From Candidatus Omnitrophota bacterium (lineage in GTDB: Bacteria; Omnitrophota; Gorgyraeia; 2-01-FULL-45-10): a stretch of DNA of 64,000 bases. The notes under the pieces were generated by a model that did no database searches, had not been told where the DNA came from, and saw only the letters and a list, made by a program, of their open reading frames with translations. Positions 1 through 64,000 of this stretch are shown piece after piece (the first letter of the stretch is position 1; the number at the start of each line of letters is the position of its first letter). The stretch lies in NCBI GenBank assembly GCA_041648975.1, contig JBAZNZ010000010.1, positions 10-64,009 on the forward strand. Reading direction: 5' to 3'. Position numbers and translations under genes: made by a program.

Positions 1-3000
1 TTCGCCATCCCTCGACTGGCTCGGGATGGCGTCCTGAGCTCGTCGAAGGACGCCATGTCCGGAGACTGCGGGCCTTGCTGCGCGGCTGAAGATAGGGTGT
101 CCCCTTTTAGGCTGGCCCTGTTTTGAGGAACGCTCGCAATATAAGGGTCCAGATTATTGCCAATGCCAAGGTCCTCGGTCTCCATTTCAAGCTCTTCGAG
201 TTTTTCCTTCAACTCCAAATCCAGGTCGTCAAAGGCGATAATGTTTACGATGTAATCCGCGTCCAGGTCTTCAATCGCAAGACCGGCATTCCTGCGCGTC
301 TCCCCCTCCTCTACCAGCGCGTCCTCCAGGCGGTCGGTTACATCGCCGTATATGTTTTCGGTCACGATCCGCATCCTTGTTTCTTCATCAAGCTGGGGAG
401 TGACCCATGCGGTACAGGCATTGAAGTATTTTTTCAGGTCCGGCGTCAACCCGGCGCCGTCCGGGTTCGTCTTTTCGAGGGCCTTGAACGTCTGGTATTC
501 CGCCCAGAATTCGACGGCGCACGCGTATTCGAGACTGTGGTCATACGAAATAAGCAGCCTTCTGAAGTGTATGTAATTCAATATACGATGCTCGAACCAC
601 TGCGGCGTATGCGCCGCGAGGCATTTGTAGGATATATCTATCGTCTTCCCGTCAGGGGATATATCCAGCAGGTCCGGGTTCCGGGCAGGGCTGCCGAGTC
701 TTAATATCTCTATCTTAAGTCCGTTATCGATGATATATTCTATCGCCGCGTTGGGCAGCCTGCGCATAATCTCCCCGGAGGCTGTTGGGAAAAGCCCCCA
801 TTCGTTTGTAAGAAGATATTCCAGCTCTTTGCGGCATGCCGACTGATGAAGCCTCTTTCTGGCCTCAGCGGCTTTGTCCTTATTTACAAGCATGCCTTGG
901 GCGTCTCTTTTATTGGCCCATTCCATGATCCTGTCGCCGAGCACAGACTTCTCGACGATATCTTCCTCGGACGCGATACCTTCGCTTTCGGCAAAATGCA
1001 TCCACCCTTTCAGCTCCGACTTCTCATGGATGACCTTGGATCGTTTACGGGCATAAACGGTCAGCTCATTGCGGCCTGCATGGTCTACGTCGAAACCGGG
1101 GTTCAGTATTACTACGATGCCGTCTTCCAGCCATAACTTTACAGGGTGCAGCCCCGTAAAAAGGACTATCTCCTGTCCGTCTACATCGTCATCGACTTTG
1201 CCTGCGCGCAACATGCGCCTGCGCTCTTCCTCCACTATATCCTTTATCGCTTTTTCTATATCATAATGCATTATGCCGCCGCGGTGAGGACGAGAACCGA
1301 GCCGTAAACCGTATATCTTAAGCCTGGCATCCAGCGTGTCCGAGATCTTACGCATCTCCTGAGAGATGTTGCTGTGGTACAGGTCATGCGCCTGCCTGGT
1401 CGTGACCGGCGCCAGGCTCGCGGGCATAAGTATATCCCTTGGATAGCGCAAACTGTAGAGCTTCGCGAAAATATTGCCTGTCAGGTGAGCGATCATAAAA
1501 TTAGCGGCAATATCCGGGAAAGTATTTTTAATACCCGTAAAACAGGAAAGGGCCGCTACAAAAAGCGTTCCAAGCATCACCGCTACAGGTATGCCAAAAA
1601 CGCGCTGGTACATATCGGCTCCGCCGGGCGGCTCCTCGCCATTATTCATCTTCTTATACAATTCGATGTAGGCGGATTTATTGAAGTAATGGACAGCGAT
1701 CAAAGTAGCCGATATATAGAAGAAACCAACCCAACCGCCGTTTACATAAAACAAGGCGCGCAACAGCTCCTCTATCAGTGGAGACACAGCCAGGCTCGCG
1801 AACCATCCGGTTCCAAATATTGATCCGGGCATTATTGCCGGTTTATCCCACAATTCATTCATGTCGGCCGGCAGTACCGCATACCCCACGCCTATGCCTT
1901 TCTGGCGGAGCCTCGTTACTGCGAAATTGACGATAAAGTGCGAGACAGCGGTAATGCCTATGGCTATCCAGGGGCTTGATGCGAGGAAAAATACGGCGAT
2001 TGTGTCGAAGATGCTTACTATGGCTGGGGCTATCGATTGCTTGAATATCTTATCGGGAGGCGCCCTCATGCTCTTCAAGTGCAAAATTGTAAATATAAGC
2101 CCACCTATACCTATAATAGAGGTGAGTATGCCTGTACGGAATATTGATATGGCCGGGAATAAATATTCTAATACCGCAAAGAGGCCGAAAGGTGCGCCTA
2201 TCTTAAGTATCTGCTCAAACCATGGGGCTATCTCTATAGCTGTACCCCTAAGAAGCTCCTCTTCACCCAGGTTAAGCTTAAGCACTTTGTTATACCACCA
2301 CCTACCAATAGACTGGGTAAGAGGTAGAGTAGCGGGTTGCCACGGCCTGGCAAACCGAATCTTTATGCGATCCATAGCAGACCTTATCGTCTGTTCAAAC
2401 GGATACACCCATTTCCCGCTTCTTATCCGTTCGGCATGAAGATAGTCATTATATCTTATGACGATCTTCGGCGCCGCACCCACCTCTTCCGACCGCAAAG
2501 ACAATTCGTTTATTCCGTCCAAATCCATTCCAAGGGTTGCTATCGTATCGAGGAAGTCGGATCTGGAATCAATTAGATTTTTGCTCTTCTCGAAATACGG
2601 CCTTACGATCACTGTATCCTTATAAGTCGATTCAAACTGCCCGAATGAGGCGTCAATATATAAAGACGGCTCCTCGTCTCCCGTATACACGGCTATCCAT
2701 TGATGATATACAGGAAGCGCGTCTTTATACTTATAATACCCGGGGATAATTTCAATCCTCACACTATCATTGCCTCCTATCGGAATATTAAATCGCGCGG
2801 ACAATATTTCCGCCAGGATATTGGATGTTATTATACATTCTTGTCTTGCGTATTTAGGCAGAAGCAGCCCTTCCTGTTTCAGCGCGGCGAAGAAATCGCT
2901 TTGGATGCTTCCGGCAAAATCTCCCGCCATGTCCGGGCCTTCCTTCTTCATGTGTGCTTTAAAAAAGTTCATTAACCGGGGTTTTGCAGATGCGTTATTT

Positions 3001-6000
3001 GTAACGAAATAATAACCGAACAGCCCGCTGTTTCCAAACTCCTCTCTACGGGTAAAAAGTGCGCCCTTGTATCCGTTATTTCTGAATAGATAACTTACTA
3101 TAAAATAGGCCATCCTGTTATGAGCGCCTGCCGGATGAGGTAAATAAGAATTAAAGGCGTTTACCGGCCGATATTCCCTGACTGTATCAAATCCCGGCAA
3201 ACCTGGTTTTGCATGCGCCCTCCCTTCGCCTTTCTTAGCATGATCTATCAATATCTGCCGGCCGATGATATAAATATACAGATCGACTGCCGCGTCGAAT
3301 AAATCATTCTCATTGTCGAATCTGGTATTGGCTATTTTCAATATATCCGTATCAACCGGCAACCTTTCCTTTAGCGTGCGTAATCTCTCTGTCCTGATCT
3401 CATCGCTATACTCTTTATTTTTTCTGTCCCCCCTGAATAATTCGACCACATCCAAAACCTTCTCCCAGGTAAGCGGTTCCAGCGGCAGGCCCGAAGGCTT
3501 GGATGAAACCAGCACTTCAGAGTTGAAATAATGGACTGCTTCCATAAAATTGTCATCGACTATTCTATTATCCACATTTAACCGCAGAGACGGCACCACC
3601 GAAACTACTCCAACCTTAGCTGTTGCCTGCAGCGTCGCGTACCCTATTTCATGGCCTCGCATGCGCAGCCGCATGATGATGAAGTTTACGATAAAGTGCG
3701 AAATTGCGGTAACACCTATGGCTATCCAGGGGCTTGTAGGCAGGAAGAATACGGCGATTGTGTCAAATATGCTTATGATGGCTGGGGCGGCGAGTTGCTT
3801 AAATAGGGACTGTCCCCGGACTGTAGAATCCACCGAGGTGGGGACTGTCCCTATTCTTACCGGAGGCGCCCTCATGCTCTTCAAATGCAGAATTATGAAT
3901 ATAAGACCGCCTATACCTATAATAGAGGTGAGGATGCCTGTGCGGAACAGGCCTATGGCCGGGAAGAGACGTTCGAGTATAGCGAATAATCCGAAAGGTA
4001 TGCCGACTTTGATGAGTTGCTCGAACCATGGGGCTATCTCAAGAGCCGTTACCCTTAGAAGCTCTTCCTCGCCAAGGTTAAGCCTCAATACTCTGTTATA
4101 CCACCATCTGCTTATAGACTGGGTAATGGGCAGAGTTGATGGGGCAACTAATCCTTTTGCTGCCGTGGCCGCGGCAAGCGCCCTGCTCTCGCGTAAGCTA
4201 GGCAGATACATATCTCTCTCATAATCGCCGGCGAACCTTCCCATCGTAAAGTGCGCCATAGTATCGTATACGGCATTCTTTGAAAGCTCTGCCCAGCGGT
4301 TTTTATTGTTCGCGTAAACTTCCATGACTTCTGTAAGCGCCTTTAACATATTGTCGGCCGTCTCTTCATTCCTTCTATTGGCCGACTCAATATCCTTATC
4401 GTCTTTTACTTTTATTGAACTTTCATTAAACAGGAACGCCGCCCCCTTTATCTCGCTTAAAGGTTTCGGTTGATTCTTCTCCTCATCCCACGCGTTCTCG
4501 GCTTCCAGGACCCATCCGTCCGGCGTAGAGACGCTCAAGGCTCCGCATAATCCGGCCTTCATACCGCTCGTTCCACTCGCCTCAAGCGGCGGTATGGGAT
4601 TATTCAGCCATACATCGGCTATAGAAGCGAGGTGTTTCGCTACGTCGATATCGTAATTCTCAACGAAAAAGACATCACCCTTGTTACGGTCGCTCAAGAT
4701 AAACTCATTGATACTTCTTATTATATCCTTCCCTTTATCATCGGCCGGGTGCGCCTTACCGGCGAAGACTATCTGTAGCTTTAAACCGCGTTTTGTTGCT
4801 TCCGCGCGTAATGTCTCTATCCTCTTCAATACCAGGTCGAGACGCTTGTATGGAGCGGCGCGCCTCGCGACGACGATGGTAAGGGCGTTATCATCAAGGC
4901 CTTCGAGCCGGCTTGCCGGACGCTTCTGCCTCAGATCCTCAATAGCGGCCTTCTTTGCGGCTTTTCGCATCGCGAGATATTTGTCCGGATCAGCGTAGCC
5001 GATGAGCTGGCGTATCTGCTCTTCATTCAGCCTATCCATTGCCATCCTTTTCAAATAACCAAGGGATTTCGCATGCTTAAGCAGGCCCTCGAGGAAGGCC
5101 TGCATCGGTTTCATCTGCCAGAACCTGCGGTGGACAGCGTTTGTTATGGCTATTATCTTGTTGCCGTTCTTATAAAGCGTCCGCGAAACCCTCGCATGGC
5201 TCTTCGCCACTGCGTTGGCCCTGCATGACAGTTCTAATGCCGCGTCCGCCATACAGACCATATCTTGATTGTTAAATCTTCTGCTCGGATGCAGAAATAT
5301 CTTCTTTATATCCTCATAATTCAAGCCGTTCAGATTCGCGTAATGCTCAAAATAATCCCTGAATAACTCTTCGTCAAATTGTTCGTTGCCGGCTTCTATG
5401 GGCGTGTGGGTCGTAAATATCATGCGGTCATGCGCGGCGCGTTTCGCGTCTTCGAACCGGGACCCTGCCGGCGCCCCCGCCGATCGCCTTTTTTGCTCCT
5501 GACTTATCAATTCAAGACCGGCGAAAGCGCTGTGGCTCTCGTTCATATGCACAAGCGCCGGCCGCATCCCGCAGGAGGCTACCGCCCTCATGCCTCCCAC
5601 TCCAAGAAGAAGCTCCTGCATAAACCGCAGCTCATCCTTGTGGGCGGGCACAATACTTCCGGAAGCGTCTTTGCCGCGATCGTAAAGATTATTCGTAAGC
5701 TCTTTAGCCCTGGGATGCGCGTCGTCTTTAGTATGGTTCTCGGGAATGTTTGTATCCAGCAGGTACATCTCGACCCGGCCCACCCTGATCCGCCAGATCT
5801 TCGCGTAGATATATTTGTCGCAGCCCGCTTCTATCTTAAGGACGATGTCGTTCTTTTTGCCGGTCAGGGCATCCGTCTCCTGGACAATCTCCCCTAATTT
5901 TGAAAAATCTGTAGGCACGTTAATTTCGACCTGAGATCCTACCGGTACGTTTCTATGATGATCGTTAGCATGGTCTTCGGCAGTCACTATATGCTGTTCA

Positions 6001-9000
6001 AAATATCCGTTCTTATACGCCAGGCCTACACCGACAAATGTGTTGGGGCCGTATCGGTCGTTCAGTCCCCGTATAGTGTCGCCCGACAATATACCCAGGC
6101 CCCCGCCGTATATCCTAAGCCATTCCGAAAGGCCGTACTCGAGGCTTAAATATACCACCCTCTCGTCATCTTTAAGCCCAAGCTTCCTTGATGCCTGCCT
6201 CTGTATCCCGGTTCCTTCGATGTATTTGCGGTATGCCGATTCAAGGCGGAGATAGTTGTCGAAATTCAACCGCGCCGGGTCGGCGAGGACAGCCGCGAGT
6301 TCCTCTCTAAATGGGACCGCTGCGCCTTCCTCATTCACTACCAGGCCCTCGACCACAGCAAGGTCCTTGCTGATCGTTTCCAGCCGCCTTCGGGCGGCCC
6401 CCGGCATCTGAACATCCTGCCGGGCAAAGAATCGCGTAATAGTTCCGGCGACTACTTGATTAGCCGCGACAAAAAGCAGCCTTGCCGCCAGCTGGCAATA
6501 GAATATAGTATCTTCGCCGGGAGCACCGGTTTTTGCGCGCGAGATGACCTCATCTGTTAGGCGCCTGTTAAGCCCTGCTATCTCTTTCGCGTCATGGAGG
6601 AGGACCTCCAGGGTACCTGAAGCGGCAGCGTCCTCTGCCTTGACGCTTTCTCTCATATCGTCGATCATTCTTTTATATTTATCAAAAAACTTTTCGGAGA
6701 ACGGCGATTCGGCTTTGAAGAGCATCCACTGCGCGGCGTCGACGGTATCTTTATTATCGCTTTTATTGTACGTGAGGATAACAGCCCTGAACACTTCCAG
6801 GAAATTTTCTTCCTGCCAGTGATTCCGGTGGCCGCTGACAAATTCCCTGGCCCAACCGGCCTGGTATTTCTGACGCAGGAGATCGGCCTCCATATCGAGC
6901 AATCTGCCAAGAAGAGCCTTCAAATCACTATCTGCCTTAATATGGCCTATGACCATCCGTACCGTGCCGACGGCTTTGTCAATAAGGCACTCATTTAAAC
7001 CGGGCATCTTCTCGGCGGCCGCGAGGTACTCCCTCAATCCATCCAGCGCCGACTGATCGCCCTGCTTAAGTCTCTCGCCGAAACCGGCAAGCGTGTCGGT
7101 GTGTTCTCTCATGAATATAGCGGAGAATGCCGAGGCAGGATCAAAAAGTATCCACTGGGCGGCATCATGAAGAGCATCGTCTTTTTCAAGGTTCCATTCA
7201 AGGACCAATGATTTGAAGGCAGAGTACCGGCCGGGTTCGGTCATGTCATACTTATGGTTTTCGATGATCGCGCGCGCCCAGGCGATATTGAGCGTCTGAC
7301 GCAAAAGCATCGCTTCCGCCGAATAGAGCGTTCTCAATTGCTCATGCTCATTGAAATGGGCAATACCGGAACAGACAGCGTTTACCATCTCGCTGGAAAC
7401 GCGCCTTGCCAGACCCGGTATTTCGATAACTTCGTCAATTAGGCCCTTGAGAGCTTCGATGGCCTGTATATCGTCATGCTCAAGCCTGTCTTTTACCGCG
7501 GATATCCTTGCCAAATAATAATCCCTGAATCTGGAAGAGAGCTCTGATTGCGGATCATAAAGCATCCAGCCTGCGGCATCGCGGTCGGCCTGAACGGCGC
7601 TGCGGCTCCAGGCAGCAACAGCCTGATAGCAGGATGCAAAGAATGTCTCATTACCAAAAGCTCCTTTGCGCGATTCGAGGAATTTGCCGGCCCACTCCGG
7701 GCCATGCTCCTGTTCGAGTAGGGCTTTTTCCAGGTGTAGAAGATTCGTTATCTGCGGTATAGAGAGCCCTCCGAGGTCTGGACCGAATGCGTGAGTTATT
7801 TTAGCCAGGATCCGTTCCCTCAATCCGGAAACAATGACCGCATCCGCTACGAGCTGGCCTAACGCTATTCCGGCTTTCATATCACCCGTATGCAGAGAGT
7901 CCCTTACGATAGCGAAATTACCTTCCTCAGCGTAGTCGAATTCCTGCTTAAATCCTCCATCAGCACCTGTCAGTATCCAGAGAGAGCCTTTTTTCATGTT
8001 CTCGTCGCCGTAGCGCAGCATGAGCCGGACAGCCCTTCGGACCTCATTGAGGGGCGCCTGCCATGCGCGGCATTCATCGCACAGCTGCAGGGCCCACGCA
8101 TGATTGGTCCCGTCGCCAAACAGCTGCCGGGCGCGCCTGTACAGCATACTGCCGTTTACGATATCCCGTTCATGCAGTGTTGTGCCGTCGACAAAGTAGA
8201 CGCGCACTTCCCATGGCAGAAACTCGGCCACGGTCTTTTCAACATCCGGCATATTGAGATATTTCGTGATCTCCAGCGTACGGGGTTCGGGAGAACGGTT
8301 TGCCACAACGATAGCGGTCCTGCCCTGATAAGAACGCGTGAAATATACGCACTCATCCTGCGGAGGAGCGTTAAGCATCACCCCTTTACGGAATATGGGA
8401 TCGCCCTTGGCATTTATCACGTTTGCCACGCCGCCGGCTATCGATGTGTCATACGGCAGGGCTTCGTATGTCTCGCCGTCCAGCGGCCTTCCCTCATTCG
8501 TCTCCTTTACAAGCTGCCGGAATTTCTCATAGGTCGCGTGTCTTCGTATATCATGCCGGAGCTCGCCGGTATGGCGATCACGATATCCGGGCATCATAAA
8601 CCCAAGCGCGTCCGGGAAGTTGAACATAAAGTATCCCGGCAAAAACGCCGTTATTGCCAGGTCACACAGGTATTTTTCCCTGTTGCCTTCATACATGCTA
8701 AGGGCAACGTCTTCATCGTGGTTTGATACGAAATTAACAAAGATGCCTATAGTAAGGTACTTTTGAGCATTATATAACCACCTCTGTACCGGCGCGGCAG
8801 AGTCTTCTTTCGAAAATTGATCGCGCAGGCGCGTCCAGAGTTCCGAATAATCATAGAATTCATCAATGCCGCTTTTCCTGAAAATATCGATAAGCGCCCC
8901 GAAAAGATTGTAATGTTCGGTGATGAACCTTGCCTGCGGGAATTCTTTTCTAAATTCAGCCAGAAGTTCTATCGGAAACCTGTCCGCCATATCGATACGG

Positions 9001-12000
9001 AAAACGGTAACCCCTGATTCGATCCACGCCCGGATAGTATTGAGTAAATACCGGTGCACTTTGGGATGGCGCAAATCTAATGCAGCGGTGCTGGTCATAG
9101 CGCGATGCGTCCGGTTGTGGCTTATCAGAACACGGATCCTGCCTGTTGGTTTACCGCCGATCTTCTCTATACCCGAAACAAAACCGCGTTCTTTTAATTT
9201 CACGACCAACGGATCATTGGGATCGTTGCAGGGAACGTATAGCAGGAATGCGGCACTGCGCGGCCCTTCGCTGACTCCCTGTGTTTCCAGTATCTGCTGT
9301 TCGGACAGGCCTTCAGGTATGCCGTCGGCGCGCCACTGGACCGGGACATTCGTATGTGGAACGCACCAATAAGGATGTTTAACGACGAGCGGGCTATCGG
9401 GAGTTAAATGGCCGGTGATATCCACTGCCGTGGTTATTTTGCGGCCGGCCAACCATTGGCTACACGTTTTTACTTTGTCAATAACATCAGGGTCAGCCAT
9501 ATCAGAAACGGAAAAAGCCGAAGCCGTCTCGTTTTTCCGGGCCTTTGGAGTATCGCGCACTACCACCCTGTATTGAACCCTTTCCCCTCCTATATCCCTC
9601 GTGTAAAGATGATCCGGTGGCGATAATTTCGAGTCATTGAGCATCTTCCCTATTTCGCCTTCCCTGTGGACGCCGACGAGATAGATGGTATTTCCTTGCG
9701 GTATAATGATGGATTCCAAAAGACGTTCCAGATTCTGACGAAGCCTGTCCAGTCCGCCTAAAAATCTCACCATGACCTGCATAATACCGGGACGCTCTTT
9801 ATCAAACGCGGGAATGAGGTGAAATACCTGGCCTCCCTGCGGGATCGAGACAGGAAGAGGCTCCGCGGTCAATTGCCTTTTATCTGTCGTGCGCTCCGAC
9901 CTTTTCGTGTTAATGTCGAACAGAAGATATGTGCCCGAGAAACCTTCGATAGCGCCCGCTTCAGGCAGAAAACCAAAACTCTCCGGCAGGATGGCGCCGG
10001 TGTGGTTATCTCCTAAGAAAAGTAAATACACCTCGCCGTCCGCGATTAAAGCAAAGGCATCCATCGATTCTTCGGACTTAACCTTGAGATTTATTAGCCT
10101 GGGCCGCAACGGCTGGGCGCCTGCAATATCACAGGTGTTTTCCGCCTCTACCCAGGCATTCTGCCGGGCTATGTCATTTAACGTTATGCCCGTATCCTCC
10201 TCTGTGATTTCGTATATATCTTCTCCATCCGAGCTCTCGCGTTTCCTGACAAACACTTTGGCCGCCACGGCAGGAGTAATCATATCTTTGATCTTCCCGG
10301 CCCGCATCATGGGAATCTGCTTATACCGCCTCTGCATCAATGCCTCTTCCGTGCCCGCCGGCATTTTCAATCGTCCCGCCTCGGCGATTAACGGTAAAGC
10401 GGCAGGCATCGAGGAAAAGACCTCTTTCATAATCTGAGTGCGAAGATTGATATCATCGACTGCCATCGCCGCGCTCATAAGCTGAGCAATGATCCAACGC
10501 TGCTTTGCCGCGGAAACGAGCTCGAAAAATTTGATAATCGCTCCAAGGCCCGCGAATTTATGGTCCAGGGCCAACGGCAGAACCGAACGGTCACCCGACC
10601 CCTGAAGCAGATTTTCCAATTGCTGGTTATCCGCCGCACTTAAAAATGCGACAGGACCTAAAAATTCTTCATGTGAAATGATCCACGCCGTCCCCCGCCT
10701 TATTATATCCTGATTCGAAAAAAGAAGCCGTTCCAGTACATCCTCAAACACCGCCTTGAATTCGGCGAAACTTATCTCGTCCTTATGATGGGAGTAAAAA
10801 TTGCTTGCCCATGCGGCGCCGTCACCGCCTTCACTCTCCGGGCGGGCTCTTGTATATGCCTCGGCTAAAAGCGCGTCCGCGCTCTCTCTCCCATTCTTGT
10901 ATGCCTCTGTTTGGCGGAATACCAACCGGCAACGGCCGTACTTAGGCAGTTCGATAACAAGTGTTCTCGGCCCAAAAAACACCTTCGTTCCAGTTGATAA
11001 TACTACATTGCTCAATTCCCCTTCCATTGAATCTCCTGCCGCGCCCGGGCCAAAAATACGGTCGAGGCAGATGGTTGTCTCGGTGGGGACATCTGAATCA
11101 TTAACGACCTCAAGGACATCTTCCTGGCCTGTGTGCCGCACCATCGGTATAAGGCCGCTGTTTTCCAGCGTATCGACGTACCATGGAACCACAATCGTAT
11201 GTGTCACTCCGTCGCTTCTTAGAGCAACGGCTACATCCGGTTGAGATTTGCGCACGCTCTCGGCATGCGCCCATCGCCTCTGAACACCTCTATGCGGCCG
11301 ATGAGTAAAGGAATTACTTTCTTCCGCGAGCCCGATGTCCAGATTCTCAAAAGGATACTCTGGGATATAAACAGCAGAGTCACGCCAGTTTTTTTCCGCC
11401 GTCTTTTCGCGAGTCGGCGGCCGCTCGATCGGCAAAAACTCGATAAATGGAATAAGCATGTACCCGCCTCCCATTGCGCATATTGCCGCTGCCGCGCGGA
11501 CATGCTCCATCGACCCAAGGCGTTCAAGTCCTACTCCTTCATCATGATTTGTGTACATAGTCGCGTCTCGCGCCTGCGCGCTCGTCCCGCCTGCCCCAAA
11601 AAGATAACCCCTCACGGCCTGGGCGGTTCCGCCGCTAAGTGTATCAGCGAATTCCTTGTTGTAGCTTACAGCGCATCCCCCCTGGCGCATACCCATCTCT
11701 CTGAAAAAGACCCTGTTGTTCTCTCCGTATACTTCACCCAGAATTAAGAGGCCGGGATGTTTTTCGCGCAAACCGGCCATAAGATCATCCCATATCTCGC
11801 GGGGCATCATCCTGCCGGCAGCTTCTCTTGATATGCCCCAGGGCTTGAGCTTTTCATCAAAATACCTGTTCCAATAGATCCAGTCCGCCAGGTCCGCCCT
11901 TACACCTCCCTCACAGGTCATGTCCGCGATAGAGCCCAATATGTCCGCTATCTTCCCGCGGTTTTGGCCCTTTGAATAATTTATCAGCGCGAGACTAAGC

Positions 12001-15000
12001 GCCCCTGGCGCCATGTGCCGTACAATTCGCATAGAATCGTGGTATCGCGCGGGAAGTATTCCCTCGTCCATCCATCGCGCCATCTCTCCATCAGTCACCT
12101 CCGCTTCGAAGAACATCCCTTCAGCCACCCATGAGAATTCGCGGCCCGGCCCTTTAAGAAGACGCGCCTCCAGCTCCTCGTCGGAAAGATTTTTAAGATC
12201 CGGGTTCCCGCGCGCCCATCCGAAAAATTCGTCTCTATCTTTCCATGACCAGAAGAGCCCCGCCGACTCTTCGCTAAAAATGAGCGGCGAGTCGGAGGCA
12301 AACTGGTTCGTGACAAAGTCGAGATCGCACTTAAGGCCTTTCGGCTTAAGCCTCTCCCGCACAAAACGCCTGAACCCTTCGTTGGTATTATCGGAAGCGA
12401 TAAGCCTTGGGTCTATCTTATAGTCATAGACGTCGTATTTTGAGCCGCTTTCCCGCGTTGCTCCCGGGCTCTCCTTGCCGGATGCGACATCGCGCTCATG
12501 CCACTCGCGAGCCATAGCTTTAGAAAGCGGGCTCTCCTGCCAGACGCCCTTAAACCATATATGGCCGGCCCCCAATTCATAGGCATACCAGTCCCATATA
12601 TCCTTTATCAACTTCGGGTCACAGTGCAGATATCGGGGATTAAGGTGCAGGCGTTTAAGTCCGCTGCTATCGTCTATTATCTTCGCTGGAACGCCATCCC
12701 CGAGATTCTGGTCCATGACCACATCCGGAATCTTGTCAAGAGTCGTCCCGAACGCCCGGGCAAGTCCGTGGGCGTCTACTTCAATAATAAGCTTGTCCGA
12801 ACGCTCAGAGGCCCTTACGGCTTCGCATAAACAAACTATAAGATCTTCCCGCTTATCTTGGACAAGAAAGTTGTCATCAATATAGAGCGTCTCATCGGCA
12901 TACACCGCTTCAACGGGCATCTTCGCGAATCGAATCCTGCTCCTGGCGTAAAGATCGGCTAGAAGCATCACGGCGCCATTATCTCCGCCGATGCGGCTTT
13001 TCGCCTCGGCGAGGACTGCGGCGAAATCGCTCTGGGCTTCCTGGTTTAACTCTATCTCTTTGCCCATGCCGCTTCGAATATCCGCCATTGCCGCGCCGAT
13101 ATTATCCGGCTTGAATCGGCAATATCCGATTACGGCCGACTTTGCCCTCACGTTTCCTGCGCCGGCAAGGGGAGTATCCGACTCTAGCCTTCCGAGCCCC
13201 CAGAGCACGGAAGCGTTTGACCACGCCTGCCTCCAGCACCCTTTGGGGTAATTCTTCTTACCCTCTCCGCCGGGGATTTGCGATGCCTCCGCATCAACGA
13301 GTTCCGGAGAGCCTCCGTTAAAGAGGTAGTCACCGCCCGTATACGGATCGCGCGCGAGCTCCATGCACTCATCCACCATTTTCGCTTTAGCCTCTTCCTT
13401 CGTCATATATCCGTATTCGGCCGCGCATAACATATAGAAAGGATAGAGCCACGGCCAACCGGTTCCGTTGTGATATGCCTTATCCCGATCTTCCTGTGGT
13501 TTATCCTTATCGTAATATCTGTAATAATACTCCCCGTAACCTTTGGGCCAGCCGATGACCTTGCCCTCTTCGTTATCGCGCGTATCCTCTACATACATCT
13601 TTACAGGCGGCGCGAGACTGCGCAAAGCTCCCGTTCCCGGAATAAGCAGGCGGTCGCGCGTTGATTCCACTATCCGTTTAGCGTGTTCGCCGGCCGCAAG
13701 GCCGAAATATACGACGAATATCTGGTTTGGCCTGACGCATGGGTCGCGCCTATTTTCCTGTTTCGATTGCTCCGCCGTCTGGAAACCCTCGGTCCCGAGG
13801 ATGTCGAAGACCGTGCCCTCTTCCTCGTTCCAGAAATATTCATCGAAATTATTCCGGATTTTTTCGGCGGTCTTCCTATATTCTGTCCTATTTTCAGGGT
13901 CTAATTCCCTCATCCTGTTCAGGGCATTGAACCATAGCGCCTGTATCTCGACCGGATATCCCTGGCGCAGGGTATTTTTGGTATCCATCCAGGTAAATCT
14001 GGCCGGACTATAGATGAAACCTGTCGCCGCATCGGCATGAACGCTTGACGGGTCATCGCCTGTGGTAGAGTATCTGGTCATGATAGCACGAAGAACGTCG
14101 CTCACCTTCCTGTTGTTTTCGCCTACTGCCATATCCAGGATCGCTATATCGTTAAATTTGTCGATGTGCCTGTAAATGGCCTCGATGAACCATAATGCGG
14201 CGTCCGACGATTCATACTTGCCGTGCACATTCGGGATAAGCCCATCTTTTTCCCATCGGGCCCATTTTAACAGGATCGCTCTAGTAGTATCGAACCGGCC
14301 GGTCTCGATGGCCCCAAGAAGAGATATCATGCTGTCACGGCCCCATTCCTGATGAGGAAAATTCGGAACGCCGGCTTCTATCGCGGCCAACCCTTCGCCA
14401 TCTATGAAAACGCGCTCAATAAAAGAGTCCATCATTCTTGCCTCAAGAGCTTTCTCTTTGTTTATTGTTATCTCAAATTCATGTTTCCGGCCGGGCTCAA
14501 GTTCGTAATAGATACTGCCGTCGGGGGAAATATTCTCCCCGGGTATAAACATTACTTCGCTTCCGGTGGAAAGATCCACATGCCTGGACGGCTGCGATAC
14601 ATCTACCCCCAGATGGTGAAGTTTTAAGGGGGCAATGCCGGACTTGGCCCGGTCCGAATGGTTCACAACGGACAGGCGCACCCTATCACCGTCTTTCTGC
14701 CATCTGGCCGCGATCAATATACCGTCGGAATCCGATATGATCCTGGATTCGGTAAATGTCCCATCAGCGGCCTGCCCTACCAGCTGCTGGCCCGCTGCCA
14801 TACCGACCGCAAGTTTCAGCAGCCTTGCGATGTCGCGGTTATAGAAGCCGTGACCGAGGGTTATGGCTGTGACGAGGGCTGCGGATATGGTTATGAATAT
14901 AGATATGGCCGTTACATGGGGTAAAAATAGGAACGGAATGATATATATGCTTCTCAAAAAAGTGCCAAGCCCTAAGATGGTGAGTATCTTTAAGGCGAAG

Positions 15001-18000
15001 TCCTTGGTTAATTTGGGAGGCGCGCGGGTGAGTTTACCGCTCTTATCGTATTCGTAGACTCCGCCCATATGGCCGATTGTAAATAATAAAACGGTCGCAG
15101 CCGAAATGCATGCGAATATACCTGTGTGATCATAACCTATTAAATACTGTGCTATACCTAACATACCGCCTATGATGGCCTCCTCGCGTAAACCGCATAC
15201 AAAAGCGATATTTTTATCCTGCCATCCCCTGCCCCGCAAATACGCGATGACAGGCGCAGCCTTTTCAGCATTTATCCTACCTTCTGTCTTGATCTTATTC
15301 CCAATATAACCCGGCGAACAGATGTTCAGGTCGGAGTCCGGAGGCACGGCGAAAAGATCCTTTTTGCCCGATGCGACAATAACACCGTCTGTCGTCTCAA
15401 CCTCTATATGCGCGTCGTAATGGCCCGGTACTCGGGCGGCCCAGTCGTTATGCGTCCATTTTTCATCTCCGGCGGGAAGCCCGGCGCTGACTACGCATTT
15501 CGTCATCGGCACTTTGACTTCGTTGCCGCCTGCAGAGACTACCATATTGACAGACTTGACGTCACCCCGAACATACGCATCTACGAGGAACGGCTCGCCG
15601 ACAACGCGTATCTGCTGAGTCTGCGGCTCTACATTGAGGATCTCTGTCACGCCTGTTTTATGTTCAGGCGGCTTTCTAAAGGATTTGAGATGCATGAGCA
15701 ATTTTACCGCTTCAGTCGCGCGTGCGGTCGTCTGATGCGCTTCTGCGCCGCCAACCCGCTTCAAGTTTCTCGCGGCGCCCAATAGGTCCTCCACCGTGAC
15801 GTCGCCCGGCAGCCTCATCTCCCACTGCGCCGTCTGCACACCGGGGCGGTTCAGCCTGTATTCATCTGTAAGGCCCAGTATATCGAGCCAGTTAAGCACT
15901 ACCATGCTTCCGGGCGAGGCGTATATCATCTCCAGTATCTTCTGGTGGACCTCCGGCGTGAACGCTCTGTAGCTCCCTTCCGGGCCGACAAAACGACTGT
16001 CTTCCGTTTTCCATTTCTTTATGAGCGCAGTCTTCTGAGCTTTAAGATCGGGATTACCATCCATCTCCTCTTCCCACCTCGTCCTGATGGTGCATGAATC
16101 TGAAACGCTTCCCGTTACGAACGCGTTAGGCAGGTGCTTTGACGGGTGGAACATATCACCGGGATCAAGCCCCCATATCACAGGAGTAAGTATCGAGCCG
16201 CCCAACCGGCGTGTCGACTGGTTGATATTTTCGGGAAGCGCGCCGAGCGTCTCCCATATCTCGACCATGCCTTCCTCCTGGGCGAACTTCAGGAATTCCG
16301 ACAGGACACTCTCGCCTTTCGCGAGCTTGAAATAACCCACCAAAACGCTGTCATTGGCTTGCGGCGGAAGCGCGCCGTCTTCAGGGAAGAGGTATTGCAC
16401 CATGAAGCCGCCGTCTTTGAGCATATCGCTCGGCGTAAGCCGTATGAAATCCCACATCGGCTCGCCTTTAAATACCTTCTTCTCGACAATATCCTCCCTG
16501 ACGCGCGGCGAGCCTGGCGGGAGCATTTCGCCGTGCTGGGCCTGCGGAACCATTCTCCCCATCTTTATCATATTATCAGGCCGTAAATTTCCGTGCTCAT
16601 CAAAAAGGAGCTGTAATGCGTCTTCGGGTAATCCCGGATGTTCTCCGCGTTGTCTCATATCCAAAAGCTTACCTTTAATAAGCCCCATGACTTCTTCACA
16701 CGCTTTCTTTTTAGACTTCTTTCCGGCAAGAACCTCTTGCCGTATCGCCTCTATCTTTTCGAAGAGGCCGAGTTTCTCAAGCGTCATATCTTCATCTATG
16801 TCCTGACTTATATGATAAGTACGGTAATATCCCAGGCCGTGGTCTTTGCGGTTATACATAAAACCGAGCTCTTTATACAACATGGCGTTGGCCTTAAGAA
16901 ACTCGAGCGTTGCGGGATTATCCCAGTCGAACGGATAGAACTGCCAGTGCTGACCGGCTGGATATGCCCCTTCGGGCGGGACGCCTTGCACGGTAAGGCG
17001 CCGGTAGCCGTTCTCTTTTTTCAATCCGAATACTTCGGGGTGAAGCCACGTATCTGCGCCGCCGAACGCGAACGGATGGTCTATGGCGAATTCGACGCCC
17101 TGTCTTCTGCCGTATCCCATAAGCTCTTCGAGCTGGCGGCGCGCCGCGAACTGGACGAATAACTGGAACTCTATCTCCTTGGCATGCCGCTGTCTGGCCC
17201 TCTCGATGGCCGGATTCGGCTCGCCTGTCCGTCTCGTCAGTCCGTAATCGCTTAAACCCTTGTCGTAATCATTCCATCTTCTCCAGTCCCATCCGCGCAT
17301 GTTGTTATTCAATAGCCCTTCGGTTTTAAGCTGACGATAAAGTATATGGTCGCTCAACTCCGAGCCGTTCTCCCGCAAGAATCGCTCATATTCGGCGTAT
17401 AGCGGATTTGATTTATCGTCTTTAAAATTACCCCAGACGCGCCTTAAGCAGTCGAGCTTTAATTGCGCCACCCTATAATGGTCCACCCTCTGCGCCGCAT
17501 TAAGCCTGGCGATCTCTGCCTGATTGTCCTTTATAAAATCGGACCCATCCTGCGCAGGATAATCTCTTAAGAATGCGGGAACGCTAAGATATTTAGGGTC
17601 AATGAGCTTGGAGCTCTCCATAGAATAAGGCGAGTTGGAATAAGAATCGGAGACCATGATGGGAAACCACTGGATGATATGCTGCCCCATCTCAGCGTTA
17701 AAATCGACCAGGGGCTTTACTGTATCGAAATCGAGCACCCCCCAGTCCTGCCTCGAACGGCCCTGCAAAAGCGGCATGAAATTTCCGTCTACACGCCGGC
17801 CCGCCTTGACGGGCGAGACAAATTTTTGCGAAACCAGGGCCTGCGGCTGCGAGGCGGTTCCGGAGGTTATTTTGCGCAGGTTCAGAAAATAGGCGAAGAA
17901 TATCGCAAGCGTGCTTCCCGTGAGGCAGGCCAGAAAAACACGGATGTAGACGTCCGAAACCAGCTGTATTCCGACATGACGCAGAAAATCGCCGCCTACT

Positions 18001-21000
18001 TTCCATAAGAAAGGTCTCTGTATGCGTTCCCTCACTTTTTGGACAGAAAATTCTTCTGCGCGTTCGGATCTTTCGCCTTTATAAGATACATTGTGGATTA
18101 TCATAGACACAACCGCATACCAGATCGTAACGACTATGGTGCAGCACGTTGCCAAAATAACTTTCATAAAATACGGCGTCGGCGACGCATAAACGTAATA
18201 TAGGAATGGCCCATTAAGCACGCCCACAAGAAGGCCCATTCCGAACACCTGGTTTATGTCGACTTTCCTGTTCGCGGAATACTGCGAGGAGAAATCTATA
18301 AGCATATTTGAAACTACGGTCATTATTGTGGAAAAGACGACCTGGTAATAGGTAAACGAGGTGAAATAAAGTCCTATAAGCCCTATTACAGAGACAAATA
18401 CAATCGGAATAATGAGACGCTTATTCAGCGTCTCGCCGGGCAGTGTCACCGAATATGACCAGCTCCTGTTTGGAAGCACGAGTTTAACCAAAAATTCCGC
18501 TATTACCTTTAACGCGGACGTGCGTACTTGCGGAGAAACAGGTTGATCGGTACCTCGAAACTGCGCTATCTCGCGCACCGACCTCTGCCCCGGAATGCTG
18601 TCATCCTCCTTGGCCATGTCCGGAGATTCGCCCTTGCGGCGGGGGACAGCTTTTCCCGCGACCGGGCCGGTTTCAGCGGGTTTTTTATATACCGTGATTA
18701 TATCGACCGGTTTGTTCGGGACCATCTGATTGCTAAGGGTATAAAGCTTCTGTTCATGCCGCAGGCCTTCAAATCCCTCCGTAATCAATATCGAGTCCTC
18801 GATAAGCGCCGCTCTCTCCTTCTGGCCGGCGAGCTTCCATTCATCGACCGCTTCAAGTTCATAATAATCGTCTGTGAATGCTATGAATAGCGCTCCTCCG
18901 GACTTAAGCACCCGGGCGATCTCCTCAAATAGCATGCGGTAATTTTTGGGCTCAAGATAGGCCATTCCGCTCGTTATCATAACGACATCGAAGCGCCCGT
19001 CCTCAAAATCGAGCCTTTGGTTTTCATTAAGATCCTGAACCACAGATGCCGTGAGTCGCCTATTGCCGGCCAATTCTATCCTGTTTAAACCGATACCTAC
19101 GACCTCCTCCACCGGTATCGAGCCGGGAATATACGTATTATATCCGCTAAACAGGTCAAGCACTTTTAATGGCCGGCCGGAGCTTCCGCGCGGCAATGAC
19201 TCCCTGGCTTTCTGTAATATTATCCTTTCGGCGGGCTTGACAAGATATGATCGGGTCCTAATCTCCCGGACAAAGCTTGAGGAAGGACGTTTCCGGCCGG
19301 ACTGGCTCATATCGTCTGCCATGTCCGGCACCTTACCCTTGCGCCGCGGTTTGTTCGCCGCCGATCTGACTTGAGCAAGTAAAGCCAATACCGGCGGACC
19401 GCCGAACCACCTCGAAAGTGTTGAGCGCCATGACACCGCCTCATGCAGCTTGTCGAGCGACCACCTGGCCCATACGCCGACGTTACCATCTTCGGCAGCC
19501 GCCTCTTCCAGGGCGCTGAGCGTGTCCTTTATATCGGACTGGCTCATCCCTTCGCATACGTACGAGAGCGCTTCAGCTGCGCTCCTCCTGACAACGGCCG
19601 GCCTGTCGGACCGCAGGATATCGATGAACTTTATCTTCGCCGCCGCCCTCAACGGGTCTGCCGGGTCCACCTTGAACGTGAAGACCCTTCCGAGGACGAA
19701 TAGCGTGTTCGCGAGCTCGTCATCTTTCAAGCTATCGAGTTTCGCCAATTCTAAGGACGCGTCGATATTGCCGTAATATACCTTGTCATGCGCTATCTCC
19801 GAAGCCGCGATTATCAGAGCGTATTTTTTCGGTACCGCTCTCTTCGTATATATGGCCGCCCTCTGGGCTATGACAGGGTTTGAAGCGCCTTCCTCAAGCA
19901 GCTTCTTCTTCTCCACCCTGATCTTATTTGAAAGCTCCTGCATTATCTTATAAGGATGCGTCTTGTAGCCGCCTGCCTTATACATCGCAAGTATCGTCTT
20001 TGTGATAGAAGTAGAATAATCAGATATGGCATCCAGGACATGGCTCTTCAGTCCTGTAAATACCTTCATGTAATAATGGATCACCTCTTCGGTGGAGGTG
20101 TATATGCCGCCGCCGTTCGCGACAGGGCCCGGTATATAGAGAATTCCCATCTCGTGAAGAATGTTCTCGAGACCGCTCTCGAACGCGTTGTTCGACCCCT
20201 CGACTATGAGCTTCGCCCTTATCCTTGATATATTGTTCTTCTGTTTTGTAAATATATTAGACCCCGCCGCGAGCACAAGCGCCGTGCAATCCTTATACAG
20301 GATCTCGTCCGGGTCACCGTCATATCTTTCGACGCCCTCGCCTTGATAAGCCTTGGCCAATTCAAACTTCTCGCCGTTCTCGAACATCTGACGCAGCCTC
20401 ATCAACTCATCGATATCGAGGCCCTTTGCGGAATAGACGGCTCCGAACTTGTCCGAGACACCTGTTATCTTGAAGCCGAGCCTCTTATATTCGGTAAGAA
20501 GGAGTTTTACAACCCCGCTTCCTACATCGCCGAAGCCCTGGATTATTACCGTCTTATTATTTTCATCTATCTTTACCCCGTGATGCGCAAGCGCTTCAGT
20601 ATCTGAAATTGCTACGGCAAGCGAGTCAACGACTCCACGGCTTGTAACCATCCATGGCATATGCGGAAGGCTTCCCATAGCCTCGGGCCTGCTTGTGGTG
20701 GCAAGTATAGAGCGCTTACCGAGGGGCTTCAGGATCTTATTACGGATTACTCTTTCCCGGAATCGCTTATCGGCCTCATCCTGCAGCCACGTCATCTCTG
20801 TTTCGCCCATATCCATGTCCGGGCCGGCTATGTAAAGGCCGCACAACATGCCTGACGCTATGGATGAAGCCACCCAATTCCGTATCACGCTCTCTTTGTG
20901 CGCGCCCGGAACGGCCAGGAAGACTGTTTTGCCGCCGTCAAAGAAGACGTCCCACAAGGGATTTTTGTCTCCCATCGCTTCCGCAAGCCGCGCGGATTCG

Positions 21001-24000
21001 GCGAGGACCTGGCCTGATTTATTCGCAAATTCGGCTTCACTTGTGAACTGATACCACCGGCACCCGCCCTTCGCCAGCGTAGTGCCTGCGTCGCCCGAAC
21101 AGCTGTTCACTGAAGTAACGACAAGAGAGCCGTCTTCCATCACGGTAATAGCGACCCTAAAGGGCTTCTTATCCTTATACCAGCTGAACATCTCTGAATT
21201 AGCGGAGTCGAACATAAGAGTAAGCGGCAGTTTTCTTTTAACACAATACCTGTAAGCGTCGGCGTCTTCTATGAGGGCTTTTCTTAATATATCTTTTGCG
21301 TTGGGAAGATCGGCGGGAAGAAGGCGAGTCGCACAGGCTGTCAACGCCTCATCCAATTTTTGTTCCACTGTAAGCGCTAACTCTTTCTGCGCGAATAAAA
21401 CCCGGTTCACCGCCCGGAACGCCGCAAACGCCGCTGCTGCTCCGGCGGCCGCGCCGAAGAACCAGAATAACGGCCCGAATATTACAGCGATATAGATATC
21501 ATCCAGAAGCCCCGGCCCACGGCACAATCCGATCACCGCGAGGGACGACATAAGCGCCGCGCCTATCGCGGCAGATACGCCTATGAACTTCAGTCCGATG
21601 CGCTCCCTTAGCAGGATCAGCTTATCCAGCGGCGATTCGGTAACCGGCGAATCTTTGCGCTGCGCCTGTCCGTCCTCATCCTCCGCCGCCATGTTCGGGC
21701 TCTCGGTCTTTGCCCTGACAAACATCCCGGCAGCATGCCTTCTCTTCGCGACCGTTACGACAACCGTCTGATCGGCGTCGGACTCTTCCATTTGGGTGGC
21801 TATCTCAAGACGGCCGTTATCGTCTATCTCCCGCCTAACTACATCGGCGGTCAGATCGCTCTGTCTGCTGTCTAATATTTCAATAAATATCGCCATGCCC
21901 GGCGGCGACAAAAGTTGAGCAATGTTGCTGAATAGCATGCTTCTTGCGTTTACCGGCTGCGGATCAAGCGCGCCTATCCTCTTCTCCTGGTTCATTGAAA
22001 ATTCGTCATAACCGCTCGCGATCCTTCCTGCCTCATGCAGCGTCCTATTTACGGATATGACATCGAAGCCGCCGTTCATCCGTTTCGGAAATGCCCGGTC
22101 CGTTATGTCGTCCTCGACTATCTCCACATCGAGCGGACCGATAGCGCCTGATGACCTATAGTCATTTACGAGCCTGAGATACTCGGCCAATATTGTCGCG
22201 ATGAATGAGTTATTATCGACAAGCGCGATCCTCTTCCCCGGCTGCGCGACGCTTATCCAATATAATCCTTCGAGTCCCGCTCCGAACAGCGCAGCCCGGC
22301 CTGATTCTATCATCTCTTTTCCCAGTGGTTCGGAATCGGGTATCAATATTTCCGGATTGCCGCCCGTCATCATCGGAATGTAATAATTCCGGTAAACATA
22401 CCGCGCATAGGCGCACGCGAAAGATATGCGGTATCGTTCCAGCATATCAGGCTTTCTATATAGAACATTAGCCAACGTGGTCAATAGACGAGATAAGGCT
22501 TTCGAGCCGTCATCGTTTTGCATCTCTTCCGACAGAAGATTGAGCGTAGAAAACCTGGGCTTAAACTGGTGCGGAAGGTATAAAGGCGCTGTCAGGATAT
22601 AACTTATGGCATCCGGGTCGATCCTGCGAAGGGTATCCTTCTCCCCTTCGGATAATTCGGCAATCTCTTTTATGACATCCGCGAAATCTTCGCCTCCGGC
22701 GGCGTGGCTCACGTAGATGTGCGCGCCGTTTAAAGTACCGGATGATATATGAAGTTCTGAGTTGCTCCCCACGGCGTTGCTTACAAGCGATAAAATTATC
22801 GAGGATATGCCTCTGTCCTGGTAATTCACTCCGCCGACATCTGCGCGAATGTCCACAACTCCCAAATCGAGGGTCAGATTGCCGTTTCCGTAGTTGGTCT
22901 TGAAACCGAATTCCATAGTCCCAACTACCGCGCCGTTCGATCGGCGTAATATCTCGATAGTTATCGGCCCCGGAGCCTCGACACCCCTTAAATTGAGCCT
23001 GAACCGTTCGCCTGTATTATCGGCGAATTCATCGTCCTGCAGTTCCAGCACCTTTGCGATGCTCAGCAGGCGGCTTATTAAACGGCCGTCGTGCTCTATC
23101 GCATCTTCGGGATGCTCTGCCCCGGCTATAACGCCGTGGTCGTTTATAATCCTGCCACCCGGTAGTTCATATCCGGGTTTTACTATATGCTGGCACTCTT
23201 CCAGGAGCAGTTGCGCAAGGTCTTCCGCCGATAACTTATTCAGCAAGATCTCCCCTAACCACATTGTCGGCTTAAGGCCGTGTATCTCTTCGCTAAAACC
23301 TGTTCTCGTACTGCATAATATATTCCTGCCTTTATCATTGCCTATAATCACGCAACCTGCAATAACGCTTATAGAGATATTGCGCGCCGTTTCGATGATA
23401 TCGACCCGCTGTTTAGCCGTAAGGTTTCGGAAATTCGGCCTCTCCGACAGTATCATTGCCAGCCGCCCGGGCTCTTTAGCCTCCCGCATCTTTTTGAAGA
23501 GGCCGTTTGCGGCGTATTTTTCCTGCAACGCCTGCGATTTCTTGTCGGCGGTCGGCTTATAAGGCAGCCTCCTGATTCGTTTTGCCGTATCGGTATTGTG
23601 GTCCAGCTCAAAGGCATGTTCCGCACTTATATGATAGCGTAAGAATGGATTAGTATGATCTACATCGTCTCCGGGTTCATCCTCGATATCGGGTAATTCA
23701 TGCCGCCGTAGGGGCGAATACGGCCCGCGGCCTTTTGCGCGATACCCTGCGCCGGGAATAGCCATGTTAGGAGCGACGCGTTTCCTGCGGCGCTCTTCGT
23801 TCTGTAAAGAAATTAGGCCGATGACACGCGACCTGTCCAGCTGCGTGGCTATAGCAAGCGGCATGATACAGGCCGCAACACAAACCGTCCGCCTTATTCC
23901 GGGATAGGACTCTGCCATGCGCTTTGCGACGCCGGCAAGGTTCAGGATGCTCTCAGGCGAGCCGAGGCCTCCGTATGCGAGATGGAGGAGCAAAGCTGCG

Positions 24001-24713
24001 ATCGTAATAGATACGGCTGCGCTGACAGCAGGGACAATAGCGCGCCGCAGGTTGAAGAAGGGCCATGAAAAGCGCCTCCCGGGCTCGGCGCGGCTTGCGG
24101 GAATTGCTTTAGTCTCGATGGCGGGCAATTTCTCTTCAGGTTCTTTTGCCGCTACTTGTTTTTCCGCAGGCAGAGATTTAGCCGGCGCAACCTGCTCCTG
24201 GGGCTCGACCTTGCCGGCTTCCGGAGACTCGAAGAGCTGCTCATATAGCAGCTCTCTCCGGTTAACCGGTATCGATACCATTACCTTCTTATTACGATAT
24301 TTGTTTATATTAGATTCTAAAGGATCAAACTTAAAATACCGGAGGGTATAACCTGAAAAATTTATGAGGACTTCGTCATAAAATATATTGCAGACCATTC
24401 CATTGTCCTGAAGCCACTCGTGGTCCTGTTCTGCCATCGTCCTGACAGCCTTCTTGACATCGTCCAGGGTTAGGTCAGCCTTTTCCTTTCCAGAAAGCCT
24501 CTGGATAAGCACGTCAATGAACCTGACGCTTGCCTTAGGACCGGAATCTTTGAGCTTCAGGAAAGATTCAACCGCTACTTTGTTATTCCGGGGCTTTCTT
24601 TCGCTGAAAAAGTCGGGGTTCGCCCAGGTGATATCCTGGGCAATAAAAGTGATGACAAGGATGGCTGCGATTATCCTTATGGGCCGGTTGAATCTTCTGG
24701 ATGGTGTTTGCAT
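1..24713 (-). CDS. Giant multidomain membrane-associated protein, N-terminal >8,237 codons inside the window; stop codon lies beyond the window start. Mosaic of alpha-glucan enzyme modules (GT35, GH77, GDE, 2x GH13-like) plus ELFV-dehydrogenase-like and SAM-MTase-like modules and several TM clusters.
   Basis: ATG at 24713-24711 with an in-frame TAA 5 codons upstream. The frame (codon top coordinate = 2 mod 3) was hand-translated at 24713-24580, 20759-20520, 14219-14100, 12050-11970, 4379-4140 and 140-1 and is open everywhere. The track lists no minus-strand ORF in this frame, as expected if the frame never closes inside the window. The + strand ORFs here are short, mutually overlapping and R/V/F/S-rich, typical of antisense. 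N-terminus MQTPSRRFNRPIRIIAAILVITFIAQDITWA looks like a signal anchor. Confidence 0.8.
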   Translation of the reverse strand, partial: MQTPSRRFNRPIRIIAAILVITFIAQDITWANPDFFSERKPRNNKVAVESFLKLKDSGPKASVRFIDVLIQRLSGKEKADLTLDDVKKAVRTMAEQDHEWLQDNGMVCNIFYDEVLINFSGYTLRYFKFDPLESNINKYRNKKVMVSIPVNRRELLYEQLFESPEAGKVEPQEQVAPAKSLPAEKQVAAKEPEEKLPAIETKAIPASRAEPGRRFSWPFFNLRRAIVPAVSAAVSITIAALLLHLAYGGLGSPESILNLAGVAKRMAESYPGIRRTVCVAACIMPLAIATQLDRSRVIGLISLQNEERRRKRVAPNMAIPGAGYRAKGRGPYSPLRRHELPDIEDEPGDDVDHTNPFLRYHISAEHAFELDHNTDTAKRIRRLPYKPTADKKSQALQEKYAANGLFKKMREAKEPGRLAMILSERPNFRNLTAKQRVDIIETARNISISVIAGCVIIGNDKGRNILCSTRTGFSEEIHGLKPTMWLGEILLNKLSAEDLAQLLLEECQHIVKPGYELPGGRIINDHGVIAGAEHPEDAIEHDGRLISRLLSIAKVLELQDDEFADNTGERFRLNLRGVEAPGPITIEILRRSNGAVVGTMEFGFKTNYGNGNLTLDLGVVDIRADVGGVNYQDRGISSIILSLVSNAVGSNSELHISSGTLNGAHIYVSHAAGGEDFADVIKEIAELSEGEKDTLRRIDPDAISYILTAPLYLPHQFKPRFSTLNLLSEEMQNDDGSKALSRLLTTLANVLYRKPDMLERYRISFACAYARYVYRNYYIPMMTGGNPEILIPDSEPLGKEMIESGRAALFGAGLEGLYWISVAQPGKRIALVDNNSFIATILAEYLRLVNDYRSSGAIGPLDVEIVEDDITDRAFPKRMNGGFDVISVNRTLHEAGRIASGYDEFSMNQEKRIGALDPQPVNARSMLFSNIAQLLSPPGMAIFIEILDSRQSDLTADVVRREIDDNGRLEIATQMEESDADQTVVVTVAKRRHAAGMFVRAKTESPNMAAEDEDGQAQRKDSPVTESPLDKLILLRERIGLKFIGVSAAIGAALMSSLAVIGLCRGPGLLDDIYIAVIFGPLFWFFGAAAGAAAAFAAFRAVNRVLFAQKELALTVEQKLDEALTACATRLLPADLPNAKDILRKALIEDADAYRYCVKRKLPLTLMFDSANSEMFSWYKDKKPFRVAITVMEDGSLVVTSVNSCSGDAGTTLAKGGCRWYQFTSEAEFANKSGQVLAESARLAEAMGDKNPLWDVFFDGGKTVFLAVPGAHKESVIRNWVASSIASGMLCGLYIAGPDMDMGETEMTWLQDEADKRFRERVIRNKILKPLGKRSILATTSRPEAMGSLPHMPWMVTSRGVVDSLAVAISDTEALAHHGVKIDENNKTVIIQGFGDVGSGVVKLLLTEYKRLGFKITGVSDKFGAVYSAKGLDIDELMRLRQMFENGEKFELAKAYQGEGVERYDGDPDEILYKDCTALVLAAGSNIFTKQKNNISRIRAKLIVEGSNNAFESGLENILHEMGILYIPGPVANGGGIYTSTEEVIHYYMKVFTGLKSHVLDAISDYSTSITKTILAMYKAGGYKTHPYKIMQELSNKIRVEKKKLLEEGASNPVIAQRAAIYTKRAVPKKYALIIAASEIAHDKVYYGNIDASLELAKLDSLKDDELANTLFVLGRVFTFKVDPADPLRAAAKIKFIDILRSDRPAVVRRSAAEALSYVCEGMSQSDIKDTLSALEEAAAEDGNVGVWARWSLDKLHEAVSWRSTLSRWFGGPPVLALLAQVRSAANKPRRKGKVPDMADDMSQSGRKRPSSSFVREIRTRSYLVKPAERIILQKARESLPRGSSGRPLKVLDLFSGYNTYIPGSIPVEEVVGIGLNRIELAGNRRLTASVVQDLNENQRLDFEDGRFDVVMITSGMAYLEPKNYRMLFEEIARVLKSGGALFIAFTDDYYELEAVDEWKLAGQKERAALIEDSILITEGFEGLRHEQKLYTLSNQMVPNKPVDIITVYKKPAETGPVAGKAVPRRKGESPDMAKEDDSIPGQRSVREIAQFRGTDQPVSPQVRTSALKVIAEFLVKLVLPNRSWSYSVTLPGETLNKRLIIPIVFVSVIGLIGLYFTSFTYYQVVFSTIMTVVSNMLIDFSSQYSANRKVDINQVFGMGLLVGVLNGPFLYYVYASPTPYFMKVILATCCTIVVTIWYAVVSMIIHNVSYKGERSERAEEFSVQKVRERIQRPFLWKVGGDFLRHVGIQLVSDVYIRVFLACLTGSTLAIFFAYFLNLRKITSGTASQPQALVSQKFVSPVKAGRRVDGNFMPLLQGRSRQDWGVLDFDTVKPLVDFNAEMGQHIIQWFPIMVSDSYSNSPYSMESSKLIDPKYLSVPAFLRDYPAQDGSDFIKDNQAEIARLNAAQRVDHYRVAQLKLDCLRRVWGNFKDDKSNPLYAEYERFLRENGSELSDHILYRQLKTEGLLNNNMRGWDWRRWNDYDKGLSDYGLTRRTGEPNPAIERARQRHAKEIEFQLFVQFAARRQLEELMGYGRRQGVEFAIDHPFAFGGADTWLHPEVFGLKKENGYRRLTVQGVPPEGAYPAGQHWQFYPFDWDNPATLEFLKANAMLYKELGFMYNRKDHGLGYYRTYHISQDIDEDMTLEKLGLFEKIEAIRQEVLAGKKSKKKACEEVMGLIKGKLLDMRQRGEHPGLPEDALQLLFDEHGNLRPDNMIKMGRMVPQAQHGEMLPPGSPRVREDIVEKKVFKGEPMWDFIRLTPSDMLKDGGFMVQYLFPEDGALPPQANDSVLVGYFKLAKGESVLSEFLKFAQEEGMVEIWETLGALPENINQSTRRLGGSILTPVIWGLDPGDMFHPSKHLPNAFVTGSVSDSCTIRTRWEEEMDGNPDLKAQKTALIKKWKTEDSRFVGPEGSYRAFTPEVHQKILEMIYASPGSMVVLNWLDILGLTDEYRLNRPGVQTAQWEMRLPGDVTVEDLLGAARNLKRVGGAEAHQTTARATEAVKLLMHLKSFRKPPEHKTGVTEILNVEPQTQQIRVVGEPFLVDAYVRGDVKSVNMVVSAGGNEVKVPMTKCVVSAGLPAGDEKWTHNDWAARVPGHYDAHIEVETTDGVIVASGKKDLFAVPPDSDLNICSPGYIGNKIKTEGRINAEKAAPVIAYLRGRGWQDKNIAFVCGLREEAIIGGMLGIAQYLIGYDHTGIFACISAATVLLFTIGHMGGVYEYDKSGKLTRAPPKLTKDFALKILTILGLGTFLRSIYIIPFLFLPHVTAISIFITISAALVTAITLGHGFYNRDIARLLKLAVGMAAGQQLVGQAADGTFTESRIISDSDGILIAARWQKDGDRVRLSVVNHSDRAKSGIAPLKLHHLGVDVSQPSRHVDLSTGSEVMFIPGENISPDGSIYYELEPGRKHEFEITINKEKALEARMMDSFIERVFIDGEGLAAIEAGVPNFPHQEWGRDSMISLLGAIETGRFDTTRAILLKWARWEKDGLIPNVHGKYESSDAALWFIEAIYRHIDKFNDIAILDMAVGENNRKVSDVLRAIMTRYSTTGDDPSSVHADAATGFIYSPARFTWMDTKNTLRQGYPVEIQALWFNALNRMRELDPENRTEYRKTAEKIRNNFDEYFWNEEEGTVFDILGTEGFQTAEQSKQENRRDPCVRPNQIFVVYFGLAAGEHAKRIVESTRDRLLIPGTGALRSLAPPVKMYVEDTRDNEEGKVIGWPKGYGEYYYRYYDKDKPQEDRDKAYHNGTGWPWLYPFYMLCAAEYGYMTKEEAKAKMVDECMELARDPYTGGDYLFNGGSPELVDAEASQIPGGEGKKNYPKGCWRQAWSNASVLWGLGRLESDTPLAGAGNVRAKSAVIGYCRFKPDNIGAAMADIRSGMGKEIELNQEAQSDFAAVLAEAKSRIGGDNGAVMLLADLYARSRIRFAKMPVEAVYADETLYIDDNFLVQDKREDLIVCLCEAVRASERSDKLIIEVDAHGLARAFGTTLDKIPDVVMDQNLGDGVPAKIIDDSSGLKRLHLNPRYLHCDPKLIKDIWDWYAYELGAGHIWFKGVWQESPLSKAMAREWHERDVASGKESPGATRESGSKYDVYDYKIDPRLIASDNTNEGFRRFVRERLKPKGLKCDLDFVTNQFASDSPLIFSEESAGLFWSWKDRDEFFGWARGNPDLKNLSDEELEARLLKGPGREFSWVAEGMFFEAEVTDGEMARWMDEGILPARYHDSMRIVRHMAPGALSLALINYSKGQNRGKIADILGSIADMTCEGGVRADLADWIYWNRYFDEKLKPWGISREAAGRMMPREIWDDLMAGLREKHPGLLILGEVYGENNRVFFREMGMRQGGCAVSYNKEFADTLSGGTAQAVRGYLFGAGGTSAQARDATMYTNHDEGVGLERLGSMEHVRAAAAICAMGGGYMLIPFIEFLPIERPPTREKTAEKNWRDSAVYIPEYPFENLDIGLAEESNSFTHRPHRGVQRRWAHAESVRKSQPDVAVALRSDGVTHTIVVPWYVDTLENSGLIPMVRHTGQEDVLEVVNDSDVPTETTICLDRIFGPGAAGDSMEGELSNVVLSTGTKVFFGPRTLVIELPKYGRCRLVFRQTEAYKNGRESADALLAEAYTRARPESEGGDGAAWASNFYSHHKDEISFAEFKAVFEDVLERLLFSNQDIIRRGTAWIISHEEFLGPVAFLSAADNQQLENLLQGSGDRSVLPLALDHKFAGLGAIIKFFELVSAAKQRWIIAQLMSAAMAVDDINLRTQIMKEVFSSMPAALPLIAEAGRLKMPAGTEEALMQRRYKQIPMMRAGKIKDMITPAVAAKVFVRKRESSDGEDIYEITEEDTGITLNDIARQNAWVEAENTCDIAGAQPLRPRLINLKVKSEESMDAFALIADGEVYLLFLGDNHTGAILPESFGFLPEAGAIEGFSGTYLLFDINTKRSERTTDKRQLTAEPLPVSIPQGGQVFHLIPAFDKERPGIMQVMVRFLGGLDRLRQNLERLLESIIIPQGNTIYLVGVHREGEIGKMLNDSKLSPPDHLYTRDIGGERVQYRVVVRDTPKARKNETASAFSVSDMADPDVIDKVKTCSQWLAGRKITTAVDITGHLTPDSPLVVKHPYWCVPHTNVPVQWRADGIPEGLSEQQILETQGVSEGPRSAAFLLYVPCNDPNDPLVVKLKERGFVSGIEKIGGKPTGRIRVLISHNRTHRAMTSTAALDLRHPKVHRYLLNTIRAWIESGVTVFRIDMADRFPIELLAEFRKEFPQARFITEHYNLFGALIDIFRKSGIDEFYDYSELWTRLRDQFSKEDSAAPVQRWLYNAQKYLTIGIFVNFVSNHDEDVALSMYEGNREKYLCDLAITAFLPGYFMFNFPDALGFMMPGYRDRHTGELRHDIRRHATYEKFRQLVKETNEGRPLDGETYEALPYDTSIAGGVANVINAKGDPIFRKGVMLNAPPQDECVYFTRSYQGRTAIVVANRSPEPRTLEITKYLNMPDVEKTVAEFLPWEVRVYFVDGTTLHERDIVNGSMLYRRARQLFGDGTNHAWALQLCDECRAWQAPLNEVRRAVRLMLRYGDENMKKGSLWILTGADGGFKQEFDYAEEGNFAIVRDSLHTGDMKAGIALGQLVADAVIVSGLRERILAKITHAFGPDLGGLSIPQITNLLHLEKALLEQEHGPEWAGKFLESRKGAFGNETFFASCYQAVAAWSRSAVQADRDAAGWMLYDPQSELSSRFRDYYLARISAVKDRLEHDDIQAIEALKGLIDEVIEIPGLARRVSSEMVNAVCSGIAHFNEHEQLRTLYSAEAMLLRQTLNIAWARAIIENHKYDMTEPGRYSAFKSLVLEWNLEKDDALHDAAQWILFDPASAFSAIFMREHTDTLAGFGERLKQGDQSALDGLREYLAAAEKMPGLNECLIDKAVGTVRMVIGHIKADSDLKALLGRLLDMEADLLRQKYQAGWAREFVSGHRNHWQEENFLEVFRAVILTYNKSDNKDTVDAAQWMLFKAESPFSEKFFDKYKRMIDDMRESVKAEDAAASGTLEVLLHDAKEIAGLNRRLTDEVISRAKTGAPGEDTIFYCQLAARLLFVAANQVVAGTITRFFARQDVQMPGAARRRLETISKDLAVVEGLVVNEEGAAVPFREELAAVLADPARLNFDNYLRLESAYRKYIEGTGIQRQASRKLGLKDDERVVYLSLEYGLSEWLRIYGGGLGILSGDTIRGLNDRYGPNTFVGVGLAYKNGYFEQHIVTAEDHANDHHRNVPVGSQVEINVPTDFSKLGEIVQETDALTGKKNDIVLKIEAGCDKYIYAKIWRIRVGRVEMYLLDTNIPENHTKDDAHPRAKELTNNLYDRGKDASGSIVPAHKDELRFMQELLLGVGGMRAVASCGMRPALVHMNESHSAFAGLELISQEQKRRSAGAPAGSRFEDAKRAAHDRMIFTTHTPIEAGNEQFDEELFRDYFEHYANLNGLNYEDIKKIFLHPSRRFNNQDMVCMADAALELSCRANAVAKSHARVSRTLYKNGNKIIAITNAVHRRFWQMKPMQAFLEGLLKHAKSLGYLKRMAMDRLNEEQIRQLIGYADPDKYLAMRKAAKKAAIEDLRQKRPASRLEGLDDNALTIVVARRAAPYKRLDLVLKRIETLRAEATKRGLKLQIVFAGKAHPADDKGKDIIRSINEFILSDRNKGDVFFVENYDIDVAKHLASIADVWLNNPIPPLEASGTSGMKAGLCGALSVSTPDGWVLEAENAWDEEKNQPKPLSEIKGAAFLFNESSIKVKDDKDIESANRRNEETADNMLKALTEVMEVYANNKNRWAELSKNAVYDTMAHFTMGRFAGDYERDMYLPSLRESRALAAATAAKGLVAPSTLPITQSISRWWYNRVLRLNLGEEELLRVTALEIAPWFEQLIKVGIPFGLFAILERLFPAIGLFRTGILTSIIGIGGLIFIILHLKSMRAPPVRIGTVPTSVDSTVRGQSLFKQLAAPAIISIFDTIAVFFLPTSPWIAIGVTAISHFIVNFIIMRLRMRGHEIGYATLQATAKVGVVSVVPSLRLNVDNRIVDDNFMEAVHYFNSEVLVSSKPSGLPLEPLTWEKVLDVVELFRGDRKNKEYSDEIRTERLRTLKERLPVDTDILKIANTRFDNENDLFDAAVDLYIYIIGRQILIDHAKKGEGRAHAKPGLPGFDTVREYRPVNAFNSYLPHPAGAHNRMAYFIVSYLFRNNGYKGALFTRREEFGNSGLFGYYFVTNNASAKPRLMNFFKAHMKKEGPDMAGDFAGSIQSDFFAALKQEGLLLPKYARQECIITSNILAEILSARFNIPIGGNDSVRIEIIPGYYKYKDALPVYHQWIAVYTGDEEPSLYIDASFGQFESTYKDTVIVRPYFEKSKNLIDSRSDFLDTIATLGMDLDGINELSLRSEEVGAAPKIVIRYNDYLHAERIRSGKWVYPFEQTIRSAMDRIKIRFARPWQPATLPLTQSIGRWWYNKVLKLNLGEEELLRGTAIEIAPWFEQILKIGAPFGLFAVLEYLFPAISIFRTGILTSIIGIGGLIFTILHLKSMRAPPDKIFKQSIAPAIVSIFDTIAVFFLASSPWIAIGITAVSHFIVNFAVTRLRQKGIGVGYAVLPADMNELWDKPAIMPGSIFGTGWFASLAVSPLIEELLRALFYVNGGWVGFFYISATLIAVHYFNKSAYIELYKKMNNGEEPPGGADMYQRVFGIPVAVMLGTLFVAALSCFTGIKNTFPDIAANFMIAHLTGNIFAKLYSLRYPRDILMPASLAPVTTRQAHDLYHSNISQEMRKISDTLDARLKIYGLRLGSRPHRGGIMHYDIEKAIKDIVEEERRRMLRAGKVDDDVDGQEIVLFTGLHPVKLWLEDGIVVILNPGFDVDHAGRNELTVYARKRSKVIHEKSELKGWMHFAESEGIASEEDIVEKSVLGDRIMEWANKRDAQGMLVNKDKAAEARKRLHQSACRKELEYLLTNEWGLFPTASGEIMRRLPNAAIEYIIDNGLKIEILRLGSPARNPDLLDISPDGKTIDISYKCLAAHTPQWFEHRILNYIHFRRLLISYDHSLEYACAVEFWAEYQTFKALEKTNPDGAGLTPDLKKYFNACTAWVTPQLDEETRMRIVTENIYGDVTDRLEDALVEEGETRRNAGLAIEDLDADYIVNIIAFDDLDLELKEKLEELEMETEDLGIGNNLDPYIASVPQNRASLKGDTLSSAAQQGPQSPDMASFDELRTPSRASRGMA
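1890..4200 (-). repeat. Duplicated ~170-aa four-helix transmembrane module inside the giant ORF (two copies about 1.8 kb apart)
   Basis: The antisense + ORFs 1861..2439 and 3550..4224 are about 75 percent identical to each other. Sense strand: TLPITQSISRWWYNRVLRLNLGEEELLRVTALEIAPWFEQLIKVGIPFGLFAILERLFPAIGLFRTGILTSIIGIGGLIF (about 4150-3900) versus TLPLTQSIGRWWYNKVLKLNLGEEELLRGTAIEIAPWFEQILKIGAPFGLFAVLEYLFPAISIFRTGILTSIIGIGGLIF (about 2350-2100). Confidence 0.6.
4215..6200 (-). other. Domain of giant ORF: GT35 alpha-glucan (glycogen/maltodextrin) phosphorylase module
   Basis: VVYLSLEYGLSEWLRIYGGGLGILSGDTIRGLNDRYGPNTFVGVGLAYKNGYFEQ (N-terminal GGLGxLAGD block), MNESHSAFAGLE, RMIFTTHTPIEAGNEQF and the PLP-lysine block EASGTSGMKAGLCGA (codon at 4557-4559). 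The C-terminus was translated codon by codon at 4379-4215. Confidence 0.7.
6650..7650 (-). repeat. Three tandem ~145-aa (about 435 nt) helical repeats inside the giant ORF
   Basis: DAAGWMLYDPQSELSSRFRDYY, DAAQWILFDPASAFSAIFMREH and DAAQWMLFKAESPFSEKFFDKY, anchored at about 7582, 7171 and 6740. Confidence 0.5.
8550..9450 (-). other. Domain of giant ORF: GH13 catalytic module 2
   Basis: GRIRVLISHNRTHRA (region I DxVxNHxS), DLRHPKVHRYLLNTIRAWIESGVTVFRIDMADRF (region II GFRxDxA), ARFITEHY (region III Glu), FVSNHDED (region IV). Confidence 0.55.
11400..12700 (-). other. Domain of giant ORF: GH13 (alpha-amylase superfamily)-like module 1
   Basis: GAGHIWFKGVWQESP, YDVYDYKIDPRL (GYDxxDYxxIDPxFG block), DLDFVTNQFASDSP (region I, His replaced by Gln), ARYHDSMRIVRHM (region II candidate), LILGEVYGEN (region III), YTNHDE (region IV). 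Confidence 0.5.
13150..14800 (-). other. Domain of giant ORF: glycogen-debranching-enzyme-like module (GDE_N plus amylo-alpha-1,6-glucosidase GDE_C)
   Basis: Translation checked codon by codon at 14219-14100 (KYESSDAALWFIEAIYRHIDKF...). Also FTWMDTKNTLRQGYPVEIQALWFNAL, AYHNGTGWPWLYPFYM and CWRQAWSNASVLWGLG, which are hallmark GDE_C blocks. Confidence 0.65.
15780..17770 (-). other. Domain of giant ORF: GH77 4-alpha-glucanotransferase (amylomaltase-like) module
   Basis: PIMVSDSYSNSPYSMESSKLIDP (matches GDSPYQSFSAFAGNPYLID), YGRRQGVEFAIDHPFAFGGADTWLHPEVF, YNRKDHGLGYYRTYHI (IDH region) and the C-terminal VVLNWLDILGLTDEYRLNRPGVQTAQWEMRLP (matches PMQDLLGLGSEARMNTPG..GNWRWRL). Confidence 0.7.
17900..18480 (-). 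other. Polytopic transmembrane cluster (about 5 helices) between the MTase and GH77 modules of the giant ORF
   Basis: RLIIPIVFVSVIGLIGLYFTSFTYYQVVFSTIMTVVSNMLIDF...LLVGVLNGPFLYYVYAS...VILATCCTIVVTIWYAVVSMIIHNV...LACLTGSTLAIFFAYFLNL. Comparable clusters occur at about 14850-15300, 21300-21760 and 23950-24160. Confidence 0.5.
18850..19230 (-). other. Domain of giant ORF: class-I SAM-dependent methyltransferase-like module (second)
   Basis: RPLKVLDLFSGYNTYIP (motif I region) ... LDFEDGRFDVVMITSGMAYLEPKNYRMLFEEIARVLKSGGALFIAF (motifs II-IV), translated from 19190-18860. Confidence 0.55.
19990..21180 (-). other. Domain of giant ORF: Glu/Leu/Phe/Val dehydrogenase-like module
   Basis: Hand-translated motifs DGGKTVFLAVPG, IAGPDMDMGETEMTWLQDE, TVIIQGFGDVGSGVVKLL and IVEGSNNAFESGLENILHEMGILYIPGPVANGGGI match the GDH-family GGGKGG / GPDxDxGxxEM / QGFGNVGS / EGANGP...NAGGV blocks. 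Confidence 0.6.
21950..22650 (-). other. Domain of giant ORF: class-I SAM-methyltransferase-like module (first of two)
   Basis: GAGLEGLY...RIALVDNNSFIAT...EDDITDRAFPKRMNGGFDVISVNRTLHEAGR...LLSPPGMAIFIEIL follows the motif I / II / III / post-III order of Rossmann MTases. Weaker than the second copy. Confidence 0.35.
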
Positions 24714-24920
24714 AGATTTTAAAAGTTTTGTTAATCACCAAAAAAGATAGACCAGATCGCCAAGCATAGCTTTCTAGGCAATCTGGTCTGTAATAGCTAC
24801 AATAACATAGCACAATAAAATTTCTATGTTACTGCACTGTCTAAGACCCACGATCTTCCCCGAGTTTTATTAAAAATCAGGGATCCTAGAAACAATCTGT
24901 CAAACAAAGTACTTGTATAT

Positions 24921-24948
24921 ATATTATCATATAAAAGAAATGTGTCAA
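24921..24948 (-). promoter_or_regulatory. Candidate sigma70-like promoter for the giant gene
   Basis: Minus-strand TTGACA (+ coordinates 24943-24948) followed by an AT-rich TAATAT-like -10 in an AT-rich 250-bp spacer. No Shine-Dalgarno before the ATG. Confidence 0.2.
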
Positions 24949-24967
24949 CAGATTGATTCTGGCTTTT

Positions 24968-25423
24968 TTATACCTTAACGTAAATGTAGCGGAATATTAA
25001 TTGCAGTAGAAGGTTTGTATATATTGCGGCAACTATGTCATCGAACATGACGCCCATCGATCCGGTCATTCTCTCCATCTGTTTCGCGGGTGGTATCTTC
25101 AATATATCGAATATCCTGAAAAGGAAGAATCCCAGGACCACAGCCAGCAGGCTGTAAGGCACAAAGAAGAGGCTCAAAAGCATGCCGCAGGCCTCGTCTA
25201 TCACTATCATCCTTGAATCCTTGCGCCCGTATATATTCTCCGCCTCCCCCGCGAATATCATGCCCAGGATGAAGAGGAAAAATATGCAGAAGGCGTAAAG
25301 TATCTCGTTCTTCCTGACAAGAAAATATACCACCAGCCCTCCCAGGCTGCCCATCGTGCCCGGCATATAAGGAGAGTGGCCCAGATAGAAAAAGCTCGTT
25401 ATCAGTTTAACCCTTTTTCGCAT
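24968..25423 (-). CDS. pgpA: Phosphatidylglycerophosphatase A
   Basis: GTMGSLGG...IVIDEACGMLL...RIFDILKIPPAKQ are PgpA family blocks. Confidence 0.8.
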   Translation of the reverse strand: MRKRVKLITSFFYLGHSPYMPGTMGSLGGLVVYFLVRKNEILYAFCIFFLFILGMIFAGEAENIYGRKDSRMIVIDEACGMLLSLFFVPYSLLAVVLGFFLFRIFDILKIPPAKQMERMTGSMGVMFDDIVAAIYTNLLLQLIFRYIYVKV

Positions 25424-25997
25424 TGGTTATTACCTCCCTGTTTTTCATTAGAAAGGATACCCCGCTCGCCAATGTAAACGCAACCGTTATCAGCATGATA
25501 ACATAGATAACGTTTGAATATATAAGCTCCGGACGCCCGCCCCAGAACCCGAATGCTGCTCTGCCGCCTTCTCTCAATATAAGGAATATAAGTATCACAT
25601 ATATCGAGAACATCTGCCAGACCGTCTTATGCCGTCCGCTTCCATCGGCGGGGATCACTCTTCCTTTAGTAAGCGCAAGCATCCGTATCCCGGTTATCGC
25701 AACCTCCCTGAAGACGATGACGATGACCATCCATGCCGGGATAATCCCCATTTCGACAAATACGAGGAAGGCCGACAGGACAAGAATCTTGTCCGCGACG
25801 GGATCCATCAGTTTTCCGAAGTCCGTAATCTGGTTGTTGCGTTTAGCGAGGAATCCGTCAAGGGCGTCCGTGATGGACGCTAAAAGGAATACGAGGAAAG
25901 CCGCCACTTTCGCCGCAAGGCCTGCCGACAATATTAAAAATATAAACGCGAAAGCGAGGATTATCCGCAGTATTGTAAGTTTATTCGGAAGGTTCAC
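25407..25997 (-). CDS. pgsA: CDP-diacylglycerol--glycerol-3-phosphate 3-phosphatidyltransferase
   Basis: CDP-alcohol phosphatidyltransferase motif DALDGFLAKR...GKLMDPVADK, multi-TM. Confidence 0.8.
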   Translation of the reverse strand: MNLPNKLTILRIILAFAFIFLILSAGLAAKVAAFLVFLLASITDALDGFLAKRNNQITDFGKLMDPVADKILVLSAFLVFVEMGIIPAWMVIVIVFREVAITGIRMLALTKGRVIPADGSGRHKTVWQMFSIYVILIFLILREGGRAAFGFWGGRPELIYSNVIYVIMLITVAFTLASGVSFLMKNREVITNAKKG

Positions 25998-26043
25998 CCC
26001 GCCCTTCCTTTCTTGAGTTCCCGGCCCTCAGGAAGGGCGGGGT

Positions 26044-27417
26044 TCATACTTTTTTCCCGACCAGGTCGTACTCCAGCGCTTCGGTTATCCTGACATCGCA
26101 AAAACCGCCCACTTTTACGTTCTTGCCGGAAACGTGCGCCACGCCGTCCACCTCCGGGGCATCGCCCTGCGTGCGGCCTTCAAATATATCCTTCTCACCC
26201 TCCGTCTTATCATCAATCAGCACTTTGACCGTCCTGCCGATCAACCGTTTATTTTTGGAAAGCGAGATGCGCTGCTGCAGCTTCATGAGGCAGTCGAACC
26301 GCTCTCTCTTCACGCTCTCCGGGACCTGCCCTTTCATCTTCGCGGCCGCGGTCCCTTCCTCCCTTGAATAGATAAACGCGCCGCACCGCTCAAAAGCCGT
26401 CTCTTTCATAAAAGCCGTCAGTTCTTCAAAATCCCTGTCTGTCTCGCCGGGAAACCCGACTATTATCGAAGTCCTGAGGACCAGACCGCGAATGTCCTTC
26501 CTCAATTTTTCTATCAGGCGCGATATGTCCGCCCCGGTAGTCCGCCTGTTCATGCTTTTTAGGACCTTGTCCGAAATATGCTGTATCGGCAGGTCAAGAT
26601 ATTTACAGATCTTTTCTTCTTCACTTATGGCGGATATCAGCCCGTTCGTGTAGTGCGCGGGATGGGTGTACAAAATGCGGATCCACTCAACGCTGTTCTT
26701 AAGAGCGCATACCCTCCGCAACAACTCTTCCAGGCCCGCCTGCCACGCAAATGTTTTACTGCCGGCGGGCAGGCGCTTCTTGCCGTACCTGTCATAGCCG
26801 AACAGGGTCGTGTCCTGGCCGATCAGGTTCACCTCTTTCAACGTCCCCGAAACAGATAACTTCTTTATTTCGTTTATAACGGAATTTATCGGTCTCGACC
26901 TGAATGTGCCGCGTAACCGCGGGATTATACAATAACTGCAGTGGTTGCAGCAGCCCTCCGAGACCTTGACATAAGCGTAATGGCTCGGCGTCATCATATA
27001 TCTCGGAGTATTTTCGCTGTAAAGATAATTTGGCGCGCGCGATACGTGGGACCTCGGCTTTCCGCCCTTAAGGTTTTTGATAAGCCGCGGCAGTTCAGGG
27101 AAATCGCTTGAGCCGAGGAAGAGGTCGACTTCGGGAAGTTCGTCGATTAGCTTCTCTTTATACAACTGCGGCAGGCATCCGCACACGACGATGCGCTTTA
27201 TCCTGCCTTCTTTTTTCAGTTGGGATATTTCCAGGATCGCGTCGACCGACTCTTCCCTTGCCTGGCCGGTAAAGGAGCAGGTATTTATAACGCAGATATC
27301 TACTCCGCTCCCGACACCGGCAATCTTCAGACCCTGTTTTTTCAAAGAACCTGCTATCACTTCAGAGTCGAGCAGATTTCTGGCGCAGCCGAGGCTGATT
27401 ATTCCGACTTTGATCAT
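26044..27417 (-). CDS. rimO: Ribosomal protein S12 methylthiotransferase RimO (radical SAM MiaB family with TRAM domain)
   Basis: MIKVGIISLGCARNLLDSE N-terminus, radical-SAM CNHCSYCIIP, C-terminal TRAM domain. Confidence 0.8.
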   Translation of the reverse strand: MIKVGIISLGCARNLLDSEVIAGSLKKQGLKIAGVGSGVDICVINTCSFTGQAREESVDAILEISQLKKEGRIKRIVVCGCLPQLYKEKLIDELPEVDLFLGSSDFPELPRLIKNLKGGKPRSHVSRAPNYLYSENTPRYMMTPSHYAYVKVSEGCCNHCSYCIIPRLRGTFRSRPINSVINEIKKLSVSGTLKEVNLIGQDTTLFGYDRYGKKRLPAGSKTFAWQAGLEELLRRVCALKNSVEWIRILYTHPAHYTNGLISAISEEEKICKYLDLPIQHISDKVLKSMNRRTTGADISRLIEKLRKDIRGLVLRTSIIVGFPGETDRDFEELTAFMKETAFERCGAFIYSREEGTAAAKMKGQVPESVKRERFDCLMKLQQRISLSKNKRLIGRTVKVLIDDKTEGEKDIFEGRTQGDAPEVDGVAHVSGKNVKVGGFCDVRITEALEYDLVGKKV

Positions 27418-27483
27418 ATGGACGTTACGTAATGTTAATTAAGGTTACGTAAGGTTACTTTTCTCTTGGTAACATTACGTAAC
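27418..27483. repeat. Cluster of three GGTTACGTAAGG-type boxes (TTACGTAA palindrome core) in inverted orientation, rodZ-rimO spacer
   Basis: TTACGTAA at 27425, 27445 and 27475. Outer arms CGTTACGTAATGTTA / TAACATTACGTAACC form a 15-bp inverted repeat. Confidence 0.7.
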
Positions 27484-28326
27484 CTATTTTACCCTTATCC
27501 CTTTTCTCGTGATCTCGATATTTTCGACGACGCCTTTCCCGGGAGAAAAAGATTGGCCGTTAAGGCTGAGTTCTATCGATTCGGCCTTAGCGACATAGAT
27601 GTTAAAACTGTTTTTGGCGGTAAATGTCTCCACCGAGCCTTTTGGCATGACGCGTTTAAAGATCAGCCTGTCGTCGGCCTTCAACCCTATGAGGACAGCC
27701 TGTTTTACGGTCAGTGACAATTTTAACGGCGTATTTTTAGAAACTGTTATCCTGGGCGAGTCGGATCTATTGACTTCTTCTTTAGGGGCCTCTTTCCTGC
27801 TTGACGTTCTAGCCGGCGCCACATTAGACTTGCGCGCAGCAGTCTGCCTGGGAACAGTCTTTGCCGCCTTTACCGGCCTGGAGGCGTGGCTTAGCCTGAC
27901 TTCTTTGAGGAAATGCACAGCTTTGTTCCAGACAAAAGCAAATATGAATACCACTACTATAAATATTATGACGGATCTTGCGAAACGCATGAGCCCGCCG
28001 ATACTGAAGGACCTGTCTTCAAGCGGCGACGGCATGTTGATAACCTGGTTCTGTAATTCAGGGTGAACCGCCGCATAAGCCTTCTGCGTCTCTTTCTGGT
28101 CCAGACCCAAATACTGAGAATACTTTTTCAGGAAGCTCTTCACATACGTCGGCGTCAGCATTTCATCGCATCTTCCCTCTTCGAGAGCCCTGATGACGCT
28201 CGAATGTATGTGGGTATGCTTCTGGGTCTCCTCTATCGTAAGGCCCTTCTTTTCCCTGGCCTCTTTCAGCTTCTCGCCTAAGCCGGCCATGGAGATCGCG
28301 GTCGATTCAGTATTATTGGTTGCCAC
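27484..28326 (-). CDS. rodZ: RodZ-like cytoskeleton protein (N-terminal XRE-type HTH, TM helix, DUF4115-like C-terminus)
   Basis: LGEKLKEAREKKGLTIEETQKHTHIHSSVIRALEEG HTH, single hydrophobic helix, beta-rich C-terminal region. Confidence 0.55.
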   Translation of the reverse strand: MATNNTESTAISMAGLGEKLKEAREKKGLTIEETQKHTHIHSSVIRALEEGRCDEMLTPTYVKSFLKKYSQYLGLDQKETQKAYAAVHPELQNQVINMPSPLEDRSFSIGGLMRFARSVIIFIVVVFIFAFVWNKAVHFLKEVRLSHASRPVKAAKTVPRQTAARKSNVAPARTSSRKEAPKEEVNRSDSPRITVSKNTPLKLSLTVKQAVLIGLKADDRLIFKRVMPKGSVETFTAKNSFNIYVAKAESIELSLNGQSFSPGKGVVENIEITRKGIRVK

Positions 28327-30592
28327 TTTTTGCCTGATACTCCTCTAATGTCATAAGCAGGTCCCTGGGCTTGGATCCCTGATAAGGGCCTACTATCCCT
28401 TCATCCTCCATCATGTCTATGAGCCTCGCGGCCCTTGTATACCCCAAACCCAGTCTTCTCTGCAGGACAGATACAGACGCCTGTCCCGTCTCCAGTATCA
28501 TCTTCACTGCCTCTCCGTATACCTCGTCCTTCTCAAATTTCTTGAAACTCGTCTTCTTCTGGACTTCCAGTATGCCTTCGACGTATTCCGGCTGCCGCTG
28601 GCTCTTTATGAAGTTAGTTATGCTTTCGATCTCCTTATCGGAGATAAGGCTGCACTGCGCCCTGACTGGTTTTGCTGCGCCGGGTTCCACGAATAGCATG
28701 TCTCCTCTGCCCAGCAACTTGTCGGCTCCGTTCATATCCAGGACGGTCCTTGAATCGACTTTTGACGCGACCTTGAACGATATCCTGGCCGGGAAATTCG
28801 CTTTAATGACGCCGGTAATGACGTCGACCGACGGCCTCTGGGTAGCTATTATGATATGTATCCCAACCGCTCTTGAAAGCTGGGCCAGGCGCGTAATCGC
28901 CCCTTCGACATCGGCCTGCGCGACCATCATCAGGTCAGCCAACTCGTCGATTATTATAACTATATACGGCAGCCTCGCTCCGGCGCCATTGCCTGCCCCG
29001 CCCCTCGCCTCACTCCCGGCGGGGCCGAATTTAGCATTATAAAGGTCTATATTCCTTACACCGAATTTCGCGAAGAGCTCGTATCTCGAATCCATCTCGC
29101 TCACGACCCACGCAAGGGTGCTCTCCACCTTTTTGGTATCGGTCACAACCGGCGACAGTAGGTGCGGGAGACCGTTAAAAACGGCCAGCTCTACTCTTTT
29201 CGGATCGATCATTATGAATTTGACGTCTTCAGGCGTGGAATTATACAGCAGGCTCGTTATGATAGTATTGACGCAAACCGTCTTACCCGAACCGGTCGCG
29301 CCCGCGATCAGCAGGTGCGGCATAGTCGCAAGGTCCGCCACAACCGGCATGCCCGCTATATCTTTCCCTATACCGAGTTTCAACTTGGATCTCGAGTCCT
29401 TATATTCGGGTGAATCTATGACCTCCCTTAAATACACGAGCGCGCTCTTCGAATTCGGGACCTCAAAACCTACGGTGCCCTTTCCCGGTATTGGGGCCAC
29501 TATCCTTACACTCTGGGCTTTCATCGCGAGAGCTATGTTATCGCCAAGCGAAGTGATCCTGTGGAGTTTGACGCCGGGCGCAAGCTCAAGTTCGTATCTC
29601 GTTATAACGGGCCCTTTGTTTATCTCCACGACCTTGCCTTCGATGTCGAAATCCCTCAATGTCTCCTCCAGGATACGGGCATTGCCTTCAAAATCATCTT
29701 TTATCTTCCTTGATTCCATAGGCGGCGGAGAATCCAGGAGATCCAGTCCGGGAAGTATATATTTTGCGACGGGCGCGGAGGCGGCTGCCATGGACGGGAC
29801 TGCCGTTTTAACGGTCTCCTGGGACGGCGCCTTGACGGCTACCGCAACCCGCGGCGCGGGTTTTTTAACAACAACGTCTTTGCGCTCAGGCGGAAGGTTT
29901 ATCCTGATAGGGACTTCCCTCTCGGGTTTCCGGGCGATCGGCGGCCTTGCAGCTTGCGCCGCGGATTGTTTTTCACCGTTAGCGATCTTTATAACCGGCT
30001 TCCTTACCGTAAATAAAGGCTTATCGCGCCGCTCCGCAGCGCGTTCATCCGCGTTCTCTCCAAAAGCCTTTAGCCTCCCAAATAGCCCGGTAAGAAAAGG
30101 CAGCAGCAGGAATTCTGTGGCGAGAAGCACGGATAACAGGAATAATACCGCTATAATAAGGAGCGCTCCGCCCCTGCCCAGATATTTTACCAGGAAATCA
30201 GAAAAGACCAGGCCGGCAACGCCGCCGAGGCTGAAACGGAAAGAGTTGTCTCCCTTACCTATCAAGGAAAATATGGAGCTTGAGGCAAGTATGAGGAAGA
30301 ACGTGCCGAATATCTTGAAATATATCTTTTGAGGCGTAATGCCGGACAAACGCGCTACAGCCCATGAAAGTATGAGAAGCGGTATAACATATGAGCTAAG
30401 GCCCATCATGAAGATAAGGGCAGCGCCCAGGTAGACGCCGAAGAGCCCTGCAAAATTCCTGACCGGCACATTCGGCTTTGAAGTGAAAAGCTGTAGATCT
30501 GAAAAGCTGAAAGTGATGAGACTTATAAAAACGAGGATCGCCGCGGCGAATAATACGATAGCTTGTATCTCATTCCATCTTGTCTTGTCCAT
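28313..30592 (-). CDS. ftsK: DNA translocase FtsK
   Basis: N-terminal TM helices, Pro/Ala-rich linker, Walker A GATGSGKTVCVN, C-terminal gamma winged-helix domain. Confidence 0.9.
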   Translation of the reverse strand: MDKTRWNEIQAIVLFAAAILVFISLITFSFSDLQLFTSKPNVPVRNFAGLFGVYLGAALIFMMGLSSYVIPLLILSWAVARLSGITPQKIYFKIFGTFFLILASSSIFSLIGKGDNSFRFSLGGVAGLVFSDFLVKYLGRGGALLIIAVLFLLSVLLATEFLLLPFLTGLFGRLKAFGENADERAAERRDKPLFTVRKPVIKIANGEKQSAAQAARPPIARKPEREVPIRINLPPERKDVVVKKPAPRVAVAVKAPSQETVKTAVPSMAAASAPVAKYILPGLDLLDSPPPMESRKIKDDFEGNARILEETLRDFDIEGKVVEINKGPVITRYELELAPGVKLHRITSLGDNIALAMKAQSVRIVAPIPGKGTVGFEVPNSKSALVYLREVIDSPEYKDSRSKLKLGIGKDIAGMPVVADLATMPHLLIAGATGSGKTVCVNTIITSLLYNSTPEDVKFIMIDPKRVELAVFNGLPHLLSPVVTDTKKVESTLAWVVSEMDSRYELFAKFGVRNIDLYNAKFGPAGSEARGGAGNGAGARLPYIVIIIDELADLMMVAQADVEGAITRLAQLSRAVGIHIIIATQRPSVDVITGVIKANFPARISFKVASKVDSRTVLDMNGADKLLGRGDMLFVEPGAAKPVRAQCSLISDKEIESITNFIKSQRQPEYVEGILEVQKKTSFKKFEKDEVYGEAVKMILETGQASVSVLQRRLGLGYTRAARLIDMMEDEGIVGPYQGSKPRDLLMTLEEYQAKSGNQ

Positions 30593-30602
30593 TTCTTATC
30601 TC

Positions 30603-31361
30603 CTAAAACCGCACAATCACAATGAGCCCGACAATGATGCAATATACGCCGAACATATAAAATTTGTCGCTCCTGGCCATCTTCAACAGAAGTTTTATGG
30701 CGATGAGGCCTACGCACATCGCCGCAAGCCCTCCGGCAATAAACGTCAGCGGATCCTGGCCGGTAAGAGCGCCCGCTATCTTCCTGGCCTTAAATACTAT
30801 CGCCCCTAATACCGCGGGTATAGAGAGAAGGAATGAGAATCTTACGCATAACTCTTTATCCAGGCCCGCCAGGAACCCCGTAGCTATAGTAGCGCCGCTT
30901 CTTGATATTCCAGGAATTATCGCTATCCCCTGGGCAATTCCTATCAGTATAGAATCGGCTGCGGTCAACTCTTTCCTCGTCTCGATCTTCTTAGAAAACA
31001 ACACCGACGCTATCAACCACGCCCCGGTCACAAGAAGCATGTATCCAACGACTTTCGGCGCCGCAAACAGCCTCTCCGCCATATCCTTAAAAACGATCGC
31101 GATGATGAAAGTCGGTATCGAGGCGATAACCAGGAACAGCAGAAGCTTCCTCTCTTTCCCGAAAAGGGCCAATATCTCTTTTCGGAAGAACGCCAGTACA
31201 GCGACAAGCGTGCCGAAATGAAGAAATATGTCAAAAGCTATCTTGGATTCCTTCAGACCGAATATGCCCTGCAGCGCCACAAGATGTCCCGAGCTCGATA
31301 TAGGAAAAAATTCCGTTATACCCTGGACAATGCCGAGTATGATTGCCTGTGTAATAGTCAT
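30603..31361 (-). CDS. uppP: Undecaprenyl-diphosphatase
   Basis: MTITQAIILGIVQGITEFFPISSSGHLV and the second PISRSGATI motif. Confidence 0.9.
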   Translation of the reverse strand: MTITQAIILGIVQGITEFFPISSSGHLVALQGIFGLKESKIAFDIFLHFGTLVAVLAFFRKEILALFGKERKLLLFLVIASIPTFIIAIVFKDMAERLFAAPKVVGYMLLVTGAWLIASVLFSKKIETRKELTAADSILIGIAQGIAIIPGISRSGATIATGFLAGLDKELCVRFSFLLSIPAVLGAIVFKARKIAGALTGQDPLTFIAGGLAAMCVGLIAIKLLLKMARSDKFYMFGVYCIIVGLIVIVRF

Positions 31362-31465
31362 GCTGTAAGTTACGTAAGGTTATTGAAGGTTAAGTAAGGT
31401 TAGGGAACGTTACGTCGGCACCCTTACGTAACCTTACATAACATTCTCTACCCTTACGTAACATA
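31362..31465. repeat. Second cluster of GGTTACGTAAGG / CCTTACGTAACC boxes, dut-uppP spacer
   Basis: TTACGTAA at 31370, 31424 and 31454, plus variants TTAAGTAA (31390) and TTACGTCG (31409). Same box as 27418-27483. Confidence 0.7.
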
Positions 31466-31469
31466 TTAT

Positions 31470-31919
31470 TTAAGTCCCGCTATGCCCGAATCCGCCGTGC
31501 GATCTAGCGGTATCATCCAGTTCTTCCGTTTGCTTTACGTCGGCTCTGATGACCTCTTTTATGACCATCTGGGCGATCCGCATCCCCCGGCTTATTTTAA
31601 AAGGCTCTTTCCCGTGGTTTATCATTATGAGGCTCAATAGGCCTCTGTAGTCGGAATCTATCGTCCCGGGCGTATTGACCAGGCTTATGCCGTGTTTCAG
31701 GGCCAGCCCGCTTCGCGGCCTTATCTCGGCCTCGTAACCTTCCGGGATGCTTACATAAATGCCAGCCGAGATAAGTCTTATCTCGCCTGGCAATATGACA
31801 GCTTCAGCTTCGACGTCGGCCGCAAGATCCAACCCACTCGAACCCGCAGTGGCGTAAGCCGGCAACGGCAGGTCCTCGCAGCCATTCTTCTTTTTTATAA
31901 GGACATTTACTTTTTTCAA
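31470..31919 (-). CDS. dut: dUTP diphosphatase
   Basis: AGSSGLDLAA...RSGLALKHGI...GTIDSDYRG are Dut motifs. Confidence 0.9.
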   Translation of the reverse strand: MKKVNVLIKKKNGCEDLPLPAYATAGSSGLDLAADVEAEAVILPGEIRLISAGIYVSIPEGYEAEIRPRSGLALKHGISLVNTPGTIDSDYRGLLSLIMINHGKEPFKISRGMRIAQMVIKEVIRADVKQTEELDDTARSHGGFGHSGT

Positions 31920-34040
31920 CTCTTTTTGCGCCGGGAGGCGTTTTCATCGGACTCCGGCTTATAGTCGGGGTCAGCCTGTTTTTTAGACAGGTTCACCCTC
32001 CCCTGTTCGTCTATCTCTATTACCTTGACCGTGACCTCATCACCGACCTTCACTACGTCTTCGACGTTCTTCACGAACTTATTCGCCAGTTCAGAGACAT
32101 GTATCAAACCTTCCTTGCCGGGCATAATCTCGCAAAAAGCTCCAAAGTTCATTATACGCTTTACCTTCCCGCTGTATATCTTTCCGACCTCCGGCTCTTC
32201 GACCATCCCCTTGACGATATTGACGGCCTTTTCTATCGCCGCGCCATCCTGCGAAGCTATCTGCACGACGCCGTCATCGTCTATATCTATGGTAACACCG
32301 GTATCCTGTATTATCTTCTTTATATTCTTTCCGCCCGGCCCTATGACCTCCCCGATCTTCGATTGACTTATCTTGAAACTGACTATATGAGGAGCGAATT
32401 GCGATATAACGCCTTTGGGCCCCGATATCGCCTCTGCCATCTTGTCCAATATGAAGAGCCTGGACCTCTTACCGATCTCGAGGGCCTTCTTTATGACCGA
32501 CATGTCTATACCCTGGACCTTCAGGTCCATCTGAAGGGCCGTGATACCGTCTTTAGTCCCCGCGACCTTAAAGTCCATGTCGCCGTAATGGTCCTCGACC
32601 CCTCCTATATCCGTAAGAATGATCGGCTCTTTCCCATCCATAATAAGCCCTATCGCGATCCCGCTTACAGGCTTCGTTATCGGCACGCCCGCGTCCATCA
32701 ACGAAAGCGAACTCGCGCATACCGTAGCCATGCTCGAAGACCCGTTCGACTCCAATATCTCGGACACTACCCTGACCGTATACGGGAAATTCTCTTTGTT
32801 GGGCATTACAGCCTTCAGCGCTCTTTCCGCTAACGCGCCGTGGCCTATCTCTCTCCTGCCGGGACCTCTCATCGGCCTGGTTTCTCCGACGGAGAACGGA
32901 GGAAAATTATAATGCAGCATGAAGCTCTTCTGCGTCTCGCCCTCGAGGGCGTCTATCATCTGCTCGTCGGCGCTCGTCCCGAGCGTCGTGACCGACAGGC
33001 TCTGGGTCTGTCCGCGCGTGAATAGTCCCGATCCATGCGTCCTCGGCAGCACTCCGACCTCACACGTAATCTGCCTGATCTCATCGAAACGCCTGCCGTC
33101 TACGCGCTTCTTCTTCTCTATAATGAACTTACGCACCGCCTCTTCTTCTACAACGCTTAAGGCATTCTTGACGTCCTTCTCGCTGTATCCGGAATCTTCC
33201 GTGGCCAGCTTCTCCATCAGCTCCCTGGAGAGGTTGTCCATCGCTTCTTCCCTCTGCTCCTTGGTGCCGAGTATATTTATGTCGTTAAGTTTAGCGGCGG
33301 AGAATTTCTTAACCTCGGCGATAAGCTTTTCGTCTATCTTATAGAACGTTACTTCCCTCTTTTTCTTTCCGCACGCTTTTATCATCTTCTCCTGAAGATC
33401 CAGTATGGGCTGCAGGCTCTCATGCCCGAACTTGATCGCGGCGGCGAGGTCATCTTCGCTTATCTCGTTCGAACCCGACTCTACCATAATTATCGCGTCC
33501 CTCGACCCTGTCACTACAAGGTCCAGGTCGCTTGAGTTCAATTCCTGGAATGTCGGATTGATCACGAACTTCCCGTCAATCCTGCCCACTCTGACAGCCG
33601 CAATGGGTCCGCTGAACGGGATATCGGATATCGAAAGCGCCGTCGAAGCTCCTACCATGGCCAGGACATCGGAATCGTTCTCCCCGTCGCTCGACACCAC
33701 TATGGCGACCAGCTGCACTTCATTGATAAAACCTTCAGGGAATAGCGGCCTGATCGGCCTATCCATCAACCTTGCTGTAAGTATCTCTTTTTCAGACGGC
33801 CTCCCCTCACGCTTGAAAAATCCTCCAGGGATCTTCCCGGCGGCGTATGTCTTCTCCTGGTATTCGCAGGTAAGAGGGAAGAAGTCGATATCCTCCCTCG
33901 GTTTCTTTGAGCATACGGCGGTTACCCACAACAGTCCCACCGAGCTGGACCGTGCATGCCCCATCGGCCTGCTTGGCCATCCTGCCGGTCTCTATCACCA
34001 ATTCAGACTGCCCTAATTTAGTTTCGAATTTTTGTACCAT
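31916..34040 (-). CDS. pnp: Polyribonucleotide nucleotidyltransferase (PNPase); apparent +1 frameshift near 33925 splits it into a 77-aa and a 682-aa ORF
   Basis: N-terminal ORF MVQKFETKLGQSELVIETGRMAKQADGACTVQLGGTVV (frame 2) continues as VTAVCSKKPREDIDFFPLTCEYQEKTYAAGKIPGGFFKREGRPSE in frame 1. KH and S1 domains at the C-terminus. Confidence 0.85.
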
Positions 34041-34155
34041 TTTTTTCCTTTTCTTTGAGCGCAGATGACCGCAGATTAAAAGATAAAGATGACCACGGAT
34101 CTGTGATCATCTGCAAACATGTAAATGACTCTACTCTTCCGATAGTCTAAGGTTA
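34041..34155 (-). promoter_or_regulatory. rpsO-pnp intercistronic region with imperfect hairpin (candidate rpsO terminator / pnp leader RNase III-type stem) and T-rich tract
   Basis: Imperfect palindrome at 34087-34112 (AGATGACCACGGATCTGTGATCATCT) followed on the minus strand by TTTATCTTTT. Position matches the classical pnp autoregulatory leader. Confidence 0.35.
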
Positions 34156-34425
34156 TTATTTCCTCAGGTCCAACTTCTTGATAATATCCTGGTACCCTTT
34201 CGCGTCTGAACGCTTGAGGTACTCGAGGAGCCTTCTTCTCACGCTTACCATGCGAAGCAGACCCTGCCTCGAGTGATGGTCACGCTTGTGGTTCTTAAAA
34301 TGCCCTGAGAGGGAGTTGATCCTCTCGGTAAGCAGCGCGATCTGGACGCTCGGCGAACCCGTGTCCTTTTCGTGTCCCTTAAAGGTCTTTATTATCTCTT
34401 TCTTCTTCTCTTTAACCAATGCCAT
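34156..34425 (-). CDS. rpsO: 30S ribosomal protein S15
   Basis: [57 protein letters not shown]. Confidence 0.95.
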
Positions 34426-34479
34426 TTTGCAATACCTCGCTTTTGCGTTATATTAACATATTCCTAAAATTTTGTAAAG

Positions 34480-35412
34480 TTATTTATATAATAATTTCTT
34501 GGCGGCCGTCACATCCTGTCTTATGCGTCTCATCAGTTCGCCGCGGTCGCTGAACTTTAACTCATCCCTTATCTTCTTTACAAACGATATTTCGAGATCC
34601 CTTCCGTAGATATTGCCGGTGAAGCCGAATATATGCGCTTCTATCGCGGTCTCCTCGTCCCTGGAGCCGTAAAAAGTCGGCCGTACGCCTATGTTCAGCA
34701 CACCCCTGTATGTCTTGCGGCCCAGGCGGACGGTAACGGCATATACGCCTGCCGGCGGCACGGCTTCATGGTGAGGGTTCACATTGGCTGTAGGATAGCC
34801 CAGCGCCCTTGCGATCCGGGAACCGCTGACTACCGTGCCGAGCACTGAAACAGGTCGGCCCAATATCCTGGAAGCGCCGGCAAGGTCTCCTTTTAATATT
34901 AGATCCCTGGCAAGGCTCGAGCTGGCTATCCGCCCCATTACCATGACCGGCCTTACCTCTATTACTTTTACGCCTAGAGACAGGGCCATATTCTTAAGCT
35001 TGCCGGTCCCTGCCTTCGCGCCCTTGCCGAAATAAAAATTCTCTCCGGCGTATATATATTTTACGCCTAGCCTGCCGGCCAGGACATCTTTAAGGAATTT
35101 CTCCGGCGAGAGACCGGAAAAATGTCTCGTGAATTTCAACACCACCGATATGTCCACCCCGCGTTCGGCTATGAGCCTCATCCTGTGATCCAGCGAAATA
35201 AGGCTGGGCACGTTGGGCCGGGGATACAGGACCTTTGCAGGATGAGGGTCGAACGTCAGGACGATACTCTTTAACCCCGAAGCCCTGGCGCGGGAAACGG
35301 CCATATCTATGATCTTCTTATGCCCGATATGGACCCCGTCGAATACGCCTATGGTCGCGACCGACCCGCATACGGGCTTCTCGATATGATGTAAACCGTA
35401 TATTACTTTCAT
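34480..35412 (-). CDS. ribF: Bifunctional riboflavin kinase / FMN adenylyltransferase
   Basis: MKVIYGLHHIEKPVCGSVATIGVFDGVHIGHKKII. The track ORF starts at GTG 35454; the ATG at 35412 aligns with RibF N-termini. Confidence 0.85.
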   Translation of the reverse strand: MKVIYGLHHIEKPVCGSVATIGVFDGVHIGHKKIIDMAVSRARASGLKSIVLTFDPHPAKVLYPRPNVPSLISLDHRMRLIAERGVDISVVLKFTRHFSGLSPEKFLKDVLAGRLGVKYIYAGENFYFGKGAKAGTGKLKNMALSLGVKVIEVRPVMVMGRIASSSLARDLILKGDLAGASRILGRPVSVLGTVVSGSRIARALGYPTANVNPHHEAVPPAGVYAVTVRLGRKTYRGVLNIGVRPTFYGSRDEETAIEAHIFGFTGNIYGRDLEISFVKKIRDELKFSDRGELMRRIRQDVTAAKKLLYK

Positions 35413-35416
35413 AAAT

Positions 35417-36100
35417 TCAACCCGCGCAATTAACGAGCCTCTTCTCCAGATCACCCATCCCGGAACCCAACAGCTCGTCCATCTTGACGGCCTTATCTAT
35501 CGTAAAAACGCCCGACCTCATCCTCTTCAGCTCGGAAAGATACGCGCCGCTGCCAAGAGATGCTCCGATATCCGCGCATAATTGCCGGACATACGTCCCC
35601 TTGGAACACGTGACGCTAAAATTGACCTTGGGAAGTTCTATCCTGGTTATATCGAACCGCTTGATATGGACCTTTCTCGGCTCACGCTTCACTTCTATTC
35701 CTTTTCGCGCAAGTTCATAAAGTTTCTTGCCCTGCAGTTTCACAGCCGAATACATCGGCGGCAGCTGCTCGATCTCTCCCATAAAACCGGCAAAGGCCTT
35801 CTTGACGTCCTCTTCTTCTATGTCCGCCGTTCTCCCGCCAGGAGTTATTTTACCCCACGCGTCGAGTGTATCCGACGTCGCGCCCAGGACGAGCGAGCCC
35901 TCGTAATCCTTGTCGTCGGAAATGAAACGCCCCGATAACTTCGTGCACTTCCCGATCAGCAGGACGAGGACGCCTGTCGCCATCGGGTCGAGCGTCCCGG
36001 CGTGGCCGGCCTTCTTAACCCGGAATTTTTTCCGCACGAGGTCCACGACGTCATGGCTCGTCATCCCCTGAGGTTTGTCTATTACCAGTATACCGTCCAT
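35417..36100 (-). CDS. truB: tRNA pseudouridine(55) synthase
   Basis: GILVIDKPQGMTSHDVV...KKAGHAGTLDPMATGVLVLLIG. Confidence 0.9.
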   Translation of the reverse strand: MDGILVIDKPQGMTSHDVVDLVRKKFRVKKAGHAGTLDPMATGVLVLLIGKCTKLSGRFISDDKDYEGSLVLGATSDTLDAWGKITPGGRTADIEEEDVKKAFAGFMGEIEQLPPMYSAVKLQGKKLYELARKGIEVKREPRKVHIKRFDITRIELPKVNFSVTCSKGTYVRQLCADIGASLGSGAYLSELKRMRSGVFTIDKAVKMDELLGSGMGDLEKRLVNCAG

Positions 36101-36112
36101 ACTTTTCCCTTT

Positions 36113-37084
36113 TTACTTTTTACTTTTACCTTTCATTAGTTCCTCTTCCACCTTCGCCAATACTTTCTCCTCGGCGCTTTCGAGGTTCTCGTCTATCATG
36201 CATCCCGACGCTTTGACATGGCCGCCGCCGCCGAAATAAGAGGCGATCTTGTTGACGTCGATTTCGCCTTTCGACCTGAAACTCACATTGATCCTGCCGC
36301 CCGCGTCTTCCTTGAATATCACCGCGACTTTCACCTTGTCGATAGACCTGGCGTAGTTCACGAACCCTTCGGATTTCGCCGTATCGGCACCGGTCTCACG
36401 CAGCATCTTATTCGTTATCTCGAGATACGCCACGTCCCCCGTTTTGTTCACTTTGAGCGTCGACAGGGCCATGCCGAGAAGTTTTATGTCCGCGATGGAG
36501 CGGCGCTCGTATACATTCTCCGAAACCTGCGCCGGCTCGAGCCCATACCCGAGCAGCTCGCCCGCTATCTCATGCGTGATCTTCGAGGTGTTGTCGTAAT
36601 TAAATGAGCCCGTATCGGTCAATATCGCTATGTAAAGGCACAACGCCGTTTCTTTCGTCAGCTTCACCCTTGCGTCCTTGAAAAGCTTGTATACCATCTC
36701 TCCGGCGGAACTGGCGTTCGCATCGACCCAGTTTACCGTTCCAAATTTCTCATTGGAGATGTGGTGGTCTATATTTATAATTACCCCGTATTTGGAAATC
36801 ATATCCTTGACCCGGCCCGTCCTTTTCAGTGTGGGGCAATCGACGACAATGGCCGCGTCAAAATCAGGGGCGTTCTCGACATCATTCGATATCTCCCCGA
36901 CCTTGGGAAGGAATTTATAATGATCCGGCACAGGATCGCTGTCGACTATTGTCCCATTTTTGCCCAGGCCGGCCAGGAGCTCTTTCATGGCAAGCTGGCT
37001 GCCGATCGAATCGCCCTCGAGATTGACGTGAGCGGTTATCAGGAACTTGTTATGCTTCTTTATCGCCTCTATTATCTTCTTCAT
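36113..37084 (-). CDS. nrnA: DHH/DHHA1 family phosphoesterase (NrnA-like oligoribonuclease/pAp phosphatase)
   Basis: ITAHVNLEGDSIGSQLAM, DHH and GGGH motifs. Probable start is MKKIIEAIKK at 37084 rather than the track start at 37150. Confidence 0.7.
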   Translation of the reverse strand: MKKIIEAIKKHNKFLITAHVNLEGDSIGSQLAMKELLAGLGKNGTIVDSDPVPDHYKFLPKVGEISNDVENAPDFDAAIVVDCPTLKRTGRVKDMISKYGVIINIDHHISNEKFGTVNWVDANASSAGEMVYKLFKDARVKLTKETALCLYIAILTDTGSFNYDNTSKITHEIAGELLGYGLEPAQVSENVYERRSIADIKLLGMALSTLKVNKTGDVAYLEITNKMLRETGADTAKSEGFVNYARSIDKVKVAVIFKEDAGGRINVSFRSKGEIDVNKIASYFGGGGHVKASGCMIDENLESAEEKVLAKVEEELMKGKSKK

Positions 37085-37433
37085 TGGTTTTCTCCCTTTT
37101 GATTTTATCCAATATATCGTATATCTCCTGCGCGCGCCCAAGCGATTCATCTATCTTGAATTCTATTTGCGGCATGAATCGCAGTTTTATCTTTTCCGAA
37201 AGCAATCCTTTAATATATCCTTTAGCGTTGTTAAGGCCTTTAAGCGCCAGATGCCTGTCTTTTGACTCACCTAAAACGCTGAAATATACGCGGGCGTAAC
37301 GAAGGTCTTTGGTCAATTCGACTTTTGTGACCGTCAGGAAACCTATCCTTGGGTCCCTTATCTCGGACTGCAGGATCTTGGATATCTCCTGTCTTATAGC
37401 TTCCTGCACCCTTCCGGGCCTTTGTGTGCTCAT
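37050..37433 (-). CDS. rbfA: Ribosome-binding factor A
   Basis: RVQEAIRQEISKILQSEIRDPRIGFLTVTKVELTKDLRYARVYFSVLG. Confidence 0.9.
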   Translation of the reverse strand: MSTQRPGRVQEAIRQEISKILQSEIRDPRIGFLTVTKVELTKDLRYARVYFSVLGESKDRHLALKGLNNAKGYIKGLLSEKIKLRFMPQIEFKIDESLGRAQEIYDILDKIKREKTNEEDNRGDKEA

Positions 37434-37458
37434 GTTATTCTCCGGATTTGCATTTAAC

Positions 37459-40074
37459 TTACACGCATCTTCTTTTTACCAGCCTGCCCGCATATGCCAG
37501 TTCATCTTTTTTAGTTTTCAACAGGCCGTTTATCCTGGCGTCCAGGACCTTATCCAGGATCAGCTTGAAATCAGGGCACGGCTTCATTCCCATCGATTTC
37601 AGATCGTCGCCCTTGATCCTTATCTTGGTCCCATTGTACTTCCGGAAAAAATCTTCGATCCGCGACCTGGCCTTCTTTGAGCCGGACCTCGCCATAATCA
37701 ACAATATCACCTCAAAAGAAAGCGGTTCCAGCAGGTTATATACCGTGCTCGACTGGACCGCGTTCGCCGGCATCAGGGCTTTACTCACCTTATCCGCCGA
37801 TTCTTTATATGAAAGTATCCTTATGGTATCGCCTCTCCTGAAGACAAACCTGCCGCACATTGCCGCAACGTCTTTATAGCTTATCTCCTCAATGAGGGCC
37901 ATGAGATAAATTATCCATTTATCTATATTCCTCTTTTTGAAGATAGCCCTGTCATACCAGCGGCAGGTCTTCTCTATCGACCTGTATAAATTAATGATGC
38001 GCCTGTCCCATCTTATGCCCGGGTGAAGGAACCGCAATTCGTCGAGCTCCGCCATTCTCCTCAACGCCTTGAAAGGCTCTTCTTCTTTAAGGATCAGCAC
38101 GACCTCGTCCCGTATCCTCTGAGGTTCGACCTTATCAAACATCTCGAGGCTGATGGCGTGTTTTATGAGGTCCTCGGTATGGGAATCTATTATGAAACCG
38201 AATCTCTGCTCAAAACGGACGGCCCTGAATATCCTGGTCGGGTCGTCTATGAAACTCCCGTCGTGCATAACCCTTATGCGTCCGCGCGCCAGGTCTGCCT
38301 CGCCGCTAAAAAAGTCGACCAGCCGGCCGAAGCTCGCCTTATTCAGGCTTATTGCCATCGCGTTTATCGTGAAATCTCTGCGCACAAGATCGTTCTTCAG
38401 GGAGCTGAATTCCACAGTGGGAAGGGCCGCGGGCCGTTCATAGACCTCTTTCCTCGCAGTGGCAAGATCTATCTTCAACCTGCCCTTCGTAATGACGGAA
38501 CATGTCCCGAACCTCCTGTGCGCCACAAGCGAAGCCTTGAGGTCGCGCGCGAGGACGCGCCCCAATTCTATCGCCGCGCCTTCAACTACTATATCGAGGT
38601 CCAGGTTCTTGACCCCCAGCATCAGGTCCCTCACGAGCCCGCCTACGCAAAAAGCGCCGTAGCCCAACGAATTCGCTTTCCTGCCTATCTTCCCCAGGAG
38701 CGTCATTATCTCCCCGGGAAGGAGCGCGCTCATCTTCTTAGACATATTCACGACTACCTGTTTTTTCACTGCGTGCGGCTTAAGAAAAAGGCTGTCGTGT
38801 ATATTCCTCAGGATATCGGTCCTGTTTATAACTCCCACCACGCGCTTATTGCTCATCACGGGAATGACCCCGATATCATGCTCCGATACTATCTTCCTGA
38901 CGGCATGCAGGGGAGTGCCCGGTTTTACGCTCACTATATTCCTCGACATGTAACCTTTTACGCGGGAATGGCCGAGGCCGCCCTTATCCGCCTTATTCAG
39001 GCAGTCCGGCGTTATTATACCGACCACCTTGCCGTTGTCCATGACCGGCATCCCGCCGAGCTTTGTATCTGAAAGCGCTTTCCTTGCAGTATCTATGCTG
39101 TCATTTACGGAAAGGGCCTTTACTTCTTTTGACATCACATCCTTAGCGTAGCTCCTGACTTTTATATTATCTTTCAATACTTTCATAAGCTTGTCCCTTA
39201 CTGCGCCTATGTCGGTATCGCGTATCTTGGCGCTCGCGGCGCCCGGATGGCCCCCTCCGCCGAAATGGGCCATTATCTTATTTACATCTACTGCCTGCAG
39301 GGAACTGCGCGCTATGATATCCACTCTTCTTCTCGGGCTGTTAACCAATACGAACAGCACAGGGATGTTCTCTATCTCCATCAGCTTATGCATGATCATG
39401 CCGAGCTCGCCTGCGTAACTTTCGCTGTCGAGCTCGATAAGCGAGACATTTACGCCTTTGGCCACTATCCTTTTCGTCCCACTGATCAATTTTGTCAACA
39501 TCGAAAGCTCGCCCTCGGACAGCTCCCTGTTGAGATAGCTGGAGACCACAGATAAGCTGGCGCCCTGGGACAGCAGAAAGCTAACCATATCGACGTCGAG
39601 TTTGGTCGTTATCCTGTAAGTAAGGGATCCTGTCTCTTCATATATTCCGAGGAGCATTATGGTCGCTTCCAGAGGCGACAGCCTGACGCCTCTCCTCTTC
39701 AGCATATCGGCTAGCATAGTGACCGTTGCGCCGACCTCCTCGGATATGTCTTTGTCCGCGACTATATCGCCTTTCATCCTGGGATGGTGGTCAAAAACGT
39801 GGACCTCGACGCCTTTATCCAGCAGGCTCGCCGCTATGCCTATCCTCGACTTGTGGCGCGTATCGACGAGGACGAGCCTGTCGACATCATCGAGGGAGCA
39901 CTCTTTCTCTGACTCCACCACTATCTGCTCTTTGGCCAGCGAGAGGAATTCCCTTACGGATCTTTCCTGCGATCCGGGCAGGAGGAGCCGCGCGTCAGGA
40001 TAGAGCCTCTTCGCCGCGACGAGCGACCCCAGCGCGTCGAAATCAGCGTTCATATGTGTGGTGATCAGATCCAT
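37459..40074 (-). CDS. DHH-DHHA1 / tandem CBS / poly(A) polymerase-head (CCA-adding tRNA nucleotidyltransferase family) fusion protein
   Basis: N-terminal DFDALGSL...DHH, two CBS pairs in the middle, C-terminal GGLVRDLMLG...DLDIVVEG...RRDFTINAMA nucleotidyltransferase head. Confidence 0.75.
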   Translation of the reverse strand: MDLITTHMNADFDALGSLVAAKRLYPDARLLLPGSQERSVREFLSLAKEQIVVESEKECSLDDVDRLVLVDTRHKSRIGIAASLLDKGVEVHVFDHHPRMKGDIVADKDISEEVGATVTMLADMLKRRGVRLSPLEATIMLLGIYEETGSLTYRITTKLDVDMVSFLLSQGASLSVVSSYLNRELSEGELSMLTKLISGTKRIVAKGVNVSLIELDSESYAGELGMIMHKLMEIENIPVLFVLVNSPRRRVDIIARSSLQAVDVNKIMAHFGGGGHPGAASAKIRDTDIGAVRDKLMKVLKDNIKVRSYAKDVMSKEVKALSVNDSIDTARKALSDTKLGGMPVMDNGKVVGIITPDCLNKADKGGLGHSRVKGYMSRNIVSVKPGTPLHAVRKIVSEHDIGVIPVMSNKRVVGVINRTDILRNIHDSLFLKPHAVKKQVVVNMSKKMSALLPGEIMTLLGKIGRKANSLGYGAFCVGGLVRDLMLGVKNLDLDIVVEGAAIELGRVLARDLKASLVAHRRFGTCSVITKGRLKIDLATARKEVYERPAALPTVEFSSLKNDLVRRDFTINAMAISLNKASFGRLVDFFSGEADLARGRIRVMHDGSFIDDPTRIFRAVRFEQRFGFIIDSHTEDLIKHAISLEMFDKVEPQRIRDEVVLILKEEEPFKALRRMAELDELRFLHPGIRWDRRIINLYRSIEKTCRWYDRAIFKKRNIDKWIIYLMALIEEISYKDVAAMCGRFVFRRGDTIRILSYKESADKVSKALMPANAVQSSTVYNLLEPLSFEVILLIMARSGSKKARSRIEDFFRKYNGTKIRIKGDDLKSMGMKPCPDFKLILDKVLDARINGLLKTKKDELAYAGRLVKRRCV

Positions 40075-40621
40075 AATTTCACTCTAATTTTCCAAGTTCC
40101 TTCTGCTCAAACCTAAGCACTGAAAATATTCGCTCATTATGAAATTTTTCCAACCTATCCCCAATGGCCATCTCGGCCGTGGGCTTCGCCTAATTTTGCT
40201 TTCAAGAATGATCAGTTTTGTAGAAATTAATCCGTTTTATTCAGTTCTTATGGATACCCTGCTCCAATATGCTTTGGGTAATAGCTATAATCTTAGCAAA
40301 ATTTACGGCTCCCGCCTGCCAGCAAGATACTCTTTCAGGCGGGCAGGGAACTTGCGGGCGGTTCCCGGAGATGCTTTTAACCAGTCTCCTAACAAAAATA
40401 TCTTCGCTCGGACTGCAGGGGCAGATAACGGCAGGTTGCCCTTGAGGCGTTATATTTTGCCGACACCGCGCTACACCCAAACTCCTTAAAGCCTTTGTTT
40501 CCATAACGGCAAGATTAAAATCCATAATTAACACTAACCTATATAATATTGACGGCAAAATTAGCCGAAAGGGCGCCTGCCGTTAAGCTGCCCTGTGGCG
40601 GGGCGAAAAATTTCATTCTCT

Positions 40622-41509
40622 TCATGCTCTCGGGTGAAATTGTCTGTGTATCGACTTAAGCCTCTCTTTATCTATATGCGTATATAATTGGGTTGTCGAT
40701 ATATCGGAGTGTCCCAGCAACTCCTGCACCACCCTTAGATCGGCGCCTTTTTCCAGAAGATGCGTCGCGAAGCTGTGCCTCAGCGTATGCGGCGTTATCT
40801 CTTTCTTTATCCTCGCCTGCTTAGCGTACTTCTTTATCATCTTCCAGAACGATTGCCTCGAGATCTTCCTACCCAGCCTCGACAGGAAGAGATGATTATC
40901 TTCACGCTTCTTAAGGAGGCGGGCTCTCGTCTTTTCTAGATAACGCGCAATGGCTTCCTGCGCCTTCTTGCCTATAGGCACAAGCCTCTCTTTATCGCCC
41001 TTGCCTCTGCATTTTATTATTCCAACATCCAGGTTGAGATCCTCTTTTCTGACTTCTACCATCTCCGAGACACGCATTCCGGCCGCGTACATAAGTTCCA
41101 GCGCGGCCTTGTCCCTTATACCCATCCAATCCCTGATATCCGGTGCGGAGATGAGCCTGTCGACCTCGGCGATATTCAGCACGTTCGGAAGCGTCTTGAT
41201 CAGTTTAGGCGACTCAAGTATACCGGCAACATCGTCTTTGGCAAGGCGTTCCTGCACCATGAATTTGTAAAACATCTTTATCGCCACAAGCGCCCTGGAT
41301 ATGGAGTTACTGGATATGCCTTTATCTTTCATGTAAAGAAGGTAGTCGGATATATCCTGCCTCTTGACCCTATCGATATCTTTGATGCCCCTGGCCTCAA
41401 GCCGGGCCGCAAAATGGACCAGGTCCGCTTTGTAAGCGGCTGTTGTGTTTTTGCTCAGGCCGCGTTCGACAGAAAGGTAATTCAGGAACTCGTCTATCAA
41501 TACTTGCAT
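40622..41509 (-). CDS. xerD: Tyrosine site-specific recombinase XerC/XerD family (probably XerD)
   Basis: TPHTLRHSFATHLLEKGADLRVVQELLGHSDISTTQLYTHI catalytic C-terminus, N-terminal SAM-like domain. Confidence 0.75.
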   Translation of the reverse strand: MQVLIDEFLNYLSVERGLSKNTTAAYKADLVHFAARLEARGIKDIDRVKRQDISDYLLYMKDKGISSNSISRALVAIKMFYKFMVQERLAKDDVAGILESPKLIKTLPNVLNIAEVDRLISAPDIRDWMGIRDKAALELMYAAGMRVSEMVEVRKEDLNLDVGIIKCRGKGDKERLVPIGKKAQEAIARYLEKTRARLLKKREDNHLFLSRLGRKISRQSFWKMIKKYAKQARIKKEITPHTLRHSFATHLLEKGADLRVVQELLGHSDISTTQLYTHIDKERLKSIHRQFHPRA

Positions 41510-41518
41510 TCTATCTCC

Positions 41519-42163
41519 TCACTCGGCAATGAATGGATTCCCTGCCTTCTCAGCCTCTATAGTAGACGGCCCGCCGTGCCCGGGATATATCTCCGTATCA
41601 TCGCTATAGATAAGAAGCCTCTTCTTTATCGAGTCGATCAGGGCGCGGCCATCGCCGTATGGAAAATCAGTGCGTCCTACGCTCTGTTGAAAAAGCGCGT
41701 CTCCGGTAAATATCACATCTTCGAGTTTTAACGATATCGACCCCGGCGTATGTCCGGGCGTATGTATCACCTCTAACGTCAGTCCGCCGAGCCCTAGCTT
41801 ATCGCCATCTTCCAGCAACTTCGCCGCCGGCCTGGAAACTATATTAAATAAAAAGGCGCGCGACATGTTCTTTACAGGGTCCGCGAGAAAATCCTTATCG
41901 AGCTTGTGTATATATAATGGGACGTCAAATGAATCGTTGGCCGCTATATGGTCGGCGTGCCCGTGCGTATTTATTATAAATTTCAACCGGAACCCGTTCT
42001 TATCTAAGGCCTTTTTCAGGATGTCCGGGTCGGCGCCCGGATCTATCAGGCAAGCCTCTTTAGTGGCCGGATCCGCCACAAGGTAGCAATTTGTCTCCAG
42101 TGGCCCCACTACAAAATTTTGTATAAATAATTTATTTCTCGTTCTCGGACTCCTCTTCGGCAT
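41519..42163 (-). CDS. MBL-fold metallo-hydrolase (hydroxyacylglutathione hydrolase-like)
   Basis: IINTHGHADHIAAN and later HTPGHTPGS motifs. Confidence 0.75.
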   Translation of the reverse strand: MPKRSPRTRNKLFIQNFVVGPLETNCYLVADPATKEACLIDPGADPDILKKALDKNGFRLKFIINTHGHADHIAANDSFDVPLYIHKLDKDFLADPVKNMSRAFLFNIVSRPAAKLLEDGDKLGLGGLTLEVIHTPGHTPGSISLKLEDVIFTGDALFQQSVGRTDFPYGDGRALIDSIKKRLLIYSDDTEIYPGHGGPSTIEAEKAGNPFIAE

Positions 42164-42647
42164 CGGGTTCTTTCCTGATATAGTCTTTTACTTTCGTGTA
42201 TTTGAATTCCCTCTTTATGGCGCGGTCTTCCCGCTCAAGCGTCATCAAGACATAGTTCTTATTGAACTGCGTGAGGTCCTCCTTAAATATGATCTCCTTG
42301 ACCTTTACTAACTTATCAATATGGCCCCCCAACCTGTCGGCCTTTTCCGGCAGGAGCAGGTTCTGCATATCTTTAAGATTGTTCACAGACTCTTCTACGC
42401 ACTTCACGTCTTTTTTGTGGTTCTTCCCGAGGGTCTTTATGAGCTCGGAATGCCACGAGTCCCAATACGAGAAATGCTTTTTATACAGCTCCGGAGCGGG
42501 CTTCTTGTAATACATCTTTGTCTGGTATATCTTGGGTATCTTCACTACGGCCTTCTTCTTTCGGGTGAATTTCTTCTTGAGGGTCTCGCAACCCGTAAGA
42601 TTCGCCAACAGACAAACGACCAGCAGCGCACTCAATAATTTTCTCAC
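42132..42647 (-). CDS. Hypothetical lipoprotein
   Basis: MRKLLSALLVVCLLANLTGC lipobox. Lys/Glu-rich body, no recognised family. Confidence 0.55.
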   Translation of the reverse strand: MRKLLSALLVVCLLANLTGCETLKKKFTRKKKAVVKIPKIYQTKMYYKKPAPELYKKHFSYWDSWHSELIKTLGKNHKKDVKCVEESVNNLKDMQNLLLPEKADRLGGHIDKLVKVKEIIFKEDLTQFNKNYVLMTLEREDRAIKREFKYTKVKDYIRKEPDAEEESENEK

Positions 42648-42673
42648 ATCATCACCTCGCGTTTAGCAAAGCT

Positions 42674-45408
<2,735 letters not shown>

Positions 45409-45410
45409 GG

Positions 45411-45683
45411 TTAGAACCTTACGTCGAACCCGACGAACTCGCCGGTCGCTTCCACCGTTTCTTGATCAACGTCGCGGATGTATTCTTTAAAGACGGATGC
45501 GATCTTTTGTAAAAACGCATCGAGGTCTGCCTTCTCGCCTTCACAGACAACTTCAACACGGCCGTCATCCAGGTTCTTCGTCCATCCGGTTATACCCATG
45601 ACGCTAGCGGCCCGTTCAGCCGTAAACCTGAAACCGACGCCCTGGACAGAACCCGAATAATATATATGGAGGCGTTTTTTCAT
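45411..45683 (-). CDS. acyP: Acylphosphatase
   Basis: VQGVGFRFTAERAASVMGITGWTKNLDDGRVEV. Confidence 0.85.
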   Translation of the reverse strand: MKKRLHIYYSGSVQGVGFRFTAERAASVMGITGWTKNLDDGRVEVVCEGEKADLDAFLQKIASVFKEYIRDVDQETVEATGEFVGFDVRF

Positions 45684-45768
45684 TTAAGGTAGAAAAAGAA
45701 TGGATATTAGCAAAAAACTTGTCCTACGAAGCTCTACCGCAGTTTGACTGCCTCAAGAGCGAAGTAGG

Positions 45769-45789
45769 ATGGTCGGGGCGGACGGATTT
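45769..45789 (-). repeat. 21-bp direct repeat of the tRNA-Pro 3' end (att-site-like scar)
   Basis: ATGGTCGGGGCGGACGGATTT is identical at 45769-45789 and 45915-45935. Confidence 0.7.
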
Positions 45790-45915
45790 CCCTACGCGCG
45801 CACCTTACGTGTTCGCGCTTCGGGCCGGCCAAATTCCTGCCGGGCCAGAGGCCCTTCCCCTCCCTATTCGGTCGGCGGAATTTGGCTTCAAATCCATACA
45901 CTCTTCCGACTTAAA

Positions 45916-45992
45916 TGGTCGGGGCGGACGGATTTGAACCGTCGACCTCTTGGTCCCGAACCAAGCGCGCTAGCCAGCTGCGCTACGCCCCG
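45916..45992 (-). tRNA. tRNA-Pro (anticodon CGG), with encoded CCA
   Basis: Minus strand reads CGGGGCGUAGCGCAGCUGGCUAGCGCGCUUGGUUCGGGACCAAGAGGUCGACGGUUCAAAUCCGUCCGCCCCGACCA. Cloverleaf with 7-bp acceptor stem, anticodon loop UUCGGGA. Confidence 0.9.
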
Positions 45993-46039
45993 TAAAATGA
46001 TCAAAAATGTAACACTACGAAATTCAGAAAACAAATCTT

Positions 46040-46167
46040 ATTACGAATATCAGGGTTATAAACTTACAAGCTCGTGGCCTCAAACTAATCGCGCTAGCCT
46101 CCGCCTAAACCCGACTCTAAACAACTCATGGCGGATCCGCCTTCGGCGGAAGCTGCGCTACGCCCCG
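46040..46167 (-). other. Degenerate second copy of the tRNA-Pro 5' half with an insertion in the D-loop (pseudo-tRNA / integration remnant)
   Basis: Minus strand CGGGGCGUAGCGCAGC-[about 50 nt insert]-GGCUAGCGCG-AUUAGUUUGAGGCC parallels the tRNA 5' end, D-arm and anticodon-stem start. Confidence 0.4.
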
Positions 46168-46280
46168 TGAAATTTTCGATAGAAAATTTCATCCCGAGGT
46201 TGCGATGAATAAGAGCAACCGAGGGACTACATCATCTCTTTTTACGTAGTTAACATAATAACATATATTATAATTATGGG

Positions 46281-46337
46281 CAAACGAAAAAGACCTACGA
46301 GGTGCAATGAGTTTAAGTGATTGCTCCTCGTAGGTCT
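46281..46337 (-). terminator. Intrinsic terminator-like palindromic hairpin after the 46378-46713 gene (also copy 1 of the AGACCTACGAGG repeat family)
   Basis: AGACCTACGAGG-23 nt-CCTCGTAGGTCT, followed on the minus strand by TTTTTCGTTTG. Confidence 0.5.
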
Positions 46338-46377
46338 GTTCAAAGGGTTAGACTGACGGTTACCTCAGCTTGCGTGT

Positions 46378-46713
46378 TTACCAGTTTTCCTCTTCAAAGA
46401 AAAATTCCGGGTCTACCAGTATGGGCGTATAGTCCTTAGGAAACGGGAGCGGGAACGTGGCTACTTCATAAACACCGACGACAACGCGTATGCCCATCTT
46501 GCCGATACCTTTCAGAACGCCCCATGTACTGGCAGCCGCAGGGCCTTCCGAATTATTGACCCTGGATATTTGCAGAGGCAGTTCGAACGGGCAGGTAACA
46601 ACATTGCATAATCCGCGTCCCAGCTTTTTTATAGCGTCTCCGCAATACGCAGGAGTTGTAAATAATACAGATAATAAAAATATAAGACCGGCAATCAATA
46701 ATATTTTCCTCAT
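46378..46713 (-). CDS. Small secreted hypothetical protein
   Basis: Start MRKILLIAGLIFLLSVLFTTPAYC (signal peptide), preceded by GGAGG 7 nt upstream. The track ORF extends to 46791 in frame but the SD supports 46713. Confidence 0.55.
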   Translation of the reverse strand: MRKILLIAGLIFLLSVLFTTPAYCGDAIKKLGRGLCNVVTCPFELPLQISRVNNSEGPAAASTWGVLKGIGKMGIRVVVGVYEVATFPLPFPKDYTPILVDPEFFFEEENW

Positions 46714-46827
46714 TGAGGACCTCCGATTTGCTGTCATCACACTCAAGCAACAAGGGACTACCTTTTGTTCTAATATAGCATATGAACGCATGATTTACAA
46801 ATATTTATTTATTACCCGGGCGCTCTG

Positions 46828-47481
46828 CTAAAACCCTTTTTCCCTTAAAAATTTTTCGTTAAGAATAGGATTTTTCTTCGATCCGTTTACATCCTGACCA
46901 GCCAGATATTTTGCAATATATTTTCCTATGACGTCGAATTCAATATTCACTTCATCTCCCGGATGCTTTGATCCGAGAGCAGTATTTCCGAGCGTATGCG
47001 GTATTATATATACTTTGAATGAATTTTCGGAAGGTTTGGCCACCGTCAGGCTTATGCCATCTAACGCGATAGAGCCTTTTTCAACGATGAGATTTGAATA
47101 TTTGGCAGGCATGTTTATCTCCAACATAAATTCGCCGGAAAATTTTAGCATATTTTTTATCTTACCAATACAATCTATATGCCCCAGCACAAAATGCCCA
47201 CCGAGCGCGTCGTCAGTCCTCAGGGAATCTTCAAGATTAACAAGGTCGCCCCGCTTCAATCCTTCCAATCCCGATTTTCTTAACGTCTCCGCCATTACAT
47301 CGAAAGCGAGCGTGCCATTCCTCTTTTCTACAACCGTCAAACAAGCGCCGTTAACAGCAACGCTATCGCCTATGACGACACGACCGCATATATCTTTGGC
47401 GGATACATCGAGCCTGCGCGTCTTGCCTGATCCGCCAAAACTCCGGACCGTACCCAATTCTTTTATTATACCGGTAAACAT
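46828..47481 (-). CDS. ribE: Riboflavin synthase alpha subunit
   Basis: MFTGIIKELGTV...GDSVAVNGACLTV...GGHFVLGHIDC lumazine-binding repeats. Confidence 0.9.
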   Translation of the reverse strand: MFTGIIKELGTVRSFGGSGKTRRLDVSAKDICGRVVIGDSVAVNGACLTVVEKRNGTLAFDVMAETLRKSGLEGLKRGDLVNLEDSLRTDDALGGHFVLGHIDCIGKIKNMLKFSGEFMLEINMPAKYSNLIVEKGSIALDGISLTVAKPSENSFKVYIIPHTLGNTALGSKHPGDEVNIEFDVIGKYIAKYLAGQDVNGSKKNPILNEKFLREKGF

Positions 47482-48572
47482 TACCTTGCCCTCGCCTCTA
47501 TCAAGACGTCTTCCTCAAACCTCTTTATTTTTATATCCCGGAGCATCACCGCTTTACTCATCTTTCCAACGCCCAAACCTTCGACGGCTGTCACGGCATC
47601 TCTGCCTCCGACTATCTTAGGGGCGATAAAGAATAGGAACCTGTCGGCCAGCCTTTCTTCTATCAGGCTGGCAGCCAATTCCCCGCCGCCCTCGACCAGT
47701 ACGTGTGTTATGTTAAGAACGCCTAATATCCTGAAGAGGTCTTTCAAATCGACTCTTCCGCCTTTTGCCTTCGCCCGCAGGAAATTTACACCTTTAGCCT
47801 TGTAAAGCCTGGTTTTCCGTTCCGGCATGTTCTTAGTAGTCGCTATGATGACCGGAGAAACGGCAGTAGTAGAAAATATCTTGGCCTTCAGAGGCGTCTT
47901 GACATGGCTGTCGACTATTATCCTTATCGGCTCTTTGCCGGATGACGCCCCGCTCAAGAGCGTGGGATCGTCCTTTGCCGCGGTGTTGGATCCCGTCATG
48001 ACGGCGTCCACCCTCCCCCGAAGCCCCCTGACATAATGTCTGGCGTCTTCAGACGTTATCCACTTTGAGTCGCCCGTCCTTGTAGCTATCTTACCGTCAA
48101 GCGATTCCGCCATCTTAAGAGTTACAAACGGCATGCGTGTACTTATAAATTTAATATAAGGACTGTTCAGATCCCGCGCTTCCTGCTCTAAGACGCCGAC
48201 GGTGCACTCTACTCCGGCCTTCCTTAATTTCCTGAAGCCTTTACCGTTATTTATAGGATTGGGATCTCTCATAGCAGCCACTACTTTTTTTATTCCGTGC
48301 TCAATAATCGCGGCGGTGCACGGCGGCGTCCTTCCGAAATGGTCACAAGGCTCGAGAGTGACGTAAAGGATAGCGCCCTTTGCTTTCGAACCGGCCTGTC
48401 TTAAAGCAATAACTTCGGCGTGCGGCGCTCCGCACTTCTTATGGTATCCGCGGCCGACTATCCTGCCGTTCCTGACAATGACCGCGCCGACGGCCGGGTT
48501 GGGGCTCGTCAAACCTTCGGCCTTCCGGGCCAGGTCCAGGGCTATACGCATGTATTCATCGTGGGCATTCAT
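47481..48572 (-). CDS. ribD: Bifunctional diaminohydroxyphosphoribosylaminopyrimidine deaminase / 5-amino-6-(5-phosphoribosylamino)uracil reductase
   Basis: Deaminase HAEVIALRQAG...LEPCDHFGRTPPC and C-terminal reductase domain. Confidence 0.9.
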   Translation of the reverse strand: MNAHDEYMRIALDLARKAEGLTSPNPAVGAVIVRNGRIVGRGYHKKCGAPHAEVIALRQAGSKAKGAILYVTLEPCDHFGRTPPCTAAIIEHGIKKVVAAMRDPNPINNGKGFRKLRKAGVECTVGVLEQEARDLNSPYIKFISTRMPFVTLKMAESLDGKIATRTGDSKWITSEDARHYVRGLRGRVDAVMTGSNTAAKDDPTLLSGASSGKEPIRIIVDSHVKTPLKAKIFSTTAVSPVIIATTKNMPERKTRLYKAKGVNFLRAKAKGGRVDLKDLFRILGVLNITHVLVEGGGELAASLIEERLADRFLFFIAPKIVGGRDAVTAVEGLGVGKMSKAVMLRDIKIKRFEEDVLIEARAR

Positions 48573-48603
48573 AACACGAAACCTTCAGTCTGACCATTTG
48601 AGC

Positions 48604-48708
48604 AGACCTACGAGGAGTGATTACTTTAACTCGTCACACCTCGTAGGTCTTTTGTTTGGCATTGACCTGCGAGGTCGAACCGGTTTAAGTAATTCGTCCT
48701 CGCAGGTC
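48604..48708. repeat. Two further copies of the AGACCTACGAGG palindromic hairpin family (REP-like) between ribD and the PHP gene
   Basis: 48604-48650 AGACCTACGAGG-23 nt-CCTCGTAGGTCT, and 48664-48708 GACCTGCGAGG-23 nt-CCTCGCAGGTC. Loops share GTTTAAGT(G/A)ATT with copy 1. Confidence 0.7.
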
Positions 48709-48716
48709 TAAACTAG

Positions 48717-49556
48717 TTACTTTCTATTCTCAGCCTTTATTCTGTCCGCCTCCGCTTTTAGCTTATCCACCAGTTCATATGGGACTCTTGTAGTGCCGAT
48801 CAGGACCCTGCCTTTGCCCAGGCCATGGCAATCGGAACCGCCTGAGGCAAGAAGCCCGTACATCTTCGCGATCTCTTCGTAATGCCTGGTCACTGTAGGC
48901 GTGTGGTCTGTATGGTAAACCTCGATGCCTTTCAATCCGTATCCTATAAGTTCCGGGATATGCTCGTCCTTGCACATTATTCCCGGATGGGCCAGGACAG
49001 GCACGCCCCCGGCTTTCAATATCAGCCCTATCGCCTCCTGAGGAGTAAAGGCAATGTTCGAAACATAACACGGCTTTAAAAAACCTATATATTTATCGAA
49101 CGCCTCTTTCAGCCTCTTTATCTTTCCTGTCCTCAGCATAGCCTGGGCTAAGTGCATCCGTCCGACCGAACCTTTGCCGGATATTTTAAATACATCGCCG
49201 GCGTCCATCCTGACGTTTTCCTGCGCCAGTTTGGCGACCATCTTGTGTATGCGTTCTATCCTGATGCCCTGGATCTCTTTGAGCCGCTTCCGGAGCCACT
49301 CCTGTTCCCAATCGATGAAATACCCGAGGAGGTGTATCTCGGCGTCGGGTTTTTCCACTGTAAGCTCTATGCCGGGCACTATTTCGACTCCGGACCGCAG
49401 CCCGAGCTCCGTACACGGCCCTATCCCGTCTATCGAATCGTGGTCGCATATCGCTATGGCGGCCAAAGCCTTGTTGCTTGCCGTAGCTACGACCTCTTCG
49501 GGCGAGAACGTAGAGTCGGAATAGAATGTGTGTATGTGCAGGTCGGCATATTTCAT
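48717..49556 (-). CDS. PHP-domain metal-dependent phosphoesterase (histidinol-phosphatase-like)
   Basis: MKYADLHIHTFYSDS...ICDHDSIDG PHP motifs. Confidence 0.75.
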   Translation of the reverse strand: MKYADLHIHTFYSDSTFSPEEVVATASNKALAAIAICDHDSIDGIGPCTELGLRSGVEIVPGIELTVEKPDAEIHLLGYFIDWEQEWLRKRLKEIQGIRIERIHKMVAKLAQENVRMDAGDVFKISGKGSVGRMHLAQAMLRTGKIKRLKEAFDKYIGFLKPCYVSNIAFTPQEAIGLILKAGGVPVLAHPGIMCKDEHIPELIGYGLKGIEVYHTDHTPTVTRHYEEIAKMYGLLASGGSDCHGLGKGRVLIGTTRVPYELVDKLKAEADRIKAENRK

Positions 49557-49629
49557 GGTTCGATTCGCTCCGCTCGCTCACCATTACCCTGAGTAAGGCT
49601 ATTATTTGAATAGAGGCCGCGTCGAAGGG

Positions 49630-50049
49630 TCATTTGGCCGGTTTTCTTTCTGTCTTGTTGATATTGTCGAGGACTCCATTAACGAACTTCCCGGAATCCG
49701 TGTCCCCGTATTTCTTCGCGATATCGATCGCTTCATTTATCGATACCTTGGGCGGTATCTCTTCCATATAGATAAGCTCATATGTGGCGAACCGCAGCAC
49801 GTTCCGGTCTATGACGGCGATCCTCTTCAGTTCCCAGTTCGTCGTATGTTCGGATATCAGGGCGTCTATCGCCTCTCTGTTCTTGATGACGCCGCGAACG
49901 AGATTCTCGGTAAATGTCCTGACCTGCGGCTCCATAACATCGCTGTTCTGCCAGTAGTTGTCGACGCACTTCTGCGGGTCCTCGTTCGTTATGTCTATCG
50001 CGTAGAGTATCTTAAGCGCGCATTCTCTGGCTTTGGTCCGTTTTCTCAT
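49630..50049 (-). CDS. nusB: Transcription antitermination factor NusB
   Basis: [17 protein letters not shown]...all-helical 139 aa, NusB family. Confidence 0.85.
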
Positions 50050-50066
50050 AGTCAGAATACTCCTTG

Positions 50067-50185
50067 AGTGATTAAGCGATTCTGAAGTCAGACACTCTTG
50101 GCGATTCTATAAGCAAACTCTCGCAGCGATTAAGTAAAAACTTATTGATTTTAACCCAGACTTAATCACTTAATCGCTGACTCAC
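50067..50185. repeat. Cluster of GATTAAG / CTTAATC heptamer repeats in the ribH-nusB spacer
   Basis: GTGATTAAGCGATT (50067), GCGATTAAGT (50126), CTTAATCACTTAATCGC (50161-50177). Confidence 0.3.
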
Positions 50186-50231
50186 ACTAACTCAAAATCG
50201 CCAAGCGAATCTAACCGAAGAATCACTTCTA

Positions 50232-50696
50232 TTATATTTTCTCCCACAAACTCGCCATCTCGATCGCCGATAATGCGGCGTCGCGGCCCTTGTTGCCGTC
50301 CTTGGTACCGGCCCTTTCGATGGCCTGCTCCAGGTTGTCGGCTGTAATCACACCGAATATACACGGCGTTCCGGTATCGAGCGAAACCTTGGCCACGCCT
50401 TTTGCCGCCTCGCTCGCAACGAATTCGAAATGCGGCGTTGCGCCCCTTATAACCGTACCAAGGCATATGACCGCGTCATACTTTTTCGACTTTGCCAGTT
50501 TTAACGCAACTATCGGTATCTCGAAAGCGCCCGGCACCCAGACCACATCCTGGCTATTATCGACCGCGCCGTGCCTGGCCAGAGTGTCGAGGCACCCTTC
50601 CAGGAGCTTCGACGATATGAATTCGTTAAAACGCGATATCACTATCGCGAACTTCTTCCCTTTCGCCATCAAGTCAGACTTTATTACATTTGCCAT
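50232..50696 (-). CDS. ribH: 6,7-dimethyl-8-ribityllumazine synthase
   Basis: [20 protein letters not shown]...WVPGAFEIP...[14 protein letters not shown]. Confidence 0.9.
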
Positions 50697-50788
50697 GCTT
50701 CACCCTCCGATTTGTTGTTATCTCACTCTTACAAATCGTCCCGAGCCACAATAATCGAACTCATGTGGCGAGGGACTACATTTAATTT

Positions 50789-51985
50789 TTATACTCCAAT
50801 AACGTGCCCCATCTTCTTCTTCTTCGTCTCCAGGTATCTCTTATTAGTGCTGGACGGCCGCATCTCTAACGGCACGCGCTCCACGATCTCCAGGCCGTAT
50901 CCTTCCAGCCCTACCACTTTTTTCGGATTGTTGGTCAATAATCTTATCTTTTTTAATCCGAGATCCGCCAGTATTTGGGCGCCTATGCCGTAATCCCTGA
51001 GATCGGGCTTAAACCCCAAGGCCTGGTTCGCCTCGACCGTATCGAGGCCTTTGTCCTGAAGTTCGTATGCCCTCAGCTTGTTGGCAAGACCGATACCCCG
51101 GCCTTCCTGCCTCATATAAAGGATGACCCCTTTGCCGGCCTCATCGATAAGTTTCATGGCCGCGCGCAATTGTTCGCCGCAGTCGCACCTCTTCGAACCA
51201 AAGACGTCGCCCGTCAGGCATTCTGAGTGGACGCGCACGAGCGTCGTCCTTTTATCCGGCGACCCTTTGACCAAAGCGAGATGATGATACTTATCCGTAA
51301 AAGATTCGTAAACAAATACCTTAAAGTCGCCGAAATCCGTAGGTACCGTCGTCTGGGCAATCTTCGTTATAAGTTTCTCGGACTTTCTCCTGTATTCTAT
51401 AAGGCTCGCTATTGTGCATATCTTCAGTTTATAAGCCTTGGAGAATTCAAGCAGGTCCGGCGTCCTCGCCATGGAGCCGTCGTCTTTCATTATCTCACAG
51501 ATAACGCCTGCCGGATACTTTCCGGAGAGCCTCATGAGATCGACGCAGGCTTCGGTATGGCCGGCGCGGACCAGCACGCCGCCTTCATTCGCGCGAAGCG
51601 GGAATATGTGGCCCGGCCTTACCAGTTCGTCAGGCGTCGATTTCGGATTCGCCAATATATTTATCGTACGCGCTCTGTCGGGAGCGGAGATGCCTGTAGT
51701 TATTCCGCTTTTCGCGTCGCATGAGACCGCCCAGCCGGTTTTGTAGGGGTCCGGCGCCTTGGCCGACATGGGATGCAGATCGAGCTTGTCCAGCCTCGCT
51801 CCTTCCATGGGAACGCATATAAGGCCGCGGCCGTATTTAGCCATAAAATTAATATCGGAGGCTTTTGTGCAGGCCCCTGCCATCACGAGATCGCCTTCAT
51901 TCTCACGGTCTTCATCGTCTATGACTATGACGATCTTCCCGGTCTTTATGTCGTCCAGGATTTCCGGAATCGTATTGAGTTTCAT
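50789..51985 (-). CDS. ribBA: Bifunctional 3,4-dihydroxy-2-butanone-4-phosphate synthase / GTP cyclohydrolase II
   Basis: DDEDRENEGDLVMAGA (RibB) and C-terminal RibA domain with the Cys cluster CDCGEQL. Confidence 0.9.
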   Translation of the reverse strand: MKLNTIPEILDDIKTGKIVIVIDDEDRENEGDLVMAGACTKASDINFMAKYGRGLICVPMEGARLDKLDLHPMSAKAPDPYKTGWAVSCDAKSGITTGISAPDRARTINILANPKSTPDELVRPGHIFPLRANEGGVLVRAGHTEACVDLMRLSGKYPAGVICEIMKDDGSMARTPDLLEFSKAYKLKICTIASLIEYRRKSEKLITKIAQTTVPTDFGDFKVFVYESFTDKYHHLALVKGSPDKRTTLVRVHSECLTGDVFGSKRCDCGEQLRAAMKLIDEAGKGVILYMRQEGRGIGLANKLRAYELQDKGLDTVEANQALGFKPDLRDYGIGAQILADLGLKKIRLLTNNPKKVVGLEGYGLEIVERVPLEMRPSSTNKRYLETKKKKMGHVIGV

Positions 51986-52071
51986 GTCGCCTTTGGCTGA
52001 ATGATAGTTATAAGTTATAAGTCGTAAGTTGTAGTTTTTTACTTACAACTTATAACTTACGACTTACTACT

Positions 52072-52102
52072 AAATAAAAACCCCAGAGAGTAATCTCCGG
52101 GG
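52072..52102 (-). terminator. Intrinsic terminator of the FMN riboswitch expression platform
   Basis: Minus strand CCCCGGAGATTACTCTCTGGGG followed by TTTTTATTT, immediately 3' of the aptamer and 5' of ribBA. Confidence 0.65.
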
Positions 52103-52129
52103 TCTGATTCGACTGTCAACTAATAATCT

Positions 52130-52320
52130 ATCATCTTCTTCCATCCCGACTATACGGTCGGCACTTGAATTTCACAAGTTCAGTCCGCCATTGAAACATT
52201 GGCGGACTCGCGGGCTATCGCAGATTTTGTCTTATCAAAATCTGCAGGCATAGGAAATTTTCAGAGAAATTTCAAATGCACACCGCCGGTCGAGGGATAT
52301 CACCTCGCCCCGAAGACAAA
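52130..52320 (-). promoter_or_regulatory. FMN riboswitch (RFN element) leader of the ribBA-ribH-nusB transcription unit
   Basis: Minus strand CUUCGGGGCGAGGUGAUAUCCCUCGACCGGCGGU...AGCCCGCGAGUCCGCC...GGCGGACUGAACUUGUGAAAUUCAAGUGCCGACCGUAUAGUCGGGAUGGAAGAAGAUGAU matches the conserved RFN core blocks. Confidence 0.85.
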
Positions 52321-52323
52321 ATT

Positions 52324-52352
52324 ATTGTATCAATTAACAACATATTTGTCAA
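52324..52352 (-). promoter_or_regulatory. sigma70-type promoter of the rib leader
   Basis: Minus strand TTGACA (52352-52347), 17 nt, TACAAT (52329-52324), about 7 nt before the riboswitch start. Confidence 0.6.
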
Positions 52353-52365
52353 CTCCTTTTAGAAA

Positions 52366-52394
52366 TTGACACCGGGCAGATAGTGTGATATACT
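52366..52394 (+). promoter_or_regulatory. sigma70-type promoter of the 52420 gene (divergent from the rib promoter)
   Basis: TTGACA (52366-52371), 17 nt, TATACT (52389-52394). AGGAGG RBS 7 nt before ATG 52420. Confidence 0.6.
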
Positions 52395-52419
52395 TCAACC
52401 TACAAGCGAGGAGGGTAGT

Positions 52420-52908
52420 ATGAGTAAAAAAGTATTTGTTGTGTTTGTAGCGATAAGCTTTTGCGCGGTAGGCATATTCGGCCTTGCGTGCGCAGCAGAA
52501 CAGAAGGCCCCTGCGGCAAAGCCTGCCAAAACGGCCGTTCCAAGTCCGAAGGTTCCTGTATTCCCGACCAAAGCGAATGTTCCGCCGATAAAATCCACTT
52601 TCGGCATGATCACCGGGACGCTGGTAAAGGTCAATAGTACGGATCCGGCAAATACCACGCTGGAAGTGAAGAACGACGCGGACCAGACTACACACGTAGT
52701 ATCGCTAACGCCGTGGACGAACGTTACAAAGGTAACGGATGTCTCCGAGCTTAAGACAGGCGATATGGTCAGGGTCATGACCAGGAAGATGGATGATAAA
52801 GAAGTGGCGATGGGCGTTATGTTCGGTAAGATCAAACCGATACCCAGGCCGAAACCGGCCGCCGCAGCCCCGGCTGCTCCAGCTGCCGCGCCAGTCAAAG
52901 CGCGATAA
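52420..52908 (+). CDS. Secreted Pro/Ala/Lys-rich protein of unknown function
   Basis: Signal peptide MSKKVFVVFVAISFCAVGIFGLACA, strong SD, Ala/Pro-rich termini. Confidence 0.7.
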   Translation: MSKKVFVVFVAISFCAVGIFGLACAAEQKAPAAKPAKTAVPSPKVPVFPTKANVPPIKSTFGMITGTLVKVNSTDPANTTLEVKNDADQTTHVVSLTPWTNVTKVTDVSELKTGDMVRVMTRKMDDKEVAMGVMFGKIKPIPRPKPAAAAPAAPAAAPVKAR

Positions 52909-53007
52909 TCTATTCTGCACTTGTTCAGGTTAAAGCCATAGAATCCCTTGACTTTTGGGTTCTATGGCTTTGGCTTCTATCGGCCGGCACAAGATCGGCG
53001 CAATTTT

Positions 53008-54195
53008 ATGGATAAAGAGAAGAATCTGAAAGAAGAGCTTGGGCGACTCAATTGGGAGTTCTCGCTGCTTTACGAGATCTCCAATGCGATGAGGACTACG
53101 TTGAAGCTTGACCAGATATTTTACATAATCCTTACCGCCCTTACTTCACATGAAGGGCTCGGTTTTAACCGCGCGATGCTATTTCTGGTAAACCAAAAAG
53201 AGAACGTCCTTGAGGGCGTCATGGGCATAGGCCCTCATACGGCGGAAGAAGCCGGCAAGATATGGCACGCGATATCGCAGTCAAAGATGTCGCTTGAAGA
53301 CTTCATCTCGTCTTATGACAATTTCAAGAGGGACACCGAATCCAGGCTCAACAGCATAGTCAAAGGAATAAAGATACCTCTCAGGGAAGACATGGGGATC
53401 CTTGCGCTTACCATACTCGAAGGCATGCCTTTTGAAATAACCACCCAGGAGGCGCGGCGTCTGGTCGACGCGGAGACCCAGAAGATGTTGAGCACCGACT
53501 TCTTCGTCACGATACCCATGAAGGCAAAGGACAAAGTGCTGGGGGCGATCCTGGTAGACAATATATTCAACAAAAAACCTATAACGAAATCGGACGTAAG
53601 GATGCTGACGATGTTCGCCAACCATGCGGGACTCGCCATCGAGAATTCGCGCCTTTATGAGGAAACCGTATACCTGTCAAATACGGACTGGCTGACAAAA
53701 TTATGGAATTACGGCAAGTTCCAACTAAGTCTTTCTTTCGAGACAGAGAAGGCCAGATTCAATGACACTAACCTTAGCCTTGTAATGGCCGACGTTGATA
53801 ACTTTAAGAATTACAACGATACCAACGGGCATATAAAAGGCGACGGGGCCCTGAGAGAGATAGCAAATGTCCTGCAAAGCAAGTCAAGGAAGATCGATAC
53901 TGTGGCGAGGTACGGCGGCGAGGAATTCGCCATAATAATGCCGGGCACGACTAAAGAGAACGCCAGGTTATTCGCGGAGCGGCTCAGGAATGAAGTAGAG
54001 AAACTTTTTGCCGATGACGCCACGATCACCCAGGACAAACGCCTTACAATAAGCTGCGGCATTTCCACCTATCCGGAAGATGTCTCCACAAAAGATGACC
54101 TGATCGCAAAAGCCGACCTTGCATTATATGAGGCAAAACGCGCGGGAAAGAACAGGACCTGCATATACGTAACGGCTATGGGCGAGAAAAAATAA
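53008..54195 (+). CDS. GAF-domain diguanylate cyclase (GGDEF; GGEEF active-site motif)
   Basis: N-terminal GAF-like region, C-terminal RYGGEEFAIIMPG. The track ORF starts at TTG 52948; the first ATG is at 53008. Confidence 0.8.
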   Translation: MDKEKNLKEELGRLNWEFSLLYEISNAMRTTLKLDQIFYIILTALTSHEGLGFNRAMLFLVNQKENVLEGVMGIGPHTAEEAGKIWHAISQSKMSLEDFISSYDNFKRDTESRLNSIVKGIKIPLREDMGILALTILEGMPFEITTQEARRLVDAETQKMLSTDFFVTIPMKAKDKVLGAILVDNIFNKKPITKSDVRMLTMFANHAGLAIENSRLYEETVYLSNTDWLTKLWNYGKFQLSLSFETEKARFNDTNLSLVMADVDNFKNYNDTNGHIKGDGALREIANVLQSKSRKIDTVARYGGEEFAIIMPGTTKENARLFAERLRNEVEKLFADDATITQDKRLTISCGISTYPEDVSTKDDLIAKADLALYEAKRAGKNRTCIYVTAMGEKK

Positions 54196-54211
54196 AGACT
54201 ACCGGGAAAGT

Positions 54212-57200
54212 TTAGACTGCCTGCTGGGAGGTTTCCGGAACCGGAGCGGGCGATTCTACCAGCGCTGCCGGGGCCTTGCTTTTTTCATTAGAGAATTTGA
54301 CAGAGACTATCTTAGAAACACCCCTCTCCTGCATCGTAATACCATACATCACGTCCGCCAGTTCCATTGTCCGTTTATTATGGGTGATTATGATGAACTG
54401 GGATATCTTCAGAAAATCCTTCAATACTTTTGAGAACCGGGTGACATTCGATTCGTCAAGAGGAGCGTCGATTTCGTCCATCACGCAGAACGGGCTCGGC
54501 TTCACCTTGAATATCGCGAAGAGGAGCGCTATGGCGGTCATGGCCTTCTCTCCTCCGGATAATAGCATTATATTCTGAAGCTTCTTCCCGGGCGGCCTTA
54601 CTACTATCTCTATCCCGGATTCCAATATATCCTGTTCGTCTATAAGCACAAGTTCGGCCTGCCCTCCGCCGAAGAGCATCCTGTAGAAATTCTTAAATTC
54701 GACCTGTATCTTCTGGAACGTATCCAGGAACAGGTCTTTCGTCGTCTTATTTATCTTCTGTATCGCCTTGTGGAGCGAATCTTTTGCGTTAAGCAGGTCT
54801 TCCTGCTGGTGGACAAGGAAGGAGTGCCGCTCTTCCAGTTCCTTATGCTCATCTATTGCTACCAGATTCACCGGACCCATCTTCTCGAGCCGTTCTTTCA
54901 ATTCTGTCACCTGGGACCGCAGGGCTTCCCAATCAATGCCGTCTTCCAACTCCATATGGGTAGTCTCAAGGTCCACTTTATATACCTGAGAGATCCTATC
55001 CTTAAGGTTTGTCTTCTGGTAACTCAACTGCGTTATCTTGACGTCCAGGTCCCTTATCTGGTTCCTGAACCCCTCAAGGCTCTTCTCCTTCTCTTTAAGC
55101 TGCAATTCGTCGAGGCTCAACTTATCGGTAAGCTCCGACCGGGATTGCTCTATCCTGGTCATCTCGTCTTTAAAGACCTTGAGATCCTGAGATATAACGG
55201 CGTTCTGGGCCGTAAGGTTCTCAATCTCTTCCGCAAGACTCTTTTCTTTTTCCTGCGACTCTTTCAGCAGGGTTTCTTTTGAATATACGGCCTCTTCCAG
55301 CTCAAAGGCAGCACCCTCCTGGCTCTTTAAACTGACGGCTATACCCTCTTCTTCTTTCTCGAGAGACATGGCTTCAGCTCTTAAAGTGGCTGTTTCAAGC
55401 GCCATCTTCTCCCGCAGGCTCCTCTTTTCCCCGATTAGCGCCTGGGATTCATCTATGAAATTTTGCGTCTTCGCCTTCTCGATCTCTATATTGTTAAGCT
55501 CACGATTGAAATCTTCGCCTTTTTTAGTCAGGTCATCTATAGTCTGGTTGACCTCGTCCAGTTCCGAGATTAAAAGCGTTACCTCTTCCTTCAATTTTCC
55601 CGAGTTCTCTACCAGACCGTTTTTTTTGACCTTTATATTCGACAGGTTCATCTCTTCGGCATGCATCTCTTTTTCCAGCGCGTCTATCTCTAATGTAAGA
55701 GCCCGGCCGGTCTCGCGCGCGAGCGCGCAGGCGGAATTAAGGGATAACATCCCGGTCTCGATATCATTCAACATGGCCTTAAAATCTTCAAGCCTGTGTT
55801 TGCGGCCTATAAGCAGCGATTCCTCGCCGTCTGAAACGCTTCCGCCGGATATCTTTCCGTTGTCGAACATGGCGCCGGATTTAGTGACGGCCTTAACGGC
55901 GCTTGAGCCGTCGAAGCTCCTGATATGCCCTTCCAGCGACTCCGCTAAATAGGCGTCCCGAAAAAAGTGTTCTGCCACATCCTCGTGTCCGGGTTCGGTC
56001 TTGACAAAGGTCATAAGGGGCGTAAGACCGCTCATTTCGTGCCTTGCGCCCCTCGCGACGCGTTCTCGGCCTACCCTTCTTAAAGTCTCACGGGAAATGA
56101 AACCGGCCTTGCCCAGCTTCTTCTCCCCCAGAAATCCGATTATATTCGTTATGTCGCTGTCGGTCTCTGTTACTATGACCTGCGCGTCGTCTCCCAAAAA
56201 CGCGCTTACTGCCTCTTCATACCCTCTATCTACCTTTATTATATCCGCCAGGACTCCCAGTATGCCGGGGAAGTGTATCCTGTTCTCTTCAGCGAGGAGG
56301 TTCTTGACGCCGAGGCCGAAACCTTCATACCTCTTTACACTCTCCTCCAGCAATTCTATCTTAGACCTTACGGATGACTTCCTGTTCTCTTCCTTCGATA
56401 TCTTTTCTTCCAACTCCCTGGCCTCGGCAAGAGCGTTTTCATTAGCGCCTTTTTTAGACTCCAGGTTAGAACGTAATACCATGAACTTATCTTCTACGGC
56501 TTTGAATTCCGACGATACGCCTTCCAGCGCCTTCTCGACAGATCCTAACTCGCCGGCGACCGTATCTTTTTCTATCGATATCCTTCGCTGACGCGACCGC
56601 CTGTTCTGCACATCGGCCCCGATCTTGATGAGCTCATTCTTCAGGTGCGTCTCTTTAGATAGATGGTCTACTGCCTGGACCTTGCATATCCTTACGCGAT
56701 TTTCAATATCCTCAACATCTTTTGACAGGTTATTCGAAAGGAGCTCTTTCTCCTCTACCGATTTCTGCTTCGACGTCTTCAGCAATGTCGCCTTGCTTAG
56801 TTCATCCTTCAGCTTTTCCAGCAGAGCCTTGGCGCCTAACATCTTCTCTCTTATCGACTCTATCTCTTTTGTAATGCCCCCCTGGGCGAAGCGAGCCTCT
56901 TCTATCCTCTCCTTGTCGATCGCGATCTTATGAGAATTCATGTCGAGCTGGCTCGATTGGCCGGCATACTTATCTTTGAGCTCCGACATCTTTTGATTGA
57001 CCTGGTCCAGGGAGCTTCTATACCCGGATATGGTGACTACAACCGATCTTATTTCTAAATCGAGCTCTTTTTCGCGCGTCTTCGCGTCGTCGTTCTCAAC
57101 CGAATGGGTCCTCTCCCGCGTCTTCAGGTTCTTATATTCAGAGAACGATAACTTGACCTCCATATCTTTCAATTTGTCAAAATCGACCTTGTATTTTTCC

Positions 57201-59509
57201 GCCTTGCGCGCCTGTCTCTCGATCGACGATATCTGGCGCTTCACTTCCAGTATTATATCGTTTATGCGCAACAGGTTCTGCTCGGTCTGCTCGAGCTTTC
57301 TCAATGCCTCTCTCTTCTTCGATTTAAATTTTGTGATACCGCTCGCTTCCTCAAATACATAGCGCCTGTCTTCGGGGCGGGAGCTCAAGATGAGGTCCAT
57401 CTTCCCCTGTTCCATGATGGAATAGCTTTCAGTGCCTATTCCTGTTCCCATGAGCAGTTCAGATATGTCCTTCAGCCTTACAGGGGTCTTATTCAGAAGG
57501 TATTCGGTCTCGCCTGAGCGGAATACGCGGCGCGTTATCGTTACTTCGTCGTAGTCTATAGGGAGTGTTCTTTTTTCATTGGAGAATGTGAGCGATACTT
57601 CGGCAAAATTGATGGGCTCTTTGTTGTCTGTGCCGTTGAATATGACGTCCTGCATGCTGGACGCGCGCAGGGACTTCGCAGATTGCTCGCCGAGGACCCA
57701 CCTGATGCTGTCGGCGATATTGCTATTATGCACTATGATATCCTGAGCGATAAAGTTATGGGTATCGGATATCGATAGATCGTATACCCATTTTTCCGAA
57801 TAAACTTTTTCTATACTGACAATCTCATCCCAATATATATCGGAATCAGCCAGTTGCTTAAGATAATCAAATATGGACCTGCCAAGCCCTGTTACTTGAC
57901 CATGCTCGGCAACAACATTCAATGCCTCCCGTAATCCCTGCCGGCTCGGCATGCACCTGTTCTCGTAATAGCTTGTCAGTTTGGGTGATACCTTCTTCAG
58001 CCGTTTTATATTTACCCTGGATAACTTAACCAACATTTTGAAAATCTTATTGATTTCAGGTATTAAATCGAGGTTAGGATTTGTCTTATAATCAAGAGCT
58101 CTTATCCTCTCCAACCTCCCTGACTTCTTACCGACAAAATGCAATAGGCCGGCTAGCTTCTTCACATTATCCCGATTGTAAATGTAAACTGAATAGTATG
58201 TCCGCTTAGTCTTCAGGTCTGTATTAACCGCGCATTTATTCTTTTTACGGATTAAGGAAACTACTCCTAACCGAAGAAGCAGGCTGGCAACACCTTCGGC
58301 CAAGGTTTTTGACGCGGTTGCGTATTCAAAATAAGGAAGCTTGTCAGCCGTCCTATCGATAGATACGTATCCATCGCCTTCAAACAGGCTTGAGAGAAAT
58401 GCTGTTATTATCTTGTGGTCAGCGGCAAATATCTGCGGCGGCACTCTCTTTTCTCCAGACAAACCGTTTATCTTCAGGTCGAAAGCCTTCTCCAAAAACT
58501 GGCATAATGCGTGAGAAAATATGAGGACGTCTTGGGCGCGTTTTTTATAATTGAAAACCTTCGCATCAACACCAAATCCGGCTTTGGCGCACAAAATGAA
58601 ATCCTCTATCATCTTTTCGTCTTCATTCACAAACCATATTTGATCGCCCTTAGTAGTCCTTCCTTCGGATATCAGATAACCCAGGAATCGCGCGATTTCC
58701 GGAGTAACTTTTCTCGGTACATTTACACTGCCCGTCCCTCTGGACTTGATAGTCGTTATAAAATCGGGCACTTCACTTATACCGCATTCGCTAAGCATGG
58801 TGGATAATGCCGGCAATGAGATCGCCTGCCCATCCATCGCAGAACTAAGCGCCAACTGTTTAATATTTAAGGAGCCGCTCATTTCCGACAGGGTATTATA
58901 TCCGGTTTTTACGGAACGGATGAACTCCGAAATATCTTCCGAGAAAGGAATATATACTAAATCTTCGCTCTTGAATTTGCGGAATATTTGGAGGAGGTTA
59001 AGCTTTCTTCCGGCATTTTGAATATTAAGGACGCGCGGGGCTGAAATCTTCGTACCAACCTTTAACTGGTCTGCCGTTAACGTAATCAGGCCCGCATCTT
59101 TTATGCTGAAAAATGGGTGATAATGCGTTGTGGTTACTTCTCTGCCGGTCCTTGTTTTTATCTTTAATAGATAGTCCGGCGCCTGTCTTTTAATAAAGGC
59201 GTATACAGGTCTCGGCTCGATTTGTAAAGTCTGTGGATTGAGAGACAGAATTAGAATGTTTGAGCGATCGGGGTAAAACACGGAGCCATCATCAAGAGTT
59301 TCTATAGCGCCGGGAGAGTTGAAAGCAGATTCAACCAGATCTTTGATTGCGATTTGGGAGCCGTTGGAAAGACAGACCTTGCTTTCGCCGCTCAAGCATT
59401 TACCGCAGCCGTTAGGACCGACGACAGCGGTAACGCCGGGCTCGAAATTCACCTTCGTCTTCTCGGCAAACGACTTAAAACCCAGTAACTCGAGGGATTT
59501 AAAGTGCAT
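54212..59509 (-). CDS. smc: Chromosome segregation protein SMC interrupted by a 558-aa intein in the Walker-A P-loop
   Basis: MHFKSLELLGFKSFAEKTKVNFEPGVTAVVGPNGCGK | C...HN | SNIADSIRWVLGEQSAKSLR. Long coiled coils, hinge, C-terminal signature LSGGEKAMTAIALLFAI and Walker B VMDEIDAPLD. Host protein without intein is 1,207 aa. Confidence 0.9.
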   Translation of the reverse strand: MHFKSLELLGFKSFAEKTKVNFEPGVTAVVGPNGCGKCLSGESKVCLSNGSQIAIKDLVESAFNSPGAIETLDDGSVFYPDRSNILILSLNPQTLQIEPRPVYAFIKRQAPDYLLKIKTRTGREVTTTHYHPFFSIKDAGLITLTADQLKVGTKISAPRVLNIQNAGRKLNLLQIFRKFKSEDLVYIPFSEDISEFIRSVKTGYNTLSEMSGSLNIKQLALSSAMDGQAISLPALSTMLSECGISEVPDFITTIKSRGTGSVNVPRKVTPEIARFLGYLISEGRTTKGDQIWFVNEDEKMIEDFILCAKAGFGVDAKVFNYKKRAQDVLIFSHALCQFLEKAFDLKINGLSGEKRVPPQIFAADHKIITAFLSSLFEGDGYVSIDRTADKLPYFEYATASKTLAEGVASLLLRLGVVSLIRKKNKCAVNTDLKTKRTYYSVYIYNRDNVKKLAGLLHFVGKKSGRLERIRALDYKTNPNLDLIPEINKIFKMLVKLSRVNIKRLKKVSPKLTSYYENRCMPSRQGLREALNVVAEHGQVTGLGRSIFDYLKQLADSDIYWDEIVSIEKVYSEKWVYDLSISDTHNFIAQDIIVHNSNIADSIRWVLGEQSAKSLRASSMQDVIFNGTDNKEPINFAEVSLTFSNEKRTLPIDYDEVTITRRVFRSGETEYLLNKTPVRLKDISELLMGTGIGTESYSIMEQGKMDLILSSRPEDRRYVFEEASGITKFKSKKREALRKLEQTEQNLLRINDIILEVKRQISSIERQARKAEKYKVDFDKLKDMEVKLSFSEYKNLKTRERTHSVENDDAKTREKELDLEIRSVVVTISGYRSSLDQVNQKMSELKDKYAGQSSQLDMNSHKIAIDKERIEEARFAQGGITKEIESIREKMLGAKALLEKLKDELSKATLLKTSKQKSVEEKELLSNNLSKDVEDIENRVRICKVQAVDHLSKETHLKNELIKIGADVQNRRSRQRRISIEKDTVAGELGSVEKALEGVSSEFKAVEDKFMVLRSNLESKKGANENALAEARELEEKISKEENRKSSVRSKIELLEESVKRYEGFGLGVKNLLAEENRIHFPGILGVLADIIKVDRGYEEAVSAFLGDDAQVIVTETDSDITNIIGFLGEKKLGKAGFISRETLRRVGRERVARGARHEMSGLTPLMTFVKTEPGHEDVAEHFFRDAYLAESLEGHIRSFDGSSAVKAVTKSGAMFDNGKISGGSVSDGEESLLIGRKHRLEDFKAMLNDIETGMLSLNSACALARETGRALTLEIDALEKEMHAEEMNLSNIKVKKNGLVENSGKLKEEVTLLISELDEVNQTIDDLTKKGEDFNRELNNIEIEKAKTQNFIDESQALIGEKRSLREKMALETATLRAEAMSLEKEEEGIAVSLKSQEGAAFELEEAVYSKETLLKESQEKEKSLAEEIENLTAQNAVISQDLKVFKDEMTRIEQSRSELTDKLSLDELQLKEKEKSLEGFRNQIRDLDVKITQLSYQKTNLKDRISQVYKVDLETTHMELEDGIDWEALRSQVTELKERLEKMGPVNLVAIDEHKELEERHSFLVHQQEDLLNAKDSLHKAIQKINKTTKDLFLDTFQKIQVEFKNFYRMLFGGGQAELVLIDEQDILESGIEIVVRPPGKKLQNIMLLSGGEKAMTAIALLFAIFKVKPSPFCVMDEIDAPLDESNVTRFSKVLKDFLKISQFIIITHNKRTMELADVMYGITMQERGVSKIVSVKFSNEKSKAPAALVESPAPVPETSQQAV
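57725..59398 (-). mobile_element. Intein (class 1, Cys1 ... His-Asn, +1 Ser) with LAGLIDADG homing-endonuclease domain, inserted between Lys and Ser of the SMC GxxGxGKS P-loop
   Basis: Begins CLSGESKV, ends DIIVHN followed by extein SNI. Block-C-like ARFLGYLISEG and block-E-like ITAFLSSLFEGDGYV LAGLIDADG motifs. TTHYHPFF resembles an N3/B block. Confidence 0.85.
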
Positions 59510-60119
59510 AGTTTTTGACTTGTCCTCCGAAGCTTATCATCTACGAAATACATTCATAGGCGAAGGAGGATAATTTATATATAAGGACTACAAAACGAGA
59601 CCGCTGCGTATAATTTACGATAACGAATACGAATGTAACAATAAGTATATCATGGCAATATAAAAAAGGCAAGGTTGGATGAATTTTTTCTGCTCCCCAG
59701 CTCAGCATGCACTTCCTAGCATCAGCCTATGTGGCACTAAATTTTTACGGGTCCTGCTGCTCCTTCGACTTTTTCTTTTAAAGGGCTCGTTTGGGGTTTA
59801 CAATCTCCCTATTTCTTTATACTAAAAGGTGTAGATAACGGTCTAACTTGACACTGAGGTCATTAGATATCGGTATATTCTGTGCGCGTATCTGTACTGC
59901 CCCATCCCAAACTTCGCCCTTTGCGAGAAAAAGTCTGGAAGGAGCATCACCCGTAAAAATTTCAAGATAGATTCAGACAGGAAGCGTTGACGCTTGAGTA
60001 GGCCGAAAAATTTTAGCTGGGAAACAGATAAAACCCAAGCCGACGTTATGATGAGCACATTGAAAATATTAGGTCTTTGTGATGGAGAAAAACGGTTTAA
60101 AAGAGCCAAGGCTGTTCGA

Positions 60120-60181
60120 GGCCGGATCATCGTCCCGCCGAAGGCGGGACGCCGGCCGAGTTGCCGAAGGCTCCCGTTTTT
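60120..60181. terminator. Long GC inverted repeat plus a small hairpin with T-run; probable bidirectional terminator between the large 60243 gene and the SMC upstream region
   Basis: GGCCGGATCATCGTCCCGCCGAAGGCGGGACGCCGGCC (60120-60157), then GAGTTGCCGAAGGCTCCCGTTTTT. Confidence 0.45.
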
Positions 60182-60242
60182 CGACTGAACAAAGACCGGC
60201 CCCATAGATAGAGCGCAGGGGGAATATTTTCAGTGCTTAGGT

Positions 60243-63200
60243 TTAAGCAGATGTCCGCAGCGCAAGGTACTGTTCCTGGGACTTGGCCCAGTTGTTCCAA
60301 TTCACTGAGGTCATTACTTGGAGGCACAGGCCGTTATGCAATATGTCGTTCAATATCACATCCGGCGGCTGGTTGGCAGGAATTGTTCCCGGCTGAACTA
60401 ACGTTACTATATGGCTTACTATCCGGGCCTTCGCTTCCTGATCGAGCCATTCTTCAGGATTTACACGCTCCTCCGCCCTTCTATAATCAAGAAGCTCTTT
60501 ACCCAGGTCGGCGTGATGGGCCACGTTCACAAGCCCGTCTTTCGGAACGGCTTCTTTAACTATCGTGATCATCCCGGCGAGATCGACGAACTCAGTATGG
60601 ACCAACTCTTTTACAATGTCGTATCCTGTAATGGGGTTGCCCTTGGCATCGCTCCTAAATATCCTGTCAGGGGCGAAGATAATGGCTCTCGGATCTTTTC
60701 CCGCGCCCTCTTGTTTAATAGCTCTCACGCTTTCTAAAACTCCTTTAATATTGTCCGTAAATTTAACCTCTATGTCTTCCGCTGTATACGGATAACTGCG
60801 GATAGACATCGACATACGCGGGCCGCATTCTTTCCTGATAAATCTCTCAATCTGGCGGTCAATCTTCGCCTTCATGGCTATAATCTCAGGGTGATCCGTT
60901 CCGCCGGGGCGCGGAGTTATGACTATATCGACCACATTCTGGTCGCGCACTAAGTCACCAGCCGCCGCATTCGCCGCCGCAACCTGCTGCGTGAACAATT
61001 CCTTCTCATCAACCGGGGCCGGCGCAGTCTGCACCACTACGGCCTCGTCGGGAGCGGCCTGGGCCTGCGGCCTGTATTCGAGGACCGCGAATACATCAGG
61101 CAAACGAAAACCTTTGTCGTTTTTCGTAGATATGGGCATTGTCTCTTTAAGATTGAAATCAGCCTTAGGCCAGATATCTACAAAGCCTGCTTGCCGAAAA
61201 TCTGCAATATGGAAATCTGACGATCGCATAATAACGACCCTGTCTCCCGGTTTCAAATTAGGAAGTATCTTTTCTCTAAATATTTGCTCGTATCCTGAAT
61301 TCAGGTAGAGCGCAAACCCTTTCAGAATTATCGTTCTTGGTTTCCCGGGGAATTCACGTTCAAGCGCTTCTATAGCCATCGGAATGCTTTGCGCATCTTC
61401 TATCATTTTCCTATCGTTGCTTGACTTATCGACATCATTGTCCTTAAATATCTTAAATAATTCGTCTAGCCCACTCCCAGCTTCATCGCCTAATAAGGCC
61501 AATAATTTTTCTTCGCCGTTAGGAGCATCTGCAGGATCAGAATTTATAGAATATGTCTTCGCCACTCTCGGAATCAGATCAGGTCCGCTTAGGGGGTATA
61601 TATACCCGCCGAATCCTCTGCCTTGTTTTTCAAGCCATACTGTTAACGCCTTCATAAGCCTTATATATGACTTTAACGTTTCAGCGCGATAACGAGCTAT
61701 CTCAACTAAAGTGCGCCTGTCTTCGGAGGAACCGGTATATTCCCCTGCTTTTGTCCCGTAGTCATCGACTGCAGTCTTCAGCGTTTCGGCCGCTTCCTCA
61801 GCCGTCATTTCCGGCAGAGGCGCGGACAGCTGTCCGCCGTCCGGGAATACTCCTTCATCGGCGCGCGCAGAAGAAAGCCGGAGCGCGGAGGCTATCCTCT
61901 CCTCTCCCAACAGCATCCTTAATGAAGTGCCGGCATTCAATTCGTCCAGCATATCAAGGAGAGCGTCTGCCGGGACTACTTGTATATCCCATATCTCGCC
62001 CAGCCCCCGGCCGAGCGCCTGTTTTTCTTTGAGGCGAACCATATGCAGCTCCTCATCTCTCGATGCCTGGTTCAGATCGGCAATAGCCTTATTCATGACG
62101 ACCATATCCTGTTCGGTAGCGTTATATATATAGACATACCTCCTCTCCGAATCCCTTGGCCGCGCGGCGCCAAAGACCCCTTCCACCCTTTCGAAAACAC
62201 CGCTTAATACATGCCCCTTCGGAAGCCCCATCTCCTCCATAAGCTCTCTCGGGACCGTATCCTCGGGGGTCGCCTTGGCCATGATGTGACCGCTGAATAC
62301 ACTGGCTATGCGATTCTCCGCTTTCTCATTAAAACGGTGCATCAATATAATCTCGTTCTGCGGAGTTCTGACAAACACGTTCACTATTCTGTGCAATAAC
62401 TGCCTCCCTTCACTACCGTCTCTATTTGCTTGTACCCTCACGGCTCCATCGGCGCCAAAATATAGATGGGCTATTGTTCGATTTACAGGGCCCAGGACAT
62501 TGCCGTCATTCGTTATGATGTCTATGTTCTCTTCCGACAGCTCAATGCCGCCGCTGCTGATGAGTTTTAGCGCATTTGCGATATGCCCTTCGGTTAGAGG
62601 CGTATCGTTCATGGGATTTTCTACAATATGCTTCAATTGCGTCTCGACTCCTGCAAACTTCCCGGCCATTATAGCCGCGTCGCTCTCCGGTATGGCAGCG
62701 TTTACTATAATAGATCCCTGTGCCGGCAGGGTCGTGGTAACGGCAGCCTCAGCCTTCGCCGCGGTCGCGGATGGCGCTGCAGCCGGTATGGCAGTCCCCG
62801 TAGTAACTGTAAGCTCTGTTGTTTCCACCGGCGCCGTGGTCTCTTCGGTAGCCTTAACGCCCGCCGATTCCAACTGCCTCCATGTAAGCAGTTGTTCAAA
62901 TAGTAAACTCTTCTCCGGCATTGAGCGGAGATTCTTCTCTATGGCATCCAGCTGCTGCCATCCGCCATCTTCGGCATATCTCAGAAGATCGGCTGCGCTC
63001 GCCGTCTCGCAAAATCTCGCCAGATCATCCAGAGACATACCGCCCGCCGGCACATTGCCGTCCGTCCCGGGAGGCGGCAGAAAATCGCCTGACTGAGTTT
63101 GATCCTTGGAAACAGATTTATCTGACCTTAATCGAGCCAGATAGTCATCTATGGCCAATGGATCGAGCGGATCGGCGGCCGGCTCTATAACGAATACGTC

Positions 63201-64000
63201 TTCATGAGTAGCTGTGACGCGGTTGAATCTAACTACCACCGCCACGTCTATCTGTCCCGGGAATATTTGTTCGATATGTCTGATACCTTTTTTTGCGAGC
63301 GCCGAGACAACAAGCTCTCTGTTCAGCATATCCTGTTCTATCTCAGATGATGACGAGCCGCTCTGGATTTCGCTCCCCGTCACAATAGCTACCCAGTCGT
63401 CTTCCTCGCCCGCTTTCATTGCGCCGATCATGCTGTCAATATCCGCTGGAGCCTCATCGATACATGCCCGTCCGATAGTTTTCGCTTCACGATTACTAAT
63501 ATTAAGGTAGTGCGCGCCATGTGTTATGCCTGTTTTCTTATTATGCACAATAAGCCCTATGCAGCGACCGCAAGATAGCATAATATGTCCAACACCGCCT
63601 TCCGTAAGCGTTGCTCTTCTTCCGGTCATTAACCTTATTTCATCTGTCGCCGAATAAAAACGGGCCAGATTGATCTGCTTCGGCAATACTTGTCTAATCA
63701 CATTTTTCTTTGCGGACGCTTCCCTCCACTCATAAGTATTGATCATTATCATCTTAACTTGAGGGCTGACGCTGCCGGATACAACGGTTTCGGTAGTTAT
63801 TGAAGTAACCTCAAGCCCCGCCATCTCCGCCTGTTTCCACGCGAGCAGCTGTTCGAAGTCCAGCAACACATCCGGCCTTGATTCGAGTTTTTCCTGTATA
63901 TCCGCCAGACGCCCCCACCCCTCCGCCTCGGCCATATTTATCAGCTGCTCCGCGCTGTCTTCCCGGCAGGCCCTGTCAAACTCGCCCAGCTCCACCATTC
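60243..64000 (-). CDS. Large multidomain protein of unknown function, C-terminal >1,251 aa; N-terminus beyond window end. Duplicated ~65-aa helical module, CheD-like Cys/His segment, Nudix-like REx2EE segment.
   Basis: The ORF is open to the window edge. Modules ELGEFDRACREDSAEQLINMAEAEGWGRLADIQEKLESRPDVLLDFEQLLAWKQAEMAG and SLDDLARFCETASAADLLRYAEDGGWQQLDAIEKNLRSMPEKSLLFEQLLTWRQLESAG are paralogous. Also HIMLSCGRCIGLIVHNKKTGITHGAHYL and GHIMAKATPEDTVPRELMEEMGL. Confidence 0.7.
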   Translation of the reverse strand, partial: MVELGEFDRACREDSAEQLINMAEAEGWGRLADIQEKLESRPDVLLDFEQLLAWKQAEMAGLEVTSITTETVVSGSVSPQVKMIMINTYEWREASAKKNVIRQVLPKQINLARFYSATDEIRLMTGRRATLTEGGVGHIMLSCGRCIGLIVHNKKTGITHGAHYLNISNREAKTIGRACIDEAPADIDSMIGAMKAGEEDDWVAIVTGSEIQSGSSSSEIEQDMLNRELVVSALAKKGIRHIEQIFPGQIDVAVVVRFNRVTATHEDVFVIEPAADPLDPLAIDDYLARLRSDKSVSKDQTQSGDFLPPPGTDGNVPAGGMSLDDLARFCETASAADLLRYAEDGGWQQLDAIEKNLRSMPEKSLLFEQLLTWRQLESAGVKATEETTAPVETTELTVTTGTAIPAAAPSATAAKAEAAVTTTLPAQGSIIVNAAIPESDAAIMAGKFAGVETQLKHIVENPMNDTPLTEGHIANALKLISSGGIELSEENIDIITNDGNVLGPVNRTIAHLYFGADGAVRVQANRDGSEGRQLLHRIVNVFVRTPQNEIILMHRFNEKAENRIASVFSGHIMAKATPEDTVPRELMEEMGLPKGHVLSGVFERVEGVFGAARPRDSERRYVYIYNATEQDMVVMNKAIADLNQASRDEELHMVRLKEKQALGRGLGEIWDIQVVPADALLDMLDELNAGTSLRMLLGEERIASALRLSSARADEGVFPDGGQLSAPLPEMTAEEAAETLKTAVDDYGTKAGEYTGSSEDRRTLVEIARYRAETLKSYIRLMKALTVWLEKQGRGFGGYIYPLSGPDLIPRVAKTYSINSDPADAPNGEEKLLALLGDEAGSGLDELFKIFKDNDVDKSSNDRKMIEDAQSIPMAIEALEREFPGKPRTIILKGFALYLNSGYEQIFREKILPNLKPGDRVVIMRSSDFHIADFRQAGFVDIWPKADFNLKETMPISTKNDKGFRLPDVFAVLEYRPQAQAAPDEAVVVQTAPAPVDEKELFTQQVAAANAAAGDLVRDQNVVDIVITPRPGGTDHPEIIAMKAKIDRQIERFIRKECGPRMSMSIRSYPYTAEDIEVKFTDNIKGVLESVRAIKQEGAGKDPRAIIFAPDRIFRSDAKGNPITGYDIVKELVHTEFVDLAGMITIVKEAVPKDGLVNVAHHADLGKELLDYRRAEERVNPEEWLDQEAKARIVSHIVTLVQPGTIPANQPPDVILNDILHNGLCLQVMTSVNWNNWAKSQEQYLALRTSA

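Follow-up and report, generated by a model that had tools for sequence, protein, structure and literature searches.

This locus raises the question of whether the left 24.7 kb of the 64,000-nucleotide stretch analysed here (the window) encodes one giant protein, and, if it does, what such a protein might do. Reverse-complement translation revealed a single minus-strand frame that opens with the ATG at 24713 and continues to base 3 (8,237 codons) with no stop, which by chance would have a probability of ~1e-176 given the base composition. The remaining five frames over the same 24.7 kb contain 190-470 stops each, and their longest open run is 287 codons. The initial annotation had described just such an uninterrupted frame, with codon top coordinates equal to 2 mod 3 (24713 mod 3 = 2), and had named any in-frame stop between 24710 and the window edge as evidence against it; none was found. 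It had also argued that a list of start-to-stop ORFs would be blind to the gene, and over 1-24713 that list holds only plus-strand ORFs of 150-278 aa. The GC1/GC2/GC3 pattern is even along the giant ORF and similar to that of the adjacent housekeeping genes, with which its relative codon usage is strongly correlated (r = 0.95). The ATG is preceded, 8 codons upstream, by a stop in the same frame, so the gene starts inside the window, and its 3' part lies beyond the left edge.

The same gene was detected after the same neighbours in three further independent assemblies (99.5-99.99% identity to the window, within the compared stretches only). The gene call in the ENA assembly ERZ27247363 is 11,109 aa and is cut exactly at contig base 1, so the giant gene has at least 11,109 codons (33.3 kb); in the Logan assembly SRR8542065 it runs for 8,208 aa up to the contig end, and in the NCBI MAG GCA_028715235.1 for 708 aa up to the contig end. 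Leftward extension, which had been proposed as the way to the true stop, thus lengthened the gene and did not reach the stop. The value of 11,109 aa is a lower bound that exceeds the threshold of at least 10,000 aa used by Nielsen & Lui (10.64898/2026.06.07.730766); at least 2,872 residues lie outside the window, and the module content described here is that of aa 1-8237. Positions 3-24713 of the minus strand hold the opening 8,237 codons of a real protein-coding gene, and mis-assembly is unlikely.

For the MiaB-like neighbour gene, the five best matches (56-65% identity) were all from Candidatus Omnitrophota MAGs, and the next best, at 48% or less, were from other phyla. The nearest relatives of the GT35 module (47-48%) were Omnitrophota fragments. 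Judged from these matches the host is an Omnitrophota bacterium, which agrees with the earlier suggestion that the gene comes from a lineage known for giant genes. The gene lies 3' of rodZ-miaB-pgsA-pgpA, and this chromosomal position is conserved: an open frame of at least 1,680-2,927 aa was found in synteny in four relatives, homologous at the N-terminus and shuffled in its interior, and one more relative beyond those four has a syntenic arrangement. The 39 kb upstream contain pgpA, a pgsA-like gene, the miaB-like gene, rodZ, ftsK, uppP, dut, pnp, rpsO, ribF, truB, ligA, rib genes and smc; these are housekeeping genes only, and no type II secretion system (T2SS), pilus or glycoside hydrolase (GH2) neighbours were found in that interval. 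pgpA and the giant gene are separated by 254 nt, and a putative promoter match sits in this gap. The family search yielded 71 matches among 1.84 billion representatives, and modules X, Y, Z, GDE, GH77 and CPBP-like appear there repeatedly, in varying order, within proteins of up to 6,932 aa; one relative encodes similar modules in separate genes that follow one another. The features of the locus are listed in Table 1.

Table 1. Coordinates of the giant gene, its predicted modules, its hydrophobic segments and its junction motif copies in the window.
Feature	Position	Strand	Residues (aa)	Remarks
Sigma-70-like promoter match	24921..24948	(-)		TTGACA-16-TAATAT with TG; consensus match only, 10/12
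Giant ORF	3..24713	(-)	1-8237	Protein has at least 11,109 aa; runs off left window edge; 0 stops
N-leader	24219..24713	(-)	1-165	Basic n-region, hydrophobic helix, then alpha+beta domain
Low-complexity linker	24048..24212	(-)	~168-222	Strain-variable
Hydrophobic segments B1, B2	23838..24038	(-)	226-248 (B1), 275-292 (B2)	Kyte-Doolittle scan
Junction copy 1	23760..23783	(-)	M at 317	RKRVAPNMA; ~30 aa upstream of module X; repeat family D3
Module X	23043..23681	(-)	345-557	Recurrent in giant proteins
Module Y	22734..23057	(-)	553-660	Recurrent, ~105 aa; in P0003, P0005, P0034-36, P0050, P0051, P0060
Module Z	21756..22688	(-)	676-986	Recurrent; in P0019, P0030, P0039, P0045
Junction copy 2	21687..21710	(-)	M at 1008	AKTESPNMA
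TM hairpin C	21420..21587	(-)	1043-1098	Outer flanks K/R-rich, 8-aa loop K/R-poor
Glu/Leu/Phe/Val dehydrogenase module	19968..21083	(-)	~1211-1582	
Junction copy 3	19317..19340	(-)	M at 1798	RKGKVPDMA
Class I SAM methyltransferase module	18684..19196	(-)	~1840-2010	PF08241/PF13649 ~6e-7
Junction copy 4	18612..18635	(-)	M at 2033	RKGESPDMA; best family-consensus match
TM cluster D	17877..18419	(-)	2099-2279	4-5 hydrophobic segments
GH77 4-alpha-glucanotransferase module	15807..17753	(-)	~2321-2969	PF02446 1e-42, 6e-45; large insertion
TM cluster E	14850..15197	(-)	3173-3288	4 segments; homologous to L006, P0055 modules
Archaeal-type debranching module, GDE_C / GH133-like amylo-alpha-1,6-glucosidase	13074..14744	(-)	~3324-3880	N-terminal beta domain
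GH13-like module 1	11364..12692	(-)	~4008-4450	
GH13-like module 2	8214..9716	(-)	~5000-5500	C-terminal beta domain; catalytic D/E/D kept
Helical repeat region	6525..8144	(-)	5524-6063	~3-4 diverged ~140-aa repeats
GT35 alpha-glucan phosphorylase module	4200..6158	(-)	~6186-6838	
TM module F	3624..4142	(-)	6858-7030	4 segments; E-Q-x-x-K, F-x-x-x-H, H-x-x-x-N
Junction copy 5	2925..2948	(-)	M at 7262	KKEGPDMA
TM module G	1866..2336	(-)	7460-7616	Paralogous copy of module F
Hydrophobic cluster H	1455..1850	(-)	7622-7753	
Junction copy 6	51..74	(-)	M at 8220	GPQSPDMA; 18 codons from window edge

The helix of the N-terminal leader ends in a near-invariant F-x-A-Q-D-I-A/T-W-A followed directly by x-P-D, an AXA-type site like that of a signal peptidase; W30 is invariant, and D27, A31 and P33 are near-invariant. 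In every homolog (~40 proteins, up to 6,932 aa long) the leader occupies the N-terminus, at residues 1-200, and its AF2 model (pLDDT 83) gave no convincing structural match. In the NCBI MAG the linker that follows is swapped in frame for a different, longer sequence. Module X keeps an R, a G and E-E-x-x-H as invariant residues and further His residues as near-invariant ones; its best structural matches, with a fold match below usual significance, are minigluzincins, M48 and aspzincins, which weakly suggests a zincin-metallopeptidase-like fold. Module Z contains FGAGLEG at aa 811 and looks Rossmann/methyltransferase-like by eye; no Pfam match was found for it. The dehydrogenase module matches PF00208 (8e-29), PF02812 (weakly) and glutamate dehydrogenases (GDH) in the PDB (E 3e-18), with the dinucleotide motif GxGxxG of GDH kept as GFGDVGSG at aa 1393. 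The methyltransferase module is bracketed by junction motif copies 3 and 4. The domain search of the giant ORF detected no Ig/cadherin/RTX repeats, no KS/AT/ACP and no C/A/T (condensation) modules; the content is enzymatic (ELFV dehydrogenase, methyltransferase, GH77, GDE_C, GH13 and GT35), and the initial annotation was right to set it apart from adhesin, RTX and PKS giants.

Several modules of the chain concern alpha-glucans. The GH77 module keeps the nucleophile region 'RKDH' and shares 56% identity with the GH77 portion of P0067, while the GDE_C module (PF06202 5.5e-55; TIGR01561 5e-36) is 45% identical to residues 4097-4604 of P0052. No direct Pfam or PDB match was found for GH13-like module 1; the homologous part of L005 matches PF00128 (1.3e-25), and alignment with a Pfam-positive relative showed VRADL / LGEVY / TNHDE, such that regions II, III and IV (R-x-D, G-E, N-H-D) are kept and the His of region I is replaced by Gln. 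GH13-like module 2 matches PF00128 and PF16657 weakly, with Pfam scores below the cut-off, and aligns with neopullulanase 4aef (E 5e-7) at FRIDMA / ITEH / SNHDED. The GT35 module was recovered by TIGR02094 as two overlapping pieces (252 and 264 bits, cut-off 191.7; 1e-74 and 3e-78) and by 9l6i (E 2e-56), with the alignment showing PLEASGTSGMKA; the PLP-lysine motif is kept as GTSGMKA (family motif E-A-S-G-T-x-x-M/E-K). The helical repeats in front of it are 24-27% identical to each other (E down to 5e-33, internal BLASTP), and this ~140-aa repeat and a duplication of membrane modules F and G are the only internal repeats in the giant ORF. Catalytic motifs in the alpha-glucan modules are retained wherever checked. 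From these matches, the contiguous block is predicted to hold every activity for converting branched alpha-glucan (glycogen, starch or maltodextrin) to glucose-1-phosphate and glucose.

A 4-alpha-glucanotransferase, a GDE_C glucosidase and a GT35 phosphorylase make up the classical route from glycogen to glucose-1-phosphate and glucose, and in GDE the transferase and the glucosidase are fused in one chain, a precedent for fusion. The giant protein is predicted to share these three activities (4-alpha-glucanotransferase, GDE_C-type glucosidase and GT35) with indirect glycogen debranching coupled to a phosphorylase, as known from eukaryotic/archaeal GDE, GlgP/MalP and MalQ. It differs from the GDE system in that the transferase is of GH77 rather than GH13 type, and in that all predicted activities, together with two GH13 modules, are packed into one membrane-anchored chain of more than 5,000 aa.

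About 25 hydrophobic segments were found in 8 clusters, as even-numbered bundles, in addition to the signal-peptide-like N-terminal helix; they come from a Kyte-Doolittle scan and a K/R count by hand, a heuristic rather than a trained predictor, with ambiguity at B2, D2 and D5. K/R residues number 2-7 in the outer flanks and alternate loops of bundles C (2 segments), E (4), F (4) and G (4) and 0-1 in their short loops, so the positive-inside rule is satisfied if the large modules are cytoplasmic. An odd helix count in any bundle would flip the modules downstream of it to the other side. Modules F and G are 73% identical in amino acids and 74-79% in nucleotides. Neither has a direct Pfam match to CPBP, and the link is transitive, through a homologous module of L006 with a weak PF02517 match (4.6e-5, below significance for membership); the aligned motifs E-Q-x-x-K, F-I-I-L-H and H-F-I-V-N correspond to EExxxR, FxxxH and HxxxN in CPBP/Rce1.

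We favour, with a probability of about 0.6, a membrane-tethered and mostly cytoplasm-facing alpha-glucan-degrading scaffold of the Omnitrophota giant class, possibly processed at its junctions; the cytoplasmic topology and the junction processing are inferred. The leader would act as a Sec signal peptide or as a signal anchor, and only the ~190-residue N-terminal domain and the variable linker would lie outside the membrane. The helix bundles would be inserted as hairpins with very short outside loops, and the large enzyme modules would therefore face the cytoplasm, with access to NAD(P), SAM and phosphate. Indirect debranching and phosphorolysis may then operate as an assembly line on the membrane within one polypeptide, and the K-P-E-x-P-D-M-A junctions may be proteolytic sites, for which the zincin-like module X or the CPBP-like modules are candidates. 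GDH, SAM methyltransferase and PLP/phosphate-dependent phosphorylase are classically cytoplasmic chemistries. GH77, GH13 and GH133 are cofactor-free and could act outside the cell, which counts against the favoured reading, as does the fact that ~40% of the residues have no assigned function.

The published reading of this protein class is an outside location: West-Roberts et al. (10.1101/2023.11.21.568195) predicted most domains to be extracellular, Nielsen & Lui (10.64898/2026.06.07.730766) read the metabolic content of proteins with signal peptide and TM helices as periplasmic or extracellular, and both favour surface or extracellular roles for giants of this kind. On this reading the protein would be an extracellular or prey-directed effector exported by Sec, with the bulk of the chain beyond the cytoplasmic membrane, hydrolases attacking host, prey or environmental polysaccharide and TM bundles serving as a surface tether. 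The leader does resemble a cleavable signal peptide, with the AXA site kept family-wide, and Omnitrophota are reported to be host-dependent or predatory. However, the K/R pattern at C, E, F and G suits cytoplasmic large domains, outside the cell neither a dehydrogenase that depends on NAD(P) nor a methyltransferase that uses SAM would have its cosubstrate, and the enzymes are those of classical intracellular glycogen metabolism, not hydrolases of cell walls. SecA_DEAD, C39, S8 and dockerin domains have no Pfam match in the 8,237 aa (aa 1-8237), and the housekeeping genes in the 39 kb upstream also argue against this reading. We consider the extracellular alternative unlikely.

The junction motif, with the consensus K-P-E-x-P-D-M-A, lies at the boundaries between modules, in many cases 15-30 aa ahead of module X. 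The giant protein in the window has 6 copies against 0.09 expected, and the other family members have 22 occurrences against 2.4 expected; copy 4 reached a PSSM score of 16.8, while no shuffle scored as high as 12. Because synonymous sites are free to vary between species and no Shine-Dalgarno sequence is present, the motif is conserved as a peptide. No copy occurs within the first ~2,900 aa of the four syntenic orthologs, in the entire alpha-glucan block (~5,200 aa) or in several family members.

Under either topology, these copies could mark a polyprotein, translated once and cut at K-P-E-x-P-D-M-A by the embedded module X and/or the CPBP-like modules. The units would be the leader with TM segments, X-Y-Z, TM segments with GDH, the methyltransferase and the ~5,200-aa alpha-glucan block. 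An over-represented, peptide-conserved motif at boundaries fits this idea, as do the methyltransferase lying between two copies, the invariant E-E-x-x-H with His and Arg in module X and its peptidase-like best matches, the CPBP-type motifs in F and G, and the relative in which similar modules are consecutive separate genes; cleavage by other peptidase domains was also raised by West-Roberts et al. (10.1101/2023.11.21.568195). On the other hand, the cleavage is hypothetical, the fold match of module X is below usual significance, and docking or modification at the motif would explain it equally well, as would a conserved linker passed on together with the modules during shuffling. Its absence from several members and from 5,200 aa of the window's protein also counts against this explanation. 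Viral and other polyproteins likewise combine a short motif recurring at junctions with an adjoining candidate protease module; in contrast to them, the giant protein is cellular, its cleavage is putative, its protease assignment is weak and most of its junctions are motif-free. A cellular polyprotein with KPExPDMA as the site for an unrecognised EExxH zincin-like autoprotease (X) or for the CPBP-like modules, releasing a surface leader, soluble enzymes and a ~5,200-aa membrane-tethered machine for glycogen degradation, is a doubtful alternative.

The motif might otherwise represent internal in-frame starts, or scars of once separate genes (Shine-Dalgarno plus ATG GCN), which would make the gene a stop-less operon with nested products. 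Each copy in the window has an in-frame ATG with GCN and a purine-rich stretch 7-13 nt upstream, the 11-mer CCGGACATGGC is common to four of them, and split arrangements of similar modules exist. This reading is largely refuted by five other members, in which the K, P, E, P, D and A codons vary synonymously and the upstream sequence is mostly CCN-GAA instead of GGAG, whereas true starts at the same loci are GGAGG-type. P and D kept right before M point to a constraint at the peptide level, and starts without stops would give nested C-terminal products only; this reading is very improbable. An artefact, through chimeric assembly or because the open frame is decayed or not expressed, could be argued from the F/G duplication within the ORF, but is hardly credible given the agreement of four assemblies, F/G copies too diverged in DNA (just 74-79% identical) for assembly collapse, host-like codon usage with 0 stops in 8,237 codons against 190-470 in other frames, modules whose invariant residues are kept in dozens of species, and a strain variant whose in-frame linker replacement keeps the reading frame.

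The giant gene belongs to the described 'Archaeovorin / multi-enzyme metabolic cluster' class (10.1101/2023.11.21.568195; 10.64898/2026.06.07.730766). Multi-enzyme, multi-TM Omnitrophota giants have already been catalogued in these preprints, and the novelty implied by the initial annotation was overstated. In the samples of Nielsen & Lui (10.64898/2026.06.07.730766), 24-28% of Omnitrophota contigs carry a protein of at least 10,000 aa, so such a gene is not rare in the phylum. With the Archaeovorin type sequence, from Velamenicoccus archaeovorus (10.1101/2023.11.21.568195), the protein shares the phylum, great length in a single ORF, numerous TM helices, an N-terminal stretch that lacks known domains and adjoins a predicted signal peptide, and modules of methyltransferase, glycosyl hydrolase and glycosyltransferase type that have diverged far from stand-alone relatives. 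It differs in that its aa 1-8237 lack SecA_DEAD, C39/S8, NUDIX, GT5 and dockerin domains, although a divergent SecA_DEAD helicase domain is present in 'most' giants and an N-terminal C39/S8 peptidase in some, and both are frequent, not universal, according to both preprints. The Archaeovorin type has T2SS, pilus and carbohydrate-import neighbours, whereas housekeeping genes occupy the 39 kb upstream here; that paper focuses on proteins of more than 30,000 aa, compared with a known, contig-cut length of at least 11,109 aa, and makes no mention of an alpha-glucan catabolic set.

With Class 1 of Nielsen & Lui (10.64898/2026.06.07.730766) the protein shares many Pfam families that tile the chain with none dominant, sugar enzymes plus a methyltransferase, and a signal peptide plus TM helices spaced roughly one to every few hundred residues. 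The giants catalogued there include a 'sugar metabolism' module class; it is centred on starch synthase, GT1, phosphoglucomutase and ROK/hexokinase (synthesis/activation), in contrast to the degradative GH77, GH133, GH13 and GT35 found here. GDH, the CPBP-like modules, the junction motif and the conserved leader are not described in that survey. Neither in it nor in West-Roberts 2023 did we find the family-wide N-terminal leader, the conserved post-pgpA locus with shuffled cargo, the K-P-E-x-P-D-M-A junction motif or the recurrent EExxH module with a weak zincin-like fold.

The mere sighting of the giant gene adds little that is new. The two surveys differ on whether the enzyme content faces inward or outward, and neither gives a processing mechanism. 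As an example, this gene is compact and unusually easy to read: it has an enzyme block with a clear predicted function, the complete breakdown of alpha-glucan. Its sub-family offers three handles, namely the conserved leader, the junction peptide and the recurrent protease-like module, and the helix bundles give a simple topology prediction. If either the cytoplasmic-scaffold or the polyprotein reading is true, the view of 'prey cell-wall degradation' would shift for at least part of the class; if the polyprotein reading is true, giant Omnitrophota genes would amount to 'stop-less operons', with the junctions as the points where modules are shuffled from species to species.

The minus strand of the window, translated from the ATG at 24713, contains no stop in the 8,237 codons that lead to the left edge (reverse complement of window 1-24713), which bears out the uninterrupted frame claimed in the initial annotation. 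Because an in-frame stop lies 8 codons 5' of this ATG, the giant gene starts inside the window and leaves it through the left edge. The remaining five frames of the same 24.7 kb contain 190-470 stops, with a longest open run of 287 codons, and the ORF list over the region holds only plus-strand ORFs of 150-278 aa, as had also been stated. From the base composition, the probability of an open frame of this length arising by chance is ~1e-176. At each codon position, GC content is even along the giant ORF and similar to that of the neighbouring genes, with which the ORF's relative codon usage is correlated (r = 0.95).

To find the same gene in other assemblies, the adjacent 151-aa PgpA protein was looked up, and three assemblies with the same neighbourhood were obtained. 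The giant gene extends to the contig end in Logan SRR8542065 (8,208 aa) and in NCBI GCA_028715235.1 (708 aa), while the gene call in ENA ERZ27247363 (contig k141_1611482, 60,302 bp; gene at bases 1-33327) reaches 11,109 aa and ends exactly at contig base 1. Over the readable stretches the three are 99.5-99.99% identical to the window, and mis-assembly of the giant gene is unlikely. Since the ENA call is itself cut at the contig end, the gene is at least 33.3 kb long. A query of 500 C-terminal residues matched neither genome contigs nor metagenome contigs that would supply the stop, and the giant protein itself was absent from the protein database searched. Between strains there are only 6 synonymous and 5 non-synonymous differences, too few to give dN/dS any power. 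In the GCA_028715235.1 strain, the low-complexity linker at aa ~168-222 is exchanged for a different, longer sequence with the frame kept (window 24046-24192 vs 6595-6828 of that locus); the replacement is unrelated and 29 codons longer, its flanks are >99.5% identical, and the hypervariable linker directly precedes the first TM segment.

Features of the giant protein (aa, numbered from the ATG at 24713) and of other genes in the window (nt)
Feature	Position	Strand	Motif, match or description
Leader	aa 1-165		basic n-region, hydrophobic helix ending I-A-Q-D-I-T-W-A↓N-P-D, then alpha+beta domain
Strain-variable linker	aa 168-222		precedes hydrophobic segments B1 and B2
Module X	aa 345-557		no Pfam match
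Module Y	aa 553-660		no Pfam match
Module Z	aa 676-986		no Pfam match
TM hairpin C	aa 1043-1098		
Glu/Leu/Phe/Val-dehydrogenase (GDH) module			GFGDVGSG; PF00208 8e-29; PDB glutamate dehydrogenases 3e-18
Class I methyltransferase			followed by TM cluster D
GH77 4-alpha-glucanotransferase			with insertion; followed by TM cluster E
Archaeal-type debranching module			GDE_C 5.5e-55; TIGR01561
Two GH13-like modules			catalytic Asp/Glu/Asp motifs kept
Helical repeat region			between GH13-like modules and GT35
GT35 alpha-glucan phosphorylase			above NCBIfam cut-off; PLP-lysine motif GTSGMKA
Modules F and G			paralogous four-helix membrane modules, 73% identical to each other
Hydrophobic cluster H			followed by ~470 residues without detectable relatives
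DHH/DHHA1 protein	36113-37150		separate gene, adjoins the 871-aa fusion
871-aa fusion protein	37459-40074	-	DHH/DHHA1 phosphoesterase, two CBS, poly(A) polymerase/CCA-adding-type nucleotidyltransferase head
XerC/D-type tyrosine recombinase	40622-41509	-	
tRNA-Pro(CGG)	45916-45992	-	
ribD	47481-48572		
ribBA	50789-51985		
FMN riboswitch	52129-52321	-	92 bits (above gathering score); upstream of ribBA
SMC	54212-59509	-	1,765 aa; intein near N-terminal ATPase head (Intein_splicing 2e-25) with LAGLIDADG homing-endonuclease domain (LAGLIDADG_3 3e-18), both Pfam
NUDIX-domain ORF	60243-64000	-	1,251 aa; internal repeat (aa ~1-60 resemble aa ~320-380)

Searches of the 8,237 residues with Pfam and NCBIfam found no adhesin, RTX, PKS/NRPS, SecA_DEAD, C39/S8, NUDIX or dockerin domain. 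Several regions (aa 28-223, 293-800, 4600-5000, 7021-7461 and 7771-8237) and the isolated TM modules had no Pfam match even at E<=5 and no NCBIfam match; a PDB sequence search with aa 3990-4620, 7021-7461 and 7771-8237 returned no match, and a scan for Walker A, HExxH and DEAD-box motifs revealed none that was relevant. Modules F and G carry CPBP-type motifs and are homologous to a module in a syntenic relative (L006) that has a weak match to Pfam Rce1-like (E 4.6e-5). The lowest-GC part of the giant gene, window 2001-4000 (0.46 vs ~0.52; GC3 0.53), coincides with these duplicated modules and the region between them, and may be a more recent insertion.

For module X, an alignment of 23 copies revealed invariant N, I, A, R, G and E-E-x-x-H together with near-invariant histidines, and AlphaFold2 run on this alignment gave a confident model (pLDDT 86.8, pTM 0.85). 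Foldseek with the model found nothing significant; the top matches, all below significance, were selecase, HtpX, Ste24p, jannalysin, SPRTN and BlaR1. The sequence profile obtained nothing below E 0.4 against PDB sequences. Module X is possibly an atypical zincin-like peptidase in which EExxH replaces HExxH, a reading for which the predicted fold is suggestive rather than conclusive.

An exhaustive HMMER search with aa 1-1100 over 1.84 billion representative proteins obtained 71 matches only. The leader (motif AQDIAWAxPD) was matched in ~40 of them, always at their own residues ~1-200 and in proteins of up to 6,932 aa, many of these leader-bearing matches being truncated by contig ends. Module X occurs in ~30 of the 71 at widely different internal positions, Y or Z in smaller sets, and some family members share other pieces (GDE at 45% identity, GH77 at 56%, membrane modules). 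Comparison of these sequences points to a protein family whose defining element is the leader and whose members arose by shuffling of modules. In one relative (L088, GCA_043822175.1 JBDRBZ010000108.1, 1-10845), similar modules are spread not over one gene but over three consecutive large genes in different frames, of at least 1,133 aa (GDE_C), 1,614 aa (HAD, module X) and 2,150 aa (Aminotran_5, HD), an arrangement that resembles either a split version of the fused protein or a giant gene disrupted by frameshifts. The GT35 module is closest (47-48% identity) to Omnitrophota fragments that take up entire short contigs, while all its other relatives are stand-alone enzymes of 715-860 aa with at most 36% identity; this divergence fits the strong divergence reported for domains of giant proteins (West-Roberts et al., bioRxiv 10.1101/2023.11.21.568195).

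The 39 kb upstream of the giant gene hold ordinary bacterial housekeeping genes: pgpA and genes for a CDP-alcohol phosphatidyltransferase and a MiaB-like radical-SAM enzyme, then rodZ, ftsK, uppP, dut and pnp, and further upstream rpsO, ribF, truB, ligA, the rib operon and smc. No sign of a mobile element was found around the giant gene itself. The five best genome matches of the MiaB-like protein (56-65% identity) are Candidatus Omnitrophota MAGs, and the next best, at most 48% identical, belong to other phyla. Four relatives have enough sequence downstream, and in each of them a long open frame begins ~1.2 kb after miaB and exits the fetched locus after at least 1,680 to at least 2,927 aa. 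The N-terminus encoded by this frame is homologous to the leader end of the giant protein, while the interior is different and rearranged (Alpha-amylase and GH77 in one; GNAT, HATPase_c and TPR in another). A fifth syntenic relative (L087, Logan SRR13007705_7826, 3001-8247; rodZ-miaB-pgsA-pgpA upstream) has at this site a gene of only 1,748 aa that ends in a stop; besides the leader it bears modules X and Y and two copies of the junction motif, the peptide K-P-E-x-P-D-M-A between modules. Because these relatives share position and N-terminus and differ in interior and length, the locus is a conserved giant-gene site with variable cargo. At the opposite end of the window, the 1,251-aa NUDIX-domain ORF is open to the right edge, its listed ATG being merely the first full codon; it lacks the junction motif and may be the C-terminal end of a further long gene that the window cuts.

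One chain of the giant protein holds GH77, a GH133-type glucosidase, GH13 modules and a GT35 phosphorylase, with catalytic motifs kept. By established biochemistry, such a set covers indirect debranching and phosphorolysis of a glycogen-like alpha-glucan to glucose-1-phosphate and glucose. By a heuristic helix count, bundle C has two helices and bundles E, F and G four each. The flanks outside these bundles and the alternate loops have 2-7 Lys/Arg, against 0-1 in the very short loops in between. By the positive-inside rule, such a distribution would make the large modules cytoplasmic, and the NAD(P)-dependent dehydrogenase and the SAM methyltransferase would make sense only there. The leader, with a canonical A-x-A site, would export just the N-terminal domain of ~190 residues together with the strain-variable linker. 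We favour a scaffold for alpha-glucan degradation that is tethered to the membrane and faces the cytoplasm, with a small N-terminal domain exposed; to this statement as a whole we assign a probability of about 0.6. The reality and class of the giant gene are near certain, and its protein's topology and function are far less certain. The chief competing view, already published, is that such proteins are surface or prey-directed; we regard it as rather unlikely, but keep it in play because the hydrolases require no cofactors and the helix count behind the cytoplasmic topology is heuristic.

In the giant protein, P-[DN]-M-A is observed 6 times vs 0.09 expected; all copies are in frame, and four of the six share the 11-mer CCGGACATGGC. 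Other family members have P-[DN]-M-[AS] 22 times vs 2.4 expected, with the extended consensus (G/D/E)-K-P-E-(S/A/P)-P-D-M-A. The motif typically lies at module boundaries, often 15-30 residues before module X. A PSSM trained on other species gave the window copies with M at aa 2033 and 8220 scores far beyond those of any shuffle; it detected no additional cryptic copies in the alpha-glucan block of 5,200 aa or in the four syntenic orthologs. A polyprotein processed at these motifs would be compatible with either topology, and we regard it as rather unlikely. Internal translation starts were considered because every copy contains an in-frame ATG-GCN with purines upstream, and were rejected: the codons for K, P, E, P, D and A vary freely at synonymous sites among five further species, and no GGAGG-like Shine-Dalgarno site is conserved, such sites being present at the genuine gene starts of those loci. 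Conservation of the junction motif therefore acts at the peptide level.

Giant Omnitrophota proteins have been catalogued by Nielsen & Lui (2026, bioRxiv 10.64898/2026.06.07.730766), who listed 916 proteins of at least 10,000 aa, 94% of them with TM helices or a signal peptide, reported that 24-28% of the Omnitrophota contigs they sampled carry such a protein, and named one class "multi-enzyme metabolic clusters" with a sugar-metabolism module. The giant gene resembles this class in lineage, length, TM content and multi-enzyme tiling. It differs from the described giants in that its available part is without SecA_DEAD, C39/S8 and a secretion or pilus neighbourhood. The interpretation given in the initial annotation is thus supported, but the giant gene is a further case of an already known kind of object. 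The searched text of West-Roberts et al. and of Nielsen & Lui mentions no degradative alpha-glucan set, GDH module, CPBP-like modules, leader family, junction motif or linker cleavage. Three features of the family may be new. As an example, the giant gene can be annotated well and yields predictions on topology, processing and enzymology that can be tested.

Follow-up and report, generated by a model that had tools for sequence, protein, structure and literature searches.

A giant membrane-threaded protein of Omnitrophota with five glucan-processing modules in a single reading frame

A single open frame and its modules

The window, meaning the whole 64,000-nucleotide stretch of DNA that was analysed, contains on its minus strand a single open frame that runs from position 24734 to position 1, with 8,244 codons and no stop. 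The first ATG of this frame is at position 24713, which leaves 8,237 codons visible before the frame exits the window at its left end. The following features were recognized (protein positions in aa).

1..24713, minus strand: visible part of the giant ORF (stop-free frame, three assemblies)
24039..24713, minus strand: N-terminal leader (hydrophobicity; homologous leaders in P0004 and L010)
19914..21266, minus strand: Glu/Leu/Phe/Val-dehydrogenase-like module, aa ~1150-1600 (PF00208, PF02812), outside the flagged range
18714..19376, minus strand: class I SAM-dependent methyltransferase-like module, aa ~1780-2000 (PF08241, PF13649, E ~1e-6)
17874..18422, minus strand: transmembrane (TM) cluster C, ~5 helices, aa 2098-2280 (hydrophobicity), directly upstream of GH77
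15759..17822, minus strand: GH77 4-alpha-glucanotransferase, aa 2298-2985 (PF02446, PDB amylomaltases)
15144..15746, minus strand: conserved domain trailing the GH77 subtype, aa 2990-3190 (phmmer)
14853..15122, minus strand: TM cluster D, ~3 helices, aa 3198-3287 (hydrophobicity), between GH77 and GDE_C
13194..14438, minus strand: GH133/GDE_C amylo-alpha-1,6-glucosidase, aa 3426-3840 (PF06202, TIGR01561)
11334..12611, minus strand: GH13a, divergent alpha-amylase-family (beta/alpha)8 module, aa 4035-4460 (relatives' profile)
9717..11333, minus strand: "dark" domain(s) between GH13a and GH13b, aa 4461-4999 (conserved in relatives)
8154..9716, minus strand: GH13b, neopullulanase/alpha-amylase-like, aa 5000-5520 (PF00128 borderline, 4aef, profile A6)
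6414..8144, minus strand: about four degenerate ~137-aa protein repeats, aa 5524-6100 (self-BLAST of tiles)
4200..6158, minus strand: GT35 alpha-glucan phosphorylase, aa 6186-6838 (TIGR02094, PDB, PF00343)
3624..4142, minus strand: four-helix TM module, copy 1, aa 6858-7030 (70% identical to copy 2)
1866..2336, minus strand: four-helix TM module, copy 2, aa 7460-7616 (duplicate of copy 1)

An earlier note on this DNA had flagged positions 4215-17770, without naming a strand, as five covalently linked alpha-glucan modules. They indeed share one uninterrupted minus-strand frame, with neither a stop nor a frameshift at any module junction, and the flagged range, the middle third of the gene, extends from the start of GH77 to the end of GT35 in the order GH77, GH133, GH13a, GH13b, GT35. 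The four motifs it quoted are all in frame (GGGLGILSGD at aa 6203, EASGTSGMK at aa 6711, IQALWFNAL at aa 3590 and HNGTGWPWL at aa 3748). The chain extends far beyond the flagged part and is not solely a glucan toolkit, since it also holds the glutamate-dehydrogenase-like module and the methyltransferase, and about 50% of it is conserved sequence without annotation.

According to an independent ENA contig, the full gene encodes at least 11,109 aa, and at least 2,872 C-terminal residues of the protein lie beyond the left end of the window. In three assemblies pgpA is followed by the start of the giant gene, with products of at least 11,109, at least 8,208 and at least 708 aa, all of them lower bounds, as every one ends at a contig end. 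DNA identity among the assemblies of the gene is 99.7-99.99%; over the first 9.7 kb, the two other assemblies with the ORFs of at least 11,109 and at least 8,208 aa are 99.98-99.99% identical. A deposited fragment from Candidatus Omnitrophica (P0006) is ~99% identical to the giant ORF except for one deletion, and the closest relatives carry the name Omnitrophota.

An artefact (a chimeric assembly, several genes in a row that are translated separately, or sequence that does not code) could be suspected because giant ORFs are seldom validated experimentally and because no Shine-Dalgarno motif is present in the start region. However, the absence of stops from 8,244 codons contrasts with 94, 119 and 220 stops in the three plus-strand frames of 4215-17770, which are about half as long, and the plus strand of the window has no long ORF. 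The three independent assemblies are concordant, and orthologous collinear cassettes are found in other species at 38-66% amino-acid identity. Shine-Dalgarno-like motifs occur at 11 of the 317 internal in-frame ATG/GTG codons and at no module start, and within 1..24713 a search revealed no Rfam elements or DNA tandem repeats and no ribozyme or intron. The probability of an artefact is thus negligible: the chain is the product of a genuine gene exceeding 11,000 codons and is one of the giant membrane-threaded "multi-enzyme metabolic cluster" proteins of Omnitrophota.

Catalytic residues of the glucan-processing modules

The GH77 module is matched by PF02446 (E 1.9e-58 over aa 2321-2969) and by amylomaltases in the PDB, and carries a ~150-aa insertion. 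Its catalytic residues D2624, E2821 and D2872 correspond to an invariant D/E/D set (alignment A1), with the region-IV His replaced by Ser. The domain that trails it occupies the same place after GH77 in P0001-P0003 and P0008 (local phmmer). The GH133 module is recognized by PF06202 (E 1.3e-53, aa 3440-3837) and TIGR01561 (E 1.8e-34); it contains D3460 (WGRD), the general acid D3577 (WMD) and the general base E3804 (PEL), the latter two aligning with D1261/E1502 of human GDE. The module also aligns with the Candida glabrata GDE at D1078, and the catalytic roles are those described in PMC4837477 and PMC12219210.

The two GH13 modules are more divergent from Pfam. The earlier note had proposed a check against four Pfam families, of which PF02446, PF06202 and PF00343 gave significant matches, whereas PF00128 misses GH13a and gives GH13b 21.8 bits, just short of the gathering cutoff of 22. 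GH13a, which has no direct match in Pfam or by sequence search of the PDB, is similar to the GH13 module of P0004 (BLASTP E 1e-18); an exhaustive HMMER search yielded 161 relatives, and all eight tested exceed the PF00128 (Alpha-amylase) cutoff. A profile of this family (A2) matches GH13 structures in the PDB (4gkl, E 5.5e-32), with invariant catalytic columns, and the four conserved regions are DLDFVTNQ (I, His to Gln), GVRAD (II, D4274), LGEVYG (III, E4327) and TNHD (IV, D4391). In GH13b the corresponding regions are DITGH, FRID (D5241, region II being without His), ITE (E5266) and NHD (D5333), followed by a Malt_amylase_C-like end (PF16657, weak). GH13b aligns with 4aef across regions II-IV (E 2.5e-6), and a five-sequence profile (A6), in which the catalytic columns are invariant in all five, matches GH13 structures only (4e2o, 3.5e-9; 4aef, 1.9e-8).

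The GT35 module is full-length, covering positions 1-600 of the 600 in TIGR02094 at 416 bits (cutoff 191.7), with further matches to PF00343 (E 5e-24) and PDB 9l6i (E 9e-56). It has the GGGLG loop at 6203, the PLP lysine K6719 within EASGTSGMK, in a column that aligns with solved phosphorylases, and the YKR phosphate-site motif. Catalytic residues are retained in all five modules, including the GT35 Lys, the GH77 D/E/D, the GH133 pair and the Asp/Glu/Asp of both GH13 modules, and the five enzymes are apparently active. The Ser in GH77, the Gln in GH13a and the missing His in GH13b suggest that rates or specificities may differ from those of model enzymes.

Outside the flagged range, the leader comprises an Arg-rich N-terminus, a conserved domain of ~110 aa, a stretch of low complexity and two hydrophobic segments, a signal-peptide/anchor-like helix (aa 12-32) and a second TM segment (aa 225-248), with homologues in P0004 (E 6e-13) and L010 (E 2e-18). 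The dehydrogenase-like module is matched by PF00208 (E 1.3e-27), PF02812 and NF040817 (E 1.5e-20), and in the PDB by glutamate dehydrogenases (E ~1e-16).

A conserved cassette in related giant proteins

At least four other giant ORFs share a block of ~2,800 aa with the architecture GH133-X-GH13a-Y-GH13b-repeats, which is collinear in P0007 (66% identity over 2,820 aa), P0008/L011 and L010. The "dark" domain (aa 4461-4999), which has no Pfam match, is 63% identical in P0007, 43% in P0008 and 50% in L010 (phmmer E 1e-127 to 1e-221) and in the relatives is always followed by GH13b; the ~137-aa repeats (23-29% identity, E down to 7e-24) also occur in P0007, P0008, P0009 and L010. The relatives fuse GH77, GH133 and GH13 in different orders, GH77 being located after the cassette in P0008/L011 and L010 and before GDE_C in the studied chain and L012. 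As judged from these comparisons, the block is a conserved cassette around which GH77 has been reshuffled. GT35 is present only in the studied chain and not in the related giant ORFs found.

Membrane topology and proposed function

TM segments were called from Kyte-Doolittle hydrophobicity and inspection of charged loops, and topology was assigned by the positive-inside rule. At least six clusters of TM helices are distributed along the chain and set blocks of modules apart, so that "membrane-anchored", as the protein had been described, is apt with regard to the many TM-type segments but understates a chain that crosses the membrane repeatedly.

The four-helix TM module, which occurs twice in the chain and once more in P0009, contains conserved IAPWxEQ, FxxLHL..RAPP and HxxxN motifs, which place Glu, two His and Asn on successive helices. 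The catalytic quartet of MmRce1 is E140/H173/H227/N231, and we take the resemblance to the CPBP/Rce1 protease quartet, based on motifs only, as a possible hint that the chain is a polyprotein, a membrane-inserted precursor cut into enzymes or blocks by proteases in trans or by such embedded intramembrane protease-like modules. Fusion would then serve co-expression and co-localisation and not the function of a mega-enzyme. Cleavage by C39 and S8 peptidase domains has been raised for Omnitrophota giants (bioRxiv 10.1101/2023.11.21.568195), and modules move as units among relatives, which suggests that they are probably autonomous. Conversely, Pfam/NCBIfam-type profile searches detected no peptidase family in the visible 8,237 aa. 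The four-helix module has no Pfam/NCBIfam match even at E<=10, no PDB profile match and no further homologs, its AF2 pLDDT is 45, and it has EQxxK in place of the canonical EExxxR. The unannotated linkers of the cassette are conserved to the same degree as the enzymes, a pattern more in keeping with structured contacts between domains than with dispensable spacers. On balance, we consider a polyprotein rather unlikely.

The reading that we favour, with moderate confidence and from sequence comparisons, is that the chain constitutes a glycogen/maltodextrin breakdown pathway of the "indirect debranching" type, mostly facing the cytoplasm and tethered at the membrane. GT35 would phosphorolyse outer chains, releasing glucose-1-phosphate, the maltooligosyl stub would be shifted off the branch by a GH13 and/or GH77 transferase, GH133 would hydrolyse the leftover alpha-1,6 glucose, and GH77 would disproportionate the remaining maltooligosaccharides so that phosphorolysis continues. 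The TM clusters would tether the whole pathway at the inner membrane face, whether the chain remains intact or is later cut. Indirect debranching is suggested by the covalent joining of GH133 to GH13 modules; against the reading, phosphoglucomutase and glucokinase, required to complete the pathway, are absent from the visible part.

Transglycosylation is catalysed by GH77 and by many GH13 enzymes, and the GT35 reaction can run backwards in vitro, which would be compatible with GH77, GH13a/b and GT35 elongating or rearranging an alpha-glucan at the membrane, for example a storage granule or a coat resembling a capsule. Related giants bear GT5 starch-synthase-type domains (for example P0106, with GT5 and GH13), PF08323 is the commonest sugar-module domain in the published class (bioRxiv 10.64898/2026.06.07.730766), and West-Roberts et al. 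suggested storage-glycogen synthesis (bioRxiv 10.1101/2023.11.21.568195). Such a building role is nevertheless very unlikely, considering that GH133 is a purely hydrolytic, catabolic glucosidase, that GT35 is catabolic in vivo across all characterised systems, and that the visible part has no GT5, GlgC or branching-enzyme signature.

As to sidedness, most glucan modules probably face the cytoplasm, because the same chain has NAD(P)- and SAM-dependent modules and because glucose-1-phosphate is useful only inside the cell. Several observations oppose this orientation and could indicate an extracellular attack tool resembling the "Archaeovorins", with surface or periplasmic modules digesting host or prey polysaccharides (alpha-glucans, glycogen from lysed prey). 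The N-terminus is signal-peptide-like, the numerous TM clusters necessarily leave some segments outside, and the ~5 helices before and ~3 after GH77 place it, with its trailing domain, across the membrane from the other modules by the positive-inside rule. Stand-alone relatives of the GH77 subtype (P0001-P0003) also start with signal-peptide-like helices, and publications on related giants favour extracellular, predation-related roles (bioRxiv 10.1101/2023.11.21.568195). However, the product of an extracellular PLP phosphorylase would be lost, the dehydrogenase-like and methyltransferase modules need cytoplasmic cofactors, and P0001-P0003 also carry ATP-dependent ROK or hexokinase domains, from which the N-terminal helix appears to be an anchor for cytoplasmic enzymes; moreover, predicted localisations are called unreliable by West-Roberts et al. 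in the same work. We therefore regard an attack tool as improbable.

Relation to known systems

The earlier claim of an undescribed fusion is too broad and holds for the exact module set only; giant multi-enzyme ORFs of Omnitrophota and GH77/GH133/GH13 fusions in other orders exist. The kind itself is known: giant Omnitrophota ORFs tile many enzymes, a sugar-metabolism module and many TM helices (West-Roberts et al. 2023, bioRxiv 10.1101/2023.11.21.568195), and class 1 "multi-enzyme metabolic clusters" combine many distinct Pfams with a sugar module, 94% of the long proteins of the published class having TM helices or a signal peptide (bioRxiv 10.64898/2026.06.07.730766). What is new is the coherent glycogen-catabolic module set and the conserved ~2,800-aa cassette. 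With class 1 clusters and Archaeovorins (West-Roberts et al., bioRxiv 10.1101/2023.11.21.568195; Kizina et al. 2022, as cited there) the chain shares the phylum, a length above 10,000 aa, many enzyme domains with none dominant, methyltransferase and glycoside-hydrolase content, a signal-peptide-like N-terminus followed by numerous TM helices, large conserved unannotated stretches and a poorly conserved overall architecture. It differs in that the published sugar module comprises GT5 starch synthase, GT1, phosphoglucomutase, ROK and hexokinase, with GT35, GH77 and GH133 unmentioned in either preprint, whereas the modules of the studied chain add up to a single coherent catabolic pathway and the visible part is without SecA-like, C39, S8, NUDIX or dockerin domains.

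The eukaryote-type glycogen debranching enzyme AGL/Gdb1 (GH13 transferase and GH133, ~1,500 aa; bacterial counterparts of ~1,500 aa include L013) likewise links GH133, an (alpha/alpha)6 glucosidase whose WGRD, WMD (acid) and PEL (base) residues it shares with the studied chain, to GH13. In the studied chain, however, GH133 precedes GH13, opposite to the order in AGL/Gdb1, the two GH13 modules are of the alpha-amylase/neopullulanase and not the hDGE_amylase type, GDE_N and central domains were not detected, and the enzymes are embedded in a membrane-threaded giant chain. GH77 is also fused to another glycogen-processing enzyme in GlgX/MalQ (NF011083, NF011082) and TreY-MalQ (NF011077) proteins, whose models match the GH77 module partially, with scores far under the equivalog cutoffs; these are soluble two-enzyme proteins of 1,200-1,700 aa with a GH13 isoamylase-type debrancher instead of GH133. 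The classical bacterial enzymes of glycogen/maltodextrin catabolism, the cytosolic GlgP/MalP, MalQ and GlgX, share GT35 phosphorolysis, GH77 disproportionation and the same predicted products, but are soluble, encoded by separate genes and without membrane association, and they debranch directly via GlgX, where the studied chain would do so via GH133.

A single uninterrupted frame on the minus strand

The minus-strand frame that runs from window position 24734 to position 1 consists of 8,244 codons and contains no stop in a six-frame stop count. It links GH77 to GT35 without interruption, which bears out the proposal of the earlier note that five α-glucan enzymes lie in one polypeptide. The range given there, 4215–17770, extends from the start of GH77 to the end of GT35, and all four motifs quoted in support were found in this frame; the plus-strand frames of the same range contain 94, 119 and 220 stops. 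The first ATG, at 24713, lies 254 nt downstream of pgpA and opens a visible product of 8,237 aa whose C-terminus lies beyond the left end of the window. Because the ORF runs off the window, it is missing from the ORF listing, and no complete ORF longer than 278 aa is found among those listed for 1–25,000. The plus strand and alternative genetic codes were rejected as sources of the feature, with no long plus-strand ORF appearing under any single-stop reassignment; the feature sits on the minus strand and uses the standard code.

One rival explanation is that the giant frame is an artefact. A look-up of the neighbouring PgpA retrieved three independent assemblies (ENA ERZ27247363, Logan SRR8542065 and NCBI GCA_028715235.1), with DNA identities to the window of 99.985%, 99.994% and 99.5–99.7%, respectively, and in all three the gene order and the start of the giant gene are identical. 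The product as called has at least 11,109, 8,208 and 708 aa in the same order, each value being a lower bound set by a contig end; the ENA contig that carries the longest version, k141_1611482, extends 8.6 kb past the window. The closest relatives of the giant protein are from Omnitrophota MAGs, and no relatives of aa 7238–8237 were found in GTDB genomes or JGI metagenomes. Neither Rfam families nor DNA tandem repeats were detected within the ORF.

Two length differences were observed within the giant gene. A low-complexity Pro/Glu/Lys/Ala stretch of the leader (window 24046-24192, minus strand, aa ~175-222) varies between assemblies, with 145 nt in the window and 232 nt in the NCBI contig JAQUSE010000053.1. 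A deposited fragment of the giant protein named Candidatus Omnitrophica (P0006) matches aa 1006-2355 at ~99% identity except for a 45-aa deletion (window ~21430-21600, minus strand, aa 1040-1100) that takes out a two-helix transmembrane (TM) hairpin. The deletion reflects either strain variation or a collapse of the assembly at a microrepeat rich in Ala and Gly; in the first case the topology would be kept, since the helices lost are even in number.

Modules of the visible giant chain (minus strand; residues counted from the ATG at 24713)
aa 1–250: leader, with an Arg-rich N-terminus, a hydrophobic helix at 12–32, a conserved ~110-aa domain and a second TM segment at 225–248
aa 1040–1100: TM hairpin (hydrophobicity)
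aa ~1150–1600 (window 19914-21266): Glu/Leu/Phe/Val-dehydrogenase-like module (PF00208, 1.3e-27; GDHs in PDB, ~1e-16)
aa ~1780–2000 (window 18714-19376): SAM methyltransferase (Pfam)
aa 2098–2280: ~5 TM helices (hydrophobicity)
aa 2298–2985: GH77 (PF02446, 1.9e-58)
aa 2990–3190: conserved trailing domain after GH77 (sequence matches in relatives)
aa 3198–3287: ~3 TM helices (hydrophobicity)
aa 3426–3840: GDE_C / GH133 (PF06202, 1.3e-53; TIGR01561, 1.8e-34)
aa 4035–4460: GH13a (family profile and catalytic regions)
aa 4461–4999: conserved unannotated domain, Y (conservation; no Pfam match)
aa 5000–5520: GH13b (weak PF00128 match and profile)
aa 5524–6100 (window 6414-8144): about four degenerate ~137-aa protein repeats (23-29% identity)
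aa 6186–6838: GT35 (TIGR02094, 416.3 bits; PDB 9l6i, 9e-56)
aa 6858–7030 (window 3624-4142): four-helix TM module, copy 1
aa 7460–7616 (window 1866-2336): four-helix TM module, copy 2, 70% identical to copy 1
aa 7630–7730: further TM helices (hydrophobicity)

About half of the visible chain is without any Pfam match at E ≤ 1; the unannotated segments are aa 300–1040, 3841–4034, 4461–4999, 5524–6100 and 7030–7460. The two modules that precede the glucan enzymes, one glutamate-dehydrogenase-like and the other a SAM methyltransferase, have no obvious tie to glucan metabolism.

Five α-glucan enzyme modules with conserved catalytic residues

Three of the families named in the earlier note, GT35, GH77 and GDE_C, were recovered above their profile cutoffs. 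The GT35 module scores 416.3 bits against the curated cutoff of 191.7 for TIGR02094, covering model positions 1-600 of 600, and 84.9 bits against PF00343 (cutoff 27). Its PLP lysine, K6719 in EASGTSGMK, falls in the Lys column of the structures 9l6i, 4l22 and 2c4m, and the module also has the GGGLG loop (aa 6203) and the phosphate-site motif RR…YKR. GH77 reaches 198.9 bits with PF02446 (gathering cutoff 25; profile positions 9-460 of 465), and in alignments with the solved Aquifex and plant enzymes (1tz7, 5cpq) residues D2624 (RKDH), E2821 (WETLG) and D2872 coincide with the RxDH, EDLG and HD regions; all three are invariant across an alignment of this GH77 subtype. The His that precedes the third Asp in region IV is absent, being Ser here, Ala in one relative (P0001) and His in three others (P0002, P0003 and P0005), and its loss marks a departure within the subtype rather than in the fold. 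GH133 scores 182.7 bits with PF06202 (gathering cutoff 21; profile positions 13-366 of 367). Its D3460 (WGRD) lines up with D1078 of Candida glabrata and, in a three-sequence profile, D3577 (WMD) and E3804 (PEL) correspond to human D1261 and E1502; these two residues and their Candida glabrata (Cg) counterparts D1241/E1492 are the proven general acid and base of the glycogen debranching enzyme (PMC4837477, PMC12219210).

The two GH13 modules are more divergent and neither reaches the PF00128 cutoff, so that direct profile recovery failed for this family, but GH13 homology could be demonstrated through family profiles and the Asp/Glu/Asp triads. GH13a has no match in Pfam (E ≤ 1) or, by direct sequence search, in PDB, although regions I–IV can be recognized by eye. 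It matches the Pfam-annotated GH13 domain of a relative (P0004) with an E-value of 1e-18, and an exhaustive HMMER search returned 161 relatives; all eight relatives tested (~500–800 aa) pass the PF00128 Alpha-amylase cutoff, and the family profile retrieves the GH13 structure 4gkl from PDB at 5.5e-32. Residues D4274, E4327 and D4391 occupy invariant columns, and the region-I His is replaced by Gln. An AlphaFold2 model of aa 4020–4560 from the single sequence was unusable (pLDDT 34). GH13b falls just under the cutoff (21.8 bits vs 22, E 1.3e-4, over only 44 residues of the profile) and matches PDB 4aef directly at 2.5e-6; a five-sequence profile matches GH13 chains only (4e2o, 3.5e-9; 4aef, 1.9e-8), with R-x-D5241, E5266 and H-D5333 invariant in all five sequences. 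Since both modules combine demonstrable homology with conserved catalytic residues, the description of two GH13 modules holds. Catalytic residues are kept in each of GT35, GH77, GH133, GH13a and GH13b and, as judged from sequence, the chain is shown to be a fusion in one frame of five predicted α-glucan enzyme modules with intact catalytic residues.

A conserved putative debranching cassette

A word-indexed homolog search with aa 3838–5000 returned nothing, and the relatives described here came from the exhaustive HMMER search. A 6,307-aa protein (P0007) is collinear with aa 3302–6106 of the giant chain at 66% identity. On a 710-kb contig (L010) the same N-terminal leader, which also opens P0004, is followed by ~1,100 aa, the modules from GH133 to the repeats, and then GH77; a further relative (P0008/L011) carries these modules at ~38–49% identity, again followed by GH77, and another (P0009) has GH13a–Y–GH13b–repeats and then a copy of the four-helix TM module. 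As this succession is shared by the relatives while the position of GH77 shifts, we regard the ~2,800-aa GH133–X–GH13a–Y–GH13b–repeats cassette as the conserved unit. The unannotated segments X and Y match the enzymes in their degree of conservation, with identities of 63–65% vs 67–75% in P0007 and 48–50% vs 47–52% in L010. All cassette relatives retain the repeats between GH13b and GT35; these matched no known family, and a role in carbohydrate binding or as spacers is conceivable. Another relative (L012, 2,299 aa) is GH77–GDE_C–CheR–HATPase_c, and more ordinary proteins related to the GH133 module are debranching enzymes of ~1,500 aa with GH13+GDE_N+GDE_C.

Relatives of the GH77 subtype range from proteins of ~1,700 aa (P0001–P0003, ~1,660-1,745 aa), with ROK or hexokinase, to giants. 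An Omnitrophota frame (L004; JAHKAJ010000020.1, 2-22123), stop-free over all 22 kb examined, encodes at least 7,374 aa with hexokinase, a weak GH57, two to three GH77, three GFO/IDH/MocA, esterases and PMM; another from the same phylum (L005, at least 5,290 aa) has HATPase_c and a weak FBPase-like match. The complete 4,918-aa α/β-hydrolase–GH77–HPr (weak)–GDPD protein of a Planctomycetia MAG (L006; CAYSFB010000002.1, 3254-18007) implies that giant mosaics of this subtype are not confined to Omnitrophota. P0001–P0003 pair a signal-peptide-like N-terminus with an ATP-dependent ROK/hexokinase domain, an odd combination if the N-terminus directs export. Leaving aside the 'GT35-like' part of P0016, no other chain of this sort showed a true GT35; the 'GT35-like' part of P0106, considered as a second GT35 fusion, was rejected because it is a GT5.

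Membrane topology and the duplicated TM module

A Kyte-Doolittle profile places at least six hydrophobic clusters along the giant chain. Reading the hydrophobic segments and charged loops by hand, we count five helices before GH77 and three after it, with K/R-rich intervening loops and a K/R-rich post-cluster flank; on this reading GH77 and its trailing domain would, with low confidence, come to lie on the opposite membrane face. According to a second rival explanation, the chain is an extracellular predation tool. We infer a cytoplasmic location for most modules from the presence of NAD(P)- and SAM-dependent modules and from the predicted sugar phosphate product.

The four-helix TM module is doubled at 70% identity, with the copies 600 aa apart, and a third copy is present in P0009. 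Its conserved motifs, IAPWxEQ, FxxLHL..RAPP and HxxxN, together give a Glu/His/His/Asn pattern that recalls the EExxxR, FxxxH and HxxxN motifs of CPBP/Rce1 intramembrane proteases. This pattern speaks for a third rival, in which the chain is a polyprotein processed into separate enzymes, but the formal tests of a CPBP identity all failed or were uninformative. The module has no match to PF02517 or any other Pfam or NCBIfam family (E ≤ 10), no PDB profile match and no homologs, and CPBP/Rce1 identity was rejected on these grounds; its first motif is EQxxK instead of EExxxR, so that only FxxLH and HxxxN fit, and an AlphaFold2 model from a two-sequence alignment reached a pLDDT of 45. The apparent resemblance is a lead at the motif level only. 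Separate translation of the modules likewise finds no support, as no Shine-Dalgarno (SD) plus start signals occur at the module boundaries of the giant ORF.

Possible function and relation to described giant proteins

Indirect debranching of glycogen is typical of eukaryotes, and the GlgX route is typical of bacteria. On the basis of established enzymology, the giant chain would follow the indirect route: GT35 would release glucose-1-phosphate from the outer glucan chains by phosphorolysis, the branch stub would be relocated by a transferase (GH13 or GH77), GH133 would remove the α-1,6 glucose, and GH77 would recycle maltooligosaccharides. Given the conserved GH133–GH13–GH13 cassette, the "eukaryotic" indirect route of glycogen debranching may also operate in some bacteria, where its enzymes would be arranged in a new architecture. 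It is conceivable, though we consider it rather unlikely, that the intact chain is a hard-wired metabolon that converts glycogen to glucose-1-phosphate and glucose by indirect debranching in one membrane-stitched polypeptide, with the cassette as a permuted bacterial mega-debranching enzyme and with TM clusters that put modules, possibly GH77, on the opposite membrane face, coupling uptake or trimming of external maltodextrin to internal phosphorolysis. If so, it would be giant ORFs, in place of operons and soluble enzymes, around which pathways are organised in these ultra-small cells. A fourth rival explanation assigns the chain to glucan synthesis or remodelling.

Giant genes of Omnitrophota have been described with many TM regions, glycosyltransferases, glycoside hydrolases, methyltransferases and GT5 glycogen-synthase-like domains, their predicted localisation being unreliable and cleavage possible (West-Roberts et al. 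2023, bioRxiv 10.1101/2023.11.21.568195), and giant ORFs occur across Omnitrophota classes (Seymour et al. 2023). A 2026 preprint (bioRxiv 10.64898/2026.06.07.730766) catalogued 916 proteins of at least 10 kaa, with TM helices or a signal peptide in 94% of them, "multi-enzyme metabolic clusters" as class 1, and a sugar-metabolism co-occurrence module of PF08323, PF00534, PGM and ROK. The giant chain shares with the Omnitrophota multi-enzyme clusters a length of at least 10,000 aa (at least 11,109 aa) and likewise tiles different domains (ELFV dehydrogenase, methyltransferase, GH77, GDE_C, two GH13 and GT35), no family being dominant by copy number. The view that the fusion was undescribed therefore stands for the exact module combination but not for giant Omnitrophota multi-enzyme proteins as such. 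GT35, GH77 and GDE_C are mentioned in none of these publications, so that what is new is an unusually coherent set of modules within a described kind, and a literature search for glycogen phosphorylase in Omnitrophota found nothing relevant.

We know of no characterised precedent for a GT35–GH77–GH133–GH13–GH13 chain broken by TM helices. The function of Omnitrophota giant ORFs is mostly guesswork because most of their length is unannotated. The giant chain is unusually easy to interpret, with five well-studied families, retained catalytic residues, one textbook pathway and simple assays, and offers a test case for whether embedded enzymes are active, whether such a chain is whole or processed, and on which side of the membrane its modules lie.

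Neighbouring genes

No stand-alone glycogen genes were found elsewhere in the window. The neighbours of the giant gene are housekeeping genes (PNPase, dUTPase, UppP, FtsK, RodZ, a MiaB-like radical-SAM enzyme, PgsA, PgpA, LigA, XerC/D, rib genes and SMC). Several have features of their own, all on the minus strand:
37459-40074: an 871-aa fusion of a DHH/DHHA1 phosphoesterase, two CBS domains and a poly(A) polymerase/CCA-adding head domain
52129-52321: an FMN riboswitch (92 bits) upstream of ribBA (50789-51985), with RibD and RibF close by
54212-59509: an SMC gene (1,765 aa) into which, close to the N-terminal P-loop, an intein bearing a LAGLIDADG homing-endonuclease domain is inserted (Intein_splicing, 2e-25; LAGLIDADG_3, 3e-18)
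60243-63998: a large 1,251-aa ORF with NUDIX as its sole recognisable domain

NUDIX is among the domains of Archaeovorin-type giants (West-Roberts et al. 2023).

Follow-up and report, generated by a model that had tools for sequence, protein, structure and literature searches.

Introduction

Among predicted proteins, none longer than the Omnitrophota giants is known, and transmembrane (TM)-rich, multi-enzyme giants with an ambiguous topology have already been described in this phylum (West-Roberts et al. 2023, bioRxiv 10.1101/2023.11.21.568195; bioRxiv 10.64898/2026.06.07.730766). The published giants have numerous TM helices along the chain (about 2% of residues), and the TM-densest of them has 331 helices in 122,534 residues, one per ~370 residues. 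A divergent SecA_DEAD domain (in "most" members) and/or a C39 peptidase mark the published TM-rich giants, and type II/IV secretion or pilus genes are reported near them. Possible cleavage by C39/S8 peptidase domains has been discussed (West-Roberts et al. 2023, 10.1101/2023.11.21.568195). The literature leaves open by what route these chains enter the membrane, on which side the enzymes lie and whether cleavage occurs.

Polytopic viral polyproteins, e.g. those of the Flaviviridae, also carry TM segments between their enzymes, and embedded proteases cut the chain. In a further kind of membrane protein, the CPBP intramembrane proteases, the core consists of four helices, with a Glu in the first, a His in the second and an HxxxN motif in the fourth (PMC11980579, PMC6588880).

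Here, we analyse a stretch of 64,000 nucleotides from a Candidatus Omnitrophota bacterium (the window), in which one giant ORF runs off the left end. Like the "multi-enzyme metabolic" or Archaeovorin-type giants, it is of Omnitrophota origin, exceeds 10,000 residues, begins with a signal-peptide-like N-terminus and combines many unrelated metabolic/carbohydrate enzymes in one chain; with ~25 helices in 8,237 residues its TM density is one per ~330 residues, as against ~370 in the densest published giant. As far as the available 8,237 residues go, it differs from the published giants in having neither a SecA_DEAD nor a C39 match at E<=0.01, nor a dockerin domain; at least 2,900 further residues lie outside the window. 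There are no secretion genes among the nine annotated upstream neighbours, which are housekeeping genes (RimO, FtsK, PNPase, LigA, RibD and others) and one GGDEF diguanylate cyclase; the downstream side is outside the window. A sequence-only reading of the window had drawn attention to the TM clusters between the enzymes and had proposed a comparison with other giant topologies. As the pattern is published for Omnitrophota giants, with the topology ambiguous there too, the separation of enzymes by TM clusters is not new as a general finding. Both preprints, however, count helices and describe neither clusters of even parity nor the conserved Glu/His/His(+Asn) module reported below, and the terms "CPBP", "CAAX", "intramembrane" and "polyprotein" occur in neither of them.

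Results

On the minus strand, the frame starting at the ATG at 24713 is free of stop codons down to window position 3 and encodes at least 8,237 residues (24.7 kb; Table 1). The same gene on ENA contig k141_1611482 comprises at least 11,109 residues and is open to the contig end. The independent ENA and Logan assemblies (L001, L002) are 100% identical across the first 2,890 residues, clusters A, B and C included, and the copy in the NCBI MAG differs from the ENA/Logan sequence by indels. The homologues and the strain variant carry the names Candidatus Omnitrophica/Omnitrophota.

Table 1. Coordinates of the giant ORF and its parts in the window
Feature	Position (nt)	Strand	Residues (aa)	Description
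Giant ORF	3..24713	-	1-8237	gene continues past the left end of the window; at least 11,109 aa overall
Signal-peptide-like leader	24618..24713	-	1-32	14-aa hydrophobic core; by sequence
Conserved N-terminal domain	24291..24617	-	33-141	"RYFKFDP" motif; common to this giant class
Cluster A	23835-24041	-	225-246; weak 275-292	strong orphan helix (aa 225-245, nt 23979-24041); KD 2.34, GES 1.82
Cluster B	21417..21593	-	1041-1064, 1074-1099	two-helix hairpin, 9-residue loop; GES 1.91, 2.17
Glu/Leu/Phe/Val dehydrogenase	19968..21083	-	1211-1582	PF00208 E=8e-28, PF02812
Class I methyltransferase-like module	18864..19196	-	~1840-1950	PF08241 and PF13649, E~1e-6; C-terminal half of the models only
Cluster C, helices 1-4	18093..18422	-	2098-2207	four-helix unit; loops of 2, 11 and 7 residues
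Orphan TM helix S5	17877..17945	-	2257-2279	KD 2.06, Hessa-type sum -0.89
GH77 4-alpha-glucanotransferase	15807..17753	-	2321-2969	PF02446 E=1e-58
Cluster D	14844..15185	-	3177-3290	diverged four-helix E/H/H/N module
Amylo-alpha-1,6-glucosidase (GDE_C)	13203..14396	-	3440-3837	PF06202 E=6e-54
Weak alpha-amylase-like region	8262..9107	-	5203-5484	PF00128 E=6e-5, barely reaching its gathering score (22.8 vs 22 bits); PF16657 E=7.5e-4, below its own gathering score
Alpha-glucan phosphorylase (GT35)	4476..6035	-	6227-6746	PF00343 E=2e-24
Module E	3618..4088	-	6876-7032	invariant E6898, H6943, H7006, plus N7010; family alignment
Cluster E, hydrophobic span	3660-4028	-	6896-7018	4 helices
Module E'	1860..2282	-	7478-7618	duplicate of E, 70% identity; E7500, H7545, H7592, N7596
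Cluster E', hydrophobic span	1902-2222	-	7498-7604	4 helices
Cluster F	1449..1835	-	7627-7755	four helices, short-long-short loops; no detectable homology

Read by eye, the leader consists of RRFNRPIR, IIAAILVITFIA and QDITWA/NPD (hydrophobic segment aa 12-29), and it was compared, likewise by eye, with the features of Sec (SPase I) signal peptides, i.e. a positive n-region, an h-region of 7-15 residues and small residues at -3/-1. The leader with its conserved W-A-x-P-[DEQ] is common to eight other giants (P0002, P0009, P0010, P0011, P0013, P0014, P0017 and P0020). Residues 14-142 of P0002 align with residues 7-141 of the giant at 33% identity, and the RYFKFDP motif recurs in other giants. 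As to the enzymes, the dehydrogenase contains the Rossmann motif GFGDVG, the nucleophile Asp of the GH77 module aligns to 1TZ7 and the PLP-lysine motif EASGTSGMK of the phosphorylase is intact; motif I of the methyltransferase-like module is degenerate (VLDLFSGYN).

The hydrophobic clusters predicted by the sequence-only reading are present at the positions it had given, with ~25 TM-grade helices in the giant ORF by hydropathy, and its proposal that these segments span the membrane, separate the catalytic modules and thereby tether them is borne out. All strong segments are located in clusters, and all clusters lie between the Pfam envelopes of the dehydrogenase (GDH), methyltransferase, GH77, GDE_C, amylase-like and phosphorylase domains. 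On a Hessa-type insertion scale, nine segments are found versus 0.71 expected, with a maximum of three in 200 shuffles. The clustered segments are genuine membrane-spanning units rather than globular cores. Pfam searches with each isolated cluster returned no matches at E<=10.

The clusters contain one (possibly two) helices in A, two in B, five in C and four each in D, E, E' and F. In cluster A, the strong helix, which is kept in strain variant L003, is followed by a weak second candidate (aa 275-292, nt 23838-23891). A near-identical strain variant (P0001) has a clean deletion of 45 residues that removes exactly hairpin B and leaves the flanks unchanged. Cluster C spans aa 2098-2279 (nt 17877-18422) if the orphan helix S5 is counted, which lies 49 residues past helix 4 and directly upstream of GH77. 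In P0002 and P0003 the GH77 homology begins just after the position of S5, and no TM cluster adjoins it. A single-sequence AF2 model of cluster C shows its helices at low confidence (pLDDT 47) and was dropped as evidence on parity, being too uncertain.

Every multi-helix cluster is even, i.e. two helices in B, four plus the orphan S5 in C, and four each in D, E, E' and F. Alternate loops within the clusters consist of 2-9 uncharged residues, whereas long stretches rich in Lys and Arg make up the other loops and both flanks. Within the window, a positive-inside analysis of the loops gave 1/39 Lys and Arg in short versus 14/70 in long loops (Fisher p=0.01); for 20 copies of the module family, the figures are 1/167 and 92/472. 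In seven of seven related giants, an even number of helices separates the N-terminal leader from the first module E. One module copy in P0009 carries a soluble insert of ~165 residues in loop 2-3, which places this loop on the bulk side. On the same side lie, in other giants, SAM methyltransferases (P0013, in which the leader domain is followed by no TM helix) and, after a possible two-helix hairpin, a GNAT acetyltransferase (P0017). Since the helix number is even and the tiny uncharged loops are all on one side, both flanks of a cluster are on the same side, and the suggestion of the sequence-only reading that the modules might alternate between sides finds no support. A switch of sides could come only from the orphan helices aa 225-245 and 2257-2279, so that at most one in/out excursion is possible.

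The duplication that had been noted at 1890-4200 is real, modules E and E' being related by self-BLAST. The alignment of 20 copies, at ~25% identity, leaves only E23, H68 and H131 invariant, with N135 conserved in at least 90%; the Glu and one His lie at the cis ends of helix 1 and helix 2, respectively, the other His in helix 4 and the Asn four residues further on. This conserved Glu/His/His(+Asn) pattern had not been part of the sequence-only reading. Cluster D has the corresponding residues E3177, H3215, H3288 and N3292 as well as "RAPP"; it matches P0017 2351-2494 by phmmer (E=6e-11) and the module-E family by hhalign (E=4.6e-5) with the motifs in register. By these sequence comparisons, D, E and E' are copies of one rare conserved four-helix module and probably more than passive staples. 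Among 1.84 billion representatives the module was hit 17 times, always in proteins of 700-7,388 residues; there are 25 copies, and it is not reported in the literature that we searched. Further conserved motifs are N-x-R-A-P-P and G-Y-A, with G-[YF]-A just after helix 4, and the family motif EExxK reads EQxxK in the window. The AF2 model of module E (pLDDT 79, pTM 0.68) is an up-down four-helix bundle (helices 7-41, 46-71, 95-115 and 120-143) with 4-residue turns. Clusters A, B, C and F and the E/H/H/N-like clusters of P0009, P0011 and P0012 gave no significant hhalign or phmmer match to the D/E families and are not counted as homologues; a word-seeded homologue search with the D plus P0017 profile returned nothing.

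The module resembles CPBP/Rce1 proteases in having four core helices, the first with a Glu at its start, the second with a His at its end and the fourth with H-x-x-x-N, and in that these are the only invariant residues. Glu and His are 45 residues apart, as compared with 42 in the myxosortase MrtX (PMC11980579, PMC6588880), and EExxK resembles the EExxR and QExxR of remote CPBP members. There are differences, too. The Arg of the CPBP motif EExxxR is not kept, a Lys being found at +4, the module is a bare four-helix core that lacks the extra helices of Rce1 or MrtX, and it is repeated inside a giant multi-enzyme chain, whereas CPBP enzymes are stand-alone proteins of ~200-300 residues. To our knowledge, N-x-R-A-P-P and G-Y-A are not CPBP features. 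Every formal test, i.e. Pfam, PDB-sequence and Foldseek searches, failed to establish membership in the CPBP/Rce1 family: on the module, PF02517 (best E=0.024-0.027) and PrsW (PF13367; E=0.0013-0.34) stayed under their gathering scores, NCBIfam CPBP models gave no match, Pfam scans of consensus sequences were not significant, PDB sequence searches with the A2 and A3 profiles and with cluster F found nothing relevant, and a Foldseek search of the PDB with the module-E model reached E 0.79 at best, MmRce1 (4CAD) not being among the matches. Nevertheless, the module has the active-site layout of an intramembrane protease, from which we infer a catalytic site of the CPBP/Rce1 glutamic-protease type.

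Some other assignments were rejected. "GEEELLR" is not the CPBP motif 1 of module E, as the family alignment puts the conserved Glu in "APWFEQ". A bis-His haem site is unlikely, as in the model the two invariant His residues are ~9 residues apart in depth along the helices.

Discussion

Based on these findings, we propose that the clusters are membrane-embedded units that staple a giant multi-enzyme chain to one face of a membrane, with the enzymes in cis, likely in the cytoplasm, and a putative CPBP/Rce1-type site in D, E and E', a reading in which we place moderate confidence. Each cluster would insert co-translationally as helical hairpins (SRP with YidC/SecYEG). As the clusters are even-numbered and the trans loops tiny and uncharged, no large domain would have to cross the membrane, and both enzymes neighbouring a cluster would remain on the same (cis) side, for which the cytoplasm is most likely. 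The dehydrogenase, the methyltransferase-like module, GH77, the debranching enzyme and the PLP-dependent phosphorylase might then form a cytoplasmic, membrane-tethered line for alpha-glucan turnover. The active site of the module would open towards the side where the chain lies and may cut the chain itself or a membrane-anchored partner. The parity rule thus offers a simple, testable answer on insertion and narrows the question of the side, in this giant, to one leader peptide and two orphan helices, while the module is a concrete candidate for cleavage, with residues and a motif to name, and defines a family of membrane proteins that escapes the current Pfam and NCBIfam models.

The two orphan helices together with the signal-peptide-like N-terminus make the absolute side ambiguous. 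The N-terminus, which is conserved across giants, resembles a classical Sec signal peptide, A-x-A-type site included; if it functions as one, this speaks against the cytoplasm and for the periplasm. S5 is strongly hydrophobic and has no partner, which speaks against stapling to one face, as the parity of cluster C would then be odd and GH77 and everything downstream would be on the opposite side from the dehydrogenase and the methyltransferase. One real in/out alternation, unlikely in our view but deserving serious consideration, would start from a true signal peptide and a periplasmic N-domain of ~190 residues, helix 225-245 would return the chain and S5 would let it exit again. The dehydrogenase and the methyltransferase would be cytoplasmic, and GH77, the debranching enzyme, the amylase-like region and the phosphorylase would be periplasmic or at the surface, acting on external or prey glucan and anchored from outside by the four-helix modules. 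This arrangement fits the conserved leader, the flank charges of S5, which suit an in-to-out orientation, and the parity (A=1, C=5), by which NAD(P)/SAM-dependent modules would stay in and cofactor-free glucan hydrolases go out. It also agrees with P0002, in which the leader is followed by glucan enzymes and no further TM helix, with published predictions that put most giant-protein domains outside and propose a predatory role, and with the action of bacterial CPBP enzymes (myxosortase) on exported, surface-bound proteins. However, it inverts D, E, E' and F, contrary to a very strong positive-inside signal, requires the export of ~5,900 residues, ~3,600 of them in one stretch, and leaves the PLP-dependent phosphorylase outside. 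The same logic would export the SAM methyltransferases of P0011 and P0013, the GNAT domain of P0017 and an apparent kinase-like region of P0009 (seen by eye only), and the flank charges of helix 225-245 point the opposite way.

A further, doubtful reading is that the chain is a membrane-tethered polyprotein in which the E/H/H/N modules act as minimal CPBP-type proteases and cut it in cis, e.g. at G-[YF]-A, which would set individual enzymes free at the membrane or rearrange them there. The likeness to viral polyproteins lies in a long chain of soluble enzymes that alternate with membrane hairpins and in possible cis-processing at the membrane. The giant ORF differs in being a bacterial chromosomal gene at least three times longer, in its protease type and in that cleavage is hypothetical; moreover, viral polyproteins truly alternate sides, whereas parity argues against alternation here. 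If true, cells would have an equivalent of viral polyprotein processing, which would also answer the published question whether Omnitrophota giants are one chain or many pieces.

It is improbable that the entire protein leaves the producer and enters another membrane, e.g. that of a prey cell, from outside with its hairpins. In that case the cis side would be neither the cytoplasm of the producer nor a periplasmic face of the conventional kind, and prey glucan and cofactors would serve the enzymes. The conserved signal-peptide-like leader, even-parity hairpins with short uncharged trans loops, which would suit post-translational insertion, and the predatory lifestyle and secretion-system neighbourhoods reported for Omnitrophota giants are in line with it, but the nine annotated neighbours include no secretion genes, and it is hard to envisage how more than 11,000 residues with ~25 very hydrophobic helices would escape the producer's own membrane.

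Buried globular cores or low-complexity linkers, as an explanation of the hydrophobic stretches, are largely refuted and very improbable. Lenient cut-offs do fire near chance in shuffles of so long a chain (18 segments versus 10.5 at KD>=1.6, and 24 versus 12.6 "certain" ones at the TopPred cut-off of 1.0), and both were dropped as evidence. Four weaker, isolated segments (aa 1279, 4407, 5348 and 6711) are situated within conserved globular regions or next to them, two of the four (1279 and 6711) within Pfam envelopes; they behave as buried cores and are an internal negative control. The clustered segments, by contrast, are far stronger on the stringent scale, lie outside every Pfam envelope, form helices of 20-35 residues in the confident AF2 model of module E, show a loop asymmetry of the positive-inside type and come and go as whole units among strains and homologues.

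An assembly chimera or a pseudogene in decay, with a biologically meaningless arrangement, as the metagenomic source and the indels of the NCBI MAG copy might suggest, is the least credible explanation of the ORF, given the identity of two further independent assemblies, 24.7 kb without a stop, intact catalytic motifs and the many Omnitrophota giants that repeat the same architecture.

Cluster F is an additional cluster, located just below the coordinate range covered by the sequence-only reading. It gave no Pfam, PDB or homologue matches, no significant hhalign match to the D and E families and an empty word-seeded homologue search. As a CPBP core it was rejected, its EE lying in a short loop, 26 residues from the His, a misfit in both spacing and topology.

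Membrane clusters between the enzyme modules

The giant gene is an uninterrupted ORF of 8,237 aa that starts with the ATG at 24713 on the minus strand and reaches the left edge of the window. Pfam recognises several enzyme modules in it (see table). The PLP-lysine motif of the phosphorylase (EASGTSGMK) and the Rossmann motif of the dehydrogenase are intact and in GH77 the aspartate nucleophile is aligned with its 1TZ7 counterpart, thus the modules look like working enzymes. Between the amylase-like and phosphorylase modules, in a stretch free of annotation, lies a tandem repeat with a period of ~140 aa (aa 5603-6057, window 6543-7907, minus strand; 27% identity, BLAST E=1e-30).

Enzyme modules and hydrophobic clusters of the giant protein
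Feature	Position (aa)	Source
N-terminus, signal-peptide-like		hydropathy scans
Cluster A	225-246	hydropathy scans
Cluster B	1041-1099	hydropathy scans
Glu/Leu/Phe/Val dehydrogenase	1211-1582	Pfam
Class I methyltransferase-like	~1840-1950	Pfam
Cluster C	2098-2279	hydropathy scans
GH77 4-alpha-glucanotransferase	2321-2969	Pfam
Cluster D	3177-3290	hydropathy scans
Amylo-1,6-glucosidase (GDE_C)	3440-3837	Pfam
Alpha-amylase-like, weak signal	~5203-5484	Pfam
GT35 alpha-glucan phosphorylase	6227-6746	Pfam
Cluster E	6896-7018	hydropathy scans
Cluster E'	7498-7604	hydropathy scans
Cluster F	7627-7755	hydropathy scans

Hydropathy scans found strong segments where the sequence-only reading had placed hydrophobic clusters, and cluster F was added just below the range it had covered. 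Lenient cut-offs are uninformative at this length, i.e. KD>=1.6 gave 18 segments vs 10.5 in composition shuffles and TopPred 'certain' 24 vs 12.6, and both were dropped as transmembrane (TM) evidence. On a stringent insertion-energy-type scale 9 segments were obtained vs 0.71 expected (maximum of 3 in 200 shuffles). All strong segments fall within clusters A-F and every cluster is located between Pfam envelopes. Weaker segments occur singly at aa 1279, 4407, 5348 and 6711, in or next to conserved globular regions (inside Pfam envelopes at 1279 and 6711); these four are best read as buried cores and provide an internal control. The clusters are real TM clusters between enzymes, supporting the proposed stapling of the modules to the membrane.

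The general finding of TM clusters in multi-enzyme Omnitrophota giants is already in the literature. A 2026 preprint, applying DeepTMHMM to 916 long Omnitrophota proteins, found 94% to be membrane-targeted, with a TM share that stays near 2% of residues and, in the TM-densest giant, a helix roughly every 370 residues; it defines a 'multi-enzyme metabolic' class and calls insertion at such length untested (bioRxiv 10.64898/2026.06.07.730766). In the study of West-Roberts et al. TMHMM and DeepTMHMM disagree on giants, some predicted localisations are implausible, and cleavage of giants is explicitly left open (bioRxiv 10.1101/2023.11.21.568195). With about one helix per 330 aa our giant fits the published class.

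Even helix number and sidedness

Cluster B is a hairpin of two helices joined by 9 residues, and cluster C comprises four helices (loops of 2, 11 and 7 residues), followed by a charged loop of 49 residues and a fifth, orphan helix (2257-2279). Clusters D, E, E' and F have four helices each with short-long-short loops (3/25/2, 4/25/4, 4/9/4 and 6/27/7). The positive-inside analysis suggested in the sequence-only reading gave a clear pattern: in B, C (helices 1-4), D, E and E' the short loops are nearly free of Lys/Arg (1/39 residues) and the long loops are rich in them (14/70; Fisher p=0.01). The same bias recurs in E modules of different giants (20 copies; 1/167 vs 92/472, p~3e-12), although these copies are not independent. 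Module E was modelled with AF2 on the 20-copy alignment; the model is reasonably confident (pLDDT 79, pTM 0.68) and shows an up-down four-helix bundle with 4-residue turns. Thus, based on loop pattern, charge and model, the multi-helix clusters have an even helix number, and both ends and the long loop share one side. The clusters cannot place neighbouring catalytic modules on opposite sides of the membrane, and as far as the clusters themselves are concerned the suggested alternation is not supported.

Several related proteins agree with this one-side arrangement. In P0001, a ~96% identical strain variant, a clean 45-aa deletion removes hairpin B and leaves the flanks unchanged; the GH77 homologues in P0002 and P0003 (50-56% identity) have no adjacent TM cluster; and in P0009 (aa 5482-5793) a soluble insert of ~165 aa interrupts a module E copy within the long loop that connects helices 2 and 3. 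TM hairpins come and go as whole units, as the absence of hairpin B from P0001 illustrates. The parity rule appears to be unreported and is testable.

A conserved E/H/H/N module

Clusters E and E' share 70% identity, bearing out the duplication noted earlier. Their joint profile retrieved only 17 proteins, all of 700-7,388 aa, from 1.84 billion representative proteins, and an iterated local HMM yielded 25 module copies, often two per protein. Genome scans detected the module in MAGs of Omnitrophota, as well as in two that are labelled Planctomycetia. Across 20 copies (~25% identity) invariance is confined to three columns, one Glu and two His (E6898, H6943 and H7006 in the window), whereas an Asn four residues past the second His (N7010) and an 'A-P' ahead of the Glu are >=90% conserved. 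Further conserved motifs are 'N-x-R-A-P-P' past the first His and 'G-[YF]-A' past helix 4. The latter, in full G-[YF]-[AG]-x-[LI], lies ~5-10 residues past helix 4 (aa 7023-7027 and 7610-7614), keeps its aromatic residue in 19/20 copies, is unstructured in the AF2 model (pLDDT 56, last block), and could be a recognition or cleavage site.

Cluster D is a diverged relative: it matches P0017, a related protein, at 2351-2494 (E=6e-11), and when a profile of both is aligned to that of the E family, Glu, FxxxH and RAPP fall in register (hhalign E=4.6e-5, probability 69%). The conserved module is thus present in three clusters (D, E and E'); for clusters A, B, C and F no relationship to the D or E families was detectable. 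Four-helix clusters in P0009 (~2903-3020), P0011 (~532-640) and P0012 (upstream of GH77) carry Glu...His...H-x-x-x-N-like patterns, again with no detectable homology to either family, and several diverged subfamilies of such clusters may exist.

The core of CPBP/Rce1 intramembrane proteases consists of four helices with EExxxR in the first, His in the second and HxxxN in the fourth; E146 and H188 of MrtX are 42 residues apart, and the remote members PrsW and APH-1 have EExxR or QExxR variants (PMC11980579, PMC6588880). Residue placement in module E is alike, with an E-to-H distance of 45 residues, and its first motif is the variant EExxK (EQxxK in the window). Pfam profiles gave E=0.024-0.027 for PF02517 and E=0.0013-0.34 for PrsW, which does not establish CPBP membership; the module had no match in NCBIfam or in PDB sequence searches, and Foldseek of the module E model against the PDB gave no significant match, 4CAD being absent. 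The module may therefore work like a CPBP protease, but we do not file it as a family member. Neither preprint mentions CPBP, CAAX or intramembrane proteases and none of the searchable papers combines Omnitrophota and CAAX; the protease-like module appears to be unreported and is testable.

Membrane side and proposed mechanism

As the modules never change sides, the side must be set by the N-terminal leader and two orphan helices. The leader, together with the domain behind it, is common to the giant (window 24291-24713, minus strand) and the related proteins P0002, P0009, P0010, P0011, P0013, P0014, P0017 and P0020, and comprises a K/R-rich start, a hydrophobic core of 14-16 aa and [QYN]-D-[IV]-[AST]-W-A-x-P-[DEQ], followed by a domain of ~110-130 aa with an 'R-Y-F-[DN]-P' motif. 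In several giants cytoplasm-type enzymes directly follow the leader domain with no TM helix in between, an arrangement at odds with the signal-peptide appearance of the leader.

We give even chances to all enzymes being cytoplasmic. The positive-inside signal of B, C (helices 1-4), D, E and E' and the cofactors that dehydrogenase, methyltransferase and PLP enzyme require argue for the cytoplasm as bulk side, as do the SAM methyltransferase of P0013, where no TM helix follows the leader domain, and the GNAT domain of P0017, both of which share the side of the leader domain, and the even helix count from leader to first module E in 7/7 related giants. Against it stand the conserved Sec signal peptide features of the leader, including W-A-x-P-[DEQ], and the strongly hydrophobic, unpaired helix 2257-2279. 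These would be accommodated by a single alternation, with the N-domain outside, aa 246-2256 inside and everything from GH77 onward outside, which is self-consistent and, for the giant alone, fits leader, parity counts and cofactor logic; however, it inverts four modules relative to their charge bias and needs ~5,900 residues to be exported, and we consider it rather unlikely. Export into another membrane is improbable.

In the proposed mechanism the clusters, whose trans loops are tiny and uncharged and whose helix parity is even, would insert co-translationally as hairpins with no large domain being translocated, and the enzymes, tethered to the membrane on its cytoplasmic side, would form a line for alpha-glucan turnover. 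The polar tetrad of the module would face the bulk side, and we speculate that the modules might cut the giant chain, perhaps close to the conserved G-Y-A tail.

The locus and its neighbours

The giant locus was traced to three public assemblies through an exact-protein look-up with RimO, which is encoded three ORFs upstream. Two of the copies, from ENA and Logan, match the window at 100% identity across their 2,890 aa, and the gene call on ENA contig k141_1611482 reaches 11,109 aa, still open at the contig end. The copy in the NCBI MAG GCA_028715235.1 belongs to a diverged strain (89.6% identity, indels) with an identical RimO; this comparison covers the N-terminal ~690 aa (window 22700-24713) and includes 35 gap positions. 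The giant gene evolves far faster than the genes around it. Homologues and strain variant are labelled Candidatus Omnitrophica/Omnitrophota.

Elsewhere in the window lie ordinary housekeeping genes (RimO, FtsK, PNPase, LigA, RibD and RibBA). A second long ORF of at least 1,251 aa (60243-63998, minus strand) exits the right end, has NUDIX as its sole recognised domain and contains no TM helices; a GGDEF diguanylate cyclase is encoded nearby (52948-54195, plus strand). Finally, a 1,765-aa SMC protein (54212-59509, minus strand; SMC_N, hinge) carries an intein that splits the Walker A P-loop (junction GPNGCGK|CLSGES...) and contains a LAGLIDADG homing-endonuclease domain (Pfam Intein_splicing E=2e-25, LAGLIDADG_3 E=3e-18).
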